Assembly: GCA_965215195.1 (NCBI GenBank)
Contig: CBDCDC010000002.1
Coordinates: forward strand, 1,856,001 to 1,920,000
DNA: 64,000 nt
Direction of reading: 5' to 3'
Origin: Candidatus Latescibacterota bacterium
GTDB lineage: Bacteria; Latescibacterota; UBA2968; UBA8231
The translations under genes were made by a program, and so were the position numbers. Below the pieces are notes generated by a model. The model saw nothing but the letters and a program-made list of their open reading frames with translations, was not told the origin of the DNA and did not search any database. This document shows positions 1 through 64,000 of this stretch, one piece after another; the first letter of the stretch is position 1, and each line of letters begins with the position of its first letter.

Positions 1-1875
1 GAAGGCCGAGCGGCCAAAGGCCACGAAGAACATGTTGTCAACCGGCGGCCCGGATAGCGCTTGGGCTTGGGGGCTGTCGGGGGCTGCGGCCGCCTCCCAG
101 TGGGGCCGCAGGGCGTCTTCGATGGTCTGGCCGACTTGGATCAGCTCGTCGAGGTTGTAGCCGGGCGGCGGCAGGACGATGCCGAAGACTAGGTTGCGGT
201 TGCCAGTGGGCAGGTATTCGGATTTGGGCAGCAGGGTCCAAGCGATGCCCAGCGAGAGGCCGATCAGCCCGGTGATGACCCCCAAGCGCAGCAGGGTGCT
301 GCCGCTGATGCGGAAGACGCTTTGGGCGATAAAGGTCCGCACCCGGTCGCCCCAAGCGGCCAGCGCGTCCCGGCGCGGTTCGGCGCGGCCGAGGATCTTG
401 TTGGCCAAGCTGGGGATGACGGAGATGGCCACGATCAAGCTGAGCACCACCGAGCAGGAGACCGCGATGGCGATGTCGCGGAAGAGCTGACCGGCCTCGT
501 CCTCGACGAAGACGATGGGCAGGAAGATGGCCACCGTGGTCAAGGTGCTGGCCAGCAGTGCCCCCCAGACCTCGGAGGCCCCGTCCAAGGCCGCGCGGGC
601 GCGGGTTTTGCCCATCTGCTGGTGGCGGAAAATGTTTTCGAGCGCGACGATGGCGTTGTCGATGACCATGCCCACTGCAAAGCTCATCCCGGCCAAGCTG
701 ATGACGTTGATGTTGCGGCCCAAAAGCCACATGGCCAAAAAGGTGCCGACAATTGAAATCGGGATGGCCGTGGCAATGATCGCCACCGAGCTGACGCTGC
801 GCAGGAAGATGAAGAGCACGGTCACGGCCAGTGCGCCGCCGACGATGATGTTGGAGCGCACCAAGCCGATGGCGCTGTCTATGTAGTCGGTCTCGTCGTA
901 CACCTGAGCGAGGTAGAGACCCTCGCGGGCCAGCGGCCCCTCGTTGAGTTCGCGGATGGTGCGGCGGATGCCGTCCATGACTTCGAGGACGTTGGCCCCG
1001 GTCTCGCGCTGGGCGTTGATGGCAATGGCGGGTCGGCCCTTTTGCCGCACGGCCGCAGCGGCGCGGACGTAGCCGAGGCGGGTGCGGGCAATCTCGCCAA
1101 CGGTGACTCGGGTGCCATTGGCCGAGCGGACGACGACCTGCTCGATGTCGCTGGGCTGCTGGTACTGGCCGACGGTGCGCACGATGTAGCGGCGCTTGCC
1201 CTCGTCAAAGGCCCCGGCGCTGGTATTGGCGTTTTCGCGGGCGAGGGCTTGGGCTAGGTCTTGCACGGTGAGCTGGCGTGCGGCCATGGCCTGCGGATCG
1301 ACGATGACCTGTAGCTGGCGGTCGTAGCCGCCATAGACGTTGCTGCGGGCCACGCCGGGTACGCGCTCGAGGGCGGTTTTGACGACTTCCTCGGCGTAGT
1401 CGCGAAAGCGCTCGACATCGAGTTCGTCGCGGCCGGGCCGGGCGTCGAGGATCAGCCACGTGATGGCTCCGCTTGGGCCGGTGCCGCCGGCCGAGAGCAC
1501 GGGCCGCTCGGCGTCGAGCGGATAGCCGAAAACTTGGTCGAGCTTGTTGGAGACCAACAGCAGCACCGCATCTGGATCGACGCCGACGTTGAATTCGAGA
1601 GTTACTACGCCGCGACTGTCGTTGCTCTCGCTGGTCATCAGCACCAGTCCCTCAACGCTTTTGAGCTGTTCCTCTTGGTGCTGGACGATCTCTTGCTCGA
1701 CTTCTTCGGGGCTAGCGCCCGGCCACAAGGTAGTGACCGTGACGATGGGCCGGTCGACGTCCGGGGTGAGTTGAACCGGGATGCGGAAGAGGGATATCAG
1801 GCCGAAGAGCGCGACAAAGAGCACGCCGACGATCACGCTGACGGGCCGCTTGATGGCCGTATCGACTAGGCGCAT
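1..1875 (-). CDS. RND efflux transporter permease subunit (AcrB/AcrD/AcrF family), 3'-truncated by window edge
   Basis: Translated by hand from ATG at 1875 (absent from the ORF track): MRLVDTAIKRPVSVIVGVLFVALFGLISLFRIPVQLTPDVDRPIVTVTTLWPGASPEEVEQEI..., with later TM segments 'ISLAGMSFAVGMVIDNAIVALENIFRH'. Lies directly downstream of an RND adaptor gene. Confidence 0.93.
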   Translation of the reverse strand, partial: MRLVDTAIKRPVSVIVGVLFVALFGLISLFRIPVQLTPDVDRPIVTVTTLWPGASPEEVEQEIVQHQEEQLKSVEGLVLMTSESNDSRGVVTLEFNVGVDPDAVLLLVSNKLDQVFGYPLDAERPVLSAGGTGPSGAITWLILDARPGRDELDVERFRDYAEEVVKTALERVPGVARSNVYGGYDRQLQVIVDPQAMAARQLTVQDLAQALARENANTSAGAFDEGKRRYIVRTVGQYQQPSDIEQVVVRSANGTRVTVGEIARTRLGYVRAAAAVRQKGRPAIAINAQRETGANVLEVMDGIRRTIRELNEGPLAREGLYLAQVYDETDYIDSAIGLVRSNIIVGGALAVTVLFIFLRSVSSVAIIATAIPISIVGTFLAMWLLGRNINVISLAGMSFAVGMVIDNAIVALENIFRHQQMGKTRARAALDGASEVWGALLASTLTTVAIFLPIVFVEDEAGQLFRDIAIAVSCSVVLSLIVAISVIPSLANKILGRAEPRRDALAAWGDRVRTFIAQSVFRISGSTLLRLGVITGLIGLSLGIAWTLLPKSEYLPTGNRNLVFGIVLPPPGYNLDELIQVGQTIEDALRPHWEAAAAPDSPQAQALSGPPVDNMFFVAFGRSAF

Positions 1876-1881
1876 GACGGC

Positions 1882-2892
1882 CTATGGCTGCCGGCGGATG
1901 ATGCGCACGGCTTGGCCGTCCATCAGCCGCTCGTTGCCGCGCACCACGGCTAGGTCGCCGGGTGCGAGTTCGCCCGTGACGGCCACGTAACCCTTGTGCG
2001 CCAGCCCGGTTTCGACGGGGTGCTGGACGACCTTGCCGTCGCGGGCGAGGTACACGACCTGTCCCTGCGGGCCGGAGACTAGGGCGTCCTTATGTACTAG
2101 GAGCGATGCCTTGGCCTGCGCGATCTGGAAGCGCACTCGTGCGGACATATTGCTGCGCATCCGGCCGTCTGGGTTGGCGGCCTCGACGACGACCGGGAAG
2201 GTGCGGGAGGAGGCGTAGCCTTCGGCGAGGATGGCGGTCACGAGGCCGGTGATGGGGTCGCTGCCGAGGGCATCGACGACAATGGCGACGCGGTCCTCCA
2301 CGGCGAGCTGCGGCACGTGGCGCTCGGGCACCTCGACGATCACGCGGACGGTGTCGATGGAGATTATCTGGGCGATCTCGCCGCCGCGCCCGACCCACTG
2401 ACCCACTTCGGTAAAGGTCTGGATGATGTGCCCGGAGAAAGGGGCACGGACGAGGAGGTTTTCTATTTGGGCTTGGAGGCCGGTTAGCTTGGCTTGGGCG
2501 CGGGCTAGTTCGTAGGCCTTGTCGCGCAGGTCCTGCTCGGAGACCGAGTCGGTAGCGCGCAACCGGCGGCTGCGGTCGTGGTTGAACTGGCGCAGCGCGA
2601 AATCGGCCTGCGCTTCGGCCAATGCGGCTTGGAGCGGATCGTTGGCCAGCGCGAACAGGGGGTCGCCGGTGCGCACAGCTTGGCCAGCTTCCTCGAAGCG
2701 CCTGACCACTTGCCCCTCGGTCTCGGCGGCGACGCGGCTGGAGCGCACCGGCAGGATGCGCCCGACAAAGGAGAGGTTTTCGACGAGCGGTTGTTCGAGG
2801 ACCTCGGCGACGATGACCGGCGTCGGTGGGCGCTCTTGGCCCAAGAGCGCACCGGGCAGCACGGTCAGGAGCAGCGAGAAGACGAGGGACAT
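1882..2892 (-). CDS. RND efflux periplasmic adaptor (membrane fusion protein)
   Basis: Signal peptide, lipoyl-like 'VAAETEGQV...GQAVRTGDPLF', coiled hairpin, 'VRAPFSG', 'SRTFPV', C-terminal 'VVRGNERLMDGQAV'. Confidence 0.92.
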   Translation of the reverse strand: MSLVFSLLLTVLPGALLGQERPPTPVIVAEVLEQPLVENLSFVGRILPVRSSRVAAETEGQVVRRFEEAGQAVRTGDPLFALANDPLQAALAEAQADFALRQFNHDRSRRLRATDSVSEQDLRDKAYELARAQAKLTGLQAQIENLLVRAPFSGHIIQTFTEVGQWVGRGGEIAQIISIDTVRVIVEVPERHVPQLAVEDRVAIVVDALGSDPITGLVTAILAEGYASSRTFPVVVEAANPDGRMRSNMSARVRFQIAQAKASLLVHKDALVSGPQGQVVYLARDGKVVQHPVETGLAHKGYVAVTGELAPGDLAVVRGNERLMDGQAVRIIRRQP

Positions 2893-2963
2893 TTGGATTT
2901 CCTCGGAGGAGTGAAAAGGCTGTTCAAGAAAGTAGGGGTTGGGTTGAACCGGGACAATGGGCG

Positions 2964-3758
2964 CTACTTGCGCCCCAGGACGGCGGTCTCCCGCACAAAT
3001 CGCGCCTGATAGCGCTGACCTCCGCTGACTCCGTACTGGTCGATCAGGCGCTCAATGCGGCGGATGCGCTCGCTGGTAGGCGGGTGGCTGGCGAAGAGTT
3101 TTTCTAAGTCGGAGCGCCGGCGCGCTTCCAACTTTTTCAGTTTTTCAAAAAAGCGCAGCAGGCCGCGCGGGTCGTACCCGGCCTCGACGGCGTAGCGGAC
3201 GCCAAAGGTGTCGGCTTCGCGCTCGTCGTCGCGGCTAAAGCGGGCACTGCCAAGCTGGGAGGCGACCTGCCCGAGTTGGTAGGGATCTTCGCCGAGGGCA
3301 AGGCTGGTGAGGAAGTCCATGCCGAAGCGGGCGGCGAGTTGGTTGGCTGAGTGGCGGCCGACGATGTGGCCGATCTCGTGGGCTAGGACCCCGGCAATCT
3401 CGGCCTCGTCTTCAGCGATCAGCAGCAGGCCGCTATAGACGTAGAGATAGCCGCCGAGGACGGCGAAGGCGTTGATTTGTTTGGGGTCGTCGAGGACCTT
3501 GACGTGGTAGCGGATGCCGGGGCGGTCTTCTAGGGCTAGGGGGAGCAGGGCCTTGGTGACGCGCTGGATATAGGACTGGAGGCGGCGGTCGGGGTGGAGG
3601 CGTTGTTGGGTTTCGATTTGGGCGGCTAGCTGAGTGCCGAGTTTGATTTCGGTTTTGTCGGAAATCAGGGCGTAGCCTAACTCGCGGCGGACGGTGGCGC
3701 AGCCGGACGCGAGGACGCAGGTGGCGATGAGCAGGACGAGAAAAGCGCGTTGGAGCAT
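2964..3758 (-). CDS. M48 family zinc metallopeptidase lipoprotein (BepA/YfgC-like)
   Basis: Lipobox LASGC; INAFAVLGG, HEIGH zinc motif, FSRDDEREAD, SHPPTSERI. Confidence 0.92.
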   Translation of the reverse strand: MLQRAFLVLLIATCVLASGCATVRRELGYALISDKTEIKLGTQLAAQIETQQRLHPDRRLQSYIQRVTKALLPLALEDRPGIRYHVKVLDDPKQINAFAVLGGYLYVYSGLLLIAEDEAEIAGVLAHEIGHIVGRHSANQLAARFGMDFLTSLALGEDPYQLGQVASQLGSARFSRDDEREADTFGVRYAVEAGYDPRGLLRFFEKLKKLEARRRSDLEKLFASHPPTSERIRRIERLIDQYGVSGGQRYQARFVRETAVLGRK

Positions 3759-3813
3759 GGCCGGCAGATTCCTTGCGATGGGTACAGGTTAAACACCAAA
3801 CAGCTAGCGCCCA

Positions 3814-4524
3814 CTACTTTTTATTTTGTCCGCCAAACTCGATCACTTTTTTTTGCGGCGAGAGGTTGATCTCGTCCAGTACCGTGCCAGCGCGCGCTGT
3901 CAGGGCTTGGACGATGACCTCGGCGACGTCTTCTGGCAGGATGGAGTTGTCGGGTGCTGGGCCGGGCCGAAAGTCCAATTCGTCGAAAAAGGGCGATTGG
4001 ACCATGCCGGGATTGACCAACGTGACGCGGACGCCAGCGCGGGCGCACTCGGCGCGCAGGGCTTGGGCGAAGCCGCGCAGGGCGAATTTGGCCGCGCAAT
4101 ACAAGCTGCCTTGGGCCGTGCCGGCGAGCGCGGCTTCCGATCCCATAAAGACCAAGTGCCCGCGCCCGGCCCTTTTGAGAATGGGCAGGAAAGCGCGGGC
4201 CACGAAGACGTGACTGGTCAAGTTGAGGTCGATCAGGGCGCGAATTTGGCCGTAGGAGAATTGCTCTAGCGCACCGAAGCGGCCGACGCCGGCGTTGAGG
4301 ACCAAGGCGTCGAGGGCCGGGCAGGTGGCGACGAGGTCCTGTAGGTGGGCGGGGAGTTGGTCGAGGTCGGCGAGGTCGATGGCGCGCACCTCAAAGCGGT
4401 GGTCATCGCAGGGGAACTTGCCGAAGTCGCGGGCAATGCCGATGGCGCGATGGCCGTTGGCGAGCAGCCTTTCGCAGATGGCGCGGCCAATGCCGGAACT
4501 GGCACCGGTGACGAGGACGCGCAT
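3814..4524 (-). CDS. Short-chain dehydrogenase/reductase (SDR)
   Basis: TGASSGIG, LNAG, YCAAK catalytic motif, NPGMV. Confidence 0.93.
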   Translation of the reverse strand: MRVLVTGASSGIGRAICERLLANGHRAIGIARDFGKFPCDDHRFEVRAIDLADLDQLPAHLQDLVATCPALDALVLNAGVGRFGALEQFSYGQIRALIDLNLTSHVFVARAFLPILKRAGRGHLVFMGSEAALAGTAQGSLYCAAKFALRGFAQALRAECARAGVRVTLVNPGMVQSPFFDELDFRPGPAPDNSILPEDVAEVIVQALTARAGTVLDEINLSPQKKVIEFGGQNKK

Positions 4525-4525
4525 A

Positions 4526-5533
4526 TCAGACCTGTAGGGTGGTGGAGGGGCAGGGGAAGAAAAGCTCGGCGGGAATGTACTGGAGCAATTGATCCGCGCA
4601 AAAGTCGTGTAGTTTTTGGGCCAAGGCGGGCCGATAGGAGACCATGCCGTCTTTTTGCTCCAAGCCGTACGCGAGGAGCTTTTCGTCCGGGTAGAGCTTG
4701 TGCATGGTCTTGTACATATCCTGCGGCAGGCGGAACTGGCCCAAGCTGACCGAGTGCAGGCGGTCGCGGCGAACCTTGGAGAACGCGAGGGCGAACAGGT
4801 CGCGGTAGCGCTCCTCGTAAGCGCGATCGTAGATCAGCGGATCAAAGCGCAGCCCAATGGGCCAGCCGCGCTCCTGCAGGGCGGCGATGGCCTGCAAGCG
4901 CCGGGCCACGGCCGGTGCGCCGACCTCGAATTGGTCGGCAAGGGCCGGCGGGGTCATGCTGAAGGCGACGACGCAGTTGGGCAGAGCCTCGGTGGCGAGC
5001 AGGGTTTTGATGCGCACGCTCTTGGTGCGCAGTTCAAAGTATGCCTGCGGGTGGTCGGCAAAGAAGGGGAGGAAGTCGCCTGTAAAGTGGGTAATGCCCT
5101 CCAACGCGAGGCTATCGCAGTCGTAGCCAGAAAAGAAATAGGGCGCATCGGGTGCGTCCGCCTCGATGTGCGCGGCAAGGTCCTGCTGGAAATCCTCGTA
5201 GTTGACAAAAAGGACCAAGTGCGCCGAACGGTACAGGCCTTGCAGGAAGCAGTAGCGGCAGTCGTAGGGGCAGTTGAGCAGGTGCGAAAAATAGTAGTTG
5301 CGCTCGCCGCCGATGCCATAGCCGTCGGGGGCGGGGAGGACGCGCCGCCCGGCCTTGTGGGCGAGGATGAGCGCGGGGCGGCGCTTTTGCAGGCGGAAGT
5401 TCTGCGCCGTGCGGTTGAAGACCTCGCCGTAGCGGGCGCAGGGAACTAGCTGAGCGCGGGGGAAGCGGTCTAGCAGGGCGCGGGTGCGCGGGTGGTCGAG
5501 GATGGACTCTTCAGCGTAGATGAAATCGAACAT
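4526..5533 (-). CDS. Spore photoproduct lyase-like radical SAM protein (SplB family)
   Basis: NCPYDCRYCFLQG CxxxCxxC; 'DSLALE', 'ELRTKS', 'GLRFDPLI' are typical of SPL-family proteins. Confidence 0.85.
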   Translation of the reverse strand: MFDFIYAEESILDHPRTRALLDRFPRAQLVPCARYGEVFNRTAQNFRLQKRRPALILAHKAGRRVLPAPDGYGIGGERNYYFSHLLNCPYDCRYCFLQGLYRSAHLVLFVNYEDFQQDLAAHIEADAPDAPYFFSGYDCDSLALEGITHFTGDFLPFFADHPQAYFELRTKSVRIKTLLATEALPNCVVAFSMTPPALADQFEVGAPAVARRLQAIAALQERGWPIGLRFDPLIYDRAYEERYRDLFALAFSKVRRDRLHSVSLGQFRLPQDMYKTMHKLYPDEKLLAYGLEQKDGMVSYRPALAQKLHDFCADQLLQYIPAELFFPCPSTTLQV

Positions 5534-5660
5534 GAGGCGGAGAGCACAAGGCTAATCTAAATGATTTCCAAGGTCAGGCGATTTCAAACATCGTTCTGCA
5601 TTGGCCCCTTACTTCAGACCATGCCCGATATTCGGTTGCGCTAGGCCATCCGCTGCCAAA

Positions 5661-6551
5661 TCAGAACTGGTACAGCAGGCTGAGGCCCGCGCCCCAGAAG
5701 TGGGTGTCGTCCGTCGCGATGGTGTATAGGATCGGCTCGCCGCGCCCCACCGTAGAGTCGTGGCTGCGCAGCTGATCCCACTCGGTTTTTTCGCTCGCGA
5801 ACTCGCCGGAAGCCACCCAGCGCAATTTGAAGTCCAAAGCGGCGTGGTCGCCGATCTGATAGGCCGCGCCGGCGAGCAGTTGATAGCCCATGCGGCGGTC
5901 GGTCAATCGCGCTTGGCCGATTGTGGTTGAACCGGCGATTTTCGCGTTCAAATCCGGGTCTGCAAACGTCCCAATCCGGCTGGGGTCGTCATTGCGTTTC
6001 CAATTGGTAAAATAGTAGAGCGACGTGGTCGCCACTCCGGCTCCAGCCCCGGCGTACGACACCAGCGCCGGCCCCAAGGCAAAGTCGTAGTACGCGTTGG
6101 CGAACAGGTTGTGCGATAGCAAATTATCGACCCCGGCGACCGCCAATTCGATTTCCTGATCTTGCTTGTCGAGGGTTATTTCGTCGAAGATGCCGATGTC
6201 GGAGCGCTCGTCATAGGTCGTGCTGCGGTGGAAGTATTCTCCCTCGATTCTGAAGGCCCCCCAGCGATAGCCAAGGGCGAGGCCCGACCCGATTCCGGAG
6301 CCGCCGCCAAATGAATTTTCCCATGCCGTTGGGGGCGGCGCAGAGTCGCATTCATCGGTCACTTCCAGGCCATCTGGATTGATGATCCGGTCGCACTTGG
6401 TGCTCCAGTCGTTGTCCGTGCCCGTCACGTCCATTGCCGGAGCAACGGCGATCCCCAAGCCCATCTGAATGTACGGCCCGTCTTGGCCTAGGGCTTGGCC
6501 GCAGAAACCCAGCAGGGCGACTATCGACAGCAAAAATTTGTGAGGCATCAC
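5661..6551 (-). CDS. Outer-membrane beta-barrel protein (opacity/OmpA-TM-like 8-stranded family)
   Basis: Signal peptide; 'ALGYRWGAFRIEGEY', 'LFANAYYDF', 'YAGAGAG', 'GYQLLAG'; C-terminal YQF. Confidence 0.75.
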   Translation of the reverse strand: MMPHKFLLSIVALLGFCGQALGQDGPYIQMGLGIAVAPAMDVTGTDNDWSTKCDRIINPDGLEVTDECDSAPPPTAWENSFGGGSGIGSGLALGYRWGAFRIEGEYFHRSTTYDERSDIGIFDEITLDKQDQEIELAVAGVDNLLSHNLFANAYYDFALGPALVSYAGAGAGVATTSLYYFTNWKRNDDPSRIGTFADPDLNAKIAGSTTIGQARLTDRRMGYQLLAGAAYQIGDHAALDFKLRWVASGEFASEKTEWDQLRSHDSTVGRGEPILYTIATDDTHFWGAGLSLLYQF

Positions 6552-6768
6552 AGTTTCCTTTCTGGAGATAGGTATAGGAGGCTAGCATGTATGAGGTGAA
6601 ACGCAAACGAGCCGCATTATTCGTTGGCCAGCACTATTTTGTGCGCCAGCACGAGGCGGCTACGTCATATTGATGCTACCACACGGAGACTTGAGGAAAA
6701 GCGATCTCCATAAGTAATCCTTCGGAGGTGGTATGCCGATCGCGATGATGTCCACAAATCCACCACTT

Positions 6769-7336
6769 TTACCGGGTTCTTTGGTTGAAAATTTTACTTG
6801 CTAGAGCCTCTGCGAGGGGAGGTGGAACTGAATTGGCAACCTGCCGATGCTGGTCTAAGTTTTTCACGGTGCCCGTCCTACTGCGTATAGGTCCTTTTAG
6901 GATATACGAATCGGGATAGCCGTGAATTCTCATATATTCCCGTGGAGTGAGATACCTATCTTCGACGGGATGATAGAAAATCTCTCCACACCGCAACGTA
7001 TTGGCGGGCCTATCTCTATGCAGTCTTAAGTACTTTGTGGTATCTTTTGATTTTAGATCTCTAAGTAATTTTTTTCCTAAGTGAGGCTGAGCAGCCAAAT
7101 ATGATCCCTCGGGAACTTGTGCGATACGTTCTCTGTCTCTAGCTGGAGTTACATCGACGTGGCTATCCTCGCGATCGTAGAATTTCGCGTTCTCTTGCCG
7201 CACGTAGTGTGTTGCAGCAGTGTCCGTCTATTTCTATCTGAGCGAGAATGTCGAATCCCGCATCTTGTACGCCTATATCCATTCCTCCGGCCCCAGAGAA
7301 AAGACTTAGTGCGTTATATTTTGGGGGACTATTCAT
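6769..7336 (-). pseudogene. DNA (cytosine-5) methyltransferase remnant with internal deletion and frameshift
   Basis: ATG 7336 (GAGGAG RBS) encodes 57 aa MNSPPKYNALSLFSGAGGMDIG...IEID (motifs I-II), stop at 7163. Another frame carries the C-terminal 'RYLTPREYMRIHGYPDSY' and 'QVANSVPPPLA' (motifs IX-X). Catalytic PC and ENV motifs are absent. The region is lower in GC. Confidence 0.85.
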
Positions 7337-7357
7337 TTTGAATTCACTCCTCTATCC

Positions 7358-8167
7358 TCAATAGGTCAAGGTGAACTCCACGTCGGCCAGCAGCCGTTGA
7401 AGATAACGTAACACTTCATCGCGGCTTTGCAAAACCAGCAAGTCGTCGTTGACAATGGGGGTCGTCGGCGCGAGTACCTGCCAGCGCACGAGCAGGCCGC
7501 GCAATTGGTGCTGTTGCGTGGCGGTGAATTGCCAGCGGGCGGTTAGCGCGGCGAACCCGGGCGGATCGGCGTATAGCGCGTGGAGCTGCTGGCTGAGCGA
7601 TTGCAGGTGTTCGCCAACGTGGGTGACCGCATCGAGCTGAGCTTCTATTAACGCTTCCACTTTTTTCGCATTGAGTGTTTGATAAGGAGATTGCGGGTTG
7701 TCGGAGACGACCTTGAGGCAGTGGACTCGCTCGCTGGTGGCAAAGCGCTGGGCGGCTGCGCAAAAGCCGCTGGCCTCCATGTCGCACGCGGCGTCGCCAG
7801 CCGCCGGCTGTACGCGATCTACAGTGTGTAGCCGGGTGGTGCGGCAGGGTGGGGGCGCGGTGAAGGTGGGGTAAAAGGGCTTGGCGCTGGCCGCATCCAC
7901 GACCTTGTGCGCCAGCAGGGCCGTGCCCACCGCTTGGCGGCCGTGTCCGGCGATGCCGATGTTGAGCCAAGCGGCCGGCGCATCGCCGATCAGTGCGCGC
8001 AGGTACGCGGTGGCGGCGGCCGCGGCCACTTTGCCGACGCCGGAGACGATCAGGCGCGTCTGCTCGCCCGCGCAGATGCGATAGGGATGGCCGCCCACGC
8101 CTCGGAGGCGGTAGGAGGCTATCAGCGGGCGGGCTTCGGCCGCTAAGGCGACGATTAAGCACAACAT
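7358..8167 (-). CDS. Nucleoside phosphorylase / MTA-SAH nucleosidase-like protein (PNP_UDP_1 fold)
   Basis: 'IVALAAEA', 'SGVGKVAAAAA', 'NIGIAG', 'CDMEASG', 'KVVSDN'. Confidence 0.8.
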   Translation of the reverse strand: MLCLIVALAAEARPLIASYRLRGVGGHPYRICAGEQTRLIVSGVGKVAAAAATAYLRALIGDAPAAWLNIGIAGHGRQAVGTALLAHKVVDAASAKPFYPTFTAPPPCRTTRLHTVDRVQPAAGDAACDMEASGFCAAAQRFATSERVHCLKVVSDNPQSPYQTLNAKKVEALIEAQLDAVTHVGEHLQSLSQQLHALYADPPGFAALTARWQFTATQQHQLRGLLVRWQVLAPTTPIVNDDLLVLQSRDEVLRYLQRLLADVEFTLTY

Positions 8168-8264
8168 TGCGGGTAATATACCGGCTGGCCGCCCCTCGGC
8201 AACTCGGATTGACCCTGCTTGAGCAGGGGCCTAAGTTCTGGAAGACAAACGAGAAAGGGCGCGT

Positions 8265-9137
8265 ATGGACAACGAATTTTTCAAGGGACACGGCCTCGGC
8301 AATGACTACATTGCCGTCGATCCGGCCGCGCTCAGCTTCGAGCTGACGCCAGACCATATCCGCGCGATTTGCGACCGCCATTGGGGCGTGGGCAGCGACG
8401 GCATTCTCGCGCTGGCGTCGTCGCCAAAGGCCGACTTTGGCCTGCGGATCTACAACCCCGACGGCAGCGAGGCGGAAAAGTCGGGCAATGGCCTGCGGAT
8501 ATTCGCCCGCTATCTGCACGCCACCGGCCAAGTGCAAAAGCAGCGGTTCACGGTCGATACGGAGGGCGGTCTAGTACGCGTTGCGTTGCACCTCGACGAG
8601 CATGGCGACGCCAGCGCGGCCACGGTGGAGATGGGGCGAGCGACGTTTGCGCCAGCGGCCCTGCCCTGCACCCTAGAGGCCGAAGAGCTGGTCGCGCAGC
8701 CGATCGGCGCCGGCGAGCAGACCTTGACCTTTACCGGCGTCAGCGTCGGCAACCCCCACTGCATCGTCTTTCGCGAAAAGGGTGCGCAATGGACCGAAGA
8801 TGAGTTGCGCTCTTTGGGGCCGGAATTGGAAAATCACCCGCTCTTTCCCCGGCGCACCAACGTGCAGCTCGCCGTGCCCTTAGGACCCCATGCGATCTAC
8901 ATTCTGATCTGGGAGCGCGGGGCCGGCCAAACGCAGGCGTCGGGGTCGTCGGCGTGTGCGGCCGCCAGTGCGGCCGTGCGGCTGGGCTTGGTCAAAAGTC
9001 CGGTTGCGGTTGTGGCCCCGGGCGGGACCTTGCACATCGACGTGAGCGCAGGCTACGACCTAACGATGAAGGGGCCGGTCGCCGAAGTGGCGCACGGCGT
9101 GCTCAGCCCGTCGTTTGTGCGCTCTTTGGGCGAGTAG
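8265..9137 (+). CDS. dapF: Diaminopimelate epimerase
   Basis: KGHGLGNDY, 'CDRHWGVGSDG', 'NPDGSEAEKSGNG', 'VGNPHC', 'WERGAGQTQASGSSACA'. Confidence 0.9.
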   Translation: MDNEFFKGHGLGNDYIAVDPAALSFELTPDHIRAICDRHWGVGSDGILALASSPKADFGLRIYNPDGSEAEKSGNGLRIFARYLHATGQVQKQRFTVDTEGGLVRVALHLDEHGDASAATVEMGRATFAPAALPCTLEAEELVAQPIGAGEQTLTFTGVSVGNPHCIVFREKGAQWTEDELRSLGPELENHPLFPRRTNVQLAVPLGPHAIYILIWERGAGQTQASGSSACAAASAAVRLGLVKSPVAVVAPGGTLHIDVSAGYDLTMKGPVAEVAHGVLSPSFVRSLGE

Positions 9138-9239
9138 AGCCGCCATGCCTCGGCCGTTGCGTACGACCTATCCCCCCGGCCCCCTTTCCTGCGGAACGCC
9201 TCCAGCTCCTTCCTTCCCCGCAATCGGGCTCAGCCGTCC

Positions 9240-12014
9240 ATGAGCCTTCTGCTCCGGGCGGTAGGTTGCCTCGCGCTCGTGGCCTCGGCCGCCTTTGGCC
9301 AGGGCTTTGGCCGCAACAAGGTGCAATACGCGGAGTTTGCGTGGCGGAAAATGGAGACCGCGCACTTTGACGTGTACTTCTTTGCCGAAGAGGCCGAGTT
9401 GGCCGCGTATGCCGCACAGATGGCCGAGCGCCAGTTCGTCGATTTAGAAAAGAAGTTCGCCCACACCGTGCAGCGGCGAGTGCCGCTAGTCGTCTATTCC
9501 TCGCACATCTACTTTGAACAGACGAATATCATCCCCAATCTCCTGCCCGAGGGGGTAGCGGGTTTCACCGAATACCTCAAGGGGCGGGTCGCGCTGCCGC
9601 TGAGCGGCTCCCTGCCCGAATTCGAGCGGGTGCTGCACCACGAGTTAGTCCACGTCTTCACATTTGACCGAATTGCGCGGGTGCTGGCGCGGCACGGGGT
9701 GTTGGATTTTCGCCCGGCACCCCTGTGGTTTTCCGAAGGGCTGGCCGAGTACTGGTCGAGCGAGCGCACCAGCTTTGGCGACATGGTGGTGCGCGACGCA
9801 CTCTTTGCGCGGCGGCTGGTGCCCATCGCCGAAATGTACCGCATCTACGGCACCTATCAGCTATACAAGGAAGGCGAGTCGATCTGCCACTTTATGGCGG
9901 CGCGGCACGGAGCCGACGTATTCGAACAGCTCTTTGCCAATTGGTGGCGCGGCGAGACCTTTGGCGAAATTTTTGCCATCACGACCGGCGAGAGCTTGGA
10001 CAAGTTCGACCAGGCTTGGCAATACCACCTGCACAAGCGCCACCTGCCGGCGATTGCCGACCGCGATCCCCCGTCCGAATTGGCCACCGCCCGCACGAGC
10101 CGCGGCTTTAACATCAAGCCCGAAGTCGTCCCCGGCGATAGCAGCGCGTTCTACCACTTCCGCAATGATCAAGGCTATACGCAGATCGTCCGTACGCGCC
10201 GCAATGGTAGTGCGTCCGAGGTCGTGGTCGAAGGCGAACGCCTGCCGCTCTTTGAGTCCCTGCACCCGCTGTCGACGCGGCTGGCCGCCTCCCCGGACGG
10301 CAAGTGGCTGGCGTTTGCAGCCAAGAGCCGGGGCCGCGATCATCTGTACATCTGGGACGTGGAGCAAAAGCGCGTGGTGGGGGATTTGTCGTTTGCCGAA
10401 ATCGTCGCGATTGCGTCGCCGTCGTTTGCGCCCGACGGGCAGCGGCTGGCCTTTGCCGGCAGCGACGAAGGGGGCTGGACCGACATTTATGTGGTCGATG
10501 TAACGGGCGATAGCCTCCGCGCCTTGCGCCGCGACATCTATCACGACCGCGACCCAGACTGGTCGCCCGATGGTCGGCACATCGTCTTCAGTTCCGACCG
10601 CTGGCCCGGGGGGCGGCGCGGCTTCTACAACCTGTTCCTGTGCGATTTGGCGACCGAGCAGATCTCGGCCCTCAGCCGCGGCGAGCACAACGACGGGCAG
10701 CCGCGCTGGTCGCCCGATGGCGAGCGCATCGTCTTTAGCTCCGACCGCGCTGGCGCGTACAACATCTATGCCCTGCAGCTAGCGGGCGAGCGCACTGCGA
10801 CCCGGCGATTGACCCGCGTGTTGACGGGCGCGTTTGATCCGGTGCTGCTAGCCGATGGCCAGCATTTGCTCTTTTCCGGGTATGAGAGCGGGGGCTTCCA
10901 GATCTACGAACTCGCCGTGGATTGGGCCGACAGCGCAGAGGTCAGCTATCAGCGCGTGGAGGAAGCAGCGGCCGAGCCGTGGTCCTTGGCGGGCCTGCGC
11001 GGCCAGAGCGAAGTCGCCAGCCGGCCCTATGAGCGCAAGATGAGTCTCGACATAGCCCAAGGCCAGATCTCGCAGGACCCGGAATTTGGCACCTCGGGCG
11101 GCATCCAAGTGGCCCTGAGCGACGTGCTGGGCAACGACCAGTACCACTTCGTGCTTTCGCACATTGCCGCCAGCCAGGCCGGTTTCTTCGACGGCCTGAA
11201 CGTGGCCTTGACGCGCCTCCACCTCGGCCAGCGGCTCAACGTGTATTGGGGCGCGTTTCGGCTCAACGACCGCTTTTCGAGCCGCTTTGGCCGGTTTGTG
11301 CGCGAAGAGCGTTTGGGTGCCCACATTGGGTTGAGCTATCCCTTTTCCCAGCACGACCGCATCGACACCCGGCTCTCGCTGCGCCACGCCGAAATCGACC
11401 GGCAATTCGAGGGGCGGAAGCTGTCGGGCTGGCTGGCCAACAACTACGTCAGCTATACCCACGACAGCAGCCTGTGGATTCCGACTGGGCCGCTGGAAGG
11501 CCGGCGCTACAGCTTTGGGCTGGCGCAGACGATTGACTTTAAGACCTCGCGGCGGTTCAATATCGCGCTCTTTGGCGACTACCGGCACTACTTTCGCCTC
11601 TCCCAGCGCAGCGCGTTGGCCGTGCGTCTGATGGGCCGGCGCTCCAGCGGCCCAGTGCCCGAGTTCTTCTCCTTGGGGGGCAGTTGGACGCTGCGGGGCT
11701 ATCGCTGGCGCTCGCTGTGGGGCAGCAAGATGGTGCTGTACAACCAAGAATTGCGCTTCCCCTTGGTCGATCGGTTCTTGCTCCGCTTTCCGTTTGGGGC
11801 GATGGAGTTTAGCGCCTTCCGGGGTGCGCTCTTTTTCGACGCGGGCAATGCGTGGAACGACGCCTTCGACCAATGGCGTGCGGCGTTTGGCGCGGGGGTG
11901 CGCTTGGCCTTGGGGGGAGTTTTTGTCTTTCGCTTGGATGCGGCGCGGCGCACGGATTTCAAGTCCATAGATAATGACACGCGCTGGGACTTTTTCTTTG
12001 GCTGGGATTATTAG
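9240..12014 (+). CDS. Omp85/BamA-family outer-membrane protein with N-terminal gluzincin (peptidase MA-like) domain and PD40/TolB-like propeller
   Basis: Signal peptide + FGRNKVQY; HHELVH...EGLAEY; repeated 'WSPDG..IVFSSDR'; barrel motifs 'LGGSWTLRGY', 'ELRFP', 'ALFFDAGNAW', 'FGAGVR'. Confidence 0.85.
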   Translation: MSLLLRAVGCLALVASAAFGQGFGRNKVQYAEFAWRKMETAHFDVYFFAEEAELAAYAAQMAERQFVDLEKKFAHTVQRRVPLVVYSSHIYFEQTNIIPNLLPEGVAGFTEYLKGRVALPLSGSLPEFERVLHHELVHVFTFDRIARVLARHGVLDFRPAPLWFSEGLAEYWSSERTSFGDMVVRDALFARRLVPIAEMYRIYGTYQLYKEGESICHFMAARHGADVFEQLFANWWRGETFGEIFAITTGESLDKFDQAWQYHLHKRHLPAIADRDPPSELATARTSRGFNIKPEVVPGDSSAFYHFRNDQGYTQIVRTRRNGSASEVVVEGERLPLFESLHPLSTRLAASPDGKWLAFAAKSRGRDHLYIWDVEQKRVVGDLSFAEIVAIASPSFAPDGQRLAFAGSDEGGWTDIYVVDVTGDSLRALRRDIYHDRDPDWSPDGRHIVFSSDRWPGGRRGFYNLFLCDLATEQISALSRGEHNDGQPRWSPDGERIVFSSDRAGAYNIYALQLAGERTATRRLTRVLTGAFDPVLLADGQHLLFSGYESGGFQIYELAVDWADSAEVSYQRVEEAAAEPWSLAGLRGQSEVASRPYERKMSLDIAQGQISQDPEFGTSGGIQVALSDVLGNDQYHFVLSHIAASQAGFFDGLNVALTRLHLGQRLNVYWGAFRLNDRFSSRFGRFVREERLGAHIGLSYPFSQHDRIDTRLSLRHAEIDRQFEGRKLSGWLANNYVSYTHDSSLWIPTGPLEGRRYSFGLAQTIDFKTSRRFNIALFGDYRHYFRLSQRSALAVRLMGRRSSGPVPEFFSLGGSWTLRGYRWRSLWGSKMVLYNQELRFPLVDRFLLRFPFGAMEFSAFRGALFFDAGNAWNDAFDQWRAAFGAGVRLALGGVFVFRLDAARRTDFKSIDNDTRWDFFFGWDY

Positions 12015-13076
12015 ATGCGCTACGCCTTGCTCGGATTGTGCCTCTTGACGGCCTGTGGCGAAAAGGTGCTCTACCTCGGCGAACTGGGGCGCGGCGCAGT
12101 GGGGATTGAGCCGCCGCTGCAACTTCTATGGACGCACAAAATGGACGGCTCGCCGCTGGGCGGCGCGCTCTTTGCCGGTGACCTGATCCTGCAACTGACC
12201 ACCGCGCCGACCCTCTATGCGTTGGACCGGAGCAACGGTGCCCTGTTGGGCAAGCATGGATACGACAGGATGGCGTGTGCCCCCGGGCAGTTGGCCGGGG
12301 CACTGTACGCGCTGGGGGTGCTGGGCCGCAAGCCTAGCTTGCGGGTCTTGGACCGGCGGACTGCGACCGAGCGTTGGCGGCATGAGGGCGCGTTTTGTCA
12401 GGTGCCGGTCGTGCGCGGCGATACCCTGATCGCGGTGGATGAGGAGGGCGCGGTGCAGGCACTGCGCCTCGCCGACGGGCATTTGCTGTGGCGCACCGAA
12501 TTGGGTGGGCGGGCGCGGACCGGGCTAGCCCTGAGCGGCGACCTCGCGCTGGCCGGTACTGCGGCCGGAGACTTGGTGGCCCTGAGCGCGGCAACCGGCA
12601 AAGAGCGCTGGCGCACGAGCTTGGGGGAAGCCGTGCGCTCGCGGCCCGTGCCTGCGGGCGAGCACGTGGTTGCGGCTACGGCCTCCGGCCGGATACTAGC
12701 TGCGCACCGCGACTCCGGCCGGGTGGTGTGGGAGCAAGCCTTGGGTGCGCTGCCGACTGCGGAGCTCGCGCTGGCGGCCGGCGCGTTGGTGGTCGGTTGC
12801 GCCGATCGCCACTTCTATGGGCTAGACGCGGCCAGCGGAGCAGTGCGGTGGACGTTTGCCACCGGGGGCGTGGTGCGCAGCAGCCCGGCCGCCACGGCCC
12901 ACACCGCGTATGGCGCTTCCAGCGACGGCCATCTCTACGCCTTAGATTTGCAAGGCGGGCATTTGTTGTGGAAGTACCGATTGGACAGCCCGGTCACGGC
13001 ACCGGTGGCGTTGGGCGCGGAGGTCGTCGCCGTCGCCACCGAGAAGCGGATTCTCTATGTGTTTGGCCGCCGCTGA
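12015..13076 (+). CDS. PQQ-like beta-propeller lipoprotein (BamB-like)
   Basis: Lipobox LTAC; repeated 'L.ALD..TG..RW' propeller motifs; abuts the Omp85 gene. Confidence 0.85.
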   Translation: MRYALLGLCLLTACGEKVLYLGELGRGAVGIEPPLQLLWTHKMDGSPLGGALFAGDLILQLTTAPTLYALDRSNGALLGKHGYDRMACAPGQLAGALYALGVLGRKPSLRVLDRRTATERWRHEGAFCQVPVVRGDTLIAVDEEGAVQALRLADGHLLWRTELGGRARTGLALSGDLALAGTAAGDLVALSAATGKERWRTSLGEAVRSRPVPAGEHVVAATASGRILAAHRDSGRVVWEQALGALPTAELALAAGALVVGCADRHFYGLDAASGAVRWTFATGGVVRSSPAATAHTAYGASSDGHLYALDLQGGHLLWKYRLDSPVTAPVALGAEVVAVATEKRILYVFGRR

Positions 13077-13147
13077 GTTGCGGCGGCTTGTTGCGCTATT
13101 TGGGTAACACCCGTTAAAAATTAGAAAAATCAAGTTTCCTACAAGAG

Positions 13148-15037
13148 GTGATCATGCCCGCGCCCTATCCTCGCGTTCCCTACGGCGAGACCAACTTCAA
13201 GACCATTCGCCTCGAGCGGGCGCTTTGGGTGGACAAGACGCGGTTCCTGCACCGGTTGGAGGCCGAGCGCTACGTCGTGCTGATTCGCCCTCGGCGCTTT
13301 GGCAAGACCAGTTGGGTGTCGGTGCTCGACCACTACTATGACCGCGCCAAGGCCGCCAGTTTCGACGCTGTGTTCGCCGGCACCGACATCGGCCGGTGCC
13401 CCACGGCGGACCACAGCCGCTACGTGGTTTTGCGTCTCAACTTCTCGGCGTTCAAGAATGCTTTGGCGACGTTGGAGGAATACTTCGAGGAGTACTGTCA
13501 GCTCCAGCTACGCGCCGCGCTGGAGCGCAACCCGGACCTGTTCCCCGAGGCGGCACTGCGGCGCATCCGGGCACCCAAGTCCATCAACGGCCAACTCAAC
13601 GAGTTGTTCATTCACGCCGCCGATCACGACGTTCCGCTCTACGTGCTGGTGGACGAGTACGACAACTTCGCCAACACGGTGTTGGCGCATCACGGCGAGG
13701 CGGCGTACCAGTCCCTCACGCACGGCGGGGGCTTCTATCGCAGCTTCTTCGCCACGCTCAAGGCCGGGACAGAGGGGAACGGTGGCATTGAGCGGCTATT
13801 CCTCACCGGCGTGTCACCGGTGACCCTCGACGATGTCACCAGCGGCTTCAACATCGGCAGCAACCTCAGCTTGGAGCCGGAGTTCAACGAGATGGTCGGC
13901 TTCACCGAGGACGAGGTGCGGGGGCTGTTGGAGACCTGCCGGGAGCACGGCGTGTTTGACCAAGACGTGGACGCGGCTTTGGGGGTGATGGGGGAGTGGT
14001 ACAACGGCTACCGGTTCGCTCGGGAGGCCACGGGCGACCTCTACAACACGGACATGGTGCTCTATTACATAAAGAAGTCCATTTCGCTGGGGCACATGCC
14101 GGATCAGCTAATCGATCACAACGTCCGCATCGACTACGGCAAGCTGCGCCATTTGCTGGTGGCTGGCCAAGAAACGGCCGCTCGTGAACGAGCCGCCTCG
14201 GCGGCCCTCCCAAGCAGCCAACGCGCCGCGCCGCAAGCGGTGCGCCCAAACGGCAACTTCGACCTGCTGCGCGACGTCATCGGCGAGGGACAGGCACTGG
14301 CCATGATCGAACCAAGCTTCCCCCTAGAGCGGCTGACCGTGCGGGACAACTTCCTTTCCCTGCTGTACTACTTCGGCCTGCTCAGCATCCGCGGCGTTTC
14401 TGAGGGCCTGCCCCGCCTCGGCGTTCCCAACCAAACCGTCTGGCGGCTGATGTACGGCTACCTGAACGACGCCTACCGAGACTTGGGCGTGTTCTCCGTT
14501 GGAAAGTACGAGTTCTCCCGCTTGGCGCACGAAATGGCCTACCGGGGGGCTTGGCGTCCGGCCTTCGAGTTCCTGCGCGACGCCCTTGTCGAGCAAACCG
14601 GCATCCGCGACTACATCGACGGCGAGAAGGTGGTGCAGACCTTTCTCGCCACCTACTTTGGCTTGCCGGACTACTTCCAGCCTCGTTCCGAACCCGAACT
14701 GAACTTGGGCTACGCCGACCTGTACTTGGCCCCGAACTTGGCTCAGCACCCCGGCATGGCCTACGCCTACGTGATCGAACTGAAGTATATCAAGCGCAGC
14801 GAGTCCCTGAGCGAGTCCCTGATGGCCGACACCACGCGGGCGGCCCAGGAGCAACTGCGGCACTATCTGGCGGACCAAGCCCTGCGCCGTCGGCATCCGT
14901 CGGTGCAGCACGTCGGCGTGGCCGTGGTGTTCCACGGTTGGGAGATGGTGGCCTGCGAGGCGGCCGAGGGCGACCTTGGGAATTCCCGCGATAACCCCCT
15001 GCCGCTCGCCGCCAGCAACTCGGCGGCAATACGCTAA
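13148..15037 (+). CDS. AAA-ATPase-like protein with C-terminal PD-(D/E)XK nuclease domain
   Basis: 'PYGETNF', 'VDKT', Walker A-like RPRRFGKT, VDEYDN, 'LTGVSP', 'WYNGY'; C-terminal 'GYADL...VIELKY'. Confidence 0.88.
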   Translation: MIMPAPYPRVPYGETNFKTIRLERALWVDKTRFLHRLEAERYVVLIRPRRFGKTSWVSVLDHYYDRAKAASFDAVFAGTDIGRCPTADHSRYVVLRLNFSAFKNALATLEEYFEEYCQLQLRAALERNPDLFPEAALRRIRAPKSINGQLNELFIHAADHDVPLYVLVDEYDNFANTVLAHHGEAAYQSLTHGGGFYRSFFATLKAGTEGNGGIERLFLTGVSPVTLDDVTSGFNIGSNLSLEPEFNEMVGFTEDEVRGLLETCREHGVFDQDVDAALGVMGEWYNGYRFAREATGDLYNTDMVLYYIKKSISLGHMPDQLIDHNVRIDYGKLRHLLVAGQETAARERAASAALPSSQRAAPQAVRPNGNFDLLRDVIGEGQALAMIEPSFPLERLTVRDNFLSLLYYFGLLSIRGVSEGLPRLGVPNQTVWRLMYGYLNDAYRDLGVFSVGKYEFSRLAHEMAYRGAWRPAFEFLRDALVEQTGIRDYIDGEKVVQTFLATYFGLPDYFQPRSEPELNLGYADLYLAPNLAQHPGMAYAYVIELKYIKRSESLSESLMADTTRAAQEQLRHYLADQALRRRHPSVQHVGVAVVFHGWEMVACEAAEGDLGNSRDNPLPLAASNSAAIR

Positions 15038-15062
15038 AAGTCCGTTTGAAAGGGAGCTTGTC

Positions 15063-15497
15063 GTGAACAAGACAATCGCTGGGGGCTTGCTGCTAGTGTT
15101 GGCCGCGGGCTTACCAACGTGGGCCGAGCCGTTGGAGCTGCCGCGGCGGCTGCCCCAATTGGAAGCGGCCTTAGCGGCACAATGGGCCGAGCTGCCAATG
15201 CTTAGGCCGCAGTCAATGCCAACCGTGTCTGCGGCCCCGAGCAAAGAGAAGCACTCGCGCAAGAAGCTCTACTTGAGCGCGGCCTTGGCCGCGGGGGCCG
15301 GCGCGGTCGCCTACTGGAGCAAGGAGCGGGCCGACGCCGCGTACGACCGCTATTTGCGCTCGGCCAGCACCGTGCGCCAGCAGCGAGAATTGGACGCGGC
15401 CCAGCGCTTTGACCGCATAGCCGGCGCGGCATTTGTCGGCATGGAAGTAGGCATAGTGCTCAGTTCGTACCTGCTCTTTTTTGGTTCCAAGTCGTGA
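15063..15497 (+). CDS. Hypothetical exported/membrane protein
   Basis: GTG start with signal peptide; two hydrophobic helices flanking 'ADAAYDRYL'; overlaps the next gene (GTGA). Confidence 0.6.
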   Translation: MNKTIAGGLLLVLAAGLPTWAEPLELPRRLPQLEAALAAQWAELPMLRPQSMPTVSAAPSKEKHSRKKLYLSAALAAGAGAVAYWSKERADAAYDRYLRSASTVRQQRELDAAQRFDRIAGAAFVGMEVGIVLSSYLLFFGSKS

Positions 15498-16735
15498 GAA
15501 GCTGTCTCTGGATAGGATGCTGCCTCGGCGCACTGGTCTTGGCTTGCAGCGACCGCCCGCGGCGCAATCCCCTCGACCCGCAAGCCGAGGACCTGCCGAG
15601 CGAATCGTTCAGCGCTTTGACGGCCTTGGCGCTCGACGGCCAAGTCGAGTTGCGGTGGCATTTCTCCCATTTTTTTGACGTCGAAGGCTACCGGCTCTAC
15701 CGCCGTCAGCGCGAAGGCGAATGGGCGCCGATCACCTCGGTGCTAGCACCGGATGCGACCGCGTACGCGGACGCCGGGGTGCAAAACGGGAGGCACTACG
15801 AGTACCAGCTCAGCTTGCTCGTCGCCGGGGAAGAGGAACGCCCTAGCGGCAGGCCCGTGCCCGCTACGCCCGGCCCGGAAGTCGCTTGGGTGGCCGACCG
15901 CCACAGCGGGCTGGTGTGGAAAATCAGCGCGGATGCGCGCAGCGCGCATTTTGCACAGGGGCGCTTTTTCGACTTGGCGACGATTGCGCTCGACGTGGCC
16001 GATGGTTCGTGCTGGGTCAGCGATCGGGGATTTGCCGGGCTGTACCGGATTGCGGGAGACGGCGCGTTGGCCGCGCTGGCCGCGGCCGTGGAGATGCCCG
16101 GTGCTCTGGCCATTGACGCCGAAGCGCGGATTGGCTGGCTGGTCGACGCCGGGCGGCAGCGGGTCTTTTTCTTTTCTTTAGACGCGGCCGATGCGCTCCC
16201 CCTCGTCCCGGTCGATGCCACCTTTGTCCAGCCCGTGGCCTTGGCCGCGCAGGCCGGGGGCTGCTGGATCGCCGACCAAGCCCAAGGCCGGGTGCTGTTT
16301 TACCAGACCGACGGCACCCGCGCCGCTGAATTCCATGCACTCGCCACCCCGGAGGCACTGGCGGCGGGCGCAGAGAGAACCGCGTGGCTGTTGGGCGATG
16401 CGGGCCGCAGCTTGACGCGGTTGGACCGCACGGGTGCCGTCCTCAGGGTGGACCTGCCTTTTGCCGCGGCCGTGGGACTGGCCGTGGATGGCGCGAGCGG
16501 CGATTGCTGGGCGCTGGGGGAACGGGACTTGGCGGTGTTTGCGGCCGACGGAACTTTGGAGCAGCACTGGTCCGACGTGCCCGGAGGCAGCGCCCTGTCC
16601 TTTGACGCGGTGCAGCAGCGGGCGTGGATTGCGACCGGCGACGCGCTGTTGAAGTTCGCGGCCGAGGGCCAACCTCTTGCGCGGCTCGACGGCTTTTCGT
16701 CCATCGTCCGCATTGCCGTGGATCCGGGCCGCTGA
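15494..16735 (+). CDS. Lipoprotein with fibronectin type III domain and NHL/YncE-like beta-propeller
   Basis: Lipobox VLAC + RRNPLDP; FN3 'VELRW...GYRLYRR...YADAGVQNGRHYEYQL'; repeated 'CWIAD' propeller blades. Confidence 0.7.
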   Translation: MRSCLWIGCCLGALVLACSDRPRRNPLDPQAEDLPSESFSALTALALDGQVELRWHFSHFFDVEGYRLYRRQREGEWAPITSVLAPDATAYADAGVQNGRHYEYQLSLLVAGEEERPSGRPVPATPGPEVAWVADRHSGLVWKISADARSAHFAQGRFFDLATIALDVADGSCWVSDRGFAGLYRIAGDGALAALAAAVEMPGALAIDAEARIGWLVDAGRQRVFFFSLDAADALPLVPVDATFVQPVALAAQAGGCWIADQAQGRVLFYQTDGTRAAEFHALATPEALAAGAERTAWLLGDAGRSLTRLDRTGAVLRVDLPFAAAVGLAVDGASGDCWALGERDLAVFAADGTLEQHWSDVPGGSALSFDAVQQRAWIATGDALLKFAAEGQPLARLDGFSSIVRIAVDPGR

Positions 16736-16801
16736 GCTTGCATGGGATTTGCTCCTTAGCGACCTTCCTTAGGTGCAACTCCAACCTCACGAGAACCAAT
16801 T

Positions 16802-17770
16802 ATGAACGAGCAAGCCCCCATTCACAGCATGACCGGCTTTGGCCGCGCCGCGGCCGAGCAGCAGGGTTGGCGGCTCGCCGTAGAGCTGCGGTCGGTCAAC
16901 AGCCGCTACCTCGACGTACAGGTGCGCTGCCCGGCCGAGCTCCAGCCCTTTGAGCTGGCCATTCGCGAGCGGATTCAGGCGCGGGTCGGCCGCGGCAAAA
17001 TAAGCGCGCATCTCGCTTGGGCCGAGGATAGCCAGCCAGAGGCCCTGCCCCAGCTAGACGAGGAGGTCGCCAAGCACTATCTGGCCCAACTGCGGCGGTT
17101 GGCTGAATTGGCCCACCTCGAAGCTGCGGAGAGCCGGGCAGGGCTGCCGCGGCGGAAGGCGTTTTTTGCCCGCGTTAAAAGGCTAGAGCAGCTCGACGTG
17201 GGGATCGAGCGAGTGCTGCTGGCGAAGCTGCCCAACCTCTTTCGCGTCCAAGCTACAGAGCTAAATGCCGCGCTCGTGCAAGAGGTACTGTGGGCGGGGC
17301 TGGACGACGCGCTGGCCGAGTTGGTGGCCATGCGCACGGCCGAAGGATGCGCCCTCGCCGCGGACTTGCGCGGCCGCGTCGAGGCGGTGGGAACGCATCT
17401 GGAGCGCGTGGCCGAGCGCACACAGGCGATTCGCGGGCAGGTTGCCGAGCGGCTGCGGGAAAAGGTCGCCGCCCTGCTCACGCCCGGGGCGGTTGCCGAA
17501 GATCGCCTCGCCACGGAAATTGCCCTGATCGCCGAGCGCAGCGACATCGTCGAGGAGATTGTCCGCTTCCGCAGCCACAATGCCCAGTTCCTCGACACCT
17601 TGGCGCGCGGCGGCGAAGTGGGGAAGCGCTTGAACTTTCTCTTGCAAGAAATGAACCGCGAAGCCAATACCATCAGCGCCAAGGCCGCAGACGCCGAGAT
17701 CGCCCATTGGGTGGTCGAGATCAAAGAGGAAATCGAGCGGCTGCGCGAACAGGTGCAAAACTTGGCGTGA
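16802..17770 (+). CDS. yicC: YicC/YloC family endoribonuclease
   Basis: SMTGFGR, 'ELRSVNSRYLD', 'DIVEEIVRF', 'GKRLNFLLQEMNREANTI', 'REQVQNL'. Confidence 0.92.
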   Translation: MNEQAPIHSMTGFGRAAAEQQGWRLAVELRSVNSRYLDVQVRCPAELQPFELAIRERIQARVGRGKISAHLAWAEDSQPEALPQLDEEVAKHYLAQLRRLAELAHLEAAESRAGLPRRKAFFARVKRLEQLDVGIERVLLAKLPNLFRVQATELNAALVQEVLWAGLDDALAELVAMRTAEGCALAADLRGRVEAVGTHLERVAERTQAIRGQVAERLREKVAALLTPGAVAEDRLATEIALIAERSDIVEEIVRFRSHNAQFLDTLARGGEVGKRLNFLLQEMNREANTISAKAADAEIAHWVVEIKEEIERLREQVQNLA

Positions 17771-18321
17771 GAGCCTCCGCGACACCGGTGCAAATCATCA
17801 CCATCAGCGGCCTGCCCGGCAGCGGCACCAGCACCGTCTGCGGCTTGCTCTGTGCGCGGCTGGGCTGGGCTTATGTCAACGCCGGGGCCGTCTTTCGGAA
17901 GCTAGCCCAAGAGGCGGGCTTGAGCTTGGCCGAGTTTGGCCAGCGGGCCGAAGCCAATGGCTGTATCGACCGCCAGCTCGACGTGCGCATGGTGGCGCAA
18001 GCGCGGGGGCGTGCGCCGGTCGTGGTCGAAGGGAGGCTCACCGGCTGGATGGCGCACCGCCACCGGCTTCCGGCCGACAAGGTTTGGCTGGCGGCTGCGC
18101 CCGACGTGCGGGCCGGGCGGGTGGCACAACGGGAGGGGGAGACGACGGCAGAGGTGCTGGTGGGAATGCGCCGGCGCGAGGCGTCCGAGGTCCTGCGCTT
18201 CCGGGCACATCACGGCATCAACCTTGGCGATCTGTCGATTTACGATGCGGTTATTGCGACGGACGACATGGGGGCTGAGGCGGTCGTCAAGCGGATAGTG
18301 GCTTGGCGGCGGCCTGATTGA
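17767..18321 (+). CDS. cmk: Cytidylate kinase, archaeal-type (AAA_17 / Cmk type 2)
   Basis: GTG overlaps the yicC stop; 'ITISGLPGSGTSTV', 'AGAVFRKLA', 'IDRQLD', 'VVEGRLTGW', 'DLSIYDAVI'. Confidence 0.8.
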   Translation: MRASATPVQIITISGLPGSGTSTVCGLLCARLGWAYVNAGAVFRKLAQEAGLSLAEFGQRAEANGCIDRQLDVRMVAQARGRAPVVVEGRLTGWMAHRHRLPADKVWLAAAPDVRAGRVAQREGETTAEVLVGMRRREASEVLRFRAHHGINLGDLSIYDAVIATDDMGAEAVVKRIVAWRRPD

Positions 18322-18358
18322 CATTTGGCTTTACCCTTTTACTCCTCTAACTAAAGAA

Positions 18359-18448
18359 CTGACGTTACGCAGTCGCTCTCTATCAAGACTGTTGACCCAA
18401 GATATTGGGGTGAAATTGAGAATTTTCTGGAAAACTGCGTAACGTCAG
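18359..18448. mobile_element. MITE-like non-autonomous element (90 bp)
   Basis: Perfect 15-bp terminal inverted repeats CTGACGTTACGCAGT (18359-18373) and ACTGCGTAACGTCAG (18434-18448). Flanked by TAAAGAA / CAAAGAA, a 7-bp direct repeat with one mismatch. AT-rich interior, no ORF. Confidence 0.7.
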
Positions 18449-18490
18449 CAAAGAATTCACCGGGGCCGGCGCGGCCGGCCGCGCACTGCC

Positions 18491-19681
18491 ATGAGCTTAC
18501 AACAGCGCCATATCCTGCTCGGGATCACCGGCGGCATTGCCGCGTACAAGACGCCGGAGATCGTGCGGCTGCTGACGGCTGGCGGGGCCGAAGTGCGGGT
18601 AGTGCTGACCCGTGCGGCTGGCGAGTTTGTCGCGCCCAAGACGTTGGAGGTGCTTTCTCGCCATTTGGTGTACAGCGACTTGTTCAGCCGCGACGCGGAA
18701 TTTCCCGTTCTGCACGTAGGGTTAGCCGAGTGGGCCGACTTGATTTTGGTGGCCCCGACCACGGCGCACTGCTTGGGGCGCGTAGCCGGCGGCTTGGCCG
18801 ACGACTTGCTCACCGCGGTGTTGTTGTGCGCGGACGTGCCCGTCCTGCTGGCCCCGTCAATGGAGGAGAACATGTTTGCCAATCCCGCGGTGCAAGCCAA
18901 TGTGCAGACCTTGGCGCAGCGGGGGTTCCACCTGCTCAACCCGGGGGTAGGGCCTTTGGCCTCGGGTGCGGTTGGCCGCGGGCGGATGCCCGAGCCGGCC
19001 GAGTTGGTCGCGGCCGTGGCGGCGCATTGCAGCGGCGACTTGGATGGGCTGAAGCTGCTAATAACGGCCGGGCCCACGGTCGAGGACCTCGATCCGGTGC
19101 GCTTTATTTCTAATCGCTCGTCCGGCAAGATGGGCTATGCGCTAGCCGAGCGAGCCGCTGCCCGCGGGGGGCGCGTGTGGCTGGTCTCCGGGCCGACTTC
19201 ACTGCCCGCGCCTGCTGGCGTAGAGCGGCAGTTGGTGCGCTCAGCGCTCGACATGCAGTGCGCCGTGGAATCCTTGTTCGAGCAAGTAGATGGGGCGATT
19301 TTGGCGGCGGCCCCGGCCGACTACCGCGCCAAGGAGGTGGCCGCGCAAAAAATCAAGCGCGGCGCAGCGTCTTGCTCTATTGAGTTGGTCGAAAACCCGG
19401 ACATTGCCGCCGGGCTGGGTCGGCGCAAGGGCCAGCGGTTGCTGGTCGTCTTTGCGATGGAGACGGAAAAGGGGCCGGAGCGGGCGCGGGAGAAGCTAGT
19501 GCGCAAAGGGGGCGACTTAATCGCGCTCAACATGCTCAACGACGAGGGAGCTGGTTTTGCCGGCGACACCAACCGCGTTACCCTGATCGACATCGCCGGC
19601 CGCGAGGAAGCCCTGCCCCTGTTGAGCAAATCCGCGGTCGCCGACCGCATCCTCGACTGGGTGCGAGCGCGGCGCAGTTGA
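18491..19681 (+). CDS. coaBC: Bifunctional phosphopantothenoylcysteine decarboxylase / phosphopantothenate-cysteine ligase
   Basis: 'GITGGIAAYK', 'APSMEENM', 'TAGPTVEDLDPVRFISNRSSGKMG', 'NPDI', 'GFAGDTN'. Confidence 0.96.
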   Translation: MSLQQRHILLGITGGIAAYKTPEIVRLLTAGGAEVRVVLTRAAGEFVAPKTLEVLSRHLVYSDLFSRDAEFPVLHVGLAEWADLILVAPTTAHCLGRVAGGLADDLLTAVLLCADVPVLLAPSMEENMFANPAVQANVQTLAQRGFHLLNPGVGPLASGAVGRGRMPEPAELVAAVAAHCSGDLDGLKLLITAGPTVEDLDPVRFISNRSSGKMGYALAERAAARGGRVWLVSGPTSLPAPAGVERQLVRSALDMQCAVESLFEQVDGAILAAAPADYRAKEVAAQKIKRGAASCSIELVENPDIAAGLGRRKGQRLLVVFAMETEKGPERAREKLVRKGGDLIALNMLNDEGAGFAGDTNRVTLIDIAGREEALPLLSKSAVADRILDWVRARRS

Positions 19682-19712
19682 GGCGGTTTTGCAGTGAGGG
19701 AACGCTTGTGAT

Positions 19713-20137
19713 ATGAGAGTGTACCTCGATAACTGTTGCTTCAACCGCCCGTTTGACGACCAGCGGCAGATACGCGTGCGATTAGAAGCAGAAGCCATGT
19801 TGTACATTGAGGATTGCATTCGCAAGGGTATGTTTGAACTCGTCTGGTCCTACATGCTGGACTTTGAGAATGCAGCCAACCCTTTTGACGAGCGACGCAC
19901 GACGATTAGCGGTTGGCGGCAATATGCGGCGATAGATGTCAAGGAGACCCCGCCGATCCTCCAACAGGCCAACAAACTGGCTGATGCAGGACTGAAAGCA
20001 AAGGATGCCTTGCATATTGCCTGTGCCATTGTCCGTATTTCGTGACGACGGACGACGACCTCCTCAAGCGTCAGCAAGATATACAGGATACTGCGATTAT
20101 CGATCCAACCGCGTTTGTCCGGGAGAATAACTTATGA
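19713..20137 (+). pseudogene. PIN-domain toxin, frameshifted near the 3' end
   Basis: MRVYLDNCCFNRPFDDQ...DALHIACAI stops at 20045. The expected continuation YFVTTDDDLLKR...IIDPTAFVRENNL* is in another frame and ends at TGA 20137, overlapping the next ATG. Confidence 0.8.
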
Positions 20138-20358
20138 GCACCGATACCGAGGTTCGCGTCCGCGGCTTTAGTGCCTTAGTAGAGGCCCTGGGGCCTGTGG
20201 AAGCCGAGCGCTTTATTGCCTTACTGTTGCGCGAACCGTTCGACTATACTCAGTGGCAGCGATCGTTGTGGGCCGAGCAGGGAGTACATGAACTTAGCCA
20301 AGCGGCCATGACCCTGCGGTGTGCCTCGCCGAATGAAGGCATGGAGCCGGAAAGCTAA
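20134..20358 (+). CDS. Small putative antitoxin partner of the PIN-domain protein
   Basis: 'TDTEVRVRGFSALVEALGPVEAERFIALLLREPFDYTQW' resembles small proteins found next to YLDNCCFNRP-type PIN genes; ATGA overlap. Confidence 0.7.
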   Translation: MSTDTEVRVRGFSALVEALGPVEAERFIALLLREPFDYTQWQRSLWAEQGVHELSQAAMTLRCASPNEGMEPES

Positions 20359-20380
20359 AGATACCCGTGCGGGCTAGCAC

Positions 20381-20573
20381 TTCGTGGGCAAAGCCGGTCA
20401 ACTACTGACCAAGATCATCGAGGCTATGGGCCTATCCCGCGGCAAGGTTTATATCTGCAACATACTCAAGTGCCGCCCGCCGAATAACCGCGACCCTTGC
20501 CCTGTTGAGCAAATCCGCGGTCGCCGATCGCATCCTCGACTGGGTGCGAGCGCGGCGGGCACCGGGCGGTTGA
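20381..20573 (+). repeat. Chimeric duplication scar: internal udg fragment fused to a copy of the coaBC 3' end
   Basis: 20381-20494 matches udg 22453-22566; 20495-20557 matches coaBC 19611-19674; the two are joined at a CC(C/T)TGCCC microhomology. Confidence 0.9.
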
Positions 20574-20640
20574 CAGGGTTGCGGAAGGCGGATATGTACC
20601 TACTGAAAGCAGGCGAGATTCAGGCAACCCATTCCCGACC

Positions 20641-22014
20641 ATGGAGGACCATGTGAGCACCCCCATTGACCAGTTATCGCTTTTTGCCGATGAGACCCCG
20701 CCCACGCGAGAAGACACTGTCAAAAGCTGGGGAACGTTTAAGGACAGCCTCCGAGCTCCTGTTCACCGGTGGTTTACGTACCCTGCTGGCTTTTCATACA
20801 AGGCTGTAGCGCATTCATTTGAGCGGTTTGGAATTGCCAAGGGAATGATCGTTTACGATCCTTTCATGGGTTCGGGGACGACAAATGTAACGGCCAAGGC
20901 AATGGGCATTGATTCCGTCGGAACCGAAGCGCATCCTTTCGTGTACGAAATAGCAAAGGCAAAAATGGAATGGGAGGTTGATAAAAAGGCGATTAGAGCA
21001 TTTATCGATCACTTAAATGAAAACTTTGAATCCCGATATAGTGCTTTAACTGGAAATACTAATTTTGCGATATCTAATCACTTTCCAGAATTAGTATTAA
21101 AGTGCTACAAAAAAGAAACATTGAGTAAACTTCTTACCTTGAAAAAAATATATAATGACTACGAATTTCCCCCAAGGGAAAGCATGTTTATTTTTGTCGT
21201 ATTGACGTCCTTGCTTAGAGAAGTTTCCAGCGCAGCCACAGGATGGCCTTATATCGCGCCAAAAAAGGAAAAAATCACCTCTGAAGATAAAGATGCTCTG
21301 CTAGAATTTAACGCACTTGCAATGTCTATGCTAGGCGATCTTACAGCTATTAAAAGATGGGCTGATGAAGAGTACCTAAAATCAAAACATCGCTTAATTT
21401 TTGGTAGCTCTACGGACGTATCGGCGCATCTCTCTAACGAGAGCGTGGACCACGTTTTCACTTCTCCTCCGTACTTGAACAATTTTGACTACTCTGATAG
21501 GACGCGACTGGAACTCTACTTTTGGGGATTTGCAAAAAACTGGAAGGATATTACGGATAAAGTGCGATCTAAGTTAATGACATCCGCCACAACTCAAATA
21601 GCGAGGAGTGATCCCAAGTATTCACTAGACGAAGAGATCAAAGAAAATAGTCCCGCAATAGCGCGATTCATACAAGAAGCTGCAAATAAACTGAGCGAAT
21701 TGCGAAAAATCAAAGGCGGAAAGAAAAGCTATGACCTCATGATAATTGGATATTTTAATGACATTTACAAGGTGGTAAAGGAAGTATATAGGGTACTGAA
21801 ACCCGGTTCTAGTGCCTTGTTTGTGTTGGGCGATTCTGCGCCTTATGGCGTTCACATTCCAACGGATAGGCTAATCGGAGAAATAGGTTGCTTGATTGGC
21901 TTTAAGTCCTATTCGTTAGAGGTGCTGCGCAAAAGAGGCGACAAGTGGAAGGCAAATCCTCAGAGGCATGGAGTATTTTTACAAGAATCCATTGTCATAT
22001 TAGAAAAGGGGTGA
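20641..22014 (+). CDS. Site-specific DNA methyltransferase (amino-MTase, probably N4-cytosine)
   Basis: Motif [10 protein letters not shown] and motif IV TSPPY; '[13 protein letters not shown]'; markedly AT-rich. Confidence 0.9.
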
Positions 22015-22017
22015 AAG

Positions 22018-22149
22018 ATGAATTATACGGTTGTTGCATCCGTTGCTAATCCTGGAAGTGCATTAGGAGAAGCCATCGGTTCTTCTATGGAAAACGCACT
22101 AAAAAAATTGCTGAATGATTTGGAAATTCCGCCGAAATTTGACGATTAA
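22018..22149 (+). pseudogene. Truncated 5' stub of the probable cognate restriction endonuclease (43 aa)
   Basis: ATG 3 nt after the MTase stop, same AT-rich composition; MNYTVVASVANPGSALGEAIGSSMENALKKLL...*; identity inferred from position. Confidence 0.5.
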
Positions 22150-22164
22150 ACAGAGGATGTCTCC

Positions 22165-22848
22165 ATGCAAGAGCGAAGCGAAGACGCCCTAGCCGAGGCC
22201 CGGCGCTATCTGTCCGACTTAGTGGCTTTTGAAGGGACCCAATTCACTGCACCGGAGTCGGTTGTCGCGACCGGCGCGGCCGAACCAGTGGCCGGTGCTT
22301 TAGAGGCCTTTCGCCGCCAGATCTGCGAATGCACCCGCTGTCGGCTGGGTGCGACGCGGCAACAGTTCGTGTTTGGCAGCGGCGATCCCGCGGCCGGCAT
22401 TATGTTCATCGGCGAGGCCCCAGGGGCCGAGGAAGACCGCGCCGGCCAGCCCTTTGTAGGCAAAGCCGGTCAACTGCTGACCAAGATCATCGAGGCCATG
22501 GGCCTGTCCCGCGACGAGGTCTATATATGCAACATACTCAAGTGCCGCCCGCCGAATAACCGCGACCCCCTGCCCGACGAAATCGAGCAATGCGAGCCAT
22601 ATCTCAAGCGCCAGATCGAAATCGTCCAGCCCCGCGTCATCTGCACCTTGGGCCGCTTTGCCGCGCAGACCCTGCTCCGCAGCCGCGAGCCCATGGGCCG
22701 CTTGCGCGGCCAGTCGCACCACTACGAGGGCATCCCCTTGGTGGCCACGTACCACCCGGCCGCCCTCTTGCGCAACCCCCAGTGGAAGCGCCCGACTTGG
22801 GAGGACGTCAAGCGGGTGCGGAAGCTCTACGACGGAGTCGAACTCTAA
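22165..22848 (+). CDS. udg: Uracil-DNA glycosylase family 4 (Fe-S type)
   Basis: [43 protein letters not shown]. Confidence 0.95.
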
Positions 22849-22865
22849 GTTTTTGGAGCCACACC

Positions 22866-24248
22866 ATGACCCAGAATCCAATGGAGGCGCAGGCTCTCGG
22901 GCGGATGCCGCCACAGGCCGTAGAGGTTGAGCAGGCCGTGCTCGGGGCGATGATGCTAGAGCAGCGGGCCATTGTCCGCGCCGTTGAAATCCTCGACGAA
23001 AGCTGTTTCTACCACGCCCCGCACAGCCGGATATTTGCAGCCATGATCGACCTTTTTGAGCGGGGCACGGCCGTTGATCAGCTAACCTTGACCGAGGAGC
23101 TCAAGCGCCGCGGCCAGCTTGGCGATGTCGGCGGAGTCGTCTATCTGGCCAAGCTAGGGTCTGAAGTGGCCACGACGGCCAATATCGACTTTCACGCGCA
23201 GATCGTTTTGGAGAAGGCACTGAGCCGCAAGTTGATCGAGACCGCCAGCGAGGTCATCGAGCGGGCCTACGCGGCCGACGAGGACGTCCAGACCTTGATC
23301 GACAAGGCCGAGCAGCAGCTTTTCAGCCTGAGCGAAAACCAACTCGGCGACGGCTTTGAGCCCCTGACCAAGGTGATGGGCGAAGCGTTCGAGCACATTG
23401 AGCGCATCCACGCGAAGACGGGCACGGTCTTGGGGGTGGATACGGGGTTTCCCGCGCTCAACGAGCTGACGTCGGGCTTTCAGAAGGGCGATCTGGTCAT
23501 CCTCGCGGCGCGGCCCAGCGTCGGCAAGACGGCCCTCGCGCTGACGCTGGGCCGCAACGCGGCCGTGGAGGCCGGGGTCGGGGTGGCGATTTTCAGCTTG
23601 GAAATGTCTAAGATGCAACTGGCCCAGCGCCTGCTCAGCGCGGAGACCAAGGTCGATTTGCACAAGCTGCGCACCGGCCGGCTGCGCGAGGAAGACTGGA
23701 TACACCTAACGCGCAATATCGACCGCTTGGCCCAAGCGCCGATCTACATCGACGACACGCCCGGCATCTCGGTGCTCGAAGCGCGGGCCAAGGCGCGGCG
23801 GCTACAGCGCGAGTACGGGATCGGCATGGTGGTCATCGACTATCTCCAGCTCATGAGCGGGCACATTCGGGCGCAGAGCCGCGAGCAGGAGATTTCGCAT
23901 ATCTCGCGCGGTCTCAAGGCCATGGCCAAAGAATTAGACGTGCCGGTCTTGGCCTTGTCGCAGTTGTCGCGCGCCGTAGAAAGCCGCACGGACCGCCGGC
24001 CACAGCTATCGGACCTGCGGGAGTCGGGCAGCTTGGAGCAGGACGCCGATGTGGTGATGTTCATCTATCGCCCGGAGATGTACGGGCTCAAGTCCCCGGA
24101 TGGCGAAAGCCTCGAAGGCATTGCCCAGATCATCATCGGCAAGCAGCGCAACGGCCCGGTTGACTCCGTGGATTTGATGTGGCACAAGGAAAGTGCTGCG
24201 TACGAGGCGATGGCACCCGAGTGGCGGACGGAGCCGGAAGAGTATTAG
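22866..24248 (+). CDS. dnaB: Replicative DNA helicase
   Basis: 'PPQAVEVEQAVLG', AARPSVGKT, FSLEM, IDYLQLM, 'LSQLSR', 'DLRESGSLEQDAD', KQRNGP. Confidence 0.97.
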   Translation: MTQNPMEAQALGRMPPQAVEVEQAVLGAMMLEQRAIVRAVEILDESCFYHAPHSRIFAAMIDLFERGTAVDQLTLTEELKRRGQLGDVGGVVYLAKLGSEVATTANIDFHAQIVLEKALSRKLIETASEVIERAYAADEDVQTLIDKAEQQLFSLSENQLGDGFEPLTKVMGEAFEHIERIHAKTGTVLGVDTGFPALNELTSGFQKGDLVILAARPSVGKTALALTLGRNAAVEAGVGVAIFSLEMSKMQLAQRLLSAETKVDLHKLRTGRLREEDWIHLTRNIDRLAQAPIYIDDTPGISVLEARAKARRLQREYGIGMVVIDYLQLMSGHIRAQSREQEISHISRGLKAMAKELDVPVLALSQLSRAVESRTDRRPQLSDLRESGSLEQDADVVMFIYRPEMYGLKSPDGESLEGIAQIIIGKQRNGPVDSVDLMWHKESAAYEAMAPEWRTEPEEY

Positions 24249-24256
24249 TCGGGTCC

Positions 24257-25258
24257 ATGTTCATCGACGAAATGACCATCACGGTGGAGTCGGGCGGCGG
24301 CGGCAGTGGCTGCTGTTCGTTTCGGCGCGAGAAGTACGTGCCGCGAGGCGGGCCGGACGGGGGCGACGGAGGCGACGGGGGGAACGTGATCTTCCGCGTC
24401 GATGCCCAGCTCAACACGCTGCACGACTTCCGCTACCAACGCCACATCCGCGCCGGTCGCGGTGCCCACGGCGAGGGCAAGCGCAGGACGGGCCAGCGCG
24501 GCCAGCACGCGGTCATCTGCGTGCCGCCGGGCACCATCCTGCGCGACGAAAAGGGCTCGCTGATCCGCGACATGGTCGAGGACGGGCAGGAGCTGGTGCT
24601 GCTGGCGGGTGGGCGCGGGGGCCGGGGCAATGCTCGCTTTACCACGTCCCGCGTACAGGCTCCGCGGCGCACCGACCCCGGGCAAGAGGGCGGGCAAATG
24701 GTGGTGCGGCTCGAGCTGAAGTTGCTGGCGGATGTGGGGCTGGTGGGCTTCCCCAACGCGGGCAAATCCACGCTGCTGGCGCGGCTTTCCGCGGCTCGTC
24801 CCAAAATTGCCGACTATCCCTTTACGACCTTGGAGCCGAACTTGGGGATCGTGCAGTGGGCCGAGGGCGAGAGTTTTGTGTTAGCCGACTTGCCCGGGCT
24901 GATCGAGGGGGCCCATGCGGGCAAGGGCTTGGGCACGCGGTTTTTGCGCCACATCGAGCGCACGCGCATCCTGCTGTTTGCCATTGATTGCACCAGCCCG
25001 GATCCGCGCGGCGAATTGGAGGCCCTCCGCCGCGAGCTGGAATTTTTCGACGACGGAATGCGCCACAAGCCCGCTGGCATCGCCCGGACCAAGGCCGACT
25101 TGCTGGGGCCGGACGCGGCGTTCAAAGACCCATTCGCCGACCTGCGCACGCCGCGCTTTTTGATTTCGGCTGTCAGCGGTCGCGGGGTGCCCGAGATGCT
25201 GCGCGGGGTGGGGCAGGCGGTGAAGAAGTTGCGCGCTGCGGAGCAAGACGCTCCATGA
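24257..25258 (+). CDS. obgE: GTPase ObgE/CgtA
   Basis: MFIDE, FRREKYVPRGGPDGGDGG, GFPNAGKST, YPFTTLEPNLG, DLPGLIEGA. Confidence 0.96.
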   Translation: MFIDEMTITVESGGGGSGCCSFRREKYVPRGGPDGGDGGDGGNVIFRVDAQLNTLHDFRYQRHIRAGRGAHGEGKRRTGQRGQHAVICVPPGTILRDEKGSLIRDMVEDGQELVLLAGGRGGRGNARFTTSRVQAPRRTDPGQEGGQMVVRLELKLLADVGLVGFPNAGKSTLLARLSAARPKIADYPFTTLEPNLGIVQWAEGESFVLADLPGLIEGAHAGKGLGTRFLRHIERTRILLFAIDCTSPDPRGELEALRRELEFFDDGMRHKPAGIARTKADLLGPDAAFKDPFADLRTPRFLISAVSGRGVPEMLRGVGQAVKKLRAAEQDAP

Positions 25259-26502
25259 GGGACTTCGCGGAACCGCTGCCCCAAGCGGCTCTGAATATTG
25301 AAGGGCGGAAGCGCTCCAATATTTTCGCGTGGCGGGGACAGTTTTCTCCCCAGCTCGTGGAATCTCTGCTCGTCGAGTACTGTCCTCCAGATTCGCTCGT
25401 CGTCGATCCATTTGCCGGAAGTGGGACCGTTCTCCACGAAGCGGCTCGCAGGTCTCTTCCGGCCTTCGGATTTGAGATAAACCCATCCGCGTGGTGTTTC
25501 AGCAAGCTCTACGAACTTACGGCCGTGTCTCAAGAAACGCGGCGAGAAGCGACCTTGGAGCTCCAAGACCAGATAAATCGGGAATTTCCGCTCGCCTTCT
25601 TCTCCGAGGATCGCGAATTGGGGGAAGAAGAGGTCAAAGAAAAGGTGATTCGCATGGGTGAATCGCTCACTGCGCGGGCCAAAATCATATGCAATGCACT
25701 GGTCGTTTTGTTGGACATCTACAAGAACCGAATCTCCAGCGATTTCGTGCAGAGTCGGTTCGGCTCCTTGGTGTCGCTGATACGGAGATTGCCGCTTGCG
25801 GACCGCCCGATCAAGGCGGATCTGCAGGACGCGAGGGCGCTCCCCCTTTCCAATGGGTTGGTCGATTTCGCGATCACGTCGCCACCGTACATCAACGTTT
25901 TCAACTATCACCAAAACTACAGGCGCTCAGTCGAGTTGCTCGGATGGGATCTGCTGCGCGTAGCACGGTCTGAAATCGGCTCTAATCGCGCCAATCGCGC
26001 CAATCGCTTTTGCACGGTGGTGCAGTACTGCATCGACATGGGTGGTGCGTTGCAGGAATTGGCCCGCATCCTCCGACCCGGTGGCCGTGCCATACTGATC
26101 CTTGGGCATCAATCCAAGGTGCTGGGGACGCCCTTTTTTAACGCGGATATTGTCGCACGGCTCGCCTGCGAATCGGGGATGTTCGGCCTTGCCCTCCGCC
26201 AGCAGCGCGTCTTCAAAAATCGCTATGGCGAGCCGATCCGAGAGGACGTGCTGAGCCTGCGGAAAGAGGAGCACGGGAATGCCGTCATGCCTGTCACTCT
26301 GGGGAGGAATATGGCTCGCGATTTCCTGCGCTCGGCTTTGCAGAGAGCCCCGGAGAAGAACAAGGCTCTGCTGATTGATGCTATTGATCGCATCGACCAG
26401 ATCGACGGAACGCCGATCTTTGACAGCTCATGCTACACCCACTACCAGACTAGGGCTGGCGTTGCGATGGTAAAGGAAGGCAAGCAAGCAGATGAACAGT
26501 GA
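25255..26502 (+). CDS. Type II RM DNA methyltransferase (probably N4-cytosine)
   Basis: ATG overlaps the obgE stop (ATGA); 'WRGQFSPQL', DPFAGSGT, TSPPYINVFNY. Confidence 0.88.
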   Translation: MRDFAEPLPQAALNIEGRKRSNIFAWRGQFSPQLVESLLVEYCPPDSLVVDPFAGSGTVLHEAARRSLPAFGFEINPSAWCFSKLYELTAVSQETRREATLELQDQINREFPLAFFSEDRELGEEEVKEKVIRMGESLTARAKIICNALVVLLDIYKNRISSDFVQSRFGSLVSLIRRLPLADRPIKADLQDARALPLSNGLVDFAITSPPYINVFNYHQNYRRSVELLGWDLLRVARSEIGSNRANRANRFCTVVQYCIDMGGALQELARILRPGGRAILILGHQSKVLGTPFFNADIVARLACESGMFGLALRQQRVFKNRYGEPIREDVLSLRKEEHGNAVMPVTLGRNMARDFLRSALQRAPEKNKALLIDAIDRIDQIDGTPIFDSSCYTHYQTRAGVAMVKEGKQADEQ

Positions 26503-27415
26503 GACAGTGGCTTTACCGACACCGCATCGAGATAAGCTCAAAGCTCTCCTTGAGAACAGACGGCTTCCCAGTGATGATCGGGGTCAAGTAGAAGAAGCGC
26601 TTCGTCGCTATTGCGACTGGATCGGTGAGATCGAGACGGTGGAGAGAGGGCAAAGAGATGTGGTTCAACGACTGGTGGAAGCGACGAATCGGTACAGAAA
26701 CTTTATCGACTTAGAGCTTATTTTTGACAGCCGGAAGGACTTCCTCTACCGACAGAAAGGACAGTTGAAACTCGACAATACGATCATCGAGGAGTTCCTG
26801 CCGCATTTGTTCTATCGGGGACTGAGCTTGAGGGATGACATTTTCGAGCTAGGCCCGCGCCAAACGTTTGCCGGTTTGAGCTTTGCGTCGTCGCTGGCGG
26901 AGCCGGGATCTGCAGGTTATCCACAGCTCAGGACCAAGAATCAAGATTTCGTCCTTGGAAAGCGTCTGTACATGATGCTGTCTTTTGACGAAAACTTTCT
27001 CGACGCTGAGCGCGTAGAGTCGCATCTGGGATACGTTTGCGCGGAATGCAAGATCAATCTCGATAAAACGATGTTTCAAGAGGCTGTGGCCACGAGCAGG
27101 GACCTGAAGACCGCTGTCCCTTCTTCCCTCTATTTCATCGTATGCGAATTTCTGGACATGACGCCGGTTTCTCTCACAACGACGCATATCGACGAGGTCC
27201 TAATCGTCAGAAAGGCGAAGCGGATGCCGGCAAACCTTCGTCAGGAGTACCGGACGGCAGACGAGAGACAAGCCCGCAGAGACGAGTACGTCCGCTTCCT
27301 AAAATCGTCGGAGTACTGTGTGGACGTATTTCAGCGCATGATCGACAAAGTTCAACATGTCCTAGATACGGCGGCCCCGCAGACACACGACGTGCTGAAT
27401 CGAGGGCATTTTTGA
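26492..27415 (+). CDS. Bpu10I-family type II restriction endonuclease
   Basis: 'LYRQKGQLKLDNTIIEEFLP', 'QDFVLG', 'AECKINLDKTMFQEA', 'CEFLDM', C-terminal 'RGHF'; overlaps the MTase gene. Confidence 0.85.
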   Translation: MNSETVALPTPHRDKLKALLENRRLPSDDRGQVEEALRRYCDWIGEIETVERGQRDVVQRLVEATNRYRNFIDLELIFDSRKDFLYRQKGQLKLDNTIIEEFLPHLFYRGLSLRDDIFELGPRQTFAGLSFASSLAEPGSAGYPQLRTKNQDFVLGKRLYMMLSFDENFLDAERVESHLGYVCAECKINLDKTMFQEAVATSRDLKTAVPSSLYFIVCEFLDMTPVSLTTTHIDEVLIVRKAKRMPANLRQEYRTADERQARRDEYVRFLKSSEYCVDVFQRMIDKVQHVLDTAAPQTHDVLNRGHF

Positions 27416-27435
27416 TCGCACGGGGTGGCCGTCCG

Positions 27436-28278
27436 TCATCTAAAGCCGAGGAAGCGCCGCGCGGTCTTGCCCATGATGAGTTGGCGCTGAGCGCTGCTCA
27501 GGTTGGGCAGCAGGTGGTCGAGGACCTCGACGCACTCGCCGTAGCCGGGGTCGGCTACAATCCAGGGAAAATCCGAAGCCCACAGCAGGCGTTCAGCACC
27601 AAAGGCGGCCAGCAGGCTGCGGTGCCAAGCGGCCAAGTCGAGATAGGGATAGGTCGCCTTGGTCATGGCGTATTGACCCGACAGGTGGACGCAGACGTTG
27701 GGCGAATCGGGCGCGGGATCGAGGCACCCGGTCGGCGGCGGCATCTCTACGTCGATCTGCGGGCGGCCCTTGGCATCCCAAGTAAACCGGTCCTCGCGTG
27801 GGCAGACCATGAGGTGATTGATCGCAACGCGCACTTGGGGAAAGGCGGTGAGGAACTGGGGCAGCAGCGGCGCGGCAGCGGCGCGCAGGTAGAGCCAAAG
27901 CACGTAGTCTTTGCGGGCGGCGTGTTCCCATATAGGACGGGAAAAGTCGCCGAGCGAGCGGAGTCGGAAGCCGATGATCGAGCCGTTTTCAGCGAGGCGA
28001 TCCATGTGATCGGCGGGTGCGGGTGCGTCGGGCGGGATCAAGCCGATGCCCAAGAAGCGGTCGGGATAGGTGTGCAGGCAGTGTTGTAAATAGGCGTGGT
28101 GCGCGAGGCTGGTGCCGCCGGTTTGCACGAGCACGGCCTTGTCGATGGCGTGGGCGGCCATGTGCGCCAAGAGGTCCTCAACGGGTGCTTGGCGCTCGGC
28201 GGGCATACTCGGGGTGATTTCGCGCGGGAACTCGGCGCTGGGGCGGGCGAAGACGTGCAGATGGGAGTCGATACGCAT
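27436..28278 (-). CDS. Amidohydrolase_2 family protein
   Basis: IDSHLHVF, 'AVLVQ', 'INHL', 'FGAERLLWASDFP'. Confidence 0.88.
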   Translation of the reverse strand: MRIDSHLHVFARPSAEFPREITPSMPAERQAPVEDLLAHMAAHAIDKAVLVQTGGTSLAHHAYLQHCLHTYPDRFLGIGLIPPDAPAPADHMDRLAENGSIIGFRLRSLGDFSRPIWEHAARKDYVLWLYLRAAAAPLLPQFLTAFPQVRVAINHLMVCPREDRFTWDAKGRPQIDVEMPPPTGCLDPAPDSPNVCVHLSGQYAMTKATYPYLDLAAWHRSLLAAFGAERLLWASDFPWIVADPGYGECVEVLDHLLPNLSSAQRQLIMGKTARRFLGFR

Positions 28279-28591
28279 AGTTTTAGCGGGTTGGAATGAG
28301 AGTTATTCTAAGCGACGTGAACCTGCGTCTTGGCGACCATCTTATCGGCCAACCCGTGCAGCATCCGCCGTTCTATCACTTGGCGCGTCTGGTCATCATA
28401 ATAGAAGCACCCTTGTTCGTACTCCGCCCGTTTAATGATAAACTTCGATCGGCGGTTGGACGGGAAAGTGCGTGACCCGCTCGTGGCGCGGCAGCCCCCA
28501 TTGCATTTCAGACGCCACATGAGACCTATGCAAGGAAACAGGTGTGCAACCCGCGATCATAATGTCTAGAAACAATAAGGAGCCGCAGACC

Positions 28592-28855
28592 ATGACCACC
28601 CCTCACGAACTGAATCCCGACCCGCTGCAAGTCGTCGCCGAGCTATCCAAGCGCTTAGACAGCATCAAGCACCGCCTTGACCGAATCGAGACCCACCAGC
28701 GCGAGGATATCGCCTCCCTCCGGCAGGCGATGGCCCGCTGGATGCGCTGGATTATTGGTATCGGCATCACCGGCTTTCTAGCGATAACCGGCTTGCTGGT
28801 GCCCCGCTGCACGAAGGATACGAAAAAAGAAAACGACGATACAAATTTATTTTAA
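28592..28855 (+). CDS. Small coiled-coil protein with C-terminal TM helix (hypothetical)
   Basis: AAGGAG RBS; heptad region 'LSKRLDSIKHRLDRIE' followed by 'RWIIGIGITGFLAITGLL'. Confidence 0.55.
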   Translation: MTTPHELNPDPLQVVAELSKRLDSIKHRLDRIETHQREDIASLRQAMARWMRWIIGIGITGFLAITGLLVPRCTKDTKKENDDTNLF

Positions 28856-28892
28856 TGAATAATTTGAACAATCTCGTAGAGCAACTTTTTTC

Positions 28893-28921
28893 TTGACAGC
28901 CTCTTGGCAGGGGTTTATTAT
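28893..28921 (+). promoter_or_regulatory. Sigma70-type promoter
   Basis: TTGACA-N17-TATTAT upstream of the gene at 28977, preceded by an AT-rich tract. Confidence 0.7.
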
Positions 28922-28976
28922 GAACCATGAACCGTTCAAATTTTTCATCCACTTCTCAAGCTAAGGAGATGCAGTA

Positions 28977-29935
28977 ATGAAGAAGTTGACCCTTTTGGCT
29001 GCTAGCGCGGCCTTTTGCTTTACTACGCTGGCCAGTGCTCAGCCACCGGTGCGCTACTTCGACTTGCCCAAGTTCACCCAAGCACCCACGCTCGACGGTG
29101 ACCGCGCAACGGTTGCTGACGAGTGGGCCGGTGCGCTAGAATTTCCCTGCTCGCCAGACCAGATCCAACTTGATGGTCAAGAGTATGGCTGGCGCAGCAT
29201 TGAGCAGGGGTACAGCGAGGTAAGCGCGAACCAGCTCAGCGAAAACGGCGAGACCGAGGTTGCAGGCGAGGGGCGTACCAACGCCGATTTCGAGTCGGTG
29301 ATTTTGCAGGCGTGGGACGACGATGCCTTGTATTACCTCACCGAGGTCAGCGATAATGTCCGCGACACCGAAGGCGGTGGTGAGGCCCGGCTTGGTGGGA
29401 GCGCGACAGCATGTCCCTGTATCTCGACTTGAACAATGAGGATTGCGCGTGCGGCGACCCGGCCCCGACTAGCTACGTCAACCTGAATGTGGTCAACTTC
29501 ATGGCTCTGCCTTTTGGCTCGCACGAGCTGTCTGTCTGCTTAATCACCACCGTAGATAATGCGCGCGTGGATGTCCACGATCCCGACGCGCTTGAGGGGT
29601 TTGAATACGGCTTCCGCGACGCCGGCGACGAGTTTGGCGAAGATGGCGATGCGGACTACGTGATTGAAGGCAAGCTGCCGTGGGATACCTTCCTGCGCAA
29701 CGGTAACCTCTTTGAAGCCCCCACGACTGGCTCTGAGATGGGCTTTGCTTGGCTGCCTATCGATTCCGATGGCGAAGATGGTTATGGCGGTCAGATTCAG
29801 TGCGTGGCTTGGGCTGGCGGCAACATGTCCGAGTTCGCCAACTATGTCTTTGTGGATACGCCGGCTGGCCCGCAAGGAGGTACAGCGGTCGAGGAAGATT
29901 CTTGGGGCCGAGTAAAGGAGACCTTCATCCAGTAG
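28977..29935 (+). pseudogene. Secreted CBM9/DOMON-like sugar-binding protein with C-terminal 'TAVEEDSWGRVK' motif; single frameshift at ~29385-29390
   Basis: Signal peptide; 'APTLDG..DEW', 'AWDDDALY...VSDN', then shifted frame 'AWWERDSMSLYLD', 'YVIEGKLPW'. One extra C in GAGGCCC would restore EAPAWWERD, so this may be a sequencing error. Confidence 0.7.
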
Positions 29936-29961
29936 TCAATGGCCTCTGGATAAGTTTATAA

Positions 29962-30003
29962 AAGACGGGAAGTGGGCTTGACGCCTGCTTCCCGTTTTTT
30001 TTT
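29962..30003 (+). terminator. Rho-independent terminator
   Basis: Stem ACGGGAAGTGGGC / GCCTGCTTCCCGT followed by a long T run. Confidence 0.8.
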
Positions 30004-30093
30004 CTTGACCCGCGAGATTTGGCAGATATATGTTTGCGCCCGTTGATTTTCAGTTAATCAATACCAAGACCAAGTGACCCGCGAGGGGTTTTC

Positions 30094-33054
30094 ATGCTGT
30101 GTTTTCTAAAATGCCGCGTTGTCAAGTGCTGGGTGGTCTTATCCGCGCTGGTTTGCGCTGGCTTGTCCGCGCCGGCCGAGGCGCAGCGCCACCCCGAATC
30201 CGGCGGCCCGCTGCCCTATTACGACCCTACTCCCGGCACACCGCAAGATCCCCCGTGGAAAAAGCGCCCCCCCTTCCTGCGCGGTCCCCAAGACCGCTAT
30301 GACCGAGGGCTGGGGAGGACTTTTTTCAACGCCGCAGTCAGCGTCCCCTATCTCAACTACGCCGATGAAAAGTACATTGCGTACTACCGCGAAACGGTTG
30401 CTTGGGCCACCCCATCGGGCCGCTCGCCAAGGACCCGCAACGTGGGTTGGGACCGGATGGGCAACTACATGGGCGGGGGCTATCAGCGGGTCCTGACGAT
30501 AGAAGAGTCGCGCAGTGGCAACGACTTTAGTGGGTATAGCTATATCGACCACAAGTATCGGTCGTTCCGGATCGGCCACTATACGCACAAGGATTTGCAC
30601 TGGACTGCCACGTTGGGCAACTTGACCACAAGATCGGATGTGCGCACCATTTTCACGCCGCTCACGCTGGCCAACAGCAAGCTGAACGCGCTGCGCATGG
30701 ACATCAACTACAAGGAGCGCGACCGGGCAACTCTGCTCTACTCGCGCGGCGGCGACCACTCCGGGGCCCAGCTATTCTCCAAATGGGCGTTTGGCCAAGA
30801 AGGCGACGACGCTTGGGACAACTCACCGGTGCTGCTCTTTGGCGGCCACTATCAGCGCGAAGTAGGGAGCTTCGCCAGCGTTGGCGGGACGCTAATCAAC
30901 CAGATCATGGCTTCGCCGGCCCTGTCGCGCTCCAGCGCTTGGCGCGGCGATTTGCCCTATGAGATGCTCGGCCCCAAGACCATCCGCGTCTTCGTGGCCG
31001 ACGACTCGCCCGACGACGCACAGGCCAATGCTATTGTCTATGGCGTGGATATTGTCATAGAGGGTGCGCGCAGCACAGAGCCGGTGCGCCTGACCAGCCT
31101 CGACGACGACCCGGACTACGACCCAATCCTAGAAGCTGGGCCTCCCGAAGGCGGCACTGTCCGCTCCGGCGGCGAGCGCGAGGCCGAGGGCAAGGTGCCG
31201 GTGGTGTACACCTTTGTTATCCCACCGGACGTGACCGTGCGCTCGGTGCGCTTTGTCGCCGATGTGGCCGGCGATTACCGGGTCGGCGTCAGCCAGACCC
31301 ACGACTTCTTCAATATCAGCCGCCGGGGCGACGCGACGATTACTGAGGCGGCTTGGCCAGCTCCTATCGCCAGCGCCGGTGAGCGGGCCATCCGGCGTCC
31401 GTTCAAATGGTACACAGACGAGGATGAGGAACTCTACTACACCATCATCCGCGCCGATGGCAGCGACGGCAGTGGTGCCAACCGGCGGATGGTCTCCTTT
31501 GACTACGGCATTCCCACCGGGCAGAGTTTGGCCTCAATCAACTATCAGGTCGATTTGGTAGGGCTGGAAGTCAGCGGCGAGATGGCGCACAATCTGCAAA
31601 ACTTCATGTTCCCAGTCGGCAATAACGAGGGCGAGCGCAGCAGCGAGCGCGCCTTGGCGTGGTGGGTCAAGGGCGTCAAGGATCTGGCCGGTGGTCTAGC
31701 GCTGGGCGGCGAGATATACCGCATAGAGCCTGACTACGGCGGCGGCTACGATAGCTACCGCGGCGGCATGGCCTTCCACTACGATGGCCAGCCTGCTCCC
31801 GGCGAGAGAATCTCTACGGTCACTGAGGAGTTCCCCCTCCACGAGGACAACGACGATCACGACCGCTTCCCCGACAGCCACACCGAAGATACCGCCACTG
31901 CCGAGCCGCGTTTGCTTTATCCAGGCAATCCCAGTGCTCAAGTGTACCCCGGTCTCGACGAGAACGTCGATAACATCCCGGACATGGATCGCAACGAGAA
32001 CTTCATTGTCGATTGGGAAGAGGCGTTTCTAACCTACGATTCAGAGCCGCCCGAATTTGTCTATGGCATTGACTTCAACAACAACAACGTACCCGACTTC
32101 CGCGAAAACGACGATAAGCCGGACTACCCTTACCCACGCGACCAAAAGGGCCAGCACATCTTCCTCCGCTACGACCGCTTGGGGCGCTTGGGCAAGTTCA
32201 TCACCCTAGGCCGCTACGACAACAGCCAGATCGCCGGCCCGGGTAAGTCCGAGTCGCTGTACTTCCGCTACGCATACTCAGTGGAAAAGCGCGGCGTTGG
32301 CGCACTGAACATCAACTACGACGCCAAGCAGGTCAAAGACGACATCCCAGACCACACCTACGTGTACCAAGTGCCCATTGACGATATAGAGGTCATCAAC
32401 TGGTTTAACGAGCCGGACGGCCCGCCCGAGCAGGCGGGCTTCTGGCGGCCGGCGACGCCGGACGAGCTGTTGATGCGCGACAGCTTTGTGCATCTCCTCT
32501 TTTTCGACAGCACCTATCAGGGGTTCCGCGGCTTCAACATTGAAAACGGCTTTCTGTGGCAGCGCAACAGCCAAGCCGAACTTGAGCTCGCAGACGGCAG
32601 CGGGCTGTTGCAGCCCCAAGACGTGCGCTCGCGTTTTTCCATTGTCAACAAGATCGACTATACCCATAGCTGGGGTGCTTTCAGCGTCACGCCTAAGTTA
32701 AAGCATCGGACGATCGTTGAGCAGGTCGATAGCGAAGACGCGCCGCGGAAATCGTACAGCGACTTCATCCCCATCGTAATGGGGCAGTACAAGCTCACGC
32801 CCAAGACCAGCTTTCAGCTAGGCGTACAGGGGCTGCCCTTGCTGCCGTTTAAGCACTGGGATCGCGCCTTTGAGGACGGGACGTACAGCCAGACCGATTA
32901 TCTGGCCATGCTGCGCATCACCGCAGACTACTTTGGCATCCGCGACAATTCGATCTTCTTCGGCTACCAGCGCACGCGGCGGGACTTTAGCCATGCCGGG
33001 CGGCCCGACAGCAAGCAAGGCATCCTCTTCGTGGAACTGATATCCCCCTTCTAA
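30094..33054 (+). CDS. Large uncharacterised outer-membrane protein A with Asp/Asn-rich putative Ca-binding motifs
   Basis: Signal peptide; amphipathic beta-strand-like segments; DNDDHDRFPD, GLDENVDNIPD, GIDFNNNNVPD; C-terminal Phe; paralog of 37037-39964. Confidence 0.7.
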   Translation: MLCFLKCRVVKCWVVLSALVCAGLSAPAEAQRHPESGGPLPYYDPTPGTPQDPPWKKRPPFLRGPQDRYDRGLGRTFFNAAVSVPYLNYADEKYIAYYRETVAWATPSGRSPRTRNVGWDRMGNYMGGGYQRVLTIEESRSGNDFSGYSYIDHKYRSFRIGHYTHKDLHWTATLGNLTTRSDVRTIFTPLTLANSKLNALRMDINYKERDRATLLYSRGGDHSGAQLFSKWAFGQEGDDAWDNSPVLLFGGHYQREVGSFASVGGTLINQIMASPALSRSSAWRGDLPYEMLGPKTIRVFVADDSPDDAQANAIVYGVDIVIEGARSTEPVRLTSLDDDPDYDPILEAGPPEGGTVRSGGEREAEGKVPVVYTFVIPPDVTVRSVRFVADVAGDYRVGVSQTHDFFNISRRGDATITEAAWPAPIASAGERAIRRPFKWYTDEDEELYYTIIRADGSDGSGANRRMVSFDYGIPTGQSLASINYQVDLVGLEVSGEMAHNLQNFMFPVGNNEGERSSERALAWWVKGVKDLAGGLALGGEIYRIEPDYGGGYDSYRGGMAFHYDGQPAPGERISTVTEEFPLHEDNDDHDRFPDSHTEDTATAEPRLLYPGNPSAQVYPGLDENVDNIPDMDRNENFIVDWEEAFLTYDSEPPEFVYGIDFNNNNVPDFRENDDKPDYPYPRDQKGQHIFLRYDRLGRLGKFITLGRYDNSQIAGPGKSESLYFRYAYSVEKRGVGALNINYDAKQVKDDIPDHTYVYQVPIDDIEVINWFNEPDGPPEQAGFWRPATPDELLMRDSFVHLLFFDSTYQGFRGFNIENGFLWQRNSQAELELADGSGLLQPQDVRSRFSIVNKIDYTHSWGAFSVTPKLKHRTIVEQVDSEDAPRKSYSDFIPIVMGQYKLTPKTSFQLGVQGLPLLPFKHWDRAFEDGTYSQTDYLAMLRITADYFGIRDNSIFFGYQRTRRDFSHAGRPDSKQGILFVELISPF

Positions 33055-33062
33055 GGGTGCGA

Positions 33063-33836
33063 ATGCAGATGAGACCACTTGCAAAACACACTCACGTCCT
33101 CTTGTGCTTGGCGTTGGCCGCCGGGGGGTGCGCTACCCTCAGATCCCTCGAATCGCAGGCGCAGCAGGAGTACTTTATCGAGCTAGAGCCGGTCCTGGCC
33201 GCTGAAGATACCTATTACATTGATCCGATCGACAGCTCGGTCGTGTGGAGCGAGCAAGGGGTGCAAGTCAAGGTCAAGTTCTACGACGATGCCATGCTCG
33301 ACGCCGAATACGACACCCGCTTCACGCCCTATACGCTCACGGGAGTCGAAATCCCCGGTTTAGACTATACGCCGCCCCTGTGGACCGTTTTTGAAGTGAC
33401 AGTGATCAACCGCACCCGGGAGCGGGTGGAGTTAGATCCCACGCAGACCATTCTGCGCTTGGACGACGGCCGCCGACTGCTCTGCCGCCAAGGGGCGGGA
33501 AGTTGGTACGACAAGGACGAGTTCTTCGACTATTCCTATTTGAAGTGGGGAGGACAAGAAGGCAATGTGAAATACCATGCCAGCTTGGACCGCAACCCGA
33601 TCTGGGAGAAGAGCGAGTACCACCGGGAAAAGCCCGTGCGCAAAGGCTCGAGATACGTCGGCAAGTTGACCTTTCCACCGCTGCCGGCAGAGACTAGGGC
33701 GTTCACCCTCGAAGTAAACGACTTCATTCTGGCCTTTGATCGCTTTCAAGTAGGATACGGCAATCCGGTGGAATTTACCGACTTGAAATTCCGCTTCAAT
33801 GTCGATCACGGAGTGCGTTGGGTGGAGACTAAGTAA
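33063..33836 (+). CDS. Uncharacterised lipoprotein (paralog of 44871-45638)
   Basis: Lipobox AGGC; 'IDP.DSS', 'YTPP..TVF.V.VIN.T' shared with the paralog. Confidence 0.7.
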   Translation: MQMRPLAKHTHVLLCLALAAGGCATLRSLESQAQQEYFIELEPVLAAEDTYYIDPIDSSVVWSEQGVQVKVKFYDDAMLDAEYDTRFTPYTLTGVEIPGLDYTPPLWTVFEVTVINRTRERVELDPTQTILRLDDGRRLLCRQGAGSWYDKDEFFDYSYLKWGGQEGNVKYHASLDRNPIWEKSEYHREKPVRKGSRYVGKLTFPPLPAETRAFTLEVNDFILAFDRFQVGYGNPVEFTDLKFRFNVDHGVRWVETK

Positions 33837-34493
33837 ATGAAAAAGATGGTGACATATCTCGGGATGACGCTGCTTGTCGGCTCAACGGGTTGTGCCTTGA
33901 AATACGAGGCCCTCAAGGACACTAGCGTGCCCAACCCGCCGTCGATGCCGGTCAAAATATACGTCAAGGAATTCCCGGTCGAGAGCAAGGCCAACGTGGT
34001 CGATCCGCGGACCGCCAATTCGGCCGGTAGTCAGGGAACCCAGTACATTACTAACGCCCTCGCCAGCGAGGGAAATCGCTTGGTGCAGATTACTCGGCCT
34101 TCGCGCATCGAGGATTTGTCTGGGGCTTTGTTGCGCGAACTGCGCAAGGACAAGGTGCGGATCTTCACGCAGACGGATCGGGTTGAGGTGCTAGACGAAG
34201 ACAGCGTCCGACAAGTGAGCAATCCCTTTGCGCTGGTGTCAGCGGACTCAGAAGAGGCCGACTTGGAAATTAGCGGCACGGCTGTGATTACCAGTCAGCG
34301 GGTGCGCAAAGTATTCTCCCCGCAGACGCAAAGGGTGCAGGTTGAGGTCGCAGTCAGGGATCTCAAAACCGGCAAAGTGAGCAAGAAAAGCCCGGTCGAT
34401 GCCGGCGTTGTCATGACCTTCAACTCGCGGGAGTTGGAGGAAGCCCTCGCCATTGCCGTGGTGACCAGCCTGACGCAGAAACTGCTGTTCTGA
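33837..34493 (+). CDS. Uncharacterised lipoprotein
   Basis: Lipobox STGC; abuts both neighbours in the operon. Confidence 0.65.
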   Translation: MKKMVTYLGMTLLVGSTGCALKYEALKDTSVPNPPSMPVKIYVKEFPVESKANVVDPRTANSAGSQGTQYITNALASEGNRLVQITRPSRIEDLSGALLRELRKDKVRIFTQTDRVEVLDEDSVRQVSNPFALVSADSEEADLEISGTAVITSQRVRKVFSPQTQRVQVEVAVRDLKTGKVSKKSPVDAGVVMTFNSRELEEALAIAVVTSLTQKLLF

Positions 34494-34494
34494 A

Positions 34495-36141
34495 GTGCTG
34501 AGGCTGGGCGCACTCTTGCTCTTGCTCGAATTCAGTCCGTGCCGTGCTGAATTAAAGACTTGGGTAGTGGACGCGGTCGATACATTTGCCTTGGGAACGA
34601 CCCAAGGCGTACAGGTGCATCCCGATAGCCTCGTCATTTTGGCGCAATTAGACGAGGATGTAAACGTGGCCTTGGGACGACCAGTGATAGACGATTTTGA
34701 CAAGCCTGTGCCCCTGACTGACGGCGCGATTGACCTCGTGCGCAGCGAGTGGATCTCGGGCACCAATCACGTGTTCGACAAGCAGTTTACCGTCGATCTC
34801 GGCTTGGACCGGGCGATCAAGCGGGTGCGAGTGCTGGCCGGCGAGACGGCCCTGAACCAGCCCGAGTATTTCATGCGTGGGTACAGGCTCGAAACAGCCA
34901 CCCAAGCGGCACCGCAAGTCTGGCATCTGTTGGCGGAACAGCCGGACAATTTCGTCCTCAATGTAGATACGAGCGCAGATTCTACTTGGGCCGCGACCAA
35001 CGAGCGCGGCGCGGCGATCCCGCGCGAAGGTCGCTTCGTGCGGCTGACCCTGATCCGCCAAGACCGCAGCAACTGGGTCGCCATCGGGGAAATCGAGGTG
35101 TTCGGCGCGGGCTACGTTAGCGAAGGCTTCATAGAGGATAGCTTCGTCCCGCCGACTCCGGTCAACGTAGGGCAGATTCGTTGGCAAGCAGAGCGCCCGG
35201 AGCGCACGGGCATTGAGTTGCAGGTGCGCGGACCCACCGCGGAGCCTTGGCAAAGCCTTGCAGCGCACACGGACGAAGAATTTTTCTACAGCGGAGACGA
35301 GCCGGTCGCGCAGTTGGCATACCGGGCCCGCCTGACGAATTCGGCTCCCTTTGTCAGCCCGGCGCTCGAGCGCGTCGCCATGGACTACGATCCAGTCTTG
35401 GTCGCCCAGCAACTCGTGGCAGAGGTGGTCGCATCCGATTCGCTGCGCAAGGGCGAGGAAGCGACCCTGATTTACCGAGTGGAGATCGCGGCTGGCGTCG
35501 ATGATTACGGGGTCGATCTCTTGCGCGTACAAGGCCCCTTGCTCCGCGTAACCGCCGTGCGCGTCAATGGTCGAGAACTCGCGCCTACCGAGGGCTACAC
35601 TTGGGGCCCGACGCCGGATCGGGAGGGGATGGTAGTAGAGCTTGCCCCCGGCGAGCAAATCAACGCGCTGGCGACCGTCGAAATTGAAGGGTCGGCGCTC
35701 TTTGTGCGCGACAAGACCACTATGCATTTTGCGGCTGGCAACAAGGCCCAAGGCGACCGAGATGGGTACGTGAACTGGCAGCAGGGGCGAGAAATGTCGG
35801 GTGCCACTTGGACGGTACTGGCGGCGGGGACGCCGTTGCAGCTTTTGGGCGAAGTGCAGGTGCAGCCGCGCCCGTTCTCTCCGTTTGCGGACGAATATGC
35901 GCGCTTTGCCTTTGTCGTCGGCAATATCGAGGCGGGCCGGGAAGTCGTGCTAAAAATTTACAACCTGACCGGTCGGCCGATTCGCCAGTTGGCGCAGACC
36001 GGAAGTGCCCGCACCTATCAGTTCGAGTGGGACGGCCGCGATGGGAGCGGTCGCGTTGTCGAGCCGGGGCTCTATCTATACGAGGTTGGGATAGAAGCAA
36101 GCGGCAAGGCGCACCGAGGTACTTTTGTGGTGGCGTACTAG
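34495..36141 (+). CDS. Secreted protein with discoidin/F5-8-like domain and C-terminal FlgD-Ig / T9SS-CTD-like domain
   Basis: 'FTVDLG..RAIKRVRV', 'RFVRLT...IGEIEVFG'; tail 'PRPFSP...LKIYNLTGRPIRQL...WDGRDGSGRVVEPGLYLY...GTFVVAY'. Confidence 0.75.
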   Translation: MLRLGALLLLLEFSPCRAELKTWVVDAVDTFALGTTQGVQVHPDSLVILAQLDEDVNVALGRPVIDDFDKPVPLTDGAIDLVRSEWISGTNHVFDKQFTVDLGLDRAIKRVRVLAGETALNQPEYFMRGYRLETATQAAPQVWHLLAEQPDNFVLNVDTSADSTWAATNERGAAIPREGRFVRLTLIRQDRSNWVAIGEIEVFGAGYVSEGFIEDSFVPPTPVNVGQIRWQAERPERTGIELQVRGPTAEPWQSLAAHTDEEFFYSGDEPVAQLAYRARLTNSAPFVSPALERVAMDYDPVLVAQQLVAEVVASDSLRKGEEATLIYRVEIAAGVDDYGVDLLRVQGPLLRVTAVRVNGRELAPTEGYTWGPTPDREGMVVELAPGEQINALATVEIEGSALFVRDKTTMHFAAGNKAQGDRDGYVNWQQGREMSGATWTVLAAGTPLQLLGEVQVQPRPFSPFADEYARFAFVVGNIEAGREVVLKIYNLTGRPIRQLAQTGSARTYQFEWDGRDGSGRVVEPGLYLYEVGIEASGKAHRGTFVVAY

Positions 36142-36985
36142 CGTCCTATTGCTGGCCCTCGTCCCCCCGGTCGGCGCTGCTTTTGAATTTGCGGGACAGG
36201 GGGCCCAGAGCACGGCACTGGGCCGAGCTTTCGCCGCCCGCATTCAGACAGCTGAGGCCGTTTGGTACAATCCGGCTGGCAATGCCCAGCAGCAGAAGTG
36301 GCAGGCTGGCACGACCCACGCGTTGCTCTATCCCGGGTTGGACCAAAGCCCAGCCCTAAACGGCTTGTCAGTGGCCGGCCCCTTGCGGGGCGGCGGCTTC
36401 CAACTGGGCCTTTCGTTTTTAGGGGCCGATGGCTGGCGCGAAGAAGTGATTGCCTTGGGCTACGGGCGGCCGTTGCACGAGCGATTCGCCTTGGGCGGCG
36501 GCTGGCGCACCAGCGCTTGGCAAGCGGGCGATCTGTCGCACCGGGCTTGGCATTTCGATGTAGGGGCGACTTGGGAAGTGGGTTTCATACACCCGCGGGC
36601 GTACCTGCGATTGGCGTTGGTCGCCAAAGGCTTAAACGGGGCCAATATCGCAGCGGGCGGCCAAGCTACAGGCAAAGAAAAGCCAGCCGTGGTTGCGGCG
36701 GCCTTGCTCAACGTGGCGGGCCGGGAGGTCCTACTCGACATTGAGCGCCGCGAGGGGCGAACCGAGTTCAGAATGGGGTACGAGACGCGGACGGTGAGCC
36801 TCAACGGCGCTCGGTTCCGCATGGGAGGAGCTGCGGTTGGGTCGGGTTTTGACGATAGAGAGCTCAACGTGGGGCTGGGCCACAACTATAAGCAATGGCA
36901 TTTCGATTATGCGTATTCCTACCCGCTGCACCTGTCCGGCTATGGAGGTGTGCATCGGTTCAGCGTTGGTTATCGCCAGCGCTGA
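36125..36985 (+). CDS. PorV/PorP/PorQ-like outer-membrane beta-barrel protein
   Basis: 'AFEFAGQGAQSTALGRAFAA', 'AVWYNPAG', 'FDVGA', 'HFDYAYSY..LSGYGGVHRFSVGY'. Confidence 0.65.
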   Translation: MWWRTSVLLLALVPPVGAAFEFAGQGAQSTALGRAFAARIQTAEAVWYNPAGNAQQQKWQAGTTHALLYPGLDQSPALNGLSVAGPLRGGGFQLGLSFLGADGWREEVIALGYGRPLHERFALGGGWRTSAWQAGDLSHRAWHFDVGATWEVGFIHPRAYLRLALVAKGLNGANIAAGGQATGKEKPAVVAAALLNVAGREVLLDIERREGRTEFRMGYETRTVSLNGARFRMGGAAVGSGFDDRELNVGLGHNYKQWHFDYAYSYPLHLSGYGGVHRFSVGYRQR

Positions 36986-37036
36986 GTTGGAATGCGACTG
37001 AAGACCGGATCTCTACACTGAATGAGGATAGCTGCC

Positions 37037-39964
37037 ATGAGTAGTAATGCGAGAAAAAGCCTGGTGAGGAGCGCGCTACTAGCGTTTGTTGGGTTGGGAA
37101 TGCTGGGTGCCGAAGCCGCAGCGCAGACCTTTCTGCGCAACCGGGATTTCCTCAACCTCGGCCATCCCGAACCGTATTTGAACTACGGGCGCAAGGAGTA
37201 CGATCCCTATCCTTCGGTGATCAACGCACGCAATCGCTACGACCGCTTAGGCAATTACCTGTCGCGCGGATTCAATGTCTTCACTTGGGAATTTTCCCGC
37301 CCCGGGGAAAGTAATATCAACACCCGTACGGCCCAGTACTTGGGATGGTTCGCCAACCTGGTGATGCTCAACGACTCGTACAAGGGTTGGAACTACCGCG
37401 TGACCTTGGGCGAGGACATCCGCGCCAAGTTTTCAGATCTGACCTTTAGCGACCCGCGCTTCTTTGGCATCCTGCTCGACGGCGCTTCCTCGGACAACAG
37501 GTTCACCCTGATGCTGAGCCAAGGCGGCGACCTGTTAAACGCCGCCAAGTTTTCGACCTTCAAAGCGACTCGGGAGACCTCACCGGTGTTGATCTTTGGC
37601 GGCCACTGGGAGACCAAGCTGGGCAATGTGCTGCGCATGGGTGCCACGTACTTCAACCAGCACATGGCCAATACGGCCGACGAGAACGGCTCCTTTCTCA
37701 AGGGCGATACCCCGTATAGCATGCTGCCGCCCTCTTTTATCGAAGTCATTGTCGAAGACGATTCGCCCGACGATATAGGCCGGGCGGCCACCGTCTATGA
37801 CGTGGATGTGGTGATCATCGGCGAGTCGCAGGGGCAGCGGGTGCGCCTGACCAGCATTGAAGGCGATCCCGAGTACGACTCGAGCCTAAAGATGATCGAT
37901 CCGGTTGGCGGGGCCGAGGGCGGGCTGACCATAGCCGGCGGCGACCAAGTGATCTTCCGCTTCCAAATGCCGCAATTCAACCTCCCGGATGCCGCGGAGT
38001 ACTCGGCCGATCCCGACGACTTTGTTCCGGGGCTGACGATGAGATCCGTGCGCTTCTTGGCCGATGTCGAGGGCGACTATCGCATTTTAGTGCGCCAACA
38101 GCACTTGTTCTTCGACCAGCGAGCCCACCAGAGAAACGTGGACAAAGTGGCCGAAGGGGACGACAGATACGTTCCGGGCGGCAGGAGCTACGTCAATCCT
38201 TTTACCGGCCTGAAAGGCGACGACGCAACCAAACCGCTCGAAGAGGTGCTGGCAGAAAATCCAGAAGCCTTTAATCAGTGGCCGGTGGTGCCGGAGCCGG
38301 GCACTACTCAGGCGTCGCCGTTTTTGCAGTACAAATGGGATCTGCTCGATCCGACCCGGGTAGGTTATACGGTCTTGCGCTCCGACGGCAGCGACTCGGG
38401 CCGCAAGGTAGTCGAGTTCGACTACGGCATCCCCACCGGTCAGGCCCTCTACGGGTTGGACTGGGACCTAAGCCTCAAAGGGCTAAAGGTAAAGGGCGAG
38501 CTGGTCGCCAATCCCCAGTACTTCCTCTTCCCGGTGGGCAGCAATGCCGGCAAGCGCTTTGACAAGCAGACCCTCGGCTATTTCCTCACGGCCCAAAAGG
38601 AAGTAGGCCCGCTCGAGATCGGGGGCGAAATTTTCAACCTAGATCCGGACTACAGCGGCAACTACGACAGCGACCGCGGCGGCGTGGCCTTCTTTAGCGA
38701 CGATTGCTTCGTGTGTCCACAGATGCAGGAAATGTCCGTGATGACCGACAATGACGACAACGACCAGTGGCCAGACGAGATGCTCAACGAGCTGCCCAGT
38801 GCCGAGAAGTCGGATTCGGGCATTTTTCCCGGCTTGGACGAAAACAACGACCTCATCCCGGACAGTGACCAGAATTTCAACGGCATTCCCGACTGGACTG
38901 AGCCAATCCTCTTTTACGACGCCGATCCGCCGGATTTCATCTACGGCATCGACTTCAACAACAACGGCGTAGTCGATTACCGCGAAAACGACGCCCTGCC
39001 CGACTATCCCTACCCGCGGGACCGCCGGGGGGGCCACTTCGTGGCCACCAAGAAAGGCTTGGGGCGCTGGGGCAAATGGGCCTCTGTAGGCTACTACACC
39101 ATAGAGGAGCCGGCCGGCGGCGGCGAGGCCAAGGCCCTGTACGCCCGCTATGAGCACAACTTCACCTCGCCCTATCTGGGGAAAATTCGCATCAACGAGG
39201 ACATCAAGCAGGTCCAAGACAACATCCGCGACGACGTGTACGTCTGGGAAGACGTGGGTTTTGCCCAGCGGATACCCAGCCCCTTCCCGCACTTGAAAGG
39301 TCCGATGATTGAGGCGCGGGATCTCAATTCGCAGATTTTTCCGCCAGATGTCGATCCCCTGAACATGCGCAATAGCTTGGTCAATACCTTGTTCATCAGC
39401 TCGACCTTTAGGCAGTTTTCCAACCTCAACGTCATCAACAACGTCCAGTGGATTCGCAACAGCCAAGCCGAGGACGAGTTCGACGACGGCACCCAACAGG
39501 CAGCCGGCGTGCTCTCGACCGTTACGGTGGTCAACCGGCTCGACTACACGATTAACGCCGGCAACCTGAACATCCGCCCGATGTTCAAGCACCTGTTCTT
39601 GCGCAAGCATTCAAGCGTACTCGAAGATGCGGGGGACGAAGACAACGGCATCATTGATTCGTTCTCGATTTACGCCCCGATAGTCAGGACCCGCTTTGAC
39701 CTGACGGCCAAGTCCAATCTGCAACTGGGCTTCCAAGGCTTCCCTTTCTGGCGACACACGAGTTTGGACCGCAAGGATGAGCACAACGACTTTAAGGAGT
39801 GGACGCTGGTGCTGATGATGAGCAACCGCTCGGATCACTACGGCTACAACCTCGCTTCCCAGTTCGGCTTTATCCGAACCAGCCGGGAGTACGACGATGC
39901 TACTCGCGCTTCGGATAGCTTCGACAACTCGCGCCTCTTCTTTGATATTGTGGCCGGGTTCTAA
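37037..39964 (+). CDS. Large uncharacterised outer-membrane protein B with Asp/Asn-rich putative Ca-binding motifs
   Basis: Signal peptide; DNDDNDQWPD, GLDENNDLIPDSDQNFNG, GIDFNNNGVVD; C-terminal 'DIVAGF'; collinear with 30094-33054. Confidence 0.7.
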   Translation: MSSNARKSLVRSALLAFVGLGMLGAEAAAQTFLRNRDFLNLGHPEPYLNYGRKEYDPYPSVINARNRYDRLGNYLSRGFNVFTWEFSRPGESNINTRTAQYLGWFANLVMLNDSYKGWNYRVTLGEDIRAKFSDLTFSDPRFFGILLDGASSDNRFTLMLSQGGDLLNAAKFSTFKATRETSPVLIFGGHWETKLGNVLRMGATYFNQHMANTADENGSFLKGDTPYSMLPPSFIEVIVEDDSPDDIGRAATVYDVDVVIIGESQGQRVRLTSIEGDPEYDSSLKMIDPVGGAEGGLTIAGGDQVIFRFQMPQFNLPDAAEYSADPDDFVPGLTMRSVRFLADVEGDYRILVRQQHLFFDQRAHQRNVDKVAEGDDRYVPGGRSYVNPFTGLKGDDATKPLEEVLAENPEAFNQWPVVPEPGTTQASPFLQYKWDLLDPTRVGYTVLRSDGSDSGRKVVEFDYGIPTGQALYGLDWDLSLKGLKVKGELVANPQYFLFPVGSNAGKRFDKQTLGYFLTAQKEVGPLEIGGEIFNLDPDYSGNYDSDRGGVAFFSDDCFVCPQMQEMSVMTDNDDNDQWPDEMLNELPSAEKSDSGIFPGLDENNDLIPDSDQNFNGIPDWTEPILFYDADPPDFIYGIDFNNNGVVDYRENDALPDYPYPRDRRGGHFVATKKGLGRWGKWASVGYYTIEEPAGGGEAKALYARYEHNFTSPYLGKIRINEDIKQVQDNIRDDVYVWEDVGFAQRIPSPFPHLKGPMIEARDLNSQIFPPDVDPLNMRNSLVNTLFISSTFRQFSNLNVINNVQWIRNSQAEDEFDDGTQQAAGVLSTVTVVNRLDYTINAGNLNIRPMFKHLFLRKHSSVLEDAGDEDNGIIDSFSIYAPIVRTRFDLTAKSNLQLGFQGFPFWRHTSLDRKDEHNDFKEWTLVLMMSNRSDHYGYNLASQFGFIRTSREYDDATRASDSFDNSRLFFDIVAGF

Positions 39965-39983
39965 AGCTTAGGAGATCGACGCC

Positions 39984-42900
39984 ATGATTCTGGTAAATCT
40001 GCTGCTAATTGCAGCGGTCGGCGCGGCCGCCAGCCTGAGTACGCGCTTCTTCTCGCCGGTGGAATTGCAAGACCGCTTTGAGGAGGGGCAGAAGCTCTAT
40101 GCGCTAGGGGCCTACGACAAAGCCATTGAGCGCTATGAGGTCATTCTCTCCACCGAAAGCAACGCCATGATCAACGTGGAGGATGTAACCGTAGCGGTTG
40201 ACGAGTTCATCCTGCCGGTGCGCGTGGGTGCCACCTACCAGCTAGGCAATACCTACAACAAGCTCGGTCTGGAAAAATTGCAGCGCTCGCAGTTTTTGCG
40301 CTCGGAGAAAAAGGAGGCCGCGGCCGACGCTCGCTACGACGAGGCCCTGCAAGACCTCAACAAGAGCCGCGATCACTTCCGCACCCTGGCCGCAGACGAG
40401 CGCGTCGATAACCGCACCCGGGTGATGGCGCAGTACCAGATGATCCAGACGAGTTACCAGCTCAAGGAGTACGAGCAGGTCATTGAGGAAGGGGACGAGC
40501 TGCTGCACAGCTTCCCCCACAGCCTCTATGAAGCGTCCGTTCACTACGACCGCGCGTGGTCCTATTTTGAATTGGAGCGCTACGCGGAGGCCATCGCCAG
40601 CTTCAAGCAGGTCTTGGTCTTGGCCCCCAGAGGCTCCAACGCCGACCGCTCGCTCTTCCAGATCGCCGAGAGCTACGACAAGCTAGGGCAGTACGAAGAT
40701 GCGCTGGAGTACCTCGACCGCCTCGTCGCCCGCTACGACTTCGCGCAGATGACCGAGGAAGAAATCATCGAAATGACCACCCTCAAGCTCAAGGGTTTGG
40801 TCAAGGAGACCGCGCGCGAGCTAGTTGCCAAGGCCCACCTGAAAAAGGGCGATATCTACGCCCGCAACGGCGAGATCGAAAAGGCCCTCGCCGCCTATGC
40901 CGTGCTTCCGGCCGAATACGCGGCCGAGCCGGTCTTGGTGCAAAATAGCTATATCCGCACGGCCGAGTTGGTGCAGAAGGAGCAGGGCACGACAGCGGCC
41001 ATTGCCGCGTACAAGGACGCCATCGAAAAGGTTGAGGACAAGCTCTTTCAGGCCCGCACCCAGCTAACGGTCGCCCTGATGCTTTTCGACCAGGACGAGT
41101 ACCTCAAGTCGGCCCAGGAATACGAGATCTACCTCAACGCCTACGGCGACGTGGCCCAGCGCATTGGCTTCGACCGCTACAAGGTTCTCTTTCGCATCGC
41201 CCAGTGCCACCAAGAATACGGGCGGCAGATCCGCAGCGAGGACCCGGCTGGAGCGGACGCGGAAATCGCCGAGGCCCGCAAAAGCTACGACCAGCTCCTG
41301 AGCCAGCGCGCGGACAATTCCCTGATCCCGGACGTGCTTTTTAACGCCGGCTTTGCCAACCAGCTCCTAGAGAACGACCAAGCAGCTCAGCCCCTGTACC
41401 AGCGGTTAGTCGACGAGTATCCAGCGCATCCAGCGGCCCCCAACGGCCTTTTGCAGTTGGCCCGCATCGCCTATGCCGCATCCGAGCTCAAACGGGCCGA
41501 GGCGATTTATACGTCCTTCCTCGACCGCTTCCCGGATTCGGCACTGCGCAATACGACGCGGATGGAGCTGGGCCTCACCTACAAGCACCTCGAGGATACA
41601 GATAGCGCCATCGCCGCCTATGAGACGGTGGAAGCGGATTGGGACAAGTGGCCTACCGTGCAGGTCGAGTTGGCCGAGCTGTACATGGGCAAGCAAGAGT
41701 ACGCCAAGGCGCGTCAGGCCCTGTCTCGCGCCTTGGGCCGAGCCGGCGACGACACCCTAAGAGGCCAGATGCACTACACCTTGGCCCGGGTGCATTTTGC
41801 AGAGGACAATTTCGCCAGTGCGATCCGCGCTTGGGGCGAGGCCATTGCCCTGAATCCGCCCGCGCACCTCCTGCAAAACTCGCTGCTGGCGCGCGGCGGT
41901 GCGTATTACGAGGTCGCCAAACAGCAAGACGCGGTCGGCGACACGGCCGAGGCCCGCACGAGCTATGAGGCATCGCTGGAGGATATGAAGGCCCTGCTCG
42001 AAGGCGATCCCGCGCCCCAGATCAAGGACAGCGCCTTCCGCACGCTGGGGGCGGGCATGATCCGCTTGGGGCGGCAAGAAGAGGCGGCGCGGTACTACCA
42101 AGAGCTCATTGCCGCGTCGGCCGACCTCCAAGAGCAGGCCACCTTTAGCATGCTGCTGACCGAGCTGTACTACGATCAGCAGGATTTCGTCCAAGCCGAA
42201 AAATTCGCCCGCCAGCTCCTCGACATGCAGTTTGAAGACGACAATCAAGCTGGTTACTACCGCAAAGAACGCGCCTATTCCATCATCGGCAACGCGCTGC
42301 TACAGCAGCAGCAGTACGAGGAAGCCGCTCGCGTCTTTGCCCGAGGTCTCAAGCGCTATCCGAATTCGGGCGAGAGCGGCAACTTGGCCTTCTCCAAGGG
42401 TTTTGCCGAAATCAGCTACGGCGACTACGCCACCGCTGCCGAGAGCTTCCGGGCCTTTGTCCGCAAATATCCGCGCAATGCCAACCGCATTCACGGCCAG
42501 TACTATCTGGCCCACAGCCTCCAGGCCCTGACCCAGTTTGAGGAGGCTGCGGCCGCTTTTGCCGCGCTCGTCGAGCGCCATCCCCAGTCCCAATACGAGG
42601 AAGAAGCGCTTTTTCTCATTGGCGAAAACTACTACAACGAGCAGGCCTTTGCCGAAGCCGCGACCGCCTACCAAGTGCTCTTGGCCAAATATGCCCAAGG
42701 CCAATACGGCGGGTCGGCCCAGTACGCGTTGGCTTGGTCCTTCGTCGAACAAGAACAGATGGAGCAAGCAGTAGGCGCGATGCAAAACCTAGTGGCCAAT
42801 TACCCCGACAGCGAGTTCGCCCCCAAGGCGCAGTTTACCATTGGCGACTACTACTACAATATCCAGTCTTACGACGAGGCCATGGCCGCCTACAAGCAAG

Positions 42901-43256
42901 TAATCGAGCTATATCCCGGCTCTGAGGAGACGCCGAGGGCCATAGGTCTAGTGGAAGAGCTAAGCGAGATCCAAGCGAGCTTTAGCTACAACGAGGCCAT
43001 GAAGCTGTTTGAGGCCAAGGACTACGACCGGGCCGTGCCGGCCCTACAGGGGATTATCCGCGATTATCCCGGCACCCATACCGAGTTGGCCGCGTACTGC
43101 AACTTGGGGCTGGTCTATGAAATCACGCGCCAATGGTCGCAGGCCGTGGAAAACTATCAGGTAGTGGAAGAAAAGGGTGGGGACAAGGCGGAAAACGCCG
43201 ACGTGGTCAGTTTTGCCAAGCTGCACCGGGCGTGGATCGTCGAAAACCGGCTCTAG
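39984..43256 (+). CDS. Large exported tetratricopeptide-repeat protein (CpoB/BamD-like TPRs)
   Basis: N-terminal hydrophobic signal; many repeats of the type 'A...Y..L...YP.S....AQF.IG..YY'. Confidence 0.9.
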   Translation: MILVNLLLIAAVGAAASLSTRFFSPVELQDRFEEGQKLYALGAYDKAIERYEVILSTESNAMINVEDVTVAVDEFILPVRVGATYQLGNTYNKLGLEKLQRSQFLRSEKKEAAADARYDEALQDLNKSRDHFRTLAADERVDNRTRVMAQYQMIQTSYQLKEYEQVIEEGDELLHSFPHSLYEASVHYDRAWSYFELERYAEAIASFKQVLVLAPRGSNADRSLFQIAESYDKLGQYEDALEYLDRLVARYDFAQMTEEEIIEMTTLKLKGLVKETARELVAKAHLKKGDIYARNGEIEKALAAYAVLPAEYAAEPVLVQNSYIRTAELVQKEQGTTAAIAAYKDAIEKVEDKLFQARTQLTVALMLFDQDEYLKSAQEYEIYLNAYGDVAQRIGFDRYKVLFRIAQCHQEYGRQIRSEDPAGADAEIAEARKSYDQLLSQRADNSLIPDVLFNAGFANQLLENDQAAQPLYQRLVDEYPAHPAAPNGLLQLARIAYAASELKRAEAIYTSFLDRFPDSALRNTTRMELGLTYKHLEDTDSAIAAYETVEADWDKWPTVQVELAELYMGKQEYAKARQALSRALGRAGDDTLRGQMHYTLARVHFAEDNFASAIRAWGEAIALNPPAHLLQNSLLARGGAYYEVAKQQDAVGDTAEARTSYEASLEDMKALLEGDPAPQIKDSAFRTLGAGMIRLGRQEEAARYYQELIAASADLQEQATFSMLLTELYYDQQDFVQAEKFARQLLDMQFEDDNQAGYYRKERAYSIIGNALLQQQQYEEAARVFARGLKRYPNSGESGNLAFSKGFAEISYGDYATAAESFRAFVRKYPRNANRIHGQYYLAHSLQALTQFEEAAAAFAALVERHPQSQYEEEALFLIGENYYNEQAFAEAATAYQVLLAKYAQGQYGGSAQYALAWSFVEQEQMEQAVGAMQNLVANYPDSEFAPKAQFTIGDYYYNIQSYDEAMAAYKQVIELYPGSEETPRAIGLVEELSEIQASFSYNEAMKLFEAKDYDRAVPALQGIIRDYPGTHTELAAYCNLGLVYEITRQWSQAVENYQVVEEKGGDKAENADVVSFAKLHRAWIVENRL

Positions 43257-43303
43257 CGAGCTTTCAACGCAACGCAAAGTAGGACACAATACGGGAGGTT
43301 GTA

Positions 43304-43978
43304 ATGGAGCAGAATTTTCTAGTCGACCAGTTTTTCAAGGGCGGGCCGATGATGTGGCCCATGTTGCTCTGCTTGCTGATCGCCCTAGCCATCATCATAG
43401 AACGACTGTGGCGTCTGCTGATGGTCCCGGGCGAACAGGAGGCCGAACAGTATCTCAACAAGGCCGAGGAAGTGCTCAAAAATCAAGGCGAAGGCGGGGC
43501 CGTCGAGCTATTCCGACAGGGCAGCGGCGTACTCAACTTCATCTTCGCCGCCTTGGTGAAGCGCTACGACACCTTAGTGCTGGAAAATCGCACGGACCTA
43601 GAGGACATGCGTCAGGAGTTGATCTTGGCCACGGAGGAGGCCGGCGAGATGTACTTAGGCCGCCTGCTCAACGCGCTCGGCACCATTGGCGTCCTCTCCC
43701 CGCTGATGGGGCTGTTGGGCACGATCATGGGTATGATTCACGCCTTTGACGCGATTGCCCGCGCCGGGGCCGGCGATCCAGCGGCCGTGGCCAGCGGCAT
43801 TTCCGAGGCCCTGATTACGACGGCCAGTGGCCTCATTGTCGCCATTCCGACCATCGTCTTCCACCGCTACCTCTCCGGCCGGGCGGAAAAGGTCTTCAAG
43901 AGCGTGGAGCTGTACTGCCACGCCTTCGCCAATACCCTGCTGGTGCGCTTCCAAGCCGGCCAGCAGGAAGCCAGCTAG
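43304..43978 (+). CDS. exbB: MotA/TolQ/ExbB proton channel protein
   Basis: 'GGPMMWP', 'SPLMGLLGTIMGMIHAF', 'GISEALITTASGL.VAIP'. Confidence 0.92.
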   Translation: MEQNFLVDQFFKGGPMMWPMLLCLLIALAIIIERLWRLLMVPGEQEAEQYLNKAEEVLKNQGEGGAVELFRQGSGVLNFIFAALVKRYDTLVLENRTDLEDMRQELILATEEAGEMYLGRLLNALGTIGVLSPLMGLLGTIMGMIHAFDAIARAGAGDPAAVASGISEALITTASGLIVAIPTIVFHRYLSGRAEKVFKSVELYCHAFANTLLVRFQAGQQEAS

Positions 43979-43994
43979 GCAGAGAGACGCTGCA

Positions 43995-44414
43995 ATGCGG
44001 CAGAGACGAAAGAGCGGATTCGGCAAAAGCGCCTTCAAGGCCTCGGAGAATCCAGATCTGACTCCGCTGATCAACTGCATGTTCTTGCTGTTGGTTTTCT
44101 TTATGGTGGCGACCACTTTCGTCAACCCCAAGGGTCTGAGCGTAGATCTGCCGGGCGGCGAAGGCGAGTCGCGCGCGACCAAGGACATGAACATCGTGAT
44201 CGACCCAGACCAGACGATCCAAGTCAACGGCGAGGTCACGGACAAGGCGCGATTGGCCGAGAAGATCCGTCAGGTCATAGCAGCCGACAACACCAAGAAC
44301 GTGATCTTGGAGTCCGCGCGTTCCGTGCCTCACGCCTATGTGGTGCAGGTGATGGACATCGCCCGCGGCGAGGGCATTGAGGCCATTGCTTTCGCCAAGA
44401 GTGGAGAAGGATGA
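43995..44414 (+). CDS. exbD: ExbD/TolR family protein with Asn in place of the conserved TM Asp
   Basis: 'PDLTPLINCMFLLLVFFMVATTF...VDLP'; 'VVQVMDIAR'. Confidence 0.88.
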   Translation: MRQRRKSGFGKSAFKASENPDLTPLINCMFLLLVFFMVATTFVNPKGLSVDLPGGEGESRATKDMNIVIDPDQTIQVNGEVTDKARLAEKIRQVIAADNTKNVILESARSVPHAYVVQVMDIARGEGIEAIAFAKSGEG

Positions 44415-44839
44415 GCGGCATGGCTAAACGGAGGCAGTCGCTGGCCGAAAAAGCCGGCGAATTTGAACTGAACCTGACGCCGATGATAGACGCAGTGTTC
44501 CTGCTACTGATCTTCTTTATGACCACCACGGTCTTCGTCAAGGCCACTCAGGTCAAGATCGAGTTGCCCGACTCGGTCCAATACGACCAGCTAAAAGCAG
44601 AGAAGAAGCTGAATCTGCGCATCTCGAGCGAGGGCCAGCTCGAGATCAACGGGCAGCTCGTGGCCATGGGGCAGCTAGCCGGCTGGCTAGAGCGCGAGAA
44701 GATCCGCACCGGCTCTTCAACGCTGATTATCACCGCAGACGCCAATGCCGCGCACGGCCATATCATCGACGCGATGGAAACGGCCACCATGGCCGGCGTC
44801 GAACAGATCGACATTGAAACCGAGGAACCAACCAATTGA
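44411..44839 (+). CDS. exbD: ExbD/TolR family protein
   Basis: 'LNLTPMIDAVFLLLIFFMTTT', 'IELP', 'ITADANAAHG.IIDAM'. Confidence 0.9.
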   Translation: MSGMAKRRQSLAEKAGEFELNLTPMIDAVFLLLIFFMTTTVFVKATQVKIELPDSVQYDQLKAEKKLNLRISSEGQLEINGQLVAMGQLAGWLEREKIRTGSSTLIITADANAAHGHIIDAMETATMAGVEQIDIETEEPTN

Positions 44840-44870
44840 CGGTAGCTAGCAAAAAGGGAGTTGCAATTTT

Positions 44871-45638
44871 ATGAGAGCGAGGTATGTGGCACTCCTCGGC
44901 TTAGTGGCGCTCGGGCTGGTCTGGAGCTGCGGGGGGCTGGTGCCGCCCCAACTCGTGTACGACCTGCACGTGATGCCCGTCCTGCCCGAGGGCCGCGGCG
45001 ATTACACCATCGACCCGGACGACAGCTCGATGGTCTTTAGCAAAGAGGGGCTTTTGATCCGGGTGCGGCACCTGAGCGACCCCGAGCTCAACGAGCGCTT
45101 CCCACCTCTGTACGACGGTCGCCACGTCAATCCCTACACCCGGGACGACATCGATCCCGAAAAGGGCTATACCCCCCCGCAGTTCACCGTCTTTGACGTC
45201 GAGGTCATAAACAAGACCTATGCGAAGATCGAATTCGATCCGGCCAAGGCGACCATGGAATCGGGCGGCGAGACCTATCGCTACTACGATCCCGGGCGCG
45301 AGGGGGCGGTCGTGTTGGGGGGCAACAGCTTCACCAAGTACTACAAAATGGAGCTGGGCACTTCGGGTAACGAGCGCGAAATCAACTTGGAGCGCATGGG
45401 CATTATCTACAAGACGGTCTTTCACCGCCATCGACCGATCTTCCGCGATAGCAGCCAAAAGGGCATGTTGGTCTTTGATCCGTTGCTGCCGGAAAACGAC
45501 GAGTTGCTGCTCACCTTCCGCGAATTCGTGCTTTCGTTTGACGCCAGCGGCAATCCAGAAGAGACCATTGACGTCGAGTTCCGCTTTGCGGTGAACCAAG
45601 GAACGAGGGAAAAGGCCAGAGCGGACGGGGCGGGTTGA
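44871..45638 (+). CDS. Uncharacterised lipoprotein (paralog of 33063-33836)
   Basis: Lipobox VWSC; shared motifs with the 33063 protein. Confidence 0.7.
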   Translation: MRARYVALLGLVALGLVWSCGGLVPPQLVYDLHVMPVLPEGRGDYTIDPDDSSMVFSKEGLLIRVRHLSDPELNERFPPLYDGRHVNPYTRDDIDPEKGYTPPQFTVFDVEVINKTYAKIEFDPAKATMESGGETYRYYDPGREGAVVLGGNSFTKYYKMELGTSGNEREINLERMGIIYKTVFHRHRPIFRDSSQKGMLVFDPLLPENDELLLTFREFVLSFDASGNPEETIDVEFRFAVNQGTREKARADGAG

Positions 45639-45693
45639 GTCCCCGGCACTGCTTCTGCATCTGGATAGCGCGTATGGCAGGATGGCTCATTGC

Positions 45694-45727
45694 GAGGAGC
45701 TGGACCTTCCGTCTAGCTCCTCTTTTT
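45694..45727 (+). terminator. Rho-independent terminator-like hairpin ending immediately before the next ATG
   Basis: GAGGAGCTGGAC-CTTCC-GTCTAGCTCCTC-TTTTT. Confidence 0.7.
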
Positions 45728-47383
45728 ATGCACAAACCGCTGTTGGCCGGGCTAATCGTCGGGGCCGGCATTAGCTGCGGCACCGAGCGGCCGGACGACG
45801 CCCATCTGCTGGCTGAGGTCGGGGAGGTCGAAATTACTGCGGCCGATCTGCGCGCCTTTGAGGCCAATCTCAAAGTGACCGCCACGCGCTCGCAGCACCG
45901 GGACAATTTGCAGACGCTCATTGACCGCCAAGTGTTGCTTTTGGCGGCCAACGAGCGGGGGTTGCAGCGCGACGAAGCGGTCTTAGCCGAGCTCGCCCAG
46001 CGCGAAACCAAGGCCCTCGCCGACGCCATGTTGCGGCGCAACGTCGCGGACAAGGTCGCGGTTAGTGAGGACGACATCGCAAAAGCCTACGCGCGGCCGG
46101 GGTGGGGCGAAAAGGTCGTCACCATGGAGATCTTTGTGCCCAACCGGGAACAGGCGCGTCAGGTGCAGGCGCTTTTGGCGCAGGGCGCGGACTTTGCCGA
46201 AGTAGGTCGTCAATTCGCGGCCGATCCCTATTACGGCGTACATACCGGCGAAATCCGGCGGCTGGCCTATTCGCCCTTCGACAGCCCCCGCGCCCTAGCC
46301 CAAGCGGTCTTTGCCCTGCCCGTGGGCGGCGCGACCGAGCCGCTTCCCTTGCACGGCGGCTTCGTCATCGCCAAAGTGGCCGAGCGCGGCCGCGCTGAAT
46401 TGGTCGAGGTCGAAGAAGGCATCCGCGAGGCACTCCACGACGAGCAGCAAAAGCAACTGCGCGAATCGTACCTGCGGCACCTCAAGTGGGATTTGGACAC
46501 GGTTTTTGACGCCGAGGGCATGGATATAGTGGTCGGCGTCTTACAGGGCGCGGTCCGCTATGCGGATTTGGACGCGGCCCAGCGCCAGCACCCGGTCTAT
46601 GCTTTCGAGGGCTTGCAGATGGATGTGGCCGAGGTGGTAGAGGCCGTGCGGCCAGCGGGCCAACTGTGGCCCGAAGCCACAGCCGACTCCGTCAACGAGA
46701 AGTTATCTGAGAGTCACTTCCCCACCCGCATCATGGCCCACGACGCCCGGCGCAAGGGCCTCGATAAAACCGCGGCTTTTGTGCGGTCGCAGGCTCTGGC
46801 GTTGGGCAACCTGATGCTGATAAAGCTGCGCGAGCAAATTTTGGCCGAGGCGCCCGAGCCGACCGAGGACGACCTACGGGCCTTCTACGAGGAGCACAAG
46901 CGCCGCTTCCGCAGCCCGCCCCACGCGCAATTGGAGGAAATTTTGCTCGAAACCCCGAGCGAGGCGCGCCAGATCGCGGCTCAGATTGAGGCGGGTGCCG
47001 AGTGGGCGGAGCTAGCCCGCGCCCACAGCCGGCGGCGCAACGCCGAAGACGGCCTCCTGTACGTCTCTCAATCACAGGCCCCCTTTTTGGGGGAGGCGTG
47101 GATGAACGCGGTGATGAACGCCGAGCTGCACCAGCTCCAAGGGCCGATCCAAGCGAGGGGAGGCTATTCGCTCTTCCGGGTCATTGAACGATACCCAGAG
47201 ATTTATCACGGCCTAGCGCTAGAGCGGGTGCGAAAGGCAGTGGTGCGGGACGTGCGGGAGCGCATTGAGCGGGAGTATTTCAACGCCTATCTGCGGGATT
47301 TGCGCCAAAAATACGCCGCGCAGATCGACGTGCATGAAGAGCACCTGCGGTACTTGGACGACGAGAGCAAACGAGGGGAGTGA
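45728..47383 (+). CDS. Parvulin-type peptidyl-prolyl isomerase lipoprotein (SurA/PrsA-like, two rotamase domains)
   Basis: Lipobox GISC; 'GADFAEVGRQF', 'GAEWAELARAHS', 'GPIQARGGYSLFRV'. Confidence 0.8.
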   Translation: MHKPLLAGLIVGAGISCGTERPDDAHLLAEVGEVEITAADLRAFEANLKVTATRSQHRDNLQTLIDRQVLLLAANERGLQRDEAVLAELAQRETKALADAMLRRNVADKVAVSEDDIAKAYARPGWGEKVVTMEIFVPNREQARQVQALLAQGADFAEVGRQFAADPYYGVHTGEIRRLAYSPFDSPRALAQAVFALPVGGATEPLPLHGGFVIAKVAERGRAELVEVEEGIREALHDEQQKQLRESYLRHLKWDLDTVFDAEGMDIVVGVLQGAVRYADLDAAQRQHPVYAFEGLQMDVAEVVEAVRPAGQLWPEATADSVNEKLSESHFPTRIMAHDARRKGLDKTAAFVRSQALALGNLMLIKLREQILAEAPEPTEDDLRAFYEEHKRRFRSPPHAQLEEILLETPSEARQIAAQIEAGAEWAELARAHSRRRNAEDGLLYVSQSQAPFLGEAWMNAVMNAELHQLQGPIQARGGYSLFRVIERYPEIYHGLALERVRKAVVRDVRERIEREYFNAYLRDLRQKYAAQIDVHEEHLRYLDDESKRGE

Positions 47384-47386
47384 TTT

Positions 47387-49366
47387 TTGTCGCCGGCCAA
47401 CGCCCAAGAGCGCTTCGCGGTCATGCCCGCGGACGCCCCCTTTGAACCGGGTTTTAATGCAAAGACCCTGTGGGCCGCGCTCTTCGTCGGCTTCGTGATG
47501 CTGCCGGGCGCGATTTACCTCGGGCTGGTGACCGGCATGAGCATGGCCGGGGGCGCCGAATGGGTGACCCTGATTCTGTTTATCGAAATGGCCAAGCGCA
47601 CCTTCGTGTCCCTGCGGACTCAGGAAATCATCATCCTCTACTGGGTGGCCGGCGGCTTGGTGATGATGGGCGGCAAGCTGGGCACCGGGGCCGACCTCTT
47701 CGGCGGCCCATTCGGCGTGTTGATCTGGGATCAATATCTGATCCAATCGCCCCAAGCCGACGGACTGGCCGAACACATTCCGACTTGGGTCGTGCCCCCG
47801 CGTGGCTCAGAGGCCCTCTTAGAGCGCAGCTTCCTATACAGCGCGTGGCTCAAGCCCATTGCCATCCTCCTCTGCGCCGTGGCATTGCAGCGGGTCAATG
47901 CCCTGTCGTTGGGCTACGTGCTCTTCCGCATTACCCACGACATCGAGCGCCTGCCCTTTCCCATGGCCTATGTGCAAGCCGGCGGCGCGACCGCCCTCGC
48001 CGAGACCTCGGCCAAGCAGGAGGGCTGGCGCTGGCACGTGTTCAGCACCGGGGCCTTTATCGGGGCGGTGTGGGGCGTATTCTACGTGGTGGTGCCAACC
48101 CTGTCGTCGGTCTTTTTGACCGAGACCGTGTCGATTTTGCCGATTCCCTTCATCGACTTCACCGTGCCGCTAAAGGCGGTTTTGCCAGCCGCGGTCATCG
48201 GCTTGGCCACGGATTTGATCCACGTGCTATTCGGCCTCGTGCTGCCGTTCTGGGTCGTAGTAGGGGTATTTTCCTCGTCGATCTTGGTCAACTTGGTCGC
48301 CAACCCCATCCTCTATGCCTACGGCATCCTGCACACTTGGGAGCCGGGCATGTCGTCGATCCCCACCCAGATCGCCAATACCTTTGACTTCTGGCTCAGC
48401 TTTTCGCTGGGCGGGGCCATCGTGGTTGCGGCCATGGGCTTTTATACGGCGGGCAAGGTCTTGCTCGCCGTCGGCAAAGCGCGTGCGCCGACCCGGGAGG
48501 TCCACCCCGAGCGCGGCGACATCCGCATTGCCGTGGCCTTGGGAATCTGGGCGGTGAGTACGCTGGGCTTTGTGCTGATGGTGTACTATTTGGTGCCCGA
48601 TTTTCCCTGGTGGATCACCGCGCTCTTCGGCTTTGTGTGGACGCCGATCTACTCGTACATCGGCACGCGGATGATCGGCCTGACCGGGTCGCCGCAGGGA
48701 GTGACCTTTCCCTACCTGCGCGAGGCCAGCTTCTATTTGTCCGGCTATCAAGGGGCCGGGATCTGGTTCGCGCCGGTGCCGATCTTCCAGTGGGGCTACG
48801 AGGCGCAGGTGTTCAAGCAGCTAGAGCTGACGCGCACTCGCTTTGGCAGCATCGTCAAGATGACGGCCCTGACCTTGGCCGTCATGTTCGCGTGTAGCTT
48901 CCTGTTCTGGTCGCTGATATGGAAATTAGGACCAATACCCTCCTCGGCGTACCCTTTCGTGCAAAAGATGTGGCCCTTTCACGCCACCATGCAGGCGTTC
49001 TGGGCCAAATCAACCCTGCCCGGCGCGGGCCAGAGCTTGGTGACGCAAATCATTCGCTGGGATTACATCGGGGTTGGGCTGGCCTTTAGCGGCGCATTGT
49101 ACGCGCTGCTGAGCGCACTCAGTGCGCCGTTGGGGATCTTCTATGGTTTTGTCGCTGGCTTGGGTGGCTGGCCGCACTTTGCCATCCTCAACTTCGTCGG
49201 CGCTCTGCTGGGCCGCTTCTACTTGCAAAAGCGCTTTGGCCCGGAGCGCTGGTACGCGTACGCGCCCATCGTGCTGGCCGGGTACTCGTGCGGCGTGGGC
49301 CTGATTGGCATGACGTCCATTGCCATTGCGCTGATTTCCAAGGCCGTGTCCCAAGTCGTGTTCTGA
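47387..49366 (+). CDS. OPT-like polytopic membrane transporter (putative peptide transporter)
   Basis: Many TM helices; 'AEWVTLILF.E', 'DIERLPFPMA', 'GIWFAP', 'IPSSAYP'. Confidence 0.7.
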   Translation: MSPANAQERFAVMPADAPFEPGFNAKTLWAALFVGFVMLPGAIYLGLVTGMSMAGGAEWVTLILFIEMAKRTFVSLRTQEIIILYWVAGGLVMMGGKLGTGADLFGGPFGVLIWDQYLIQSPQADGLAEHIPTWVVPPRGSEALLERSFLYSAWLKPIAILLCAVALQRVNALSLGYVLFRITHDIERLPFPMAYVQAGGATALAETSAKQEGWRWHVFSTGAFIGAVWGVFYVVVPTLSSVFLTETVSILPIPFIDFTVPLKAVLPAAVIGLATDLIHVLFGLVLPFWVVVGVFSSSILVNLVANPILYAYGILHTWEPGMSSIPTQIANTFDFWLSFSLGGAIVVAAMGFYTAGKVLLAVGKARAPTREVHPERGDIRIAVALGIWAVSTLGFVLMVYYLVPDFPWWITALFGFVWTPIYSYIGTRMIGLTGSPQGVTFPYLREASFYLSGYQGAGIWFAPVPIFQWGYEAQVFKQLELTRTRFGSIVKMTALTLAVMFACSFLFWSLIWKLGPIPSSAYPFVQKMWPFHATMQAFWAKSTLPGAGQSLVTQIIRWDYIGVGLAFSGALYALLSALSAPLGIFYGFVAGLGGWPHFAILNFVGALLGRFYLQKRFGPERWYAYAPIVLAGYSCGVGLIGMTSIAIALISKAVSQVVF

Positions 49367-49377
49367 GGGGTCGCACG

Positions 49378-50208
49378 GTGAGGCGCACACTGGTGTGCAT
49401 GGCCCTGTGGGCACTTGGTTGCGGCCAAAAGGACCCGGGGCAAGTGAGCGGGGGCCGCGTGGTTGCGCCCGCCCCGTCCGGCGAGGTTCCTGCTGCCGAA
49501 AATTCTACTCCAGCCGCCGAGGTCAACAAAGCCGATCACGCCATGGTCCTCGTGCCCGAGGGTCTCTTTGTGATGGGTTGGGACGCGGGCGACCCGGATG
49601 AGCAGCCGCCGCACCAAGTTTTTCTCTCCGCGTACTACATCGACCAGTTCGAGGTCACCCTAGGGCTGTACCGGCGCTGCGTGGAGGCCGACGCCTGCGA
49701 AGCACCGGCCTACGCCCCTAGCTGCAACTACGATGGCTTTGCCGACGACACCCATCCCATCAACTGCGTGAACCGCCAAAACGCGCTCGACTATTGCGCG
49801 TGGGCTGGCCTGCGGCTGCCGACCGAAGCCGAATGGGAGAAGGCCGCACGCGGCACTGACGGGCGCACGTACCCTTGGGGGTACGAGTTAGCCGGCGACG
49901 AGGCCAACTTTCGCTTCATCGCCGGCGCGACCGAGCCGGTGGGCAGCCGGCCGGCCGGCGCGTCGCCTTATGGGGCACACGACATGGCGGGCAACGTGTG
50001 GGAGTGGGTGGCCGATTGGTACGGGGACGCGTACTATGCAGAGAGTCCGCGGGACAATCCGCAAGGGCCGTTGCGCGGGGAGTTCGGGGTGCTGCGGGGT
50101 GGGTCGTGGTGGTTTGAAAAGGAGTCCCTGCCGGCGGCGAATCGGGAAGCCTATCATCCGCAGTTGACCGATATAGATATTGGGTTCCGCTGTGCGCGGG
50201 ATTTTTGA
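49378..50208 (+). CDS. Formylglycine-generating enzyme (SUMF1/FGE-sulfatase) domain lipoprotein
   Basis: Lipobox ALGC; 'RLPTEAEWEKAARG', 'DMAGNVWEW', 'RGGSW', 'GFRCA'. Confidence 0.9.
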   Translation: MRRTLVCMALWALGCGQKDPGQVSGGRVVAPAPSGEVPAAENSTPAAEVNKADHAMVLVPEGLFVMGWDAGDPDEQPPHQVFLSAYYIDQFEVTLGLYRRCVEADACEAPAYAPSCNYDGFADDTHPINCVNRQNALDYCAWAGLRLPTEAEWEKAARGTDGRTYPWGYELAGDEANFRFIAGATEPVGSRPAGASPYGAHDMAGNVWEWVADWYGDAYYAESPRDNPQGPLRGEFGVLRGGSWWFEKESLPAANREAYHPQLTDIDIGFRCARDF

Positions 50209-51043
50209 GCCGTGTGTTAGAAATCTGGGAGCAGCCGCACGATGGCCCCCAAGGGTTTTCAGGCCGCTTCTTAGGTTGACCTTGCCATTGTTCGTGGCGC
50301 TGGCGGGCTGTGGCAAAAGCCCGGTAGCACCGGTCGTCTTGGAAGAGGGCGTTGTCATTGCGTCGCCGGCCGATATCGCGGCCCTTGGGGAAAGAGGGGG
50401 CCCTGCGTACATCATCGACGGCGACTTGCAGATCGTTGGGAGCAGCTTAGTCGCGCTGACCGGCTTGGAAGGGCTGAGGCGCGTCGAGGGCAGCGTCGAG
50501 ATTTGGTTTAACGACCGCTTGGAAAGCCTAGCGGGGCTGGAAGGGCTTGAAAGCGTCGGAGCGGGGCTAGGTCCGGCCGCCGCACCACCGCCCTTGCCCG
50601 CGCCGGCGGCCGGCAAAGTCGCTCACGTGGTGGAAGGGCTGTTGATCTTTGAAAACAAGGCCCTGCGCTCGCTCAAAGGGCTGGAAAACTTGGCCTCTGT
50701 TAGTGGGGGCTTGGCGCTCGTCCGCAATGAATCGCTTGCGTCCCTGACGGACATGCCGCGGCTCGTGGAGATCGAAGGCAGCGTGGACATCTGGTTCAAC
50801 GACGCGCTGCAAAGCCTAGAGGGCCTGCACTACTTGGCGAGAGTGCGGGATTTTTTGGAAGTCAGCGGCAACGATGCGCTGCAAAGCCTCAACGGGTTGC
50901 GCGGCATCGTCCACGTGGGGGCGGATTTGATCGTCAGCAACAACGCGCTGCTGCCCCAATCCGAGGTGTGGGTCTTTGCCGAGCGAATGATCGCCGAGGG
51001 ATTTGCCGGGGCGGTGATCGTCGGGGGCAATCGAGCTGATTAG
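50180..51043 (+). CDS. Receptor L-domain / leucine-rich repeat lipoprotein (start uncertain, probably downstream)
   Basis: Lipobox LAGC; repeats 'L.I..N..L.SL.GL..L..V.G'. Confidence 0.75.
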   Translation: MGSAVRGIFEPCVRNLGAAARWPPRVFRPLLRLTLPLFVALAGCGKSPVAPVVLEEGVVIASPADIAALGERGGPAYIIDGDLQIVGSSLVALTGLEGLRRVEGSVEIWFNDRLESLAGLEGLESVGAGLGPAAAPPPLPAPAAGKVAHVVEGLLIFENKALRSLKGLENLASVSGGLALVRNESLASLTDMPRLVEIEGSVDIWFNDALQSLEGLHYLARVRDFLEVSGNDALQSLNGLRGIVHVGADLIVSNNALLPQSEVWVFAERMIAEGFAGAVIVGGNRAD

Positions 51044-51045
51044 TG

Positions 51046-51220
51046 GTCAGTCCCCCACGGCCGCGCCGAGGGAGCGGGATACCCATTGGAGCTTTCGTGG
51101 GAATGACGGAGGGCTGCTCCGGCTTGACACGACCCAAGCGCATTTCGCGCTCGCCGCAGGCCCAGCGCTTCCTCATTTGCGAATGAGGCGGATGAGTTGC
51201 GGAAATTCGCAATTCCATCC
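51046..51220. repeat. Cluster of palindromes between convergent genes
   Basis: GTCAGTCCCCCACG...CGTGGGAATGAC (51046-51107); CCTCATT-TGCG-AATGAGG (51171-51188); GGATGAGTTGCG...CGCAATTCCATCC (51190-51220). Confidence 0.55.
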
Positions 51221-52438
51221 TCACCTGCGCACTAGGCGGATGCGGTGGTTGCGGGTATCGGCGATGTAGAGGTTGTCGTCCGGGTCGAGTTCGATGCCGT
51301 AGGGGCGGTTGAGCAGGGCGGCCTGCGGATGGCCGCCGTCGCCCGTATCGCCGGATTGGCCGCACTGGCCGGCCACCGTGTATATGGTGCCGTCGAGATC
51401 AATGCGGCGCACGCAGTGATTGAAGGTGTCGGCCAAAAACACGCGGCCCGCCGAGTCAATGGCCACGTCGCAGGGCCAGTACAGCGAAACCGCGAGCGCG
51501 TCGGCCCCGTCTTCCCCGTCCCCGGGCTCGGGTGGGGAGGTGTAGCTAGCCATGGTGACGGTGTCCCGCGCTGAGTTGCCGGCGATGGTGGTGATGATGC
51601 CGGTGGCTGCGTCCACCTTGCGGATGCGGTTGTTGAAGGTATCGGCGAGGTAGAGGTTGCCCAAATCGTCCGTGGCAATGCGGCTCGTGGGCGGTGCCGC
51701 TTGGCTTACGGGGGCCCAGATCCGGGCGTCGATAGCCGGGCCGCCGTCGCCGGAAAAACCCGGCTCGCCCGTGCCGACAACCGTGCGTATGGTGCCGTCG
51801 AGGTCAACCATGCGGATGCGCTGGTTTTCTTGATCGGAGATGTACATGCGTCCGAGCGGGTCAAAGGCCGTCGCGCTCGGCAGATTGATCGTCGCTTGGA
51901 CAGCGGGACCACCGTCGCCGCTGTAGGTGCGCTCGCCCGTGCCGCAGATCGGCTCGACGTAGTCGGTGGCAAAGTCGTAGCGCAGGATCAGGGAATTGTG
52001 CCAAGCCGAGAGTATGAGGCGTCCGAGTGGGTCAAAGGAGATGTGGGTCGGATGGTTGAGGCCGATCTGGCGCGCCCGGCCGGCCGGGGCGTCGCCGAGT
52101 TCGCCGGTGCCGATTAGGGTGCGGATGCTGTCTTGGGCGACGCGCCCTCGGTCGCTCCGGTATCGTGGGTGCTGTCGCGTCTGGGTGCGGACGCTGGCCT
52201 TGGTGGCGACGCGGACGCGGTGATTGTTCCAGTCGAGGATGTAGAGCCGGCCGTCGGGGCCGTAAGTCAGGTCTTGTGGCAGGTAGAAGTGCGCTTGCAG
52301 CAGCGTTGCTTCTTCCGGGCCTTTGCCGGCGTCGCCGCTGCCGGCAAAGGTTTCGATGCGTCCGTAGAGACCGCGAGGACCAGTGGGTGCTTCCCCACAG
52401 GCGAACAAGGCGATGAGCAAAAGGGCTAGATAGATCAT
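51221..52438 (-). CDS. NHL-repeat (teneurin-like) lipoprotein
   Basis: Lipobox LFAC; repeated 'LYIADT.NHRIR', 'GFSGDGGPA'. Confidence 0.88.
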   Translation of the reverse strand: MIYLALLLIALFACGEAPTGPRGLYGRIETFAGSGDAGKGPEEATLLQAHFYLPQDLTYGPDGRLYILDWNNHRVRVATKASVRTQTRQHPRYRSDRGRVAQDSIRTLIGTGELGDAPAGRARQIGLNHPTHISFDPLGRLILSAWHNSLILRYDFATDYVEPICGTGERTYSGDGGPAVQATINLPSATAFDPLGRMYISDQENQRIRMVDLDGTIRTVVGTGEPGFSGDGGPAIDARIWAPVSQAAPPTSRIATDDLGNLYLADTFNNRIRKVDAATGIITTIAGNSARDTVTMASYTSPPEPGDGEDGADALAVSLYWPCDVAIDSAGRVFLADTFNHCVRRIDLDGTIYTVAGQCGQSGDTGDGGHPQAALLNRPYGIELDPDDNLYIADTRNHRIRLVRR

Positions 52439-53607
52439 GGCAAGACGACGCGGCGGATGCGGTGGTTGTACGTGTCGGCGATATAGAGCCGCCCCTGCGG
52501 GTCAAAGTCAAGTCCGGCCGGTCGGTTGAGGGCTGCGCTGAGGGCCGGTCCGCCATCGCCGGAAAACCCCTCTGCGCCGCTGCCGACAACCGTCTCAAGG
52601 ATGCCGCTTGCTAGGTTGAGGGCGCGGATGCGGTGGTTAAATTCGTCGGCAATGTAGAGCCGGCCATCGGGACCAAAGGCCAAGTCGCGCGGGTTGTTAA
52701 AGGCTGCGCTGAGGGCAGGGCCACCATCGCCGGAGAAATCGGCCGCGCCCGTGCCAGCCACCGTTTCGATCCGGTCGCGGTCAAAGTCAACGCGGCGAAT
52801 GCGCTGGTTGAGGGCGTCGGCAATGTAGAGCCGGCCCTGCGGACCAAAGACCAGGCTCCCAGCCGGCGGCGGATTGGCTCCGGCCGGCAGGTGCAATTGG
52901 GCGTCGCGCGGGCTGCCGCCATCGCCGGCAAACCCGGCCACGCCGGTGCCTACGACGGTGGTGATAATGCCGTCGGGGTCTATTTTGCGCACCCGTTGGT
53001 TGCGCTGGTCGAGGATGTACAGCCCGCCATCGGGGCCTAACACCGTCTGCGGCGGCTGGCTCAGGAGCGCGTCGCGGGCCGGTCCACCGTCGCCGGCAAA
53101 CCCCGGACCCGCGCCGCATATCACTTGGACGAGCCCGGTCTGCGGGTCGTAGAGACGCAGCTTGTGATTGTGCCAAGCCGTCAGCAGCAGGGTGCCATTG
53201 GCCAGCGGCAGGAGGTGGGTCGGGTGGTTGAGGTGGACCTCGGTGCCGGATGCGCCGGGAGGCATTCGGTCAGATTCGTCGTAGGGGCCATCGCCGACGA
53301 AATCCGTGCCAATCGCGGTGACGAGGGTGCCTTCCGGGGTCACGCGGCGCACGCGGTGGTTGTTCCAGTCGAGGAGATAGGTCTGTCCCGAAGGGGTGAA
53401 GGTGAGATCAACGGGCCAGTACAGGGTTGAGGCCAGCAGCGGCTGACCCTCGCCATTAAAGCCAGCTTCGCCCGTGCCGGCATAGGTGCAGATAGTGCCG
53501 GGCGCGTCCGTGCAGAGGGCTTGCGGGCGGCTGTCTGGGCCGGTGCTTTTGGAGCAAGCCGTCAGCAGCAGTGCGAGGATGAGGGGCATGACGCGGTTTG
53601 TGGACAT
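52435..53607 (-). CDS. NHL-repeat (teneurin-like) lipoprotein, paralog of the downstream gene
   Basis: Lipobox LTAC; repeated 'GDGGPA..A.L..P', 'LYIAD..NHRIR'. Confidence 0.88.
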   Translation of the reverse strand: MSTNRVMPLILALLLTACSKSTGPDSRPQALCTDAPGTICTYAGTGEAGFNGEGQPLLASTLYWPVDLTFTPSGQTYLLDWNNHRVRRVTPEGTLVTAIGTDFVGDGPYDESDRMPPGASGTEVHLNHPTHLLPLANGTLLLTAWHNHKLRLYDPQTGLVQVICGAGPGFAGDGGPARDALLSQPPQTVLGPDGGLYILDQRNQRVRKIDPDGIITTVVGTGVAGFAGDGGSPRDAQLHLPAGANPPPAGSLVFGPQGRLYIADALNQRIRRVDFDRDRIETVAGTGAADFSGDGGPALSAAFNNPRDLAFGPDGRLYIADEFNHRIRALNLASGILETVVGSGAEGFSGDGGPALSAALNRPAGLDFDPQGRLYIADTYNHRIRRVVLP

Positions 53608-53697
53608 AGACGGCTGGAGTCGGGTGTCGCGTAGTAAGCAGTAAATATACAAAAAAATGAACGCTGTAAATTGTCGATTTTTCAGGGGCGGTATAAC

Positions 53698-55602
53698 GTG
53701 ACTTTTCGCTCGGCCGTGCTGGGGATTGTGGTCGTGATGGCCATTGTCACGGGGGCACCCTATTCGATTTGGATGGTGCGCTCTTCCGAGATTACGTGGT
53801 CGTATTTTCCAACTAGCGCGGGTTTTTGCTTTGTGGTACTTCTGCTGGCCAATGCGCTGGTGCGGTGGGTGCTGCCCACGTGGGTGCTGCGGCCGGCCGA
53901 GTTGGCTACCATTGTGATCATGGGCTTGGCCGCGACCGGGATTCCCACCTTTATCGTCGGGACTTTGCTGGCGATCATTTCATCGCCTTACTACGGAGCC
54001 ACCGCGGAAAACGACTGGGCGGGCAACATCCATCCCTACCTGCCCGATTGGGTCGTGCCCCGCGCCGATGGCGACGCCATGCGCTGGTTCTACGAGGGGC
54101 TGCCCAAGGGGCAAGCCCTGCCGTTTGAGGTCTGGATCGGGCCGCTGTTTTGGCTGTTGAGCCTGATCCTGAGCGCGTACTTCGCCTGCTTCTGCTTGGT
54201 GGTGATCTTCCGCCGCCAATGGGTTGAGCACGAGCGGTTGGTCTTTCCACTGATGGAGATGCCGCGGCTGCTGATTGACGACGACGGGCGGGCGATTGTG
54301 CGCTCTAAGGGGTTTTGGATCGGCGCGGCCATTCCACTGGGGATGATCCTCTTCAATATCATTGGCTCGTTCTACATCGGCTTTCCCAAAATCAACTTCA
54401 ACCACGCCGTCAATCTGCAACTGAGCCGGGAGTTTCCCACCATCAGCCTGATGCTCTACTTCCCGGTGATCGGCTTTATGTATTTAGTCAGCACCAGCGT
54501 CTCGTTCAGCATCGTGTTCTTTTACTTGGTGGCCGTCTTGCAGGAGGGCATTACCAACCGCATCGGCTACGACGTGACGCGGCCCGACGCCTTCGTCTGG
54601 GGGATGCAGTCGCTTTCTTGGCAGGCTTGGGGTGGATTTACGGCCATGGTGCTGTTGAGCTTGTGGATGGCGCGGCAGCACTTGGCGGCGGTCGTGCGCC
54701 AAGCCTTGGGGGGACGGCGGACCCTAGACGACCGCGCGGAAATGGTTTCCTATCGCACGGCGGTTTGCGGATTCATGGCCGCGTTGGTCTATATCCTCGG
54801 CTGGCTGTGGCGGTCCGGGATGGATCTGCACATTGCCGCGCTCTTTGTCTTTGGCGTGTTGGTCGCGTACTACGGCATCACCCGGCTGGTGGTGCAGGCC
54901 GGGGTCTATTTTTTGACGCCGCCAGTGGGTGCGCAGGCTTTTGCTTTGGCGATAACTGGCACGAGTATCGGCGGGCACAATCTGGTGGCACTGGGGGTTT
55001 CCTATACTTGGTTCGGCGACGTGCAATCGCTCTTTATGCCGGCGGCAGCACACGGTGCCCGGCTCGGCGAGCTGTACCGGATTCGCCGCTCCATGGCCCT
55101 CGCGTTGGGCCTGGCCGCGGTCGTGGGCTTCACTACCTGCCTCTATTTCGTGCTCTCGCTGTGCTACAAATACGGCGCGGGCAATTTCGGCTCCTGGTAC
55201 TTTATCGCCGGCGGTGGTGCCGGCGGCATGGCGTACAACGGGGTGATTCGCCACTTCAACGATCCTTGGCCGACGGATTGGAACAAGCTGTCCTACTTTG
55301 GGATCGGGCTGGTGGCGTACTCAATTTTGGCCTTCCTGCAGTATCGCTTTCACTGGTGGCCCCTGCACCCGGTGGGCATTGCAGTAGCCCCGCTGTGGAT
55401 GACGCGGCTCATTGCGTTTTCGATCTTGCTGGCGTGGGTGGCCAAGAGCGCGATTATGCGCTATGGGGGGATTGCGGCGTACCGCGAGGCGCGGCCGTTT
55501 TTCATGGGGTTGATCGCCGGGTATTTCTTGGGGATTGGGTTGTCGTATTTGGTGGATATTTTCTGGTTTATGGGCGAGGGGCATGCGTATTTTCACGGGT
55601 GA
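53698..55602 (+). CDS. DUF6785/DUF6784-like polytopic membrane protein (OPT-related)
   Basis: 'FRRQWVEHERLVFPL', 'WWPLHPVG', 'K..IMRYGG..Y....PFFMGLIAG'; many TM helices. Confidence 0.7.
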   Translation: MTFRSAVLGIVVVMAIVTGAPYSIWMVRSSEITWSYFPTSAGFCFVVLLLANALVRWVLPTWVLRPAELATIVIMGLAATGIPTFIVGTLLAIISSPYYGATAENDWAGNIHPYLPDWVVPRADGDAMRWFYEGLPKGQALPFEVWIGPLFWLLSLILSAYFACFCLVVIFRRQWVEHERLVFPLMEMPRLLIDDDGRAIVRSKGFWIGAAIPLGMILFNIIGSFYIGFPKINFNHAVNLQLSREFPTISLMLYFPVIGFMYLVSTSVSFSIVFFYLVAVLQEGITNRIGYDVTRPDAFVWGMQSLSWQAWGGFTAMVLLSLWMARQHLAAVVRQALGGRRTLDDRAEMVSYRTAVCGFMAALVYILGWLWRSGMDLHIAALFVFGVLVAYYGITRLVVQAGVYFLTPPVGAQAFALAITGTSIGGHNLVALGVSYTWFGDVQSLFMPAAAHGARLGELYRIRRSMALALGLAAVVGFTTCLYFVLSLCYKYGAGNFGSWYFIAGGGAGGMAYNGVIRHFNDPWPTDWNKLSYFGIGLVAYSILAFLQYRFHWWPLHPVGIAVAPLWMTRLIAFSILLAWVAKSAIMRYGGIAAYREARPFFMGLIAGYFLGIGLSYLVDIFWFMGEGHAYFHG

Positions 55603-55657
55603 GTGGCGGGAGCGGCTTCGCCCGCCTCGCCGAGTTTGCTCGCGGCCTTCCTCATCG

Positions 55658-55984
55658 TCAGGTGGTGTTTGTGATTCGCGCACTCACAAGCCGATTCAGG
55701 CTCACCCCTTGCTCGGCCGCTTGGAGGGCGAGGGCGCGGTGCGATTCCGGCGGCAAACGCACCATGAACTTCCCGCTATAGTTGCGGTCCGCTATTGGCT
55801 CTGGCGCGGTTTCTCCGGTGGTTTGCATGTCTGCCAGACACTGGCGCACAAGGCGCTGGATGCCGGACAACGCCGCAGCAGGCGTAGGCGCTAGCCAGCT
55901 CAGCGATGGGAATTCAGCGCATAGCCCCACATGTTCGTTGTCTTCAGCCGACCACGTGATGCGATAAGTATAATGGTCGCTCAT
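55658..55984 (-). CDS. hicB: HicB family antitoxin
   Basis: 'YTYRITWSAED..HVGLCAEFPSLSWLA', 'YSGKFMVRLPPESHRALA..AAEQGVSLN'. Confidence 0.9.
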   Translation of the reverse strand: MSDHYTYRITWSAEDNEHVGLCAEFPSLSWLAPTPAAALSGIQRLVRQCLADMQTTGETAPEPIADRNYSGKFMVRLPPESHRALALQAAEQGVSLNRLVSARITNTT

Positions 55985-56229
55985 TTCATACCCTCCAATT
56001 TCTCGATTGCCTTGATGACTTGGCGGACTTGATATGGCTTGGCCATGCCCTTGGCGTTTTGGATGTTTACTCGCGGATCGCCTAGCCACGGTGTTCGGTA
56101 AACTCGATGGCTGGTGCTCTTCTGGCGCGGCTCTCCGAAATATGCGTCGCACACTTTGGCGAGATCGGCAAACCGCACCCCTTGCGGATTATTGCGAATC
56201 GCCCTGAGGATTTCTGTCGTGCTCGCCAT
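55981..56229 (-). CDS. hicA: HicA-like toxin
   Basis: 'NNPQGVRFADL.KVC..YFGEPRQ..TSH..YRTPW.GDPRVNIQ..KG.AKPYQVRQV'; overlaps hicB. Confidence 0.88.
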   Translation of the reverse strand: MASTTEILRAIRNNPQGVRFADLAKVCDAYFGEPRQKSTSHRVYRTPWLGDPRVNIQNAKGMAKPYQVRQVIKAIEKLEGMK

Positions 56230-56392
56230 AAGAATATGATGTCGATAATGATACTACATGTCAAGCAAAAGCGGCTCCTCCGTCGAGTTGTTATCACGGT
56301 CAACAGGCACGCCGCCGCCCGCGCTTGAACCCCCTCCGTCGATACTCTATCTTGACAGCCGCTCCTCCCATTCCACAGACAAAGCAAATCCC

Positions 56393-59300
56393 ATGTCCAA
56401 ACTACTCAATGTGTCCTTTTTGCTGTTCGCCGCTGCCATGATTGCGGTCGTCGGTTTTGGCGATCCGGGCGCAATCAATCAAGCGGTAAACGATTTCTTC
56501 GGCTGGGCACCCAATCCGCCCGTAGAGACGCGGCTGGTGGATCCCGCGCAAGCCGCCCAGCTACGCGCTCTAGTCGCCGATATTGACGAGGCCGACATTG
56601 CCGCTGCGATCGCACGCTTTGCGGCCTTTGGCTCGCGGGTGCCGGGCTACGACGGAGAGCGCCAGGCCCGCGACTACGTGCGCCAGCGGTTTGAGGCGCT
56701 GGGGCTGGAGAACGTGCAGAGCGAGGCGTTTACTGTGGCCGTGCCCATCGATCGCGGCGGCGAGCTAGTGGTGCAAGGCGAGCGCAAACGCCTGTACAGC
56801 TTGTGGCCCAATGGCGTACGCACGCCCTCGCTGGGGCCGGATGGGGTGCGCGGCCCCCTAATCTACGGGGGGGAACTAACCGCGCTCGATGGCCAGCAGG
56901 TGGAAGGCAGCGTCGTGCTCATGGACTTTGGCTGTGGCCAGCAGTACCTCCACGCCGCATCGCTGGGGGCCAAGGCCATCGTCTTTTTCGACAACGGCGG
57001 CGTCAACCGCGAGCAGGCCGCGGACAAGTTCCTCAAGGTGCCGGTTGACATCCCGCGATTTTGGCTCGAGCGGCGAGACGCGCTCGCGCTGTTGGCGCGC
57101 CTGCAAGACGGGCCGGTCGCCGTCCACTTAAATGCGCGGATGGATTGGCAAGGCGTGGAAGCGCACAACGTGTATGGCTACCTGCCCGGGTCGCCACAGA
57201 TGCTGCCGGCCAAGAGCCGAGAAAAGCCGCAGGCGTGGCAGGAGCAAACCATCGTCATCCAAGCCTATTACGACGCCATCTCGGTCGTGCCGGCCCTCGC
57301 CCCGGGGGCGGAAAACGCGGCCGGGATCGTCGCCCTGCTCCAGCTAGTGGAGCTGCTCAAAGCGCATCGCCCGCACTACTCGGTGCTCTTTTTGGCAACC
57401 TCCGGGCACTTTCAGGGCCTGTCCGGGATCAACGATTTCCTCTACCGGCACAGCCGCCGCAGCGACTATTTCCGCGAGCGCATGAGCGCGGCCGAGCGCA
57501 TTGACTTCGACCTGATGCTATCGCTGGATCTGTCGAGCCACGCCGACCGCACGGCCAGCTTTGGCATGGGCACCTTCTACAATCCCAAGTGGCGCACCGA
57601 CAACTACGTCAAATACATGTTGACGCCCTATTCCAAGCGGTTGAGCCTCGCGGTTGAAGAGACCTTTGGCGACACCACGCGTCACTACGAGGGCATTGCC
57701 CCGCCCAAGCGCACGTGGAAAAACTTCATGCCCATCCCGCTCGCCTTTGCCAGCGAGGCCGCGGCCTTCGTCGGCTATAAGGCCCTCGCCCTCGCTACGG
57801 CCAACGACGCACGCGAGCACATCGACACGCCGCTCGACCTGCCGGAGGCCGTAGATGTGCACAATCTCACTCGGCAGATACGGACGCTCGCGGCCATGTT
57901 GGCGTGGGCCGGCCGCGACGCCGAGCTGCTCAAGCCGACCAAGTTGGAACTCGAAGACTACGGCCACAGCTTGGCGGGCGCGATCTATTGGTTCGACCGG
58001 GACGTCAACTTTGCCGTCCCCAAGAAGCCAGTGCCGCAGGCGCTGGTGACCTATCAGCAGCTCGGAACGAACTCGGTCGGCGGAGTTCGCACCTTGATCG
58101 CGCAAGAGGCCGACGATGCGGGCCGCTTCCACTTTGACATCATGCGCAACAAGCTAGACAACGCCATCCGCGCGTACGAACTCGATCCCTACGGCGCGAT
58201 TATCTCGGCACCGGACATGGGCCAAGAGGGCGACGAAACGTACCCGACCATGCATCCGTGGGGCTGGTGGGAAAACGAGATGCTGCAAGTGCTCTTCAAA
58301 TGCCGAGCGCTGAGCTTGTTCGAGACCGTTGACTCGCGCTACCTGTCGGTCTTGGACCACGTGACCGTACTCGACGAGCGCGATGGCGTGCCCCAGTCGT
58401 GGGGGGCCGATTTCGTCGAAAAGCAGAGCAATGAGGAGGGCAAAGTAACCCTCGCTGCGGTGGTGTACGCCCAACCCGGCACCCGGGTCAAAGTCCTGAT
58501 GAGCACGAGCCTGTTCGGGGTGCGCTACCTGCTGAGCGGCGCACCCGCCGAATGGGTGGCCGAGCCGGTGCGCCCGGCCGACGTGGATGAGCCCATGATA
58601 GAGCAGGCCCTCGGGCGCGGCTATCCCGTGGATCGAGGCGTGGTGCTCCGCCCGGGGTACGCGGCCGCGCGCGACATGTGGGTCCTCGACGACGTGCGGA
58701 TCAAGCAGCTCGCACGCTACGGGGTGCGCAACGACAAGTTCATGCGCCTGCACGAAGAGGCGCGCTTGGCCCTGTTGGAGGCCGAAGAGCACTTGCAGGC
58801 GCAGCGGTACAGCGAGTTCAAGCGGGCCACGCGCAAGGCGTGGGGTCTCGAAGGGCGGGGCTACCCAGACATCAAATCGACCGCGGACGACACAGTCTAT
58901 GGGGTGATCTTCTACTTCGCGCTGCTGCTGCCGTTTTCGTTTTGCTGCGAGCGGCTGTTCTTCGGCTTTGCCGACATCCGCCGCCAAGTGGCGGGCGCGG
59001 CGTTTTTCTTCTTGGCGATCTTCCTCGTCATGCGCTTTATCCACCCGGCCTTCAAGCTGAGCTCATCGCCGTACATCATCTTTTTGGCCTTCGTCATTTT
59101 CGCCATCGGCGGCACGGCCCTGCTGATGATCTTGGGCCGCTTTACCCGCGCCGTAGGCCAGCGCAAGCGGGCCGCGGCCGGCGTCCACGAAGCGGACATC
59201 GGTCGCCTCAGCGCCACGGCCGCGGCCGCGTCGCTGGGGATTTCCAACCTGCGCAAGCGCAAGTTGCGCACCGCCCTGACGGTTGTCACCCTGACGCTTT

Positions 59301-61006
59301 TGACCTTTACGGCCCAGGCCTTCACCTCGGTGCAGAGCTATCTCAAGTTCTATCAGATCCCCCGCCCGAATGCGCCCAGCTACGAAGGGGCCCTGCTGCG
59401 CGACCGCGGCTGGAAGGGCTTGCAGCTATCGGTGCTCGACTATGCAGAGAGCGCGTTTGGCGACCGAGCGCAGGTGCTGCCGAGGTCGTGGGTGACCTCC
59501 AAGGTCATTGGCGAGCGGGCCTATATCGACATTGAACACAAGCTGGCGCAGAAGAAGAGCTTTGCCTCGGCCCTCCTCGGGGTGACCCCGGGCGAGGGCG
59601 CGGTGATGGGGTTGGAGGGGCTGTTGGTGGGGCCGGCGAGCCGCTGGTTTGCGGCCGGCGAGCGCGATGTGTGCATCCTGCCGGTGGCTATGGCCGCGAT
59701 CTTGGGCATTGGCCCGGACAAGGTGGGCACGGCCCACATTGGGCTGATGGGGCGGTCCTATCGGGTCATTGGCTTAATCGACGGCGAGGCCATTGACCGG
59801 CTGCGCGACTTGGACAACGAGAGCCTGATGCCCGTGGACACGGTCGCCGAGGCCAAGAAGATGGAGGAAATGGCCGGCTTGGACCCGCGCCTGATGGACA
59901 CGGCCGCGATTGAGACCTTTACCCATCTGCTGGCCAACAACGTGGCGTTCTTGCCCTACCAGCAGGTCGTCGATTTGGGCGGTACGCTGCGCTCCATTGC
60001 CATTGCCGGCTTTGCCGATCGGGAGACCTTGCTCGCCGAGGTTGAGGAATTCGTGTCGCGGGTGGCCGTGCCGCTCTTTGTCGGGGCTGGCGACCGCGTG
60101 CGGGTGTACACGTCCATGGGATCGGCGTCTTTGGCCGGGATTGGCAACCTCTTCGTGCCCTTGTTGATCGCCTCGCTGATCGTGCTCAACACCATGCTCG
60201 GGGCCGTGTACGAGCGCTCCGGCGAGATCGGGGTGTATTCGTCGGTGGGGCTGGCGCCGAGCCACATTGCCGCGCTCTTCATGGCCGAGGCCCTCGTGTT
60301 TGCCATTGTCGGCGCGGTGCTGGGCTATTTGGTCGGGCAGACCACGACCCTGCTGCTGGCGCACTACGCGCTCTTGAGCGGAATGTTTCTCAACTACTCG
60401 TCGCTGTCGGCGATCTTCTCGACCTTGATCGTAATGGTGGTGGTGGTGCTCTCGACCCTGTATCCGGCGCGCAAGGCCGCGGCCATGGCCGTGCCCGACG
60501 TGACGCGGCGCTGGGAGTTTCCCCCGCCCGATGGCGACGACTGGCGCTTTGACTTCCCCTTTACGCTGGGCAAGGGCGATGCCTTGGGCTCGTGCGCGTA
60601 CTTGCACCGGGTCTTTTCGTCCTATGGCGAGGGATCGGTGGGCGACTTTATGACCGAGGGCGTGGATTTCCACTTGGAGCAGGGCGGCGCACAGCCGGTC
60701 TATTTGCTGGAGCTGATGGTGTGGCTCGCGCCCTACGACTTGGGGGTGAGCCAGCGGGTGTTCCTACGCACCTTGCCGACCGACGACATTCCGGGCATTT
60801 ACCGCATTGAGATGCACTTACAGCGCATAAGCGGCGATGTGGTGAGCTGGCAGCGGCTCAACACCAGCTTCCTCAATGTGCTGCGCAAGCGCTTCTTGGT
60901 CTGGCGGACGATTGCGCCCGAAGTGCGAGAGGAATACTTGATTGAGGGCGAGAAGTTGGCGCAGGGGACGGGGGTGGCGCAACCACAAGTTCTAGATATT
61001 AGCTGA
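56393..61006 (+). CDS. Large membrane protein: degenerate M28/PA peptidase-like domain fused to MacB/FtsX-type ABC permease domains
   Basis: 'FGSRVPGYDGE', PA-like region, 'AYYDAISVVPALAPGAE'; TM cluster; 'ISNLRKRKLRTALT'; FtsX 'NTMLGAVYERSGEIGVYSSVGLAP', 'LYPARKAA'. Confidence 0.8.
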   Translation: MSKLLNVSFLLFAAAMIAVVGFGDPGAINQAVNDFFGWAPNPPVETRLVDPAQAAQLRALVADIDEADIAAAIARFAAFGSRVPGYDGERQARDYVRQRFEALGLENVQSEAFTVAVPIDRGGELVVQGERKRLYSLWPNGVRTPSLGPDGVRGPLIYGGELTALDGQQVEGSVVLMDFGCGQQYLHAASLGAKAIVFFDNGGVNREQAADKFLKVPVDIPRFWLERRDALALLARLQDGPVAVHLNARMDWQGVEAHNVYGYLPGSPQMLPAKSREKPQAWQEQTIVIQAYYDAISVVPALAPGAENAAGIVALLQLVELLKAHRPHYSVLFLATSGHFQGLSGINDFLYRHSRRSDYFRERMSAAERIDFDLMLSLDLSSHADRTASFGMGTFYNPKWRTDNYVKYMLTPYSKRLSLAVEETFGDTTRHYEGIAPPKRTWKNFMPIPLAFASEAAAFVGYKALALATANDAREHIDTPLDLPEAVDVHNLTRQIRTLAAMLAWAGRDAELLKPTKLELEDYGHSLAGAIYWFDRDVNFAVPKKPVPQALVTYQQLGTNSVGGVRTLIAQEADDAGRFHFDIMRNKLDNAIRAYELDPYGAIISAPDMGQEGDETYPTMHPWGWWENEMLQVLFKCRALSLFETVDSRYLSVLDHVTVLDERDGVPQSWGADFVEKQSNEEGKVTLAAVVYAQPGTRVKVLMSTSLFGVRYLLSGAPAEWVAEPVRPADVDEPMIEQALGRGYPVDRGVVLRPGYAAARDMWVLDDVRIKQLARYGVRNDKFMRLHEEARLALLEAEEHLQAQRYSEFKRATRKAWGLEGRGYPDIKSTADDTVYGVIFYFALLLPFSFCCERLFFGFADIRRQVAGAAFFFLAIFLVMRFIHPAFKLSSSPYIIFLAFVIFAIGGTALLMILGRFTRAVGQRKRAAAGVHEADIGRLSATAAAASLGISNLRKRKLRTALTVVTLTLLTFTAQAFTSVQSYLKFYQIPRPNAPSYEGALLRDRGWKGLQLSVLDYAESAFGDRAQVLPRSWVTSKVIGERAYIDIEHKLAQKKSFASALLGVTPGEGAVMGLEGLLVGPASRWFAAGERDVCILPVAMAAILGIGPDKVGTAHIGLMGRSYRVIGLIDGEAIDRLRDLDNESLMPVDTVAEAKKMEEMAGLDPRLMDTAAIETFTHLLANNVAFLPYQQVVDLGGTLRSIAIAGFADRETLLAEVEEFVSRVAVPLFVGAGDRVRVYTSMGSASLAGIGNLFVPLLIASLIVLNTMLGAVYERSGEIGVYSSVGLAPSHIAALFMAEALVFAIVGAVLGYLVGQTTTLLLAHYALLSGMFLNYSSLSAIFSTLIVMVVVVLSTLYPARKAAAMAVPDVTRRWEFPPPDGDDWRFDFPFTLGKGDALGSCAYLHRVFSSYGEGSVGDFMTEGVDFHLEQGGAQPVYLLELMVWLAPYDLGVSQRVFLRTLPTDDIPGIYRIEMHLQRISGDVVSWQRLNTSFLNVLRKRFLVWRTIAPEVREEYLIEGEKLAQGTGVAQPQVLDIS

Positions 61007-61037
61007 CTGAGAAAGACGCCTTAGCACTGTTCGGAGA

Positions 61038-61472
61038 TTATTCCTCTTTTACGGCACCCAACTGCATCGCCGGGTTCTCGATTTTTTCTTTGGAGGCGGC
61101 GGTAGCGAGTTTTTGATCGAAGGTCGCCAGCTTGGCCTTGCGGCGGATGGCTGTTGCCAAATAGCTGGCATCGTATACAGTCAGGTCGTGGCGTTGTGCG
61201 AGGTCCAGAACCGTGGCTTCGTCGCGTGCGGTGTCCTCGCATAATGAAAGCTCGTCCGCGAGCTGAATCAGGCAGGTATCAAAATGCCGTTGGTCTATGC
61301 GCTTACGACGTTTCGCCCTGAGCAAAACGTTGCGAATCTCATACCAAAAAATGATCGGCGCGATGCGCTTTTCGGTATCCAATTGTTCCAGCAAAGCGCG
61401 GGCAAAGTCACTATGCTCTTCGTCGGGCAGTAGCTGGGCCGCTATCACCGAAGCGTCGATTACCGTAGCCAT
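61038..61472 (-). CDS. vapC: VapC family PIN-domain toxin
   Basis: 'VIDASV', 'WYEIRNVL', 'LTVYDASYL', 'LATFDQKL'; all four acidic PIN positions present; TGATG overlap with the Res gene. Confidence 0.9.
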   Translation of the reverse strand: MATVIDASVIAAQLLPDEEHSDFARALLEQLDTEKRIAPIIFWYEIRNVLLRAKRRKRIDQRHFDTCLIQLADELSLCEDTARDEATVLDLAQRHDLTVYDASYLATAIRRKAKLATFDQKLATAASKEKIENPAMQLGAVKEE

Positions 61473-64000
61473 CAACGCCGGCCCTCTTCTTTCCAGTGGC
61501 GAATTTCCTGCTGCGTCACCGGCCGCATCTGCCGCTGGCGTTCACTCGATGTTTTAAGTGCTCTTCTCCAGATGAACGCGCCCAATGTCGGGTACTCGGT
61601 GGTAAACTCGTCTTGGTTGATGCGCGTGTACTTCCAAGATTTGCCGGTGATTTTGCTTACGCGCTTGCACCAGTCCCGCGCTGCGGCGTCCTTTTCGGCA
61701 GTGCCTTCCCAGACTCGGCCTTTGGTTTCGATGATCCAGTTCACTTCGCTGCCTTGGGTCTCTTGGACCACTACCCAGTCGGGATAGTAGAAGCCGATGG
61801 CACCGCTAGGCTTTAGATAGTCGATGCGGAACACGGTTCCGGAATTGCCCTGTTCCGTCGTCCCAAGTGCTGCGAAGCGCACGACATCTCCGGAGCGGTC
61901 CAAGAACGCTGCGAAGCTACGCTCAAAGCCGTTGTAGGTGGCGACGAAATTGAAAATAGTTTTCTTCGCCTCCAACGGCGGCAAGTTTCTTCTCCAGCTA
62001 AAGGGTTTCGTCAGGGATAGACGATAATCCTCTTTCTCGAACTCGACTGTACGCCGCTCGATGGTGAGCGCAGCGATCTCGCGGGCCATGTATCTGGCAA
62101 TACCCTCCTGCAACTCTAGCCGTGCCAGATGCGAGCGGATAGTTCCATCGGCCAGTTCGATTTTTCGCCCAAAACAACGGTTCACCACATAGTCCTGCAC
62201 AAGCGGATACATCTCCGCGAAGCAGTTGGTTAGCTTGGCATAATCAGCGGTCTTGTTGGCAATGCTCGCTAGAAGCTCTTGGGCGGGCCGTGGCTCCATA
62301 GCAATGTCGGCTTGATGTACCTCAGTCGCCGTGGTTGTGAATTGCATCTTCAGGCTGACCTGAAACGGTTCGGCTAGTTCTTCTTGGTCGAAAATCGCTT
62401 CAAGCGAATACACATCCAAGGTGGACAGCTTGCGGAAATTATGCGTTAGGCTTGGCTTGGTGACTGGAATAGCGATGTCGTACTTCAGCCGCTCTTGCAC
62501 AGGCCCGATGATGACCGGCAGCGGCGGATTGGTGTCAGTACTGGCTATACCGACTCCCTCGGCTTCCAGTTGATCTCGTAGGACTTTGAGCAAGTTTCGC
62601 GTGCCAAGCACCTCTAGGGTCTGCGTTTGGTCGGGGCTTACCTGTGTCATCAGGCGCAGTCCGCGACCAATCACCTGTTCCGGGAGTATCTCGGCTTGTG
62701 CAGTGAAAGGCCGCAATCCCAGTACCACTGTCACGTTGCGTACGTCCCACCCTTCGCGCAGCATCATCACGCTGACAATAGCTTTAATTTTACTCTCGGC
62801 CTTGTCGATGTCTCGCGCTGCTTGCCGCGCCTTGTCAATGTCTCCTTTTCGAACTTCTCCCGTATTGTTCGTGTGGATGATAAGCACCTCGGATTCCTTG
62901 AAGCCGAATTCCTTGGTCTTCCACAGGCACTTCCCCAAGGCGTCTGCATAGAGATTCTTCTCAGCCATGACAAAAAGTACCGGCCTAGTGTTGAGCTTGT
63001 TGTAGGTTTGCCAGTGTTCCTTCCAGCGCTGCACAGCGGCCTGTAGCCAGTAGCCGTACTTCTCCGCCACGTTTTCCTTGGTAACCCCGTCGGGGTCTTC
63101 GGTTGGCTGATTCGGATCATTCTCTTTGGTGACGATGAGCGGTGCCTTGACGATTTTGTCCTCCACGGCTTGTGCCAACGGGTAGTCCACAACCGTCCAA
63201 GGGAAGTACATGCCATTTTGGTCTTTCGGCGTGGCCGAAAAGTCGAGCCAAGCGTAGAGGCCCTGTGGCAGAGAGTTGTGAATGGCGAGCAGCGATTGAC
63301 TCCAAGCCAAGTCCTCGTCGTGGACGTGATGTGCTTCGTCATTTAGCACGACGAGGTCCTTTAGCGATTTCACGCGCTCCAGCGTGGAGTGCTGACCGGA
63401 TGACGCGAGGTCCTGTGCGGGCTTCTTGCCCAAGAGGGCTTCAACGGCATTTTCCGGTGTCCACTCCTCGTCGCAAGATTCGTAGAGTTGGTGAATGTTG
63501 GTGAGGAATAGATTCCCGGACGGGTCTGGCTCGGCGGCCTCGCCGCGCAGAATCACCTTTTGCGCGAAGCTGCCTTTCCACTCTGGTGGGATCAAGGGCA
63601 ATTCATGGAATATCCGGTTGTCGGCAAAATCCTTTTCTAATCGCTGATAGACGATCACATTGGGGGCGACGATGAGGAAGTTCGTGGAGAGATCCGAGCC
63701 GGGTACGCGCTGCTTGTGGAAGCGCGACCAGACGACCGCCATGGCCATCACCCAGGTTTTGCCCGAACCAGTGGCCATCTTGAAGGCGAAACGGCGCAGG
63801 TCTTCGGGCGGTAAGTCTTGGACGCCGTCTCGGTCCAGTTCCGGCACGTAGCGACGAAGCTGTCGCTGGCCGTTCATTGTGGTCTGAAATTCGATATTAT
63901 TCGAGAATAAGTCTTTCTGAGTAATTTTTCCGTACGTCTCAATGAGTGCCTTGGCATCTCGCTGCCCGGCGATCTCTACTAGCCACACCAGCGTCTCGAT
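61472..64000 (-). CDS. Type III restriction enzyme Res subunit (5'-truncated by window) with antitoxin-like C-terminal extension
   Basis: FKMATGSGKT, DEAHH, 'MLREGWDV', 'EQVIGRGLR', nuclease 'YYPDW...IIETKG'; frame is open to the window edge. Confidence 0.9.
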   Translation of the reverse strand: METLVWLVEIAGQRDAKALIETYGKITQKDLFSNNIEFQTTMNGQRQLRRYVPELDRDGVQDLPPEDLRRFAFKMATGSGKTWVMAMAVVWSRFHKQRVPGSDLSTNFLIVAPNVIVYQRLEKDFADNRIFHELPLIPPEWKGSFAQKVILRGEAAEPDPSGNLFLTNIHQLYESCDEEWTPENAVEALLGKKPAQDLASSGQHSTLERVKSLKDLVVLNDEAHHVHDEDLAWSQSLLAIHNSLPQGLYAWLDFSATPKDQNGMYFPWTVVDYPLAQAVEDKIVKAPLIVTKENDPNQPTEDPDGVTKENVAEKYGYWLQAAVQRWKEHWQTYNKLNTRPVLFVMAEKNLYADALGKCLWKTKEFGFKESEVLIIHTNNTGEVRKGDIDKARQAARDIDKAESKIKAIVSVMMLREGWDVRNVTVVLGLRPFTAQAEILPEQVIGRGLRLMTQVSPDQTQTLEVLGTRNLLKVLRDQLEAEGVGIASTDTNPPLPVIIGPVQERLKYDIAIPVTKPSLTHNFRKLSTLDVYSLEAIFDQEELAEPFQVSLKMQFTTTATEVHQADIAMEPRPAQELLASIANKTADYAKLTNCFAEMYPLVQDYVVNRCFGRKIELADGTIRSHLARLELQEGIARYMAREIAALTIERRTVEFEKEDYRLSLTKPFSWRRNLPPLEAKKTIFNFVATYNGFERSFAAFLDRSGDVVRFAALGTTEQGNSGTVFRIDYLKPSGAIGFYYPDWVVVQETQGSEVNWIIETKGRVWEGTAEKDAAARDWCKRVSKITGKSWKYTRINQDEFTTEYPTLGAFIWRRALKTSSERQRQMRPVTQQEIRHWKEEGRR

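Follow-up and report, generated by a model that had tools for sequence, protein, structure and literature searches.

What does a bacterium do with a proton-driven motor whose neighbours encode a giant TPR scaffold, two large proteins predicted to lie in the outer membrane, and no TonB? The question is raised by 11 genes in the window, a 64,000-nucleotide stretch of a Latescibacterota genome. The first-pass annotation had described these genes as co-directional and bounded by two hairpin terminators, and all the open reading frames, their strand and both hairpins proved to be where it had placed them, with intergenic spacings of -17 to +47 nt. The cluster and its neighbours are laid out as follows.

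28313..28490, minus strand: DUF4159 gene fragments, a remnant and not an intact gene (tblastn)
28977..29935, plus strand: CBM9-like secreted protein gene, frameshifted here (open reading frames 28977-29432 and 29411-29935)
29960..30000, plus strand: hairpin with T-run, terminator of the CBM9 gene (18-pair stem)
30005-30034: promoter-like site, just 3' of the left hairpin
30094..33054, plus strand: OMP-A, 986 aa, secreted, beta-rich, new family
33057..33836, plus strand: LipX-1, lipoprotein, new family
33837..34493, plus strand: Lip3, lipoprotein
34495..36141, plus strand: discoidin (F5/8 type C)-like protein with a C-terminal FlgD-Ig/T9SS-type sorting-like domain
36125..36985, plus strand: small barrel, distant PorV/PorQ family
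37022..39964, plus strand: OMP-B, 980 aa, paralogue of OMP-A
38729..39016, plus strand: Asp/Asn-rich near-invariant segment within OMP-B (residues ~570-665)
39984..43256, plus strand: TPR protein, 1090 aa, uncharged N-terminal hydrophobic helix
43304..43978, plus strand: ExbB/TolQ-like stator protein
43995..44414, plus strand: ExbD1, TolR/ExbD-like (Asn27 at 44073-44075)
44411..44839, plus strand: ExbD2, TolR/ExbD-like (Asp27 at 44489-44491)
44871..45638, plus strand: LipX-2, lipoprotein
45694..45722, plus strand: hairpin with T-run (12 pairs) between the LipX-2 and isomerase genes, terminator or attenuator
45728..47383, plus strand: SurA/PrsA-like double-parvulin lipoprotein, a PPIase (Rotamase_2 81.9 bits, Rotamase 48 bits)
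47387..49366, plus strand: divergent OPT-superfamily permease, conserved downstream neighbour
49288..50208, plus strand: FGE-sulfatase-domain lipoprotein (180.7 bits)

The hairpins at 29960-30000 and 45694-45722 are the two strongest of a region in which terminator-like sites as a class (22) are not above the number in shuffled sequences (19.7 +/- 4.8). Among relatives with the same type of cassette (type I, below) their positions are the same and their stems differ in sequence: a hairpin and T-run comparable to the left one is present in 17 of 20, and to the right one in 11 of 11. The right boundary is soft, its T-run abutting the start codon (ATG at 45728) of the gene that follows, and the unit, which had been taken to end at 45727, extends past this point, with genes for the SurA-like isomerase and the OPT-family permease coming next wherever sequence is visible. 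The isomerase gene directly follows LipX-2 in all 19 type-I loci with sequence beyond LipX-2, and the permease is listed in 13 loci, besides which L012 ends with an incomplete copy; a paralogous isomerase precedes type-III cassettes, where it and a DUF6785 permease occupy changing positions (L041, L042, L043 and L045). The window copy of the permease has no Pfam match. NCBI annotates its homologues as 'peptide transporter', a 63%-identical one passes Pfam OPT (28.7 vs 25.8 bits), and hhalign relates the OPT-like permease to DUF6785/6784 proteins (77.8% probability, E 1.9e-5). The FGE-sulfatase lipoprotein gene is syntenic in nine close relatives; GldK was rejected as an identity for its product (83.7 bits, cut-off 350). 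On the other side, the CBM9-like gene is a conserved upstream neighbour in type-I loci, occupying two frames in the window and one in six of six relatives checked, and an intact orthologue (L001:1948-2901) scores 38.6 bits against Pfam CBM9_1, above the cut-off of 23.4.

Gene order, on whose conservation the first-pass annotation had staked its proposal, is kept in 27 type-I loci, down to protein identities of about 50-60%. The 11 window genes are 'type I' of five paralogous cassette types, several of which co-occur in single genomes (OZ244561.1 holds L003, L042 and L046), and which have so far been seen only in Latescibacterota-like genomes. Their invariant core consists of one to three large paralogous beta-rich secreted proteins, a TPR protein of 1040-1090 aa and LipX. 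Lectin-like modules are present; no glycoside hydrolase, peptidase or regulator was found inside any of the five types. ExbB/ExbD/ExbD, previously treated as the defining part, is missing from types II and III and from 2 of the 20 type-I loci whose visible sequence covers that part, and is a frequent but dispensable add-on, its genes adjoining the cassette in three layouts (types I, IV and V). The cassette is real, conserved, many times duplicated and previously undescribed, comes from an uncultured phylum, and links new families of putative outer-membrane proteins to a proton-driven motor and a giant scaffold.

The two proteins of ~980 aa are indeed paralogues, as had been claimed (35% identity, E 5e-167), and their outer-membrane location is predicted from a signal peptide, the lack of a TM helix and a beta-rich composition like that of OMP controls; an aromatic C-terminal residue occurs in just 33 of 94 family members. 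OMP-B always lies directly 5' of the TPR gene, and 43 of 48 full-length TPR genes are directly 3' of an OMP gene. OMP-A, without a Pfam or NCBIfam match, forms its own clade (100% support) and has a proline-rich N-terminal extension of ~45 aa, kept in the eight orthologues shown. In types III and V every one of the three OMP positions forms a clade of its own, as do OMP-A and OMP-B (99-100% local support), which points to a hetero-oligomer. In the segment of OMP-B that is rich in Asp and Asn (24-32% D+N in residues 551-650), D576 N577 D578 D579 D581 D585 ... D661 are invariant in 33 sequences, and these are probably calcium-binding loops.

If these proteins were highly diverged receptors, each a plug and a 22-strand barrel served by a tonB elsewhere, then the locus would be one of ordinary TonB-dependent uptake, with no novelty of kind. 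ExbB/ExbD beside large outer-membrane proteins is the usual Ton arrangement, TonB, ExbB, ExbD and Plug-domain proteins are among those reported from Latescibacteria single-cell genomes (PMC4454575), and the nearest named Atlas cluster to the OMPs is called 'TonB-dependent receptor-like beta-barrel' (score 0.89). We nevertheless consider this explanation very unlikely: Plug, TonB_dep_Rec and CarboxypepD_reg had no match at E<=0.1 in the two window OMPs and 48 relatives, or at E<=1 in six proteins; profile searches of all PDB sequences with the 33- and 94-sequence alignments returned no receptor and matched no solved structure; and the Asp/Asn-rich insert and conserved N-terminal extensions are unlike a plug. 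The fold that the first-pass annotation had named as fatal to its proposal thus has no signature at the level of sequence. Its observation that TonB in cis, a TonB-dependent receptor, SusD, TolB and Pal are lacking was likewise upheld, with no match to Plug, TonB_dep_Rec, TonB_C, SusD, TolB or OmpA/Pal models among 16 proteins and 37 other window ORFs.

ExbB and both ExbD proteins pass Pfam cut-offs (MotA_ExbB 101.3 bits; ExbD 91.4 bits for ExbD1 and 103.1 bits for ExbD2), and the best NCBIfam match of ExbB is TolQ (87.6 bits, below cut-off). The residue-27 column of the ExbD pair aligns with Asp23 of E. coli TolR; ExbD2 retains the Asp, and ExbD1, in the window and in each of the 19 type-I relatives listed, has Asn instead of this proton-binding residue. 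At E<=0.01 the TPR protein has matches to 20 TPR-type Pfam families; it contains eight CpoB/YbgF-like stretches (NCBIfam) and scores 113 bits against PorW/SprE (cut-off 250). Its single hydrophobic segment (residues 1-19) is an uncharged helix in a style common to all cassette types; it has no lipobox, and its topology is uncertain because the helix lacks a positive n-region.

These best matches to TolQ, TolR and CpoB/YbgF-type repeats, along with weak matches of OMP family members to Pfam SlpA_C (the S-layer barrel; 7 of 50, best E 2e-7) and PelB_C (one member, E 0.034), might suggest polymer export, the TPR scaffold and barrel together being a porin through which polysaccharide leaves, as with AlgK/AlgE, PelB, PgaA or BcsC, or else a Tol-Pal/SlpA-like tether of the outer membrane with a porin set. 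DUF6029, to which the nearest named Atlas cluster is assigned (0.89, a lead only), has been discussed as a possible Wzi-like porin for polysaccharides (PMC9603273). All of these matches are under curated cut-offs or the Atlas lead threshold, Pfam and NCBIfam scans of the window cluster found no glycosyltransferase, synthase, Wza/OPX, TolA, TolB or Pal/OmpA_C, several diversified copies per genome would be unusual for an envelope-integrity system, and the permease and lectin-like genes would go unexplained, all of which makes either version improbable.

How force might reach the outer membrane is a question for the lipoproteins and their relatives. LipX-1 (gene 2) and LipX-2 (gene 11) are paralogues (34% identity, E 3e-32), a pairing missed at first. 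The lipobox Cys of LipX is invariant in 24 of 24 aligned members, LipX-1 has no Pfam match even at E<=10, and the Atlas model of a 57%-identical LipX-2 homologue has a pTM of 0.78. LipX-2 is a conserved partner gene of the TPR gene, LipX lying <=3.5 kb downstream of the latter in 36 of the 37 loci whose visible sequence reaches that far. Lip3, with its lipobox Cys invariant in eight of eight, was found only in type-I cassettes and has no Pfam, NCBIfam or PDB relative. A long LipX in the type-V cassette has the C-terminal domain of AgmX/PglI (GltJ/GltG), scoring 61 bits against NCBIfam NF033768 (cut-off 40), and four of its five weak PDB matches are TonB C-terminal domains; the comparison originally drawn with the Agl-Glt machine has thereby gained a link, in a paralogous type. 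A LipX-like fold also occurs within a 487-aa cluster, 87% of whose members have DUF4159 (TM 0.75). The DUF4159 proteins of paralogous cassettes are membrane-anchored, each joining a TM helix to a basic/proline motif and a globular domain; in 6 of 13 a Ser-x3-His aligns with the TolA motif, in a further 4 the His alone does, and the motif is absent from type-V DUF4159 and from one of two type-I DUF4159 proteins examined. The window has no TonB-like domain and DUF4159 only as a broken remnant, matching a type-II DUF4159 protein over 46 aa (56% identity, E 3e-9, tblastn) and type-II DUF4159 genes at 84-90% DNA identity; its pieces are spread over two frames and interrupted by stops. Compared with the TPR protein, those DUF4159 proteins of relatives that have a TolA-like helix are better transducer candidates.

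The purpose of the cassette is probably either to pull in a nutrient or to work on a surface protein. We lean, tentatively, to the first: a force-transducing machine of the Ton/Tol/Agl-Glt class, set on a new outer-membrane complex and most likely used for energised uptake. The inner-membrane stator would consist of ExbB5 and an ExbD1/ExbD2 heterodimer, and the TPR protein would stand as a pillar in the periplasm, the part that models of Agl-Glt give to GltD; the cited account has GltD bound by TonB-CTD-like domains, and a TPR protein ordering barrel N-termini (PMC11761067). Force could pass to a heteromeric OMP-A/OMP-B barrel complex, with the conserved N-terminal extensions as the handles being pulled, via a transducer encoded outside the window cluster: a TonB elsewhere in the genome or, in relatives, a membrane-anchored DUF4159 protein with Ser-x3-His together with LipX (in type V, through its GltG/GltJ-type, TonB-C-terminal-like domain). 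The substrate would be an oligomer, possibly a peptide or glycopeptide, bound at the surface by the discoidin-like protein, which the PorV-like barrel would hold, and by the CBM9-like protein, passed by the OMPs, held by the SurA-like protein and taken into the cell by the OPT-type permease. The linked permease favours uptake, and the linked isomerase and the lectin-like modules speak for import too. Against this reading are the lack of an enzyme or regulator in the cassettes, unlike known nutrient-uptake loci, the absence of the motor from some loci, the Pfam-negative window permease, and the conserved hairpin that separates the permease and isomerase from the 11 genes; the few aromatic C-termini, the gaps in Ser-x3-His, the uncertain topology of the TPR protein and the want of a TonB-like domain in the window count against it as well.

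It also counts against import that giant TPR scaffolds, together with a barrel of the PorV family, a CTD-type protein and an isomerase, make up the parts list of export or surface machines such as the T9SS extended translocon and Agl-Glt, and not, to our knowledge, that of known importers. The C-terminal sorting domain assigned to gene 4 holds by a narrow margin for FlgD_ig (27.9 vs 27 bits; PDB FlgD 3osv, E 6e-4) but not for CHU_C, which is below cut-off; F5_F8_type_C is also below cut-off here (17.7 bits) and reaches 35-43 bits in six paralogous copies scanned (L040, L046, L049 and L057). For gene 5, called PorV/PorP-like, the family resemblance stands (NCBIfam PorV_fam, E 9e-11, repeated in 12 of 13 orthologues), but the score of 41.9 bits falls short of the cut-off of 90, and a PDB profile search gave no PorV match. 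Such parts could belong to the same class of machine with a surface output, Glt/Nfs-like or T9SS-like, which would export, unmask, anchor or move the discoidin-like protein in adhesion, gliding or coat assembly, the large OMPs being platform or translocon, the PorV-like protein carrier and the TPR protein an SprE/GltD-like scaffold. Somewhat unlikely taken by itself, this is the main rival to uptake. The Agl-Glt parts described have counterparts here (TolQ-like and two TolR-like proteins, a ~1100-aa TPR protein, two or three paralogous barrels, lipoproteins and a surface binding protein; PMC3169522, PMC11761067), the T9SS extended translocon as reported combines a large barrel with PorV, a PPIase and a TPR protein and depends on a PMF motor (PMC10994853), in types II, IV and V the gene directly 5' of an OMP gene encodes a CTD-type protein, and the type-V LipX domain and absence of catabolic enzymes would fit as well. 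Against it, type III has no CTD protein, the PorV-like gene is found in type I only, NCBIfam models of SprA, GldKLMN, GltA/B/H and GltD are unmatched, the TPR protein is under the PorW/SprE cut-off and without a lipobox, and an OPT-superfamily permease linked across two cassette types would have no role.

The cassette can be set beside several known systems. With Tol-Pal it shares its best NCBIfam matches and an outer-membrane lipoprotein as constant member; it differs in having no TolA, TolB or Pal/OmpA_C, in equivalog scores that are all under cut-off, and in being multi-copy. Like TonB/SusC-SusD loci, it places ExbB/ExbD by large outer-membrane proteins, with adjacent lipoproteins, carbohydrate-binding-like proteins, a linked inner-membrane permease and many diversified copies per genome; unlike them, it lacks a Plug/receptor signature, SusD, TonB in cis, enzymes and regulators, and its giant TPR protein is obligatory. 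The T9SS extended translocon, reported as SprA, PorV, PPI, SprE, PorD and SkpA driven by GldLM (PMC10994853), has, like the cassette, a large outer-membrane protein whose N-terminus is conserved, together with a barrel of the PorV family, a CTD-type protein, a TPR protein and a PPIase, and depends on a PMF motor, whereas SprA/Sov, GldK/L/M/N, PorU/Z and Skp models are unmatched in cassette proteins, the motor here is of ExbB/ExbD type, the TPR protein is not a lipoprotein, and type III has neither CTD protein nor PorV-like gene. Published clusters of TPR, TolQ-like and two TolR-like genes have, as far as their descriptions go, the same gene order without a canonical TonB or TolA, and a TM-anchored Ser-x3-His helix, linker and non-TonB globular domain, as in relatives here; that domain is here DUF4159 (PDB 4i66) and not an annotated vWA domain, a LipX gene and not a transducer gene follows the motor, and large outer-membrane proteins are not part of what is described for them. 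In Fibrobacter succinogenes the reported order of FSU_2396-2403 is OmpA, TPR, TPR, ExbB, ExbD, ExbD, TonB (PMC6851124). Agl-Glt differs in its barrels, GltA/B/H being ~210-275 aa and unrelated in size to those of ~870-1000 aa here, in its GltG/GltJ-like TM protein, TonB-like domain and cytoplasmic GltI-like protein, none of which the window has, and in the OPT-type permease and SurA-like isomerase attached here and a TPR protein that matches no Glt model. Its 'core complex' (aglRQS with gltC, D, E and G) is reported from non-gliding bacteria, the F. succinogenes cluster included (PMC6851124, PMC3169522), and, as described there, it has in common with the cassettes one TolQ-like and two different TolR-like proteins, a TPR protein of ~1100-1200 aa, several paralogous outer-membrane barrels accompanied by lipoproteins and by a protein that binds at the surface, the presence of more than one paralogous cluster in a genome and, in type V, the GltG/GltJ-type C-terminal domain.

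The eleven open reading frames of the cluster at 30094-45727 (OMP-A, LipX-1, Lip3, a CTD/discoidin-like protein, a PorV-like protein, OMP-B, a TPR protein, ExbB, ExbD1, ExbD2 and LipX-2, genes 1 to 11) all lie on the + strand, with intergenic gaps of -17 to +47 nt, and gene 9 starts at 43995 rather than at the upstream GTG of its listed ORF. No terminator-like hairpins of the stretch are stronger than the two that flank the cluster, at 29960-30000 and 45694-45722; together with the ORF coordinates these confirm the first-pass annotation's picture of 11 co-directional genes between terminators. The total of terminator-like sites is not raised (22 versus 19.7 in shuffles), and the weight given to the boundary hairpins comes instead from their positional recurrence in relatives whose stem sequences differ: the right hairpin and its T-run keep their position in 11/11 relatives, and the left in 17/20. 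The hairpin that precedes the isomerase gene is a conserved one; its T-run touches the start codon in the window, an arrangement that attenuation or read-through would fit better than a separate promoter. An Rfam scan of the whole window gave 0 matches, and hence no riboswitch clue.

A word-indexed search with OMP-B returned 86 relatives, every one annotated "hypothetical"; where a source is named, it is a Latescibacterota or Handelsmanbacteria MAG, or one labelled Gemmatimonadota. Profile searches with the OMP family reached 1042 clusters (50% identity) at E<=1e-3 and 338 at E<=1e-30, and a profile scan of genome contigs, using the OMP family only, confirmed 589 coding stretches; 61 loci were retrieved. 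Comparison of the window proteins with these loci by tblastn revealed 27 that share the window order, down to about 50-60% identity, and the conservation of gene order proposed earlier as a test of the operon is thus borne out. These loci were designated type I, and four further layouts were found in the same genomes.

Gene order in the five cassette types
Type I (the window): CBM9-like, OMP-A, LipX, Lip3, CTD protein, PorV-like, OMP-B, TPR, ExbB, ExbD, ExbD, LipX, PPIase, OPT-like permease, (FGE-sulfatase protein)
Type II: DUF4159, CTD, OMP, TPR, LipX
Type III: (DUF6785) PPIase, three OMPs, TPR, LipX, CBM9, DUF4159 (DUF6785)
Type IV: DUF4159, CTD, OMP, OMP, TPR, ExbB, ExbD, ExbD, LipX, OMP
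Type V: divergent ExbB/ExbD/ExbD, CTD(s), OMPs, TPR, DUF4159, long LipX, OMP

Single chromosomes carry several of them, types I, II and III occurring together on OZ244561.1 and types IV and V on OZ244619.1. Across all loci, an OMP gene directly precedes 43 of the 48 full-length TPR genes, and LipX lies within 3.5 kb of the TPR gene in 36 of 37 cases, the sole exception being a locus with a 5.4-kb insert (L028); on the basis of this linkage, the OMP(s), the TPR protein and LipX are the invariant core of the cassettes. Of the 20 type-I loci in which the stretch from TPR to LipX is visible, 18 have the motor genes there, and L009 and L010 do not. No hydrolase, peptidase or regulator lies inside any of the five cassette types. 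The insert in L028, a type-II locus, encodes an ABC ATPase, an ECF sigma factor and two ABC-2 permeases (15700-20900), and a type-I relative, L034, has a 1.2-kb gap between its ExbB and ExbD genes (16300-18171). The MAGs behind several loci (L010, L013, L014, L031, L037 and others) bear the labels Gemmatimonadota, Planctomycetota, "Gemmatimonas phototrophica" or Armatimonadota, and these loci interleave at short distances with Latescibacterota rows in the OMP tree; the labels probably result from binning or naming and not from inter-phylum transfer.

On the upstream side, homology to the type-I relatives ends near 28852. The divergent operon found there in relatives (a 341-aa protein, DUF4159, HEAT and FG-GAP) is absent from the window, whose minus strand keeps only fragments of a type-II-like DUF4159 gene (28313-28490), split over two frames and interrupted by stops. 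The CBM9-like gene is split in the window (28977-29432 and 29411-29935) and is one ORF of ~318 aa in 6/6 relatives checked; the frameshift stems from a sequencing error or marks a genuine pseudogene. Immediately to the left of the cassette, the segment 20384-27415 looks like an inserted restriction-modification island: its G+C is lower (0.47 at 20-22 kb), and it contains genes for two N6/N4 DNA methylases together with a Bpu10I-type restriction enzyme, a DnaB helicase and a fragment of a UDG gene. Farther upstream, at 9240-13076, a 924-aa protein combining PD40 (TolB-like) beta-propeller repeats with an Omp85-type barrel is followed by a BamB-like PQQ-propeller protein.

OMP-A and OMP-B, described by the first-pass annotation as two paralogous ~980-aa proteins, are indeed so related (35% identity, E 5e-167), and neither they nor the three lipoproteins of the window have a Pfam or NCBIfam model. 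In a FastTree phylogeny of 67 members, OMP-A and OMP-B are separate clades (100% each) and mutual sisters (99%), and each of the three OMP positions in types III and V likewise has its own clade. That position-specific orthologues were kept over such depth argues for non-redundant subunits, and we infer that the paralogues may form a hetero-oligomer. The family has a signal peptide and lacks a TM helix, its beta-rich composition resembles the window's BamA-like and OMP_b-brl controls and is unlike that of helical controls, and it carries a near-invariant Asp/Asn-rich segment as well as strongly conserved N-terminal extensions immediately after the signal peptidase site. The large proteins are accordingly presented here as putative outer-membrane barrels. 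A C-terminal aromatic "beta-signal" was not counted as barrel evidence because only 33 of 94 members carry it, and amphipathic-strand counting did not discriminate, since the TPR protein, an all-helical control, gave scores similar to those of the OMPs.

Had these large proteins been ordinary TonB-dependent receptors, the ExbB/ExbD motor beside them would be a familiar partner, and in Latescibacteria TonB, ExbBD and Plug proteins do occur elsewhere, according to the portion of PMC4454575 drawn on, which also portrays these bacteria as degraders of glycoproteins and polysaccharides. In sequence comparisons, however, they gave no receptor signature, in line with the first-pass annotation, which had recognised no TonB-dependent receptor. 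The Plug domain (PF07715) has no match in OMP-A or OMP-B at E<=1, nor at E<=0.1 in 50 family members (the two window copies and 48 relatives); the TonB_dep_Rec Pfam models match none of the same 50, and PDB profile searches with the family gave chance-level matches only and no solved receptor. We therefore regard the receptor reading as very improbable indeed. The sole recurring match was a short, sub-threshold one to the Deinococcus SlpA barrel model (7/50 members), the nearest named Atlas cluster, DUF6029 (score 0.89), serves as a lead only, and hhalign found no relation between the OMP family and LipX.

Among the other cluster proteins, the 1090-aa TPR protein contains eight CpoB/YbgF-like stretches; its identification as PorW/SprE was rejected, the score being below cut-off and the lipobox absent. 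Gene 4 combines a weak discoidin domain with a FlgD-Ig-type C-terminal domain (FlgD_ig, 27.9 versus a cut-off of 27 bits; CHU_C, 17.6 versus 27 bits). Gene 5 matches PorV_fam significantly but below threshold (41.9 bits against a cut-off of 90, E 9e-11), as do 12 of 13 orthologues. Lipoproteins 2 and 11 are paralogues that constitute the LipX family (34% identity, E 3e-32). PDB profile searches with the PorV-like barrel, LipX and Lip3 gave chance-level matches only, and Lip3 has no Pfam, NCBIfam or PDB relative. Lip3 (33837-34493), which is confined to type I, has a conserved C-terminal Leu/Thr-Leu-Phe in the window copy and its orthologues.

The motor itself is readily recognised by Pfam, with ExbB (MotA_ExbB, 101.3 bits) and both ExbD proteins (91.4 and 103.1 bits) above the cut-offs; the NCBIfam equivalogs score below theirs. 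ExbD1 and ExbD2 are ~28-30% identical. The Asp of the ExbD/TolR column is the proton-binding residue. Proton binding by such an Asp is stated for MotB, ExbD and TolR in an excerpt of PMC12204202. At the column of E. coli TolR Asp23, ExbD1 has Asn (44073-44075), as do 19/19 type-I relatives listed, and ExbD2 keeps Asp (44489-44491); in types IV and V both ExbD copies retain Asp. Such a conserved pairing of a presumptively inactive and an active ExbD implies a likely obligate ExbD1/ExbD2 heterodimer, and the Asp-to-Asn ExbD1 would offer a naturally occurring example of a stator plug that is obligately heterodimeric.

Models for TonB, Plug, receptor, SusD, TolA, TolB and Pal found nothing in the 16 + 37 window proteins scanned, in agreement with the first-pass annotation, which had recognised no TonB/TolA, receptor, SusD, TolB or Pal. 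Candidates for the role of transducer come from the relatives, in the form of three leads: the type-V long LipX, the DUF4159 proteins, and a possible pairing of DUF4159 with LipX. The window LipX at the "TonB position" was rejected as a TonB, having no TonB-like domain and being present in motor-less cassettes too. A TonB-CTD-like domain does occur on the long LipX of type V: its C-terminal domain matches the NCBIfam AgmX/PglI (GltJ/GltG) C-terminal domain (61 bits, cut-off 40), has weak matches to GltG, GltJ and tonB_Cterm, finds TonB C-terminal domains as 4/5 of its weak PDB matches, and aligns at low probability with E. coli TonB residues 172-218 (hhalign). By a custom HMM, this domain is found only in the eight type-V loci holding the long LipX gene, with nothing in the window or in types I-IV. 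DUF4159 proteins occur in all five cassette types. Each combines a TM helix at the N-terminus with a conserved basic/proline motif and the DUF4159 domain, which matches PDB 4i66, a structure of unknown function. At the positions of the E. coli TolA N-terminal motif, 6/13 have Ser-x3-His, 4/13 His only and 3/13 neither. For a LipX homologue, the Atlas structure model (pTM 0.78) has a TM score of 0.75 to a 487-aa cluster, 87% of whose members have DUF4159, and the type-V DUF4159 gene shares a 4-nt overlap with that of LipX, both of which point to DUF4159 and LipX as a candidate functional pair.

The downstream genes bear on the direction of transport. The SurA-like isomerase (45728-47383) follows LipX-2 in 19/19 type-I loci with sequence beyond it, and the OPT-like permease (gene 13, 47387-49366) is listed in 13 type-I loci, and L012 ends in a partial copy of it. 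The window copy of gene 13 has no Pfam match, and its homologues carry the NCBI name "peptide transporter"; P0341, a homologue 63% identical to it, scores above the Pfam OPT cut-off along almost the full length of the model (28.7 versus 25.8 bits), and P0339 also passes (26.5 bits). By hhalign, the family of gene 13 aligns to the DUF6785/DUF6784 proteins (77.8% probability, E 1.9e-5), and permeases of that kind, with a paralogous SurA-like isomerase, stand beside type-III cassettes on varying sides (L041, L042, L043, L045). That paralogous cassettes retain paralogous permease/isomerase pairs in shifting arrangements argues for a probable functional link, and it is mainly these pairs that favour import. 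Export or a role in envelope structure is quite improbable. From the discoidin-like and CBM9-like modules, the ligand may be glycosylated. The window has a second permease related to OPT (DUF6785 + DUF6784), encoded 4 kb downstream at 53671-55602; close to it, the region 56258-61006 encodes a protein of 1582 aa in which PA, Peptidase_M28 and FtsX-like permease domains are combined.

The reading we favour, at somewhat less than an even chance, is a PMF-linked trans-envelope machine with a new outer-membrane module, for energised uptake. A more specific proposal, which we consider unlikely, is a Latescibacterota-specific, TonB-independent outer-membrane transport in which heteromeric channels of ~900-1000 aa would be opened by ExbB-ExbD1/ExbD2 via non-TonB transducers (the TPR protein as a giant pillar, LipX, and TM-anchored DUF4159 proteins whose helix is TolA-like), would feed OPT-type permeases, and would replace SusCD/TonB-dependent loci, with at least five cassette types per genome; were it true, it would amount to a functional replacement of those utilisation loci. 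To our knowledge, proton-driven 5:2 motors (Ton, Tol, Agl, GldLM) are the sole known energy route to the outer membrane, and each new output module reveals further uses of that energy. Here the motor is joined to at least three families without a Pfam/NCBIfam model or a solved-structure sequence relative (the large OMPs, LipX and Lip3). The cassettes have diversified into several copies per genome, and the phylum that carries them, one of polymer degraders, is widespread and uncultured. An importer would be a second, independent solution to energised outer-membrane uptake. Literature searches, which covered listings and passages of the papers cited here, found no published description of the cassette system.

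Of the known systems, Agl-Glt with its core complex has the closest parts list, and the likeness drawn by the first-pass annotation stands for one TolQ-like and two different TolR-like proteins; the TPR protein, of similar size, is a candidate counterpart of the Glt TPR proteins. The likeness fails for the GltG/GltJ-type protein (TM helix plus TonB-CTD-like domain), which is absent from the window, the domain alone being found on the type-V long LipX. Excerpts of PMC3169522 and PMC11761067 describe GltD as a ~1200-aa TPR protein modelled as a pillar bound by the TonB-CTD-like domains of GltG/GltJ, with a TPR protein ordering the N-termini of three barrels, a lipoprotein cap and a surface adhesin. 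No Glt model (GltD/GltC/GltE) is among the NCBIfam matches of the window TPR protein. The second parallel is the T9SS extended translocon, given in part of PMC10994853 as SprA, PorV, PPI, SprE, PorD and SkpA with PMF-dependent release; the window OMPs match neither SprA/Sov nor GldK/L/M/N (PorK/L/M/N), and gene 14, an FGE-sulfatase lipoprotein, was rejected as GldK (83.7 versus a cut-off of 350 bits). A Glt- or T9SS-like surface machine, to which these parallels lend themselves, is in our estimation somewhat less likely than uptake; it would carry the Glt/T9SS principle into a new phylum, with new components. The vWA-type force-transducer clusters, in the portion of PMC12204202 drawn on, have the order of window genes 7-10 (TPR, tolQ-like, heterologous tolR pair), but their protein with an SHLS TM helix, linker and vWA domain is absent from the window; relatives have a protein with a TM helix, linker and DUF4159. 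An excerpt of PMC6851124 gives a cellulose-induced cluster of F. succinogenes as OmpA, TPR, TPR, ExbB, ExbD, ExbD, TonB. With the Ton system the window cluster shares ExbB and ExbD but lacks a TonB beside the motor, and of Tol-Pal it has only TolQ/TolR/CpoB-like matches below cut-off, without TolA, TolB or Pal models. The earlier interpretation is supported in part. At least one defining feature of each of these systems fails, and the cassette is outside any described family, though it would work like a machine of the Ton/Tol/Glt class.

Follow-up and report, generated by a model that had tools for sequence, protein, structure and literature searches.

In the 64,000-nucleotide stretch of a Candidatus Latescibacterota genome analyzed here (the window), the gene for a Type III-like restriction subunit (res) ends on the start of a gene for a PIN-domain toxin (vapC), and the two genes are likely to constitute a type II toxin-antitoxin (TA) pair whose antitoxin retains just the C-terminal module that binds the toxin, as a fusion to the restriction subunit. 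Judging from the sequences, Res itself probably keeps the VapC toxin switched off.

Organization of the res-vapC locus

The locus includes the following features:

61472..64000, open at the window end, minus strand: res, Type III-like restriction subunit (open reading frame, Pfam ResIII)
63755..63775, minus strand: helicase motif I, ATGSGKT, residues 180-186 (invariant or near-invariant columns, within the ResIII match)
63329..63340, minus strand: helicase motif II, DEAH, D325 E326 A327 H328 (invariant columns)
61718..61783, minus strand: putative Res nuclease core, P844 D845 W846 ... E862 T863 K864 G865 (invariant columns)
61475..61564, minus strand: Res C-terminal tail, residues 917-946, presumed to neutralize VapC (absent in tail-less homologs; hhalign)
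61482..61486, minus strand: GAGGG within the codons for E943-G944, 9 nt upstream of the vapC ATG (kept in 10 of 13 loci)
61470..61474, minus strand: TGATG, in which Res stop and vapC start overlap (read from the sequence)
61038..61472, minus strand: vapC, PIN-domain toxin gene, 144 aa, ATG 61470-61472, stop 61038-61040 (open reading frame, Pfam PIN)

The full-length Res protein consists of 946 aa, with residues 105-946 encoded inside the window and the gene start located beyond it, at the equivalent of position 64312. Searches of Pfam and PADLOC identified ResIII (E 3.2e-17) and REase_III (E 2.2e-19), respectively, and the protein possesses the ResIII-type SF2 helicase/ATPase domain, including both motif I and motif II, that is expected of a Type III Res subunit. 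A total of 1548 Res homologs were found, and the motif columns were judged in alignments of 32 and of 86 homologs. The P844-D845-W846...E862-T863-K864-G865 motif is what we take to be a PD-(D/E)xK nuclease core; the corresponding Pfam match, RE_endonuc (E 0.002, 18.4 bits), is under the 23.4-bit cut-off. Against the 800-bit cut-off of the BPTD_3080 equivalog (NF046055), the window part of Res scores 220.4 bits and a full-length homolog (locus L004) 299.6 bits, so that by sequence score Res is a relative of the BPTD_3080 family and not a member by the NCBI rule.

VapC matches the Pfam PIN profile PF01850 with an E-value of 4.7e-15, the score against TIGR00028 (18.4 bits) being under the cut-off of 73.6, and combines the PIN domain with the four acidic residues by which PIN toxins are recognized. 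These residues, D6, E45, D101 and D119, are invariant in 13 of the 13 Res-linked VapCs compared (35-78% identity) and are invariant or more than 90% conserved across 143 members of the VapC family. In the AF2 model of VapC (pLDDT 96), the nearest solved folds detected with Foldseek are PIN/VapC toxins.

The C-terminal end of Res reads ...WRRALKTSSERQRQMRPVTQQEIRHWKEEGRR*, and its TGA (61472-61474) has one base in common with the ATG of vapC (61470-61472), an overlap from which translational coupling of vapC to res is presumed; the list of open reading frames offers an alternative vapC start, TTG, one codon upstream of the ATG. The same +2 offset, that is, a one-base overlap, is found in 9 of 14 related loci, the remaining offsets being +4, +4, +8, +8 and -10. 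The GAGGG is likely, from its position and sequence, to be the Shine-Dalgarno site for vapC: it is the same in 10 of 13 loci while the codons beside it vary at synonymous sites.

The window contains no stand-alone antitoxin gene beside vapC: a gap of 31 nt separates it from a convergent gene (ending at 61006), and Res alone lies upstream. Furthermore, tblastn detected no VapC paralog in the genome (next match E 1.1), nor is there a second copy of the tail elsewhere in it; that neither the locus nor the genome offers another antitoxin candidate counts in favor of the Res tail as the antitoxin. The anatomy given in the preliminary description, namely a Res frame running some 30 aa past the nuclease domain into the vapC start, no separate antitoxin and a VapC with its acidic active-site residues retained, was confirmed.

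Upstream of res, this genome carries a 72-aa mod stub that joins the first ~10 to the last ~58 codons across an internal deletion of ~1.66 kb, and the deletion junction is spanned by two independent contig assemblies from one study. The mod gene that had been expected beyond position 64000 is accordingly there as a remnant. In the related loci, mod precedes res in 19 of 19 cases and is full-length except in L020, where the contig is cut; the Mod protein of L004 matches N6_N4_Mtase with an E-value of 1.5e-40. Given the deletion, res-vapC seems to survive in this genome without a working restriction system, and, to judge by the sequence, there is probably none left to guard.

Conservation of the tail and of its link to vapC

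The BPTD_3080 profile (NCBIfam) ends at position 957 of 970 with 47 Res residues left, which implies ~30-35 extra residues, and no Pfam family matches within the last 82 residues of Res. Among the best 119 Res homologs listed, the tail is present in 95 (decayed in one), 23 have no tail and 1 record is cut short. In a tree of 107 Res bodies, built with the last 50 residues left out, the distribution of the tail needs 2 changes compared with a mean of 16.1 after shuffling (0 of 500 shuffles as low), and 16 tail-less sequences form a single clade. The tail is an extension relative to the tail-less homologs, as the Res alignment and the end of the BPTD_3080 profile both indicate and as had originally been suggested. 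In the Res model, it is built as helices 910-928 and 934-942, and the pLDDT drops from 82 to 52; the terminal helix is modeled at low confidence (62 down to 52).

The VapC-family profile matches 14 of 80 genome loci, with no match in the other 66. All 14 positive loci have a tail-bearing Res, at whose stop vapC starts; conversely, vapC stands behind 14 of the 17 tail-bearing Res genes in the set, 13 of the 14 being intact and 1 truncated at 119 aa. Two of the 3 tail-bearing Res genes without vapC keep the first 4-5 codons of the deleted gene. The third, L019, combines an undecayed tail with no vapC remnant. Among the outcomes named in the preliminary description as counting against it, a tail without a vapC neighbor is seen in these 3 of the 17 loci; for the most part such outcomes were not encountered. 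The tail-bearing Res proteins, which are found in metagenome-assembled genomes of Latescibacterota, Gemmatimonadota, Gammaproteobacteria and Acidobacteriota, are essentially one clade, and the 14 co-occurrences are accordingly non-independent events. The arrangement of Res tail and vapC is conserved and recurs across phyla; it is not an assembly accident, and the possibility of a fusion unique to this assembly is dismissed by the 14 loci.

The pattern of decay is asymmetric. Res is intact and vapC lost or broken in L003, L019, L040, L042, G102 and G059, both genes are broken in G053, G052, G136 and G131, and among the loci surveyed for decay there are 0 cases of an intact vapC without a full tail-bearing Res. 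That vapC never outlives the tailed Res is expected if Res is the antidote.

The divergence of the tail follows that of VapC. Tail identity correlates with VapC identity (Spearman 0.83, n = 14), whereas the identity of the Res body to the query does not (Spearman 0.10), and the Mantel correlation of 0.89 between tail and VapC remains 0.83 after conditioning on the Res body (partial r, p 2e-4, n = 15). This covariation with VapC and not with Res-body divergence supports a partnership between the two, as far as sequence comparison can indicate.

A reading that we consider very unlikely is that the tail is a functionless relic, left when a deletion fused res with the 3' end of a phd-type antitoxin gene and retained because it contains the vapC ribosome-binding site and start context, with a VapC that is inert, very weakly expressed or neutralized otherwise. 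In keeping with it, the nucleotides of GAGGG and TGATG, in and at the tail, are conserved, the E-G codons within the terminal motif may be kept as a ribosome-binding site and not as protein, vapC decays often, and the tail of the window scores poorly against antitoxin profiles (see below). However, the protein is conserved over ~30 residues, far past any ribosome-binding site; variable sites in the tail fall at codon positions one, two and three in the ratio 22/17/32, a third-position excess in the Res frame, and the conserved arginine is encoded by CGG, CGT, CGC and AGA, so the sequences indicate a tail that is read in the Res frame and under selection at the protein level. The covariation with VapC at a given Res body, the invariance of the four catalytic residues in Res-linked VapCs as divergent as 35% identity and the decay of the tail where vapC is gone (L040, L020) all speak against a relic as well.

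Relationship of the tail to antitoxin C-termini

In a metagenome sample collected from VapC outward, a small antitoxin-like open reading frame lies upstream of vapC in 69 of the 77 evaluable loci, with 4 loci Res-linked and 4 unclear (the Phd-like N-terminal parts were judged by eye); most relatives of the Res-linked VapC are paired with small Phd/YefM-type antitoxins. The C-terminal module of these small proteins is of the same type as the Res tail, with endings such as ..SAAEIRAARDEGRA* and ..PVTTEEILAWKHEGHRH*. Three antitoxins with this ending from the phylum of the window match Pfam PhdYeFM (E 3e-14 to 5e-11), the PF02604 Phd domain is present in the antitoxins of L092, L094 and L096, and one antitoxin with the same ending carries a FitA-like RHH domain instead of Phd. 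In this phylum, distant relatives of VapC are found at 11 stand-alone loci, and at 6 of them the antitoxin has no tail-type ending.

A comparison of the Res-tail profile with the profile of antitoxin C-termini using hhalign aligned the two end to end over 29 columns (96.1%, P 3.1e-9), with a score of 36.4 compared to a maximum of 17.6 in 100 column shuffles. Of 86 Res tails, 7 are matched by the antitoxin C-terminus HMM at E <= 1e-3 (Z = 133,617), always at the extreme C-terminus, and 22 show no match at all; with so few single-tail matches, the claim of homology rests on the comparison of the two profiles and on transitivity among the tails. The tail of the window itself ranks first of 133,617 open reading frames against a 5-sequence antitoxin HMM, at an E-value of 0.64, and is in the seventh domain row, as the fifth open reading frame, against a 51-sequence HMM (E 3.6), that is, taken alone its sequence is not significantly similar to antitoxin C-termini. 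With an HMM of 120 close Phd homologs, the Res frame was not among the best 8 matches listed (weakest E 12). The proposed relationship to Phd/VapB antitoxins is accordingly supported for the tail family and reaches the individual tail by transitivity.

The shared part is C-terminal to the Phd domain: the Res tail does not include the N-terminal fold of Phd/YefM (PF02604). Pfam and NCBIfam searches found no Phd, RHH or AbrB DNA-binding domain in Res or its tail, which sets Res apart from the DNA-binding, autoregulating antitoxins of type II TA systems. In another respect, the locus conforms to the type II organization: the gene part for the presumed protein antidote, the 3' end of res, is upstream of the toxin gene and overlaps it through the TGATG. 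Phd/YefM-VapC pairs thus resemble the locus in the PIN toxin family, the overlapping genes with the antidote first and a homologous C-terminal module of ~30 aa that ends in ..E[IL]xxx[RK][DE]EGR.., and differ from it in having a Phd DNA-binding/dimerization domain where a 916-aa restriction subunit stands here. With Phd replaced by Res, the locus presumably no longer regulates itself through operator binding, its expression following that of the mod-res operon.

The co-fold of VapC with Res residues 903-946 reached a score of 0.33 (runs 0.30, 0.34, 0.33), compared with 0.00 for the best of 3 controls; at least 45% of contacts recur from run to run, with a partner pLDDT of at least 52. Of 80 solved complexes, 58 attain the mark applied, as do 2 of 110 mismatched pairs, and passing scores of 0.60 or below comprise just 7 of the 80 solved complexes and both of these mismatches. 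The modeling weakly favors contact between the tail and VapC. The initial proposal that the restriction enzyme is the antitoxin is supported in part: its anatomical side is favored by each of the computational checks suggested at the outset, namely the tail as an extension, the tail homology, the recurrence of the arrangement and, weakly, the co-fold.

A sequence search of the PDB retrieved no complex of the Res-linked VapC subfamily. In the VapBC complexes of C. crescentus, R. felis and S. flexneri, the antitoxin C-terminus is described as occupying the toxin groove and inserting an arginine into the PIN active site (sections of PMC5389673). C. crescentus VapBC1, R. felis VapBC2, S. flexneri VapBC and FitAB share the PIN fold with our VapC (Foldseek), whereas the sequence identity is 14-18%, their antitoxins are stand-alone proteins of the AbrB or RHH type, and the paired R...R pseudo-palindrome described for them is not evident by eye in the Res tail.

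Predicted function and comparison with known systems

Based on these observations, we propose a tentative model of the system. Translation of VapC would be coupled to the Res stop through TGATG and the GAGGG inside the tail codons, and with such coupling VapC would not be produced in excess of Res. VapC would dock on the final ~30 Res residues, a segment predicted to consist of a helix, a short linker, a helix with ..VTQxEIRxW.. and the terminal EEGRR, whose terminal arginine, with its acidic neighbors, may plug the acidic PIN active site by analogy with the solved VapBC complexes. The RNase would stay silent for as long as the cell goes on producing intact Res; loss or disruption of res, a halt in Res synthesis or degradation of the exposed tail would free VapC, which would then arrest growth through RNA cleavage. 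The net effect, most likely, is that res and the mod-res locus become hard to lose and that interference with Res is punished.

The strict adjacency, translational coupling and covariation show partnership and not its sign, and the tail could also be a docking peptide that brings VapC to the restriction complex as a functioning accessory nuclease and no latent toxin, there to cut, for example, the RNA of phages or structured nucleic acids where restriction takes place. Matelska et al. 2017 describe PIN genes in operons with restriction-modification (RM) subunits, sometimes with no recognizable antitoxin, and consider other mechanisms in the relevant part of their survey (PMC5499597). Nevertheless, this alternative appears highly improbable: in ordinary Phd-VapC pairs, the module homologous to the tail neutralizes the same VapC family, the antitoxin segment blocks the active site in solved VapBC complexes (in the part of PMC5389673 that deals with them), and the decay pattern is that of a toxin and its antidote, intact vapC never occurring without the tail in the loci surveyed. 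The cases of Matelska et al. 2017 differ from ours in involving Type I HsdR/M/S subunits; that survey reports no fused antitoxin module, says itself that a direct interaction of TA with RM had yet to be demonstrated and uses the term 'type III' 0 times, supplementary figure S7 aside (PMC5499597).

In defence islands, TA pairs are found clustered with restriction systems. To our knowledge, a physical link between the two has rarely been shown, PrrC with EcoprrI being the classic case. PrrC is an ABC-ATPase fused to a HEPN-like nuclease, and its activation by T4 Stp has been demonstrated. PrrC with EcoprrI (Type Ic) resembles the present locus as a latent RNase in an RM locus that is thought to be silenced by the restriction enzyme, according to the part of PMC12707154 that covers it. 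The differences are a toxin of another family, a Type I enzyme as the partner and no described antitoxin-derived peptide fused to the enzyme. PARIS (AriA/AriB), likewise, is a restriction guardian that senses anti-restriction (PMC12707154, in part), with an AriA-like ATPase at the vapC position in L003, but its proteins are unrelated and its mechanism is another, and the L003 pair resembles it by best match alone.

Res-VapC could be a PrrC-like guardian, with VapC latent on Res and set free by a direct phage attack on Res, be it by an anti-restriction protein, by proteolysis or by shutting off the host, which would give abortive infection as a second line of defence in place of mere addiction to the locus; we regard this as a rather doubtful possibility. 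The toxin is tied physically to a defence enzyme and not to a DNA-binding antitoxin, RM guardians are an accepted category for which PrrC and PARIS are named in the relevant part of PMC12707154, and the RM-locus setting of such a guardian is found in the relatives, given the mod genes upstream of res. In L003, the closest relative locus, an AAA ATPase (best PADLOC matches AriA of PARIS, 1e-20, and AbiLi, 1e-18) and a small partner without a match replace the deleted vapC, and in L020 an OLD/AriA/GajA-like ATPase is located behind the decayed tail, which suggests that the slot behind res repeatedly holds abortive-infection-type modules. The falling pLDDT of the terminal helix also fits an exposed, flexible, perhaps labile peptide. 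Against this, vapC is often lost or broken with both mod and res intact (the six loci with intact Res listed above), which indicates that it is dispensable for the RM system; mod is deleted here and yet res-vapC is intact, a state that addiction fits at least as well; and no PADLOC model matches VapC. A broader formulation, under which a widespread Type III-like Res clade captured a Phd-type toxin-binding peptide and Res became both sensor and antidote for VapC, so that an attack on Res leads to abortive infection, is similarly speculative. The attacks that such a built-in guard would face are anti-restriction proteins, proteolysis and shut-off of host synthesis.

Returning to the preferred reading of a type II TA pair with its antitoxin module fused to Res, a defence enzyme, no published description of the Res-tail/vapC arrangement was found in the literature. 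The connection of TA to RM systems is here written into the protein sequence, an antitoxin-family peptide ending a restriction subunit, and it provides testable models of an enzyme that doubles as an antitoxin, of RM loci of a non-self-addictive type becoming addictive and of how a restriction enzyme might be guarded. It further shows antitoxins to be modular down to a peptide of ~30 aa that can be moved onto unrelated proteins; if the model is true, short antitoxin C-terminal modules are portable tags that wire defence enzymes to suicide effectors. For genome annotation, Res-linked vapC genes look like orphan toxins.

Anatomy of the res-vapC junction

On the minus strand near the end of the window, the gene for a Type III-like restriction subunit (Res) runs into a gene for a PIN-domain (VapC) toxin:

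61472..64000, minus strand: res frame, open at the window end, with the C-terminus ...FIWRRALKTSSERQRQMRPVTQQEIRHWKEEGRR followed by the stop codon
61472-61474, minus strand: TGA stop codon of res
61470-61472, minus strand: ATG start codon of vapC, with one base common to both codons
61038..61472, minus strand: vapC, ATG at 61470-61472 and end at 61038, encoding a 144-aa product

The preliminary description had read the C-terminal residues of Res as an antitoxin-like tail joined by a TGATG-type overlap to an intact vapC in the absence of a standalone antitoxin, and the ORF coordinates, the PIN domain and a search of the genome confirm this arrangement. The complete Res protein, reconstructed from the sequence of the same genome past the window end, consists of 946 aa and contains a ResIII helicase domain (Pfam E-value 3.2e-17) and a weak match to an endonuclease domain. 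The helicase and nuclease motifs are intact in every column, and PADLOC identifies it as a Type III restriction enzyme (E-value 2.2e-19). The match to the NCBIfam model BPTD_3080 is partial; it stops 13 positions before the end of the profile and 47 residues before the end of Res, and its 220 bits fall short of the NCBI cut-off of 800, so that Res is not a BPTD_3080 equivalog. VapC is a PIN domain protein (Pfam E-value 4.7e-15) that has all of the acidic residues D6, E45, D101 and D119, and its AF2 model (pLDDT 96) has PIN/VapC toxins as the nearest solved folds. Only 31 nt separate vapC from the convergent gene downstream, and neither a VapC paralog nor a second copy of the tail was found in this genome, which leaves no space for a further antitoxin. 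The convergent gene (56258-61006, plus strand) encodes a 1582-aa protein with PA and M28 peptidase domains and a C-terminal FtsX-like permease domain, and adjoins the locus also in the closest relative (L003) and in another related locus (L004).

The tail, which comprises approximately 30 residues (917-946), is an extension relative to Res homologs, as had been surmised. Among the best 119 of 1548 matches, 95 homologs possess a tail of the same kind (visibly decayed in one of them), whereas 23 end about 30 residues sooner without it and one record is incomplete. Two classes of tails are distinguishable, with the motifs ..ERxxxMxPVTQxEIRxWKEEGRR (class 1) and ..RERDxRxxTMSREEVRQARDEGRA (class 2). 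In a tree of the Res body (107 rows, last 50 residues removed), the distribution of the tail requires 2 changes, compared with a mean of 16.1 after shuffling and with none of the 500 shuffles as low; the 16 tail-less rows form a single clade and a 17th row scored as tail-less contains a decayed tail. The AF2 model of Res, which is of moderate quality (mean pLDDT 68, pTM 0.49), places two tail helices (910-928 and 934-942) after the final strand of the nuclease domain (892-899), with the pLDDT of the tail dropping from 82 to 52 toward the C-terminus. In ten class 1 loci, the tail codons contain 22, 17 and 32 variable sites at the first, second and third positions (474, 372 and 830 pairwise differences, respectively); because the third positions vary most, the tail is translated in the Res frame and selected as a protein. 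We also considered an antitoxin hidden in another frame of the res 3' end and rejected this candidate, given that ORFs in the other frames differ from locus to locus and the variation by codon position fits the Res frame. A tail-only search among proteins of 33-105 aa yielded no candidate with three common 5-residue words, and no close Res homolog was found on plasmids, where identity is at most 32% and the matches stop short of the tail.

Relationship of the tail to antitoxins and to VapC

Small antitoxins precede more distantly related VapCs (31-38% identity) at 11 loci of the same phylum. At 5 of these, the stand-alone antitoxin ends like the Res tail, and at the other 6 it ends differently. 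The antitoxins ending in ..SIREMIDEGRK, ..HAEIREWIEEGRD and ..SIREMIEEGRRF contain N-terminal domains of Phd/YefM, a family of small DNA-binding antitoxins (Pfam E-values 3e-14 to 5e-11); the one ending in ..SIKEMVEEGRE has no recognized domain, and the one ending in ..QIIRKAREEGRP contains a FitA-like RHH domain. Scanning metagenome contigs from the VapC side (the best 80 of 304 relatives, 77 of which could be judged), we detected 4 Res-linked loci with the tail, 69 loci with small antitoxin-like ORFs and 4 unclear ones. The 69 small ORFs have Phd-like N-terminal parts, as judged by eye from the ...ITRHG... region, with C-termini such as ..RPSVSAAEIRAARDEGRA, ..KPVTTEEILAWKHEGHRH and ..PVSIEEILAMRDEGRM.

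A profile comparison (hhalign) of 51 unique antitoxin C-termini with 86 Res tails showed similarity with 96.1% probability (P-value 3.1e-9) over 29 columns aligned end to end (Res 917-946), with a score of 36.4 against a mean of 8.4 and a maximum of 17.6 for 100 column-shuffled controls; with a narrower set of antitoxins, a previous comparison had reached 66.9% (P-value 5e-5). When the antitoxin HMM was run against the 86 tails, with E-values scaled to the 133,617 ORFs of a six-frame translation of this genome, 7 matched at E-values of 1e-3 or below (the best, 2.3e-5), 8 at 0.01 or below and 15 at 1 or below, all at the extreme C-terminus. The tail from the window, taken alone, is not significantly similar to the 51-sequence HMM (E-value 3.6) or to a five-sequence HMM (E-value 0.64, albeit rank 1 of 133,617), so the homology rests on the profile comparison together with the mutual homology of the tails. 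With an HMM built from the C-termini of 120 close homologs of one Phd antitoxin, the Res ORF was not among the top 8 matches listed (the weakest with an E-value of 12); this profile was too narrow, and the outcome counts as a negative result. Taken together, the profiles indicate that the Res tail is quite likely the toxin-binding end of an ordinary antitoxin. The tail cannot be assigned to the Phd family itself, the defining N-terminal domain of which is absent in Res.

The tail also covaries with the toxin. Across 14 loci, identity to the window's tail tracks VapC identity (Spearman 0.83, p 2.7e-4), whereas that of the Res body does not (0.10). Over all pairs of the 15 loci with intact VapC, the Mantel correlation with VapC is 0.89 for the tail and 0.68 for the body, and the partial correlation of tail and VapC with the effect of the body removed is 0.83 (p 2e-4, 5000 permutations). 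As the loci are kin, these p-values overstate their independence. The Res-linked VapCs form two clades, both well supported, which correspond to the two classes of tails. On the VapC tree, Res linkage requires 2-3 changes, and a tree that groups all 18 Res-linked VapCs, as expected for a single origin, is not rejected (p-AU 0.43; row L193, which has a long branch, was excluded).

The preliminary description had envisaged co-folding of the tail with VapC. With alignments of 143 rows for VapC and 83 rows for Res residues 903-946, the pair received weak support, scoring 0.33 (runs of 0.30, 0.34 and 0.33) against 0.00 for the best of three controls, and no interface was output. Of 80 solved complexes, 58 attain the mark, as do 2 of 110 mismatched pairs; at scores of 0.60 or under, only 7 of the 80 solved complexes attain it, together with both of these mismatches. 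The runs share at least 45% of contacts, with a partner pLDDT of at least 52. Complexes have been solved for other VapBC subfamilies; for this one, a sequence search of the PDB found none, the four matches at E-values of 1 or below being lone PIN domains or unrelated proteins.

Joint occurrence and decay of mod, res and vapC

In a sample of 80 loci, on contigs from one genome per species, 17 encode a tail-bearing Res and one more, the Rhodothermales locus L020, a degenerate tail. The VapC-family HMM detects a gene at 14 loci, all of them tail-bearing, with the start always at the Res stop; one of these genes is truncated (119 aa, L042). No such gene was detected at the other 66 loci, although 12 of the 63 loci without a tail have less than 450 nt downstream and are not judgeable for vapC. 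The arrangement, which the preliminary description had proposed to look for in other genomes, does recur there. A tail without a neighboring vapC, which had been named as evidence against the proposal, is found at only 3 of the 17 loci, and these look like losses: the first four vapC codons are left in L003 and five in L040, where the tail is degenerate as well, with no remnant in L019.

Among 168 genomes of the phylum, 11 contain a res-linked vapC. The mod gene, which encodes the cognate methyltransferase, is intact together with res and vapC in 4 of these; in the genome studied here res and vapC are intact and mod is deleted; 2 have a frameshifted or truncated vapC with intact mod and res, 2 a broken vapC with only a C-terminal fragment of Res, and 2 deletions from res into vapC. 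In two genomes of the same genus (G136 and G131), such deletions fuse res fragments to vapC fragments next to an intact mod, the product of which is an orphan methyltransferase after loss of the res-vapC pair. Neither in the 80 loci nor in the phylum genomes did we find an intact vapC that lacked a full Res with the tail; decay should be asymmetric in this way if Res is the antidote. The res-vapC anatomy is real, conserved and non-random.

The search for mod beyond position 64000 located its place upstream of res, as anticipated; all that is left of the gene is a stub:

64315-64533 (L002, the extended locus of this genome, 4316-4534), minus strand: mod stub, 72 aa, in frame, with about 1.66 kb deleted internally

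The end of the stub matches the last ~50 positions of the Type III methyltransferase model (E-value 2.4e-7). In all 19 related loci mod lies upstream of res, full-length except in L020, where it is cut by the contig end; the Mod of L004 matches N6_N4_Mtase with an E-value of 1.5e-40. This genome contains no other close mod copy, the best being 31% identical. An assembly artifact as the origin of the res-vapC arrangement was considered and rejected: the arrangement recurs in many assemblies, and independent contigs from two runs, which belong to the same study and may represent the source sample, span vapC, res, the deletion junction and the mod stub without difference. Without Mod, no cleavage is to be expected from a Type III Res, so the restriction system of this genome is probably dead, while res and vapC are whole. 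An intact res beside a dead mod is compatible with a res that an active vapC makes indispensable, and equally with a recent deletion.

Five of the 19 related loci (L007, L012, L013, L019 and L042) have a small extra gene between mod and res: the 200-750 nt from the end of mod to res are occupied by a small ORF (at about 4250-5000 in each locus), with products of 242 and 164 aa in L019 and L042 that end in ..GLTEQELAARRRDG. Upstream of the mod stub (64756-66887, L002 4757-6888, minus strand), as upstream of mod in L003, are two genes, encoding a RadC-like JAB protein (PF04002, E-value 1.6e-35) and a 488-aa protein with SLFN_AlbA_2, HATPase_c_4 and Fic-like_C domains.

Proposed mechanism and related arrangements

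In solved VapBC complexes, as described in PMC5389673, the C-terminal segment of the antitoxin lies in a groove of the toxin and directs an acid-flanked arginine into the PIN active site. Homology predicts that the tail of Res would bind VapC in the same manner, with the terminal EEGRR as the plug. The conserved tail arginine is encoded by different codons across loci (CGG, CGT, CGC and AGA), which shows that selection acts on the amino acid. The GAGGG located 9 nt upstream of the vapC ATG is nearly invariant between loci and probably serves for ribosome binding as well, so that some of the conservation of "EEG" may reflect constraint on the RNA. By translational coupling, the amount of VapC would not rise above that of Res, and since the DNA-binding half of the antitoxin is missing, expression would have to be governed by the mod-res operon. 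Were Res lost, truncated or depleted, the RNase would be freed; this may serve to make the locus addictive, to provide a backup triggered by phages, or to do both. The comparative evidence provides good support for Res as the antitoxin, which can be considered likely; a guardian role, with VapC guarding the restriction enzyme, is an attractive but less probable possibility.

Each component is known by itself, be it the VapC toxin, the C-terminal module of Phd-type antitoxins or the Type III-like Res; for their combination, we found no account in the literature searched. In terms of gene organization, res-vapC can be described as a predicted type II toxin-antitoxin module with the antitoxin reduced to a peptide fused to a defense enzyme. 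Within the searchable literature, which excludes subscription journals and supplementary files, we found neither a description of an antitoxin tail fused to Res nor a paper on BPTD_3080. According to the accessible text of Matelska et al. 2017 (PMC5499597), there are PIN genes coupled to subunits of Type I systems, in some cases with no antitoxin, and no direct interaction between toxin-antitoxin and restriction-modification systems had then been shown. A 2025 review of restriction-modification (PMC12707154) names PrrC and PARIS as guardians of such systems, and the word VapC is absent from its accessible text.

A second, independent Res-antitoxin fusion was suspected in L057 (7701-8297) and is kept as a lead: a 959-aa Res homolog there has a different, proline-rich extension of ~55 aa, a PIN gene of another subfamily follows 6 nt downstream (Pfam E-value 5e-12) and a canonical Phd-PIN pair lies beside it. 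The extension showed no significant similarity to the C-terminus of the neighboring paralogous Phd antitoxin (BLASTP E-value 0.19, with the wrong part aligned), 75% of 5000 shuffles scoring as high; the genome encodes only one such paralog.

Other genes occupy the position of vapC elsewhere. In L003 (7863-9615, minus strand), vapC is deleted after the fourth codon and replaced by two opposite-strand genes, for a 364-aa AAA_21 ATPase (PADLOC AriA, 1e-20; AbiLi, 1e-18) and a 222-aa protein without a family match, which place a PARIS/AbiL-like pair exactly where the toxin would be. In L020 (3800-5933), the Res has a degenerate extended tail (..LTLREQVQWRAAGHNLKLDVDE before the stop) and no vapC, and a 594-aa OLD/NsnB/AriA/GajA-like ATPase is encoded 243 nt downstream of Res.
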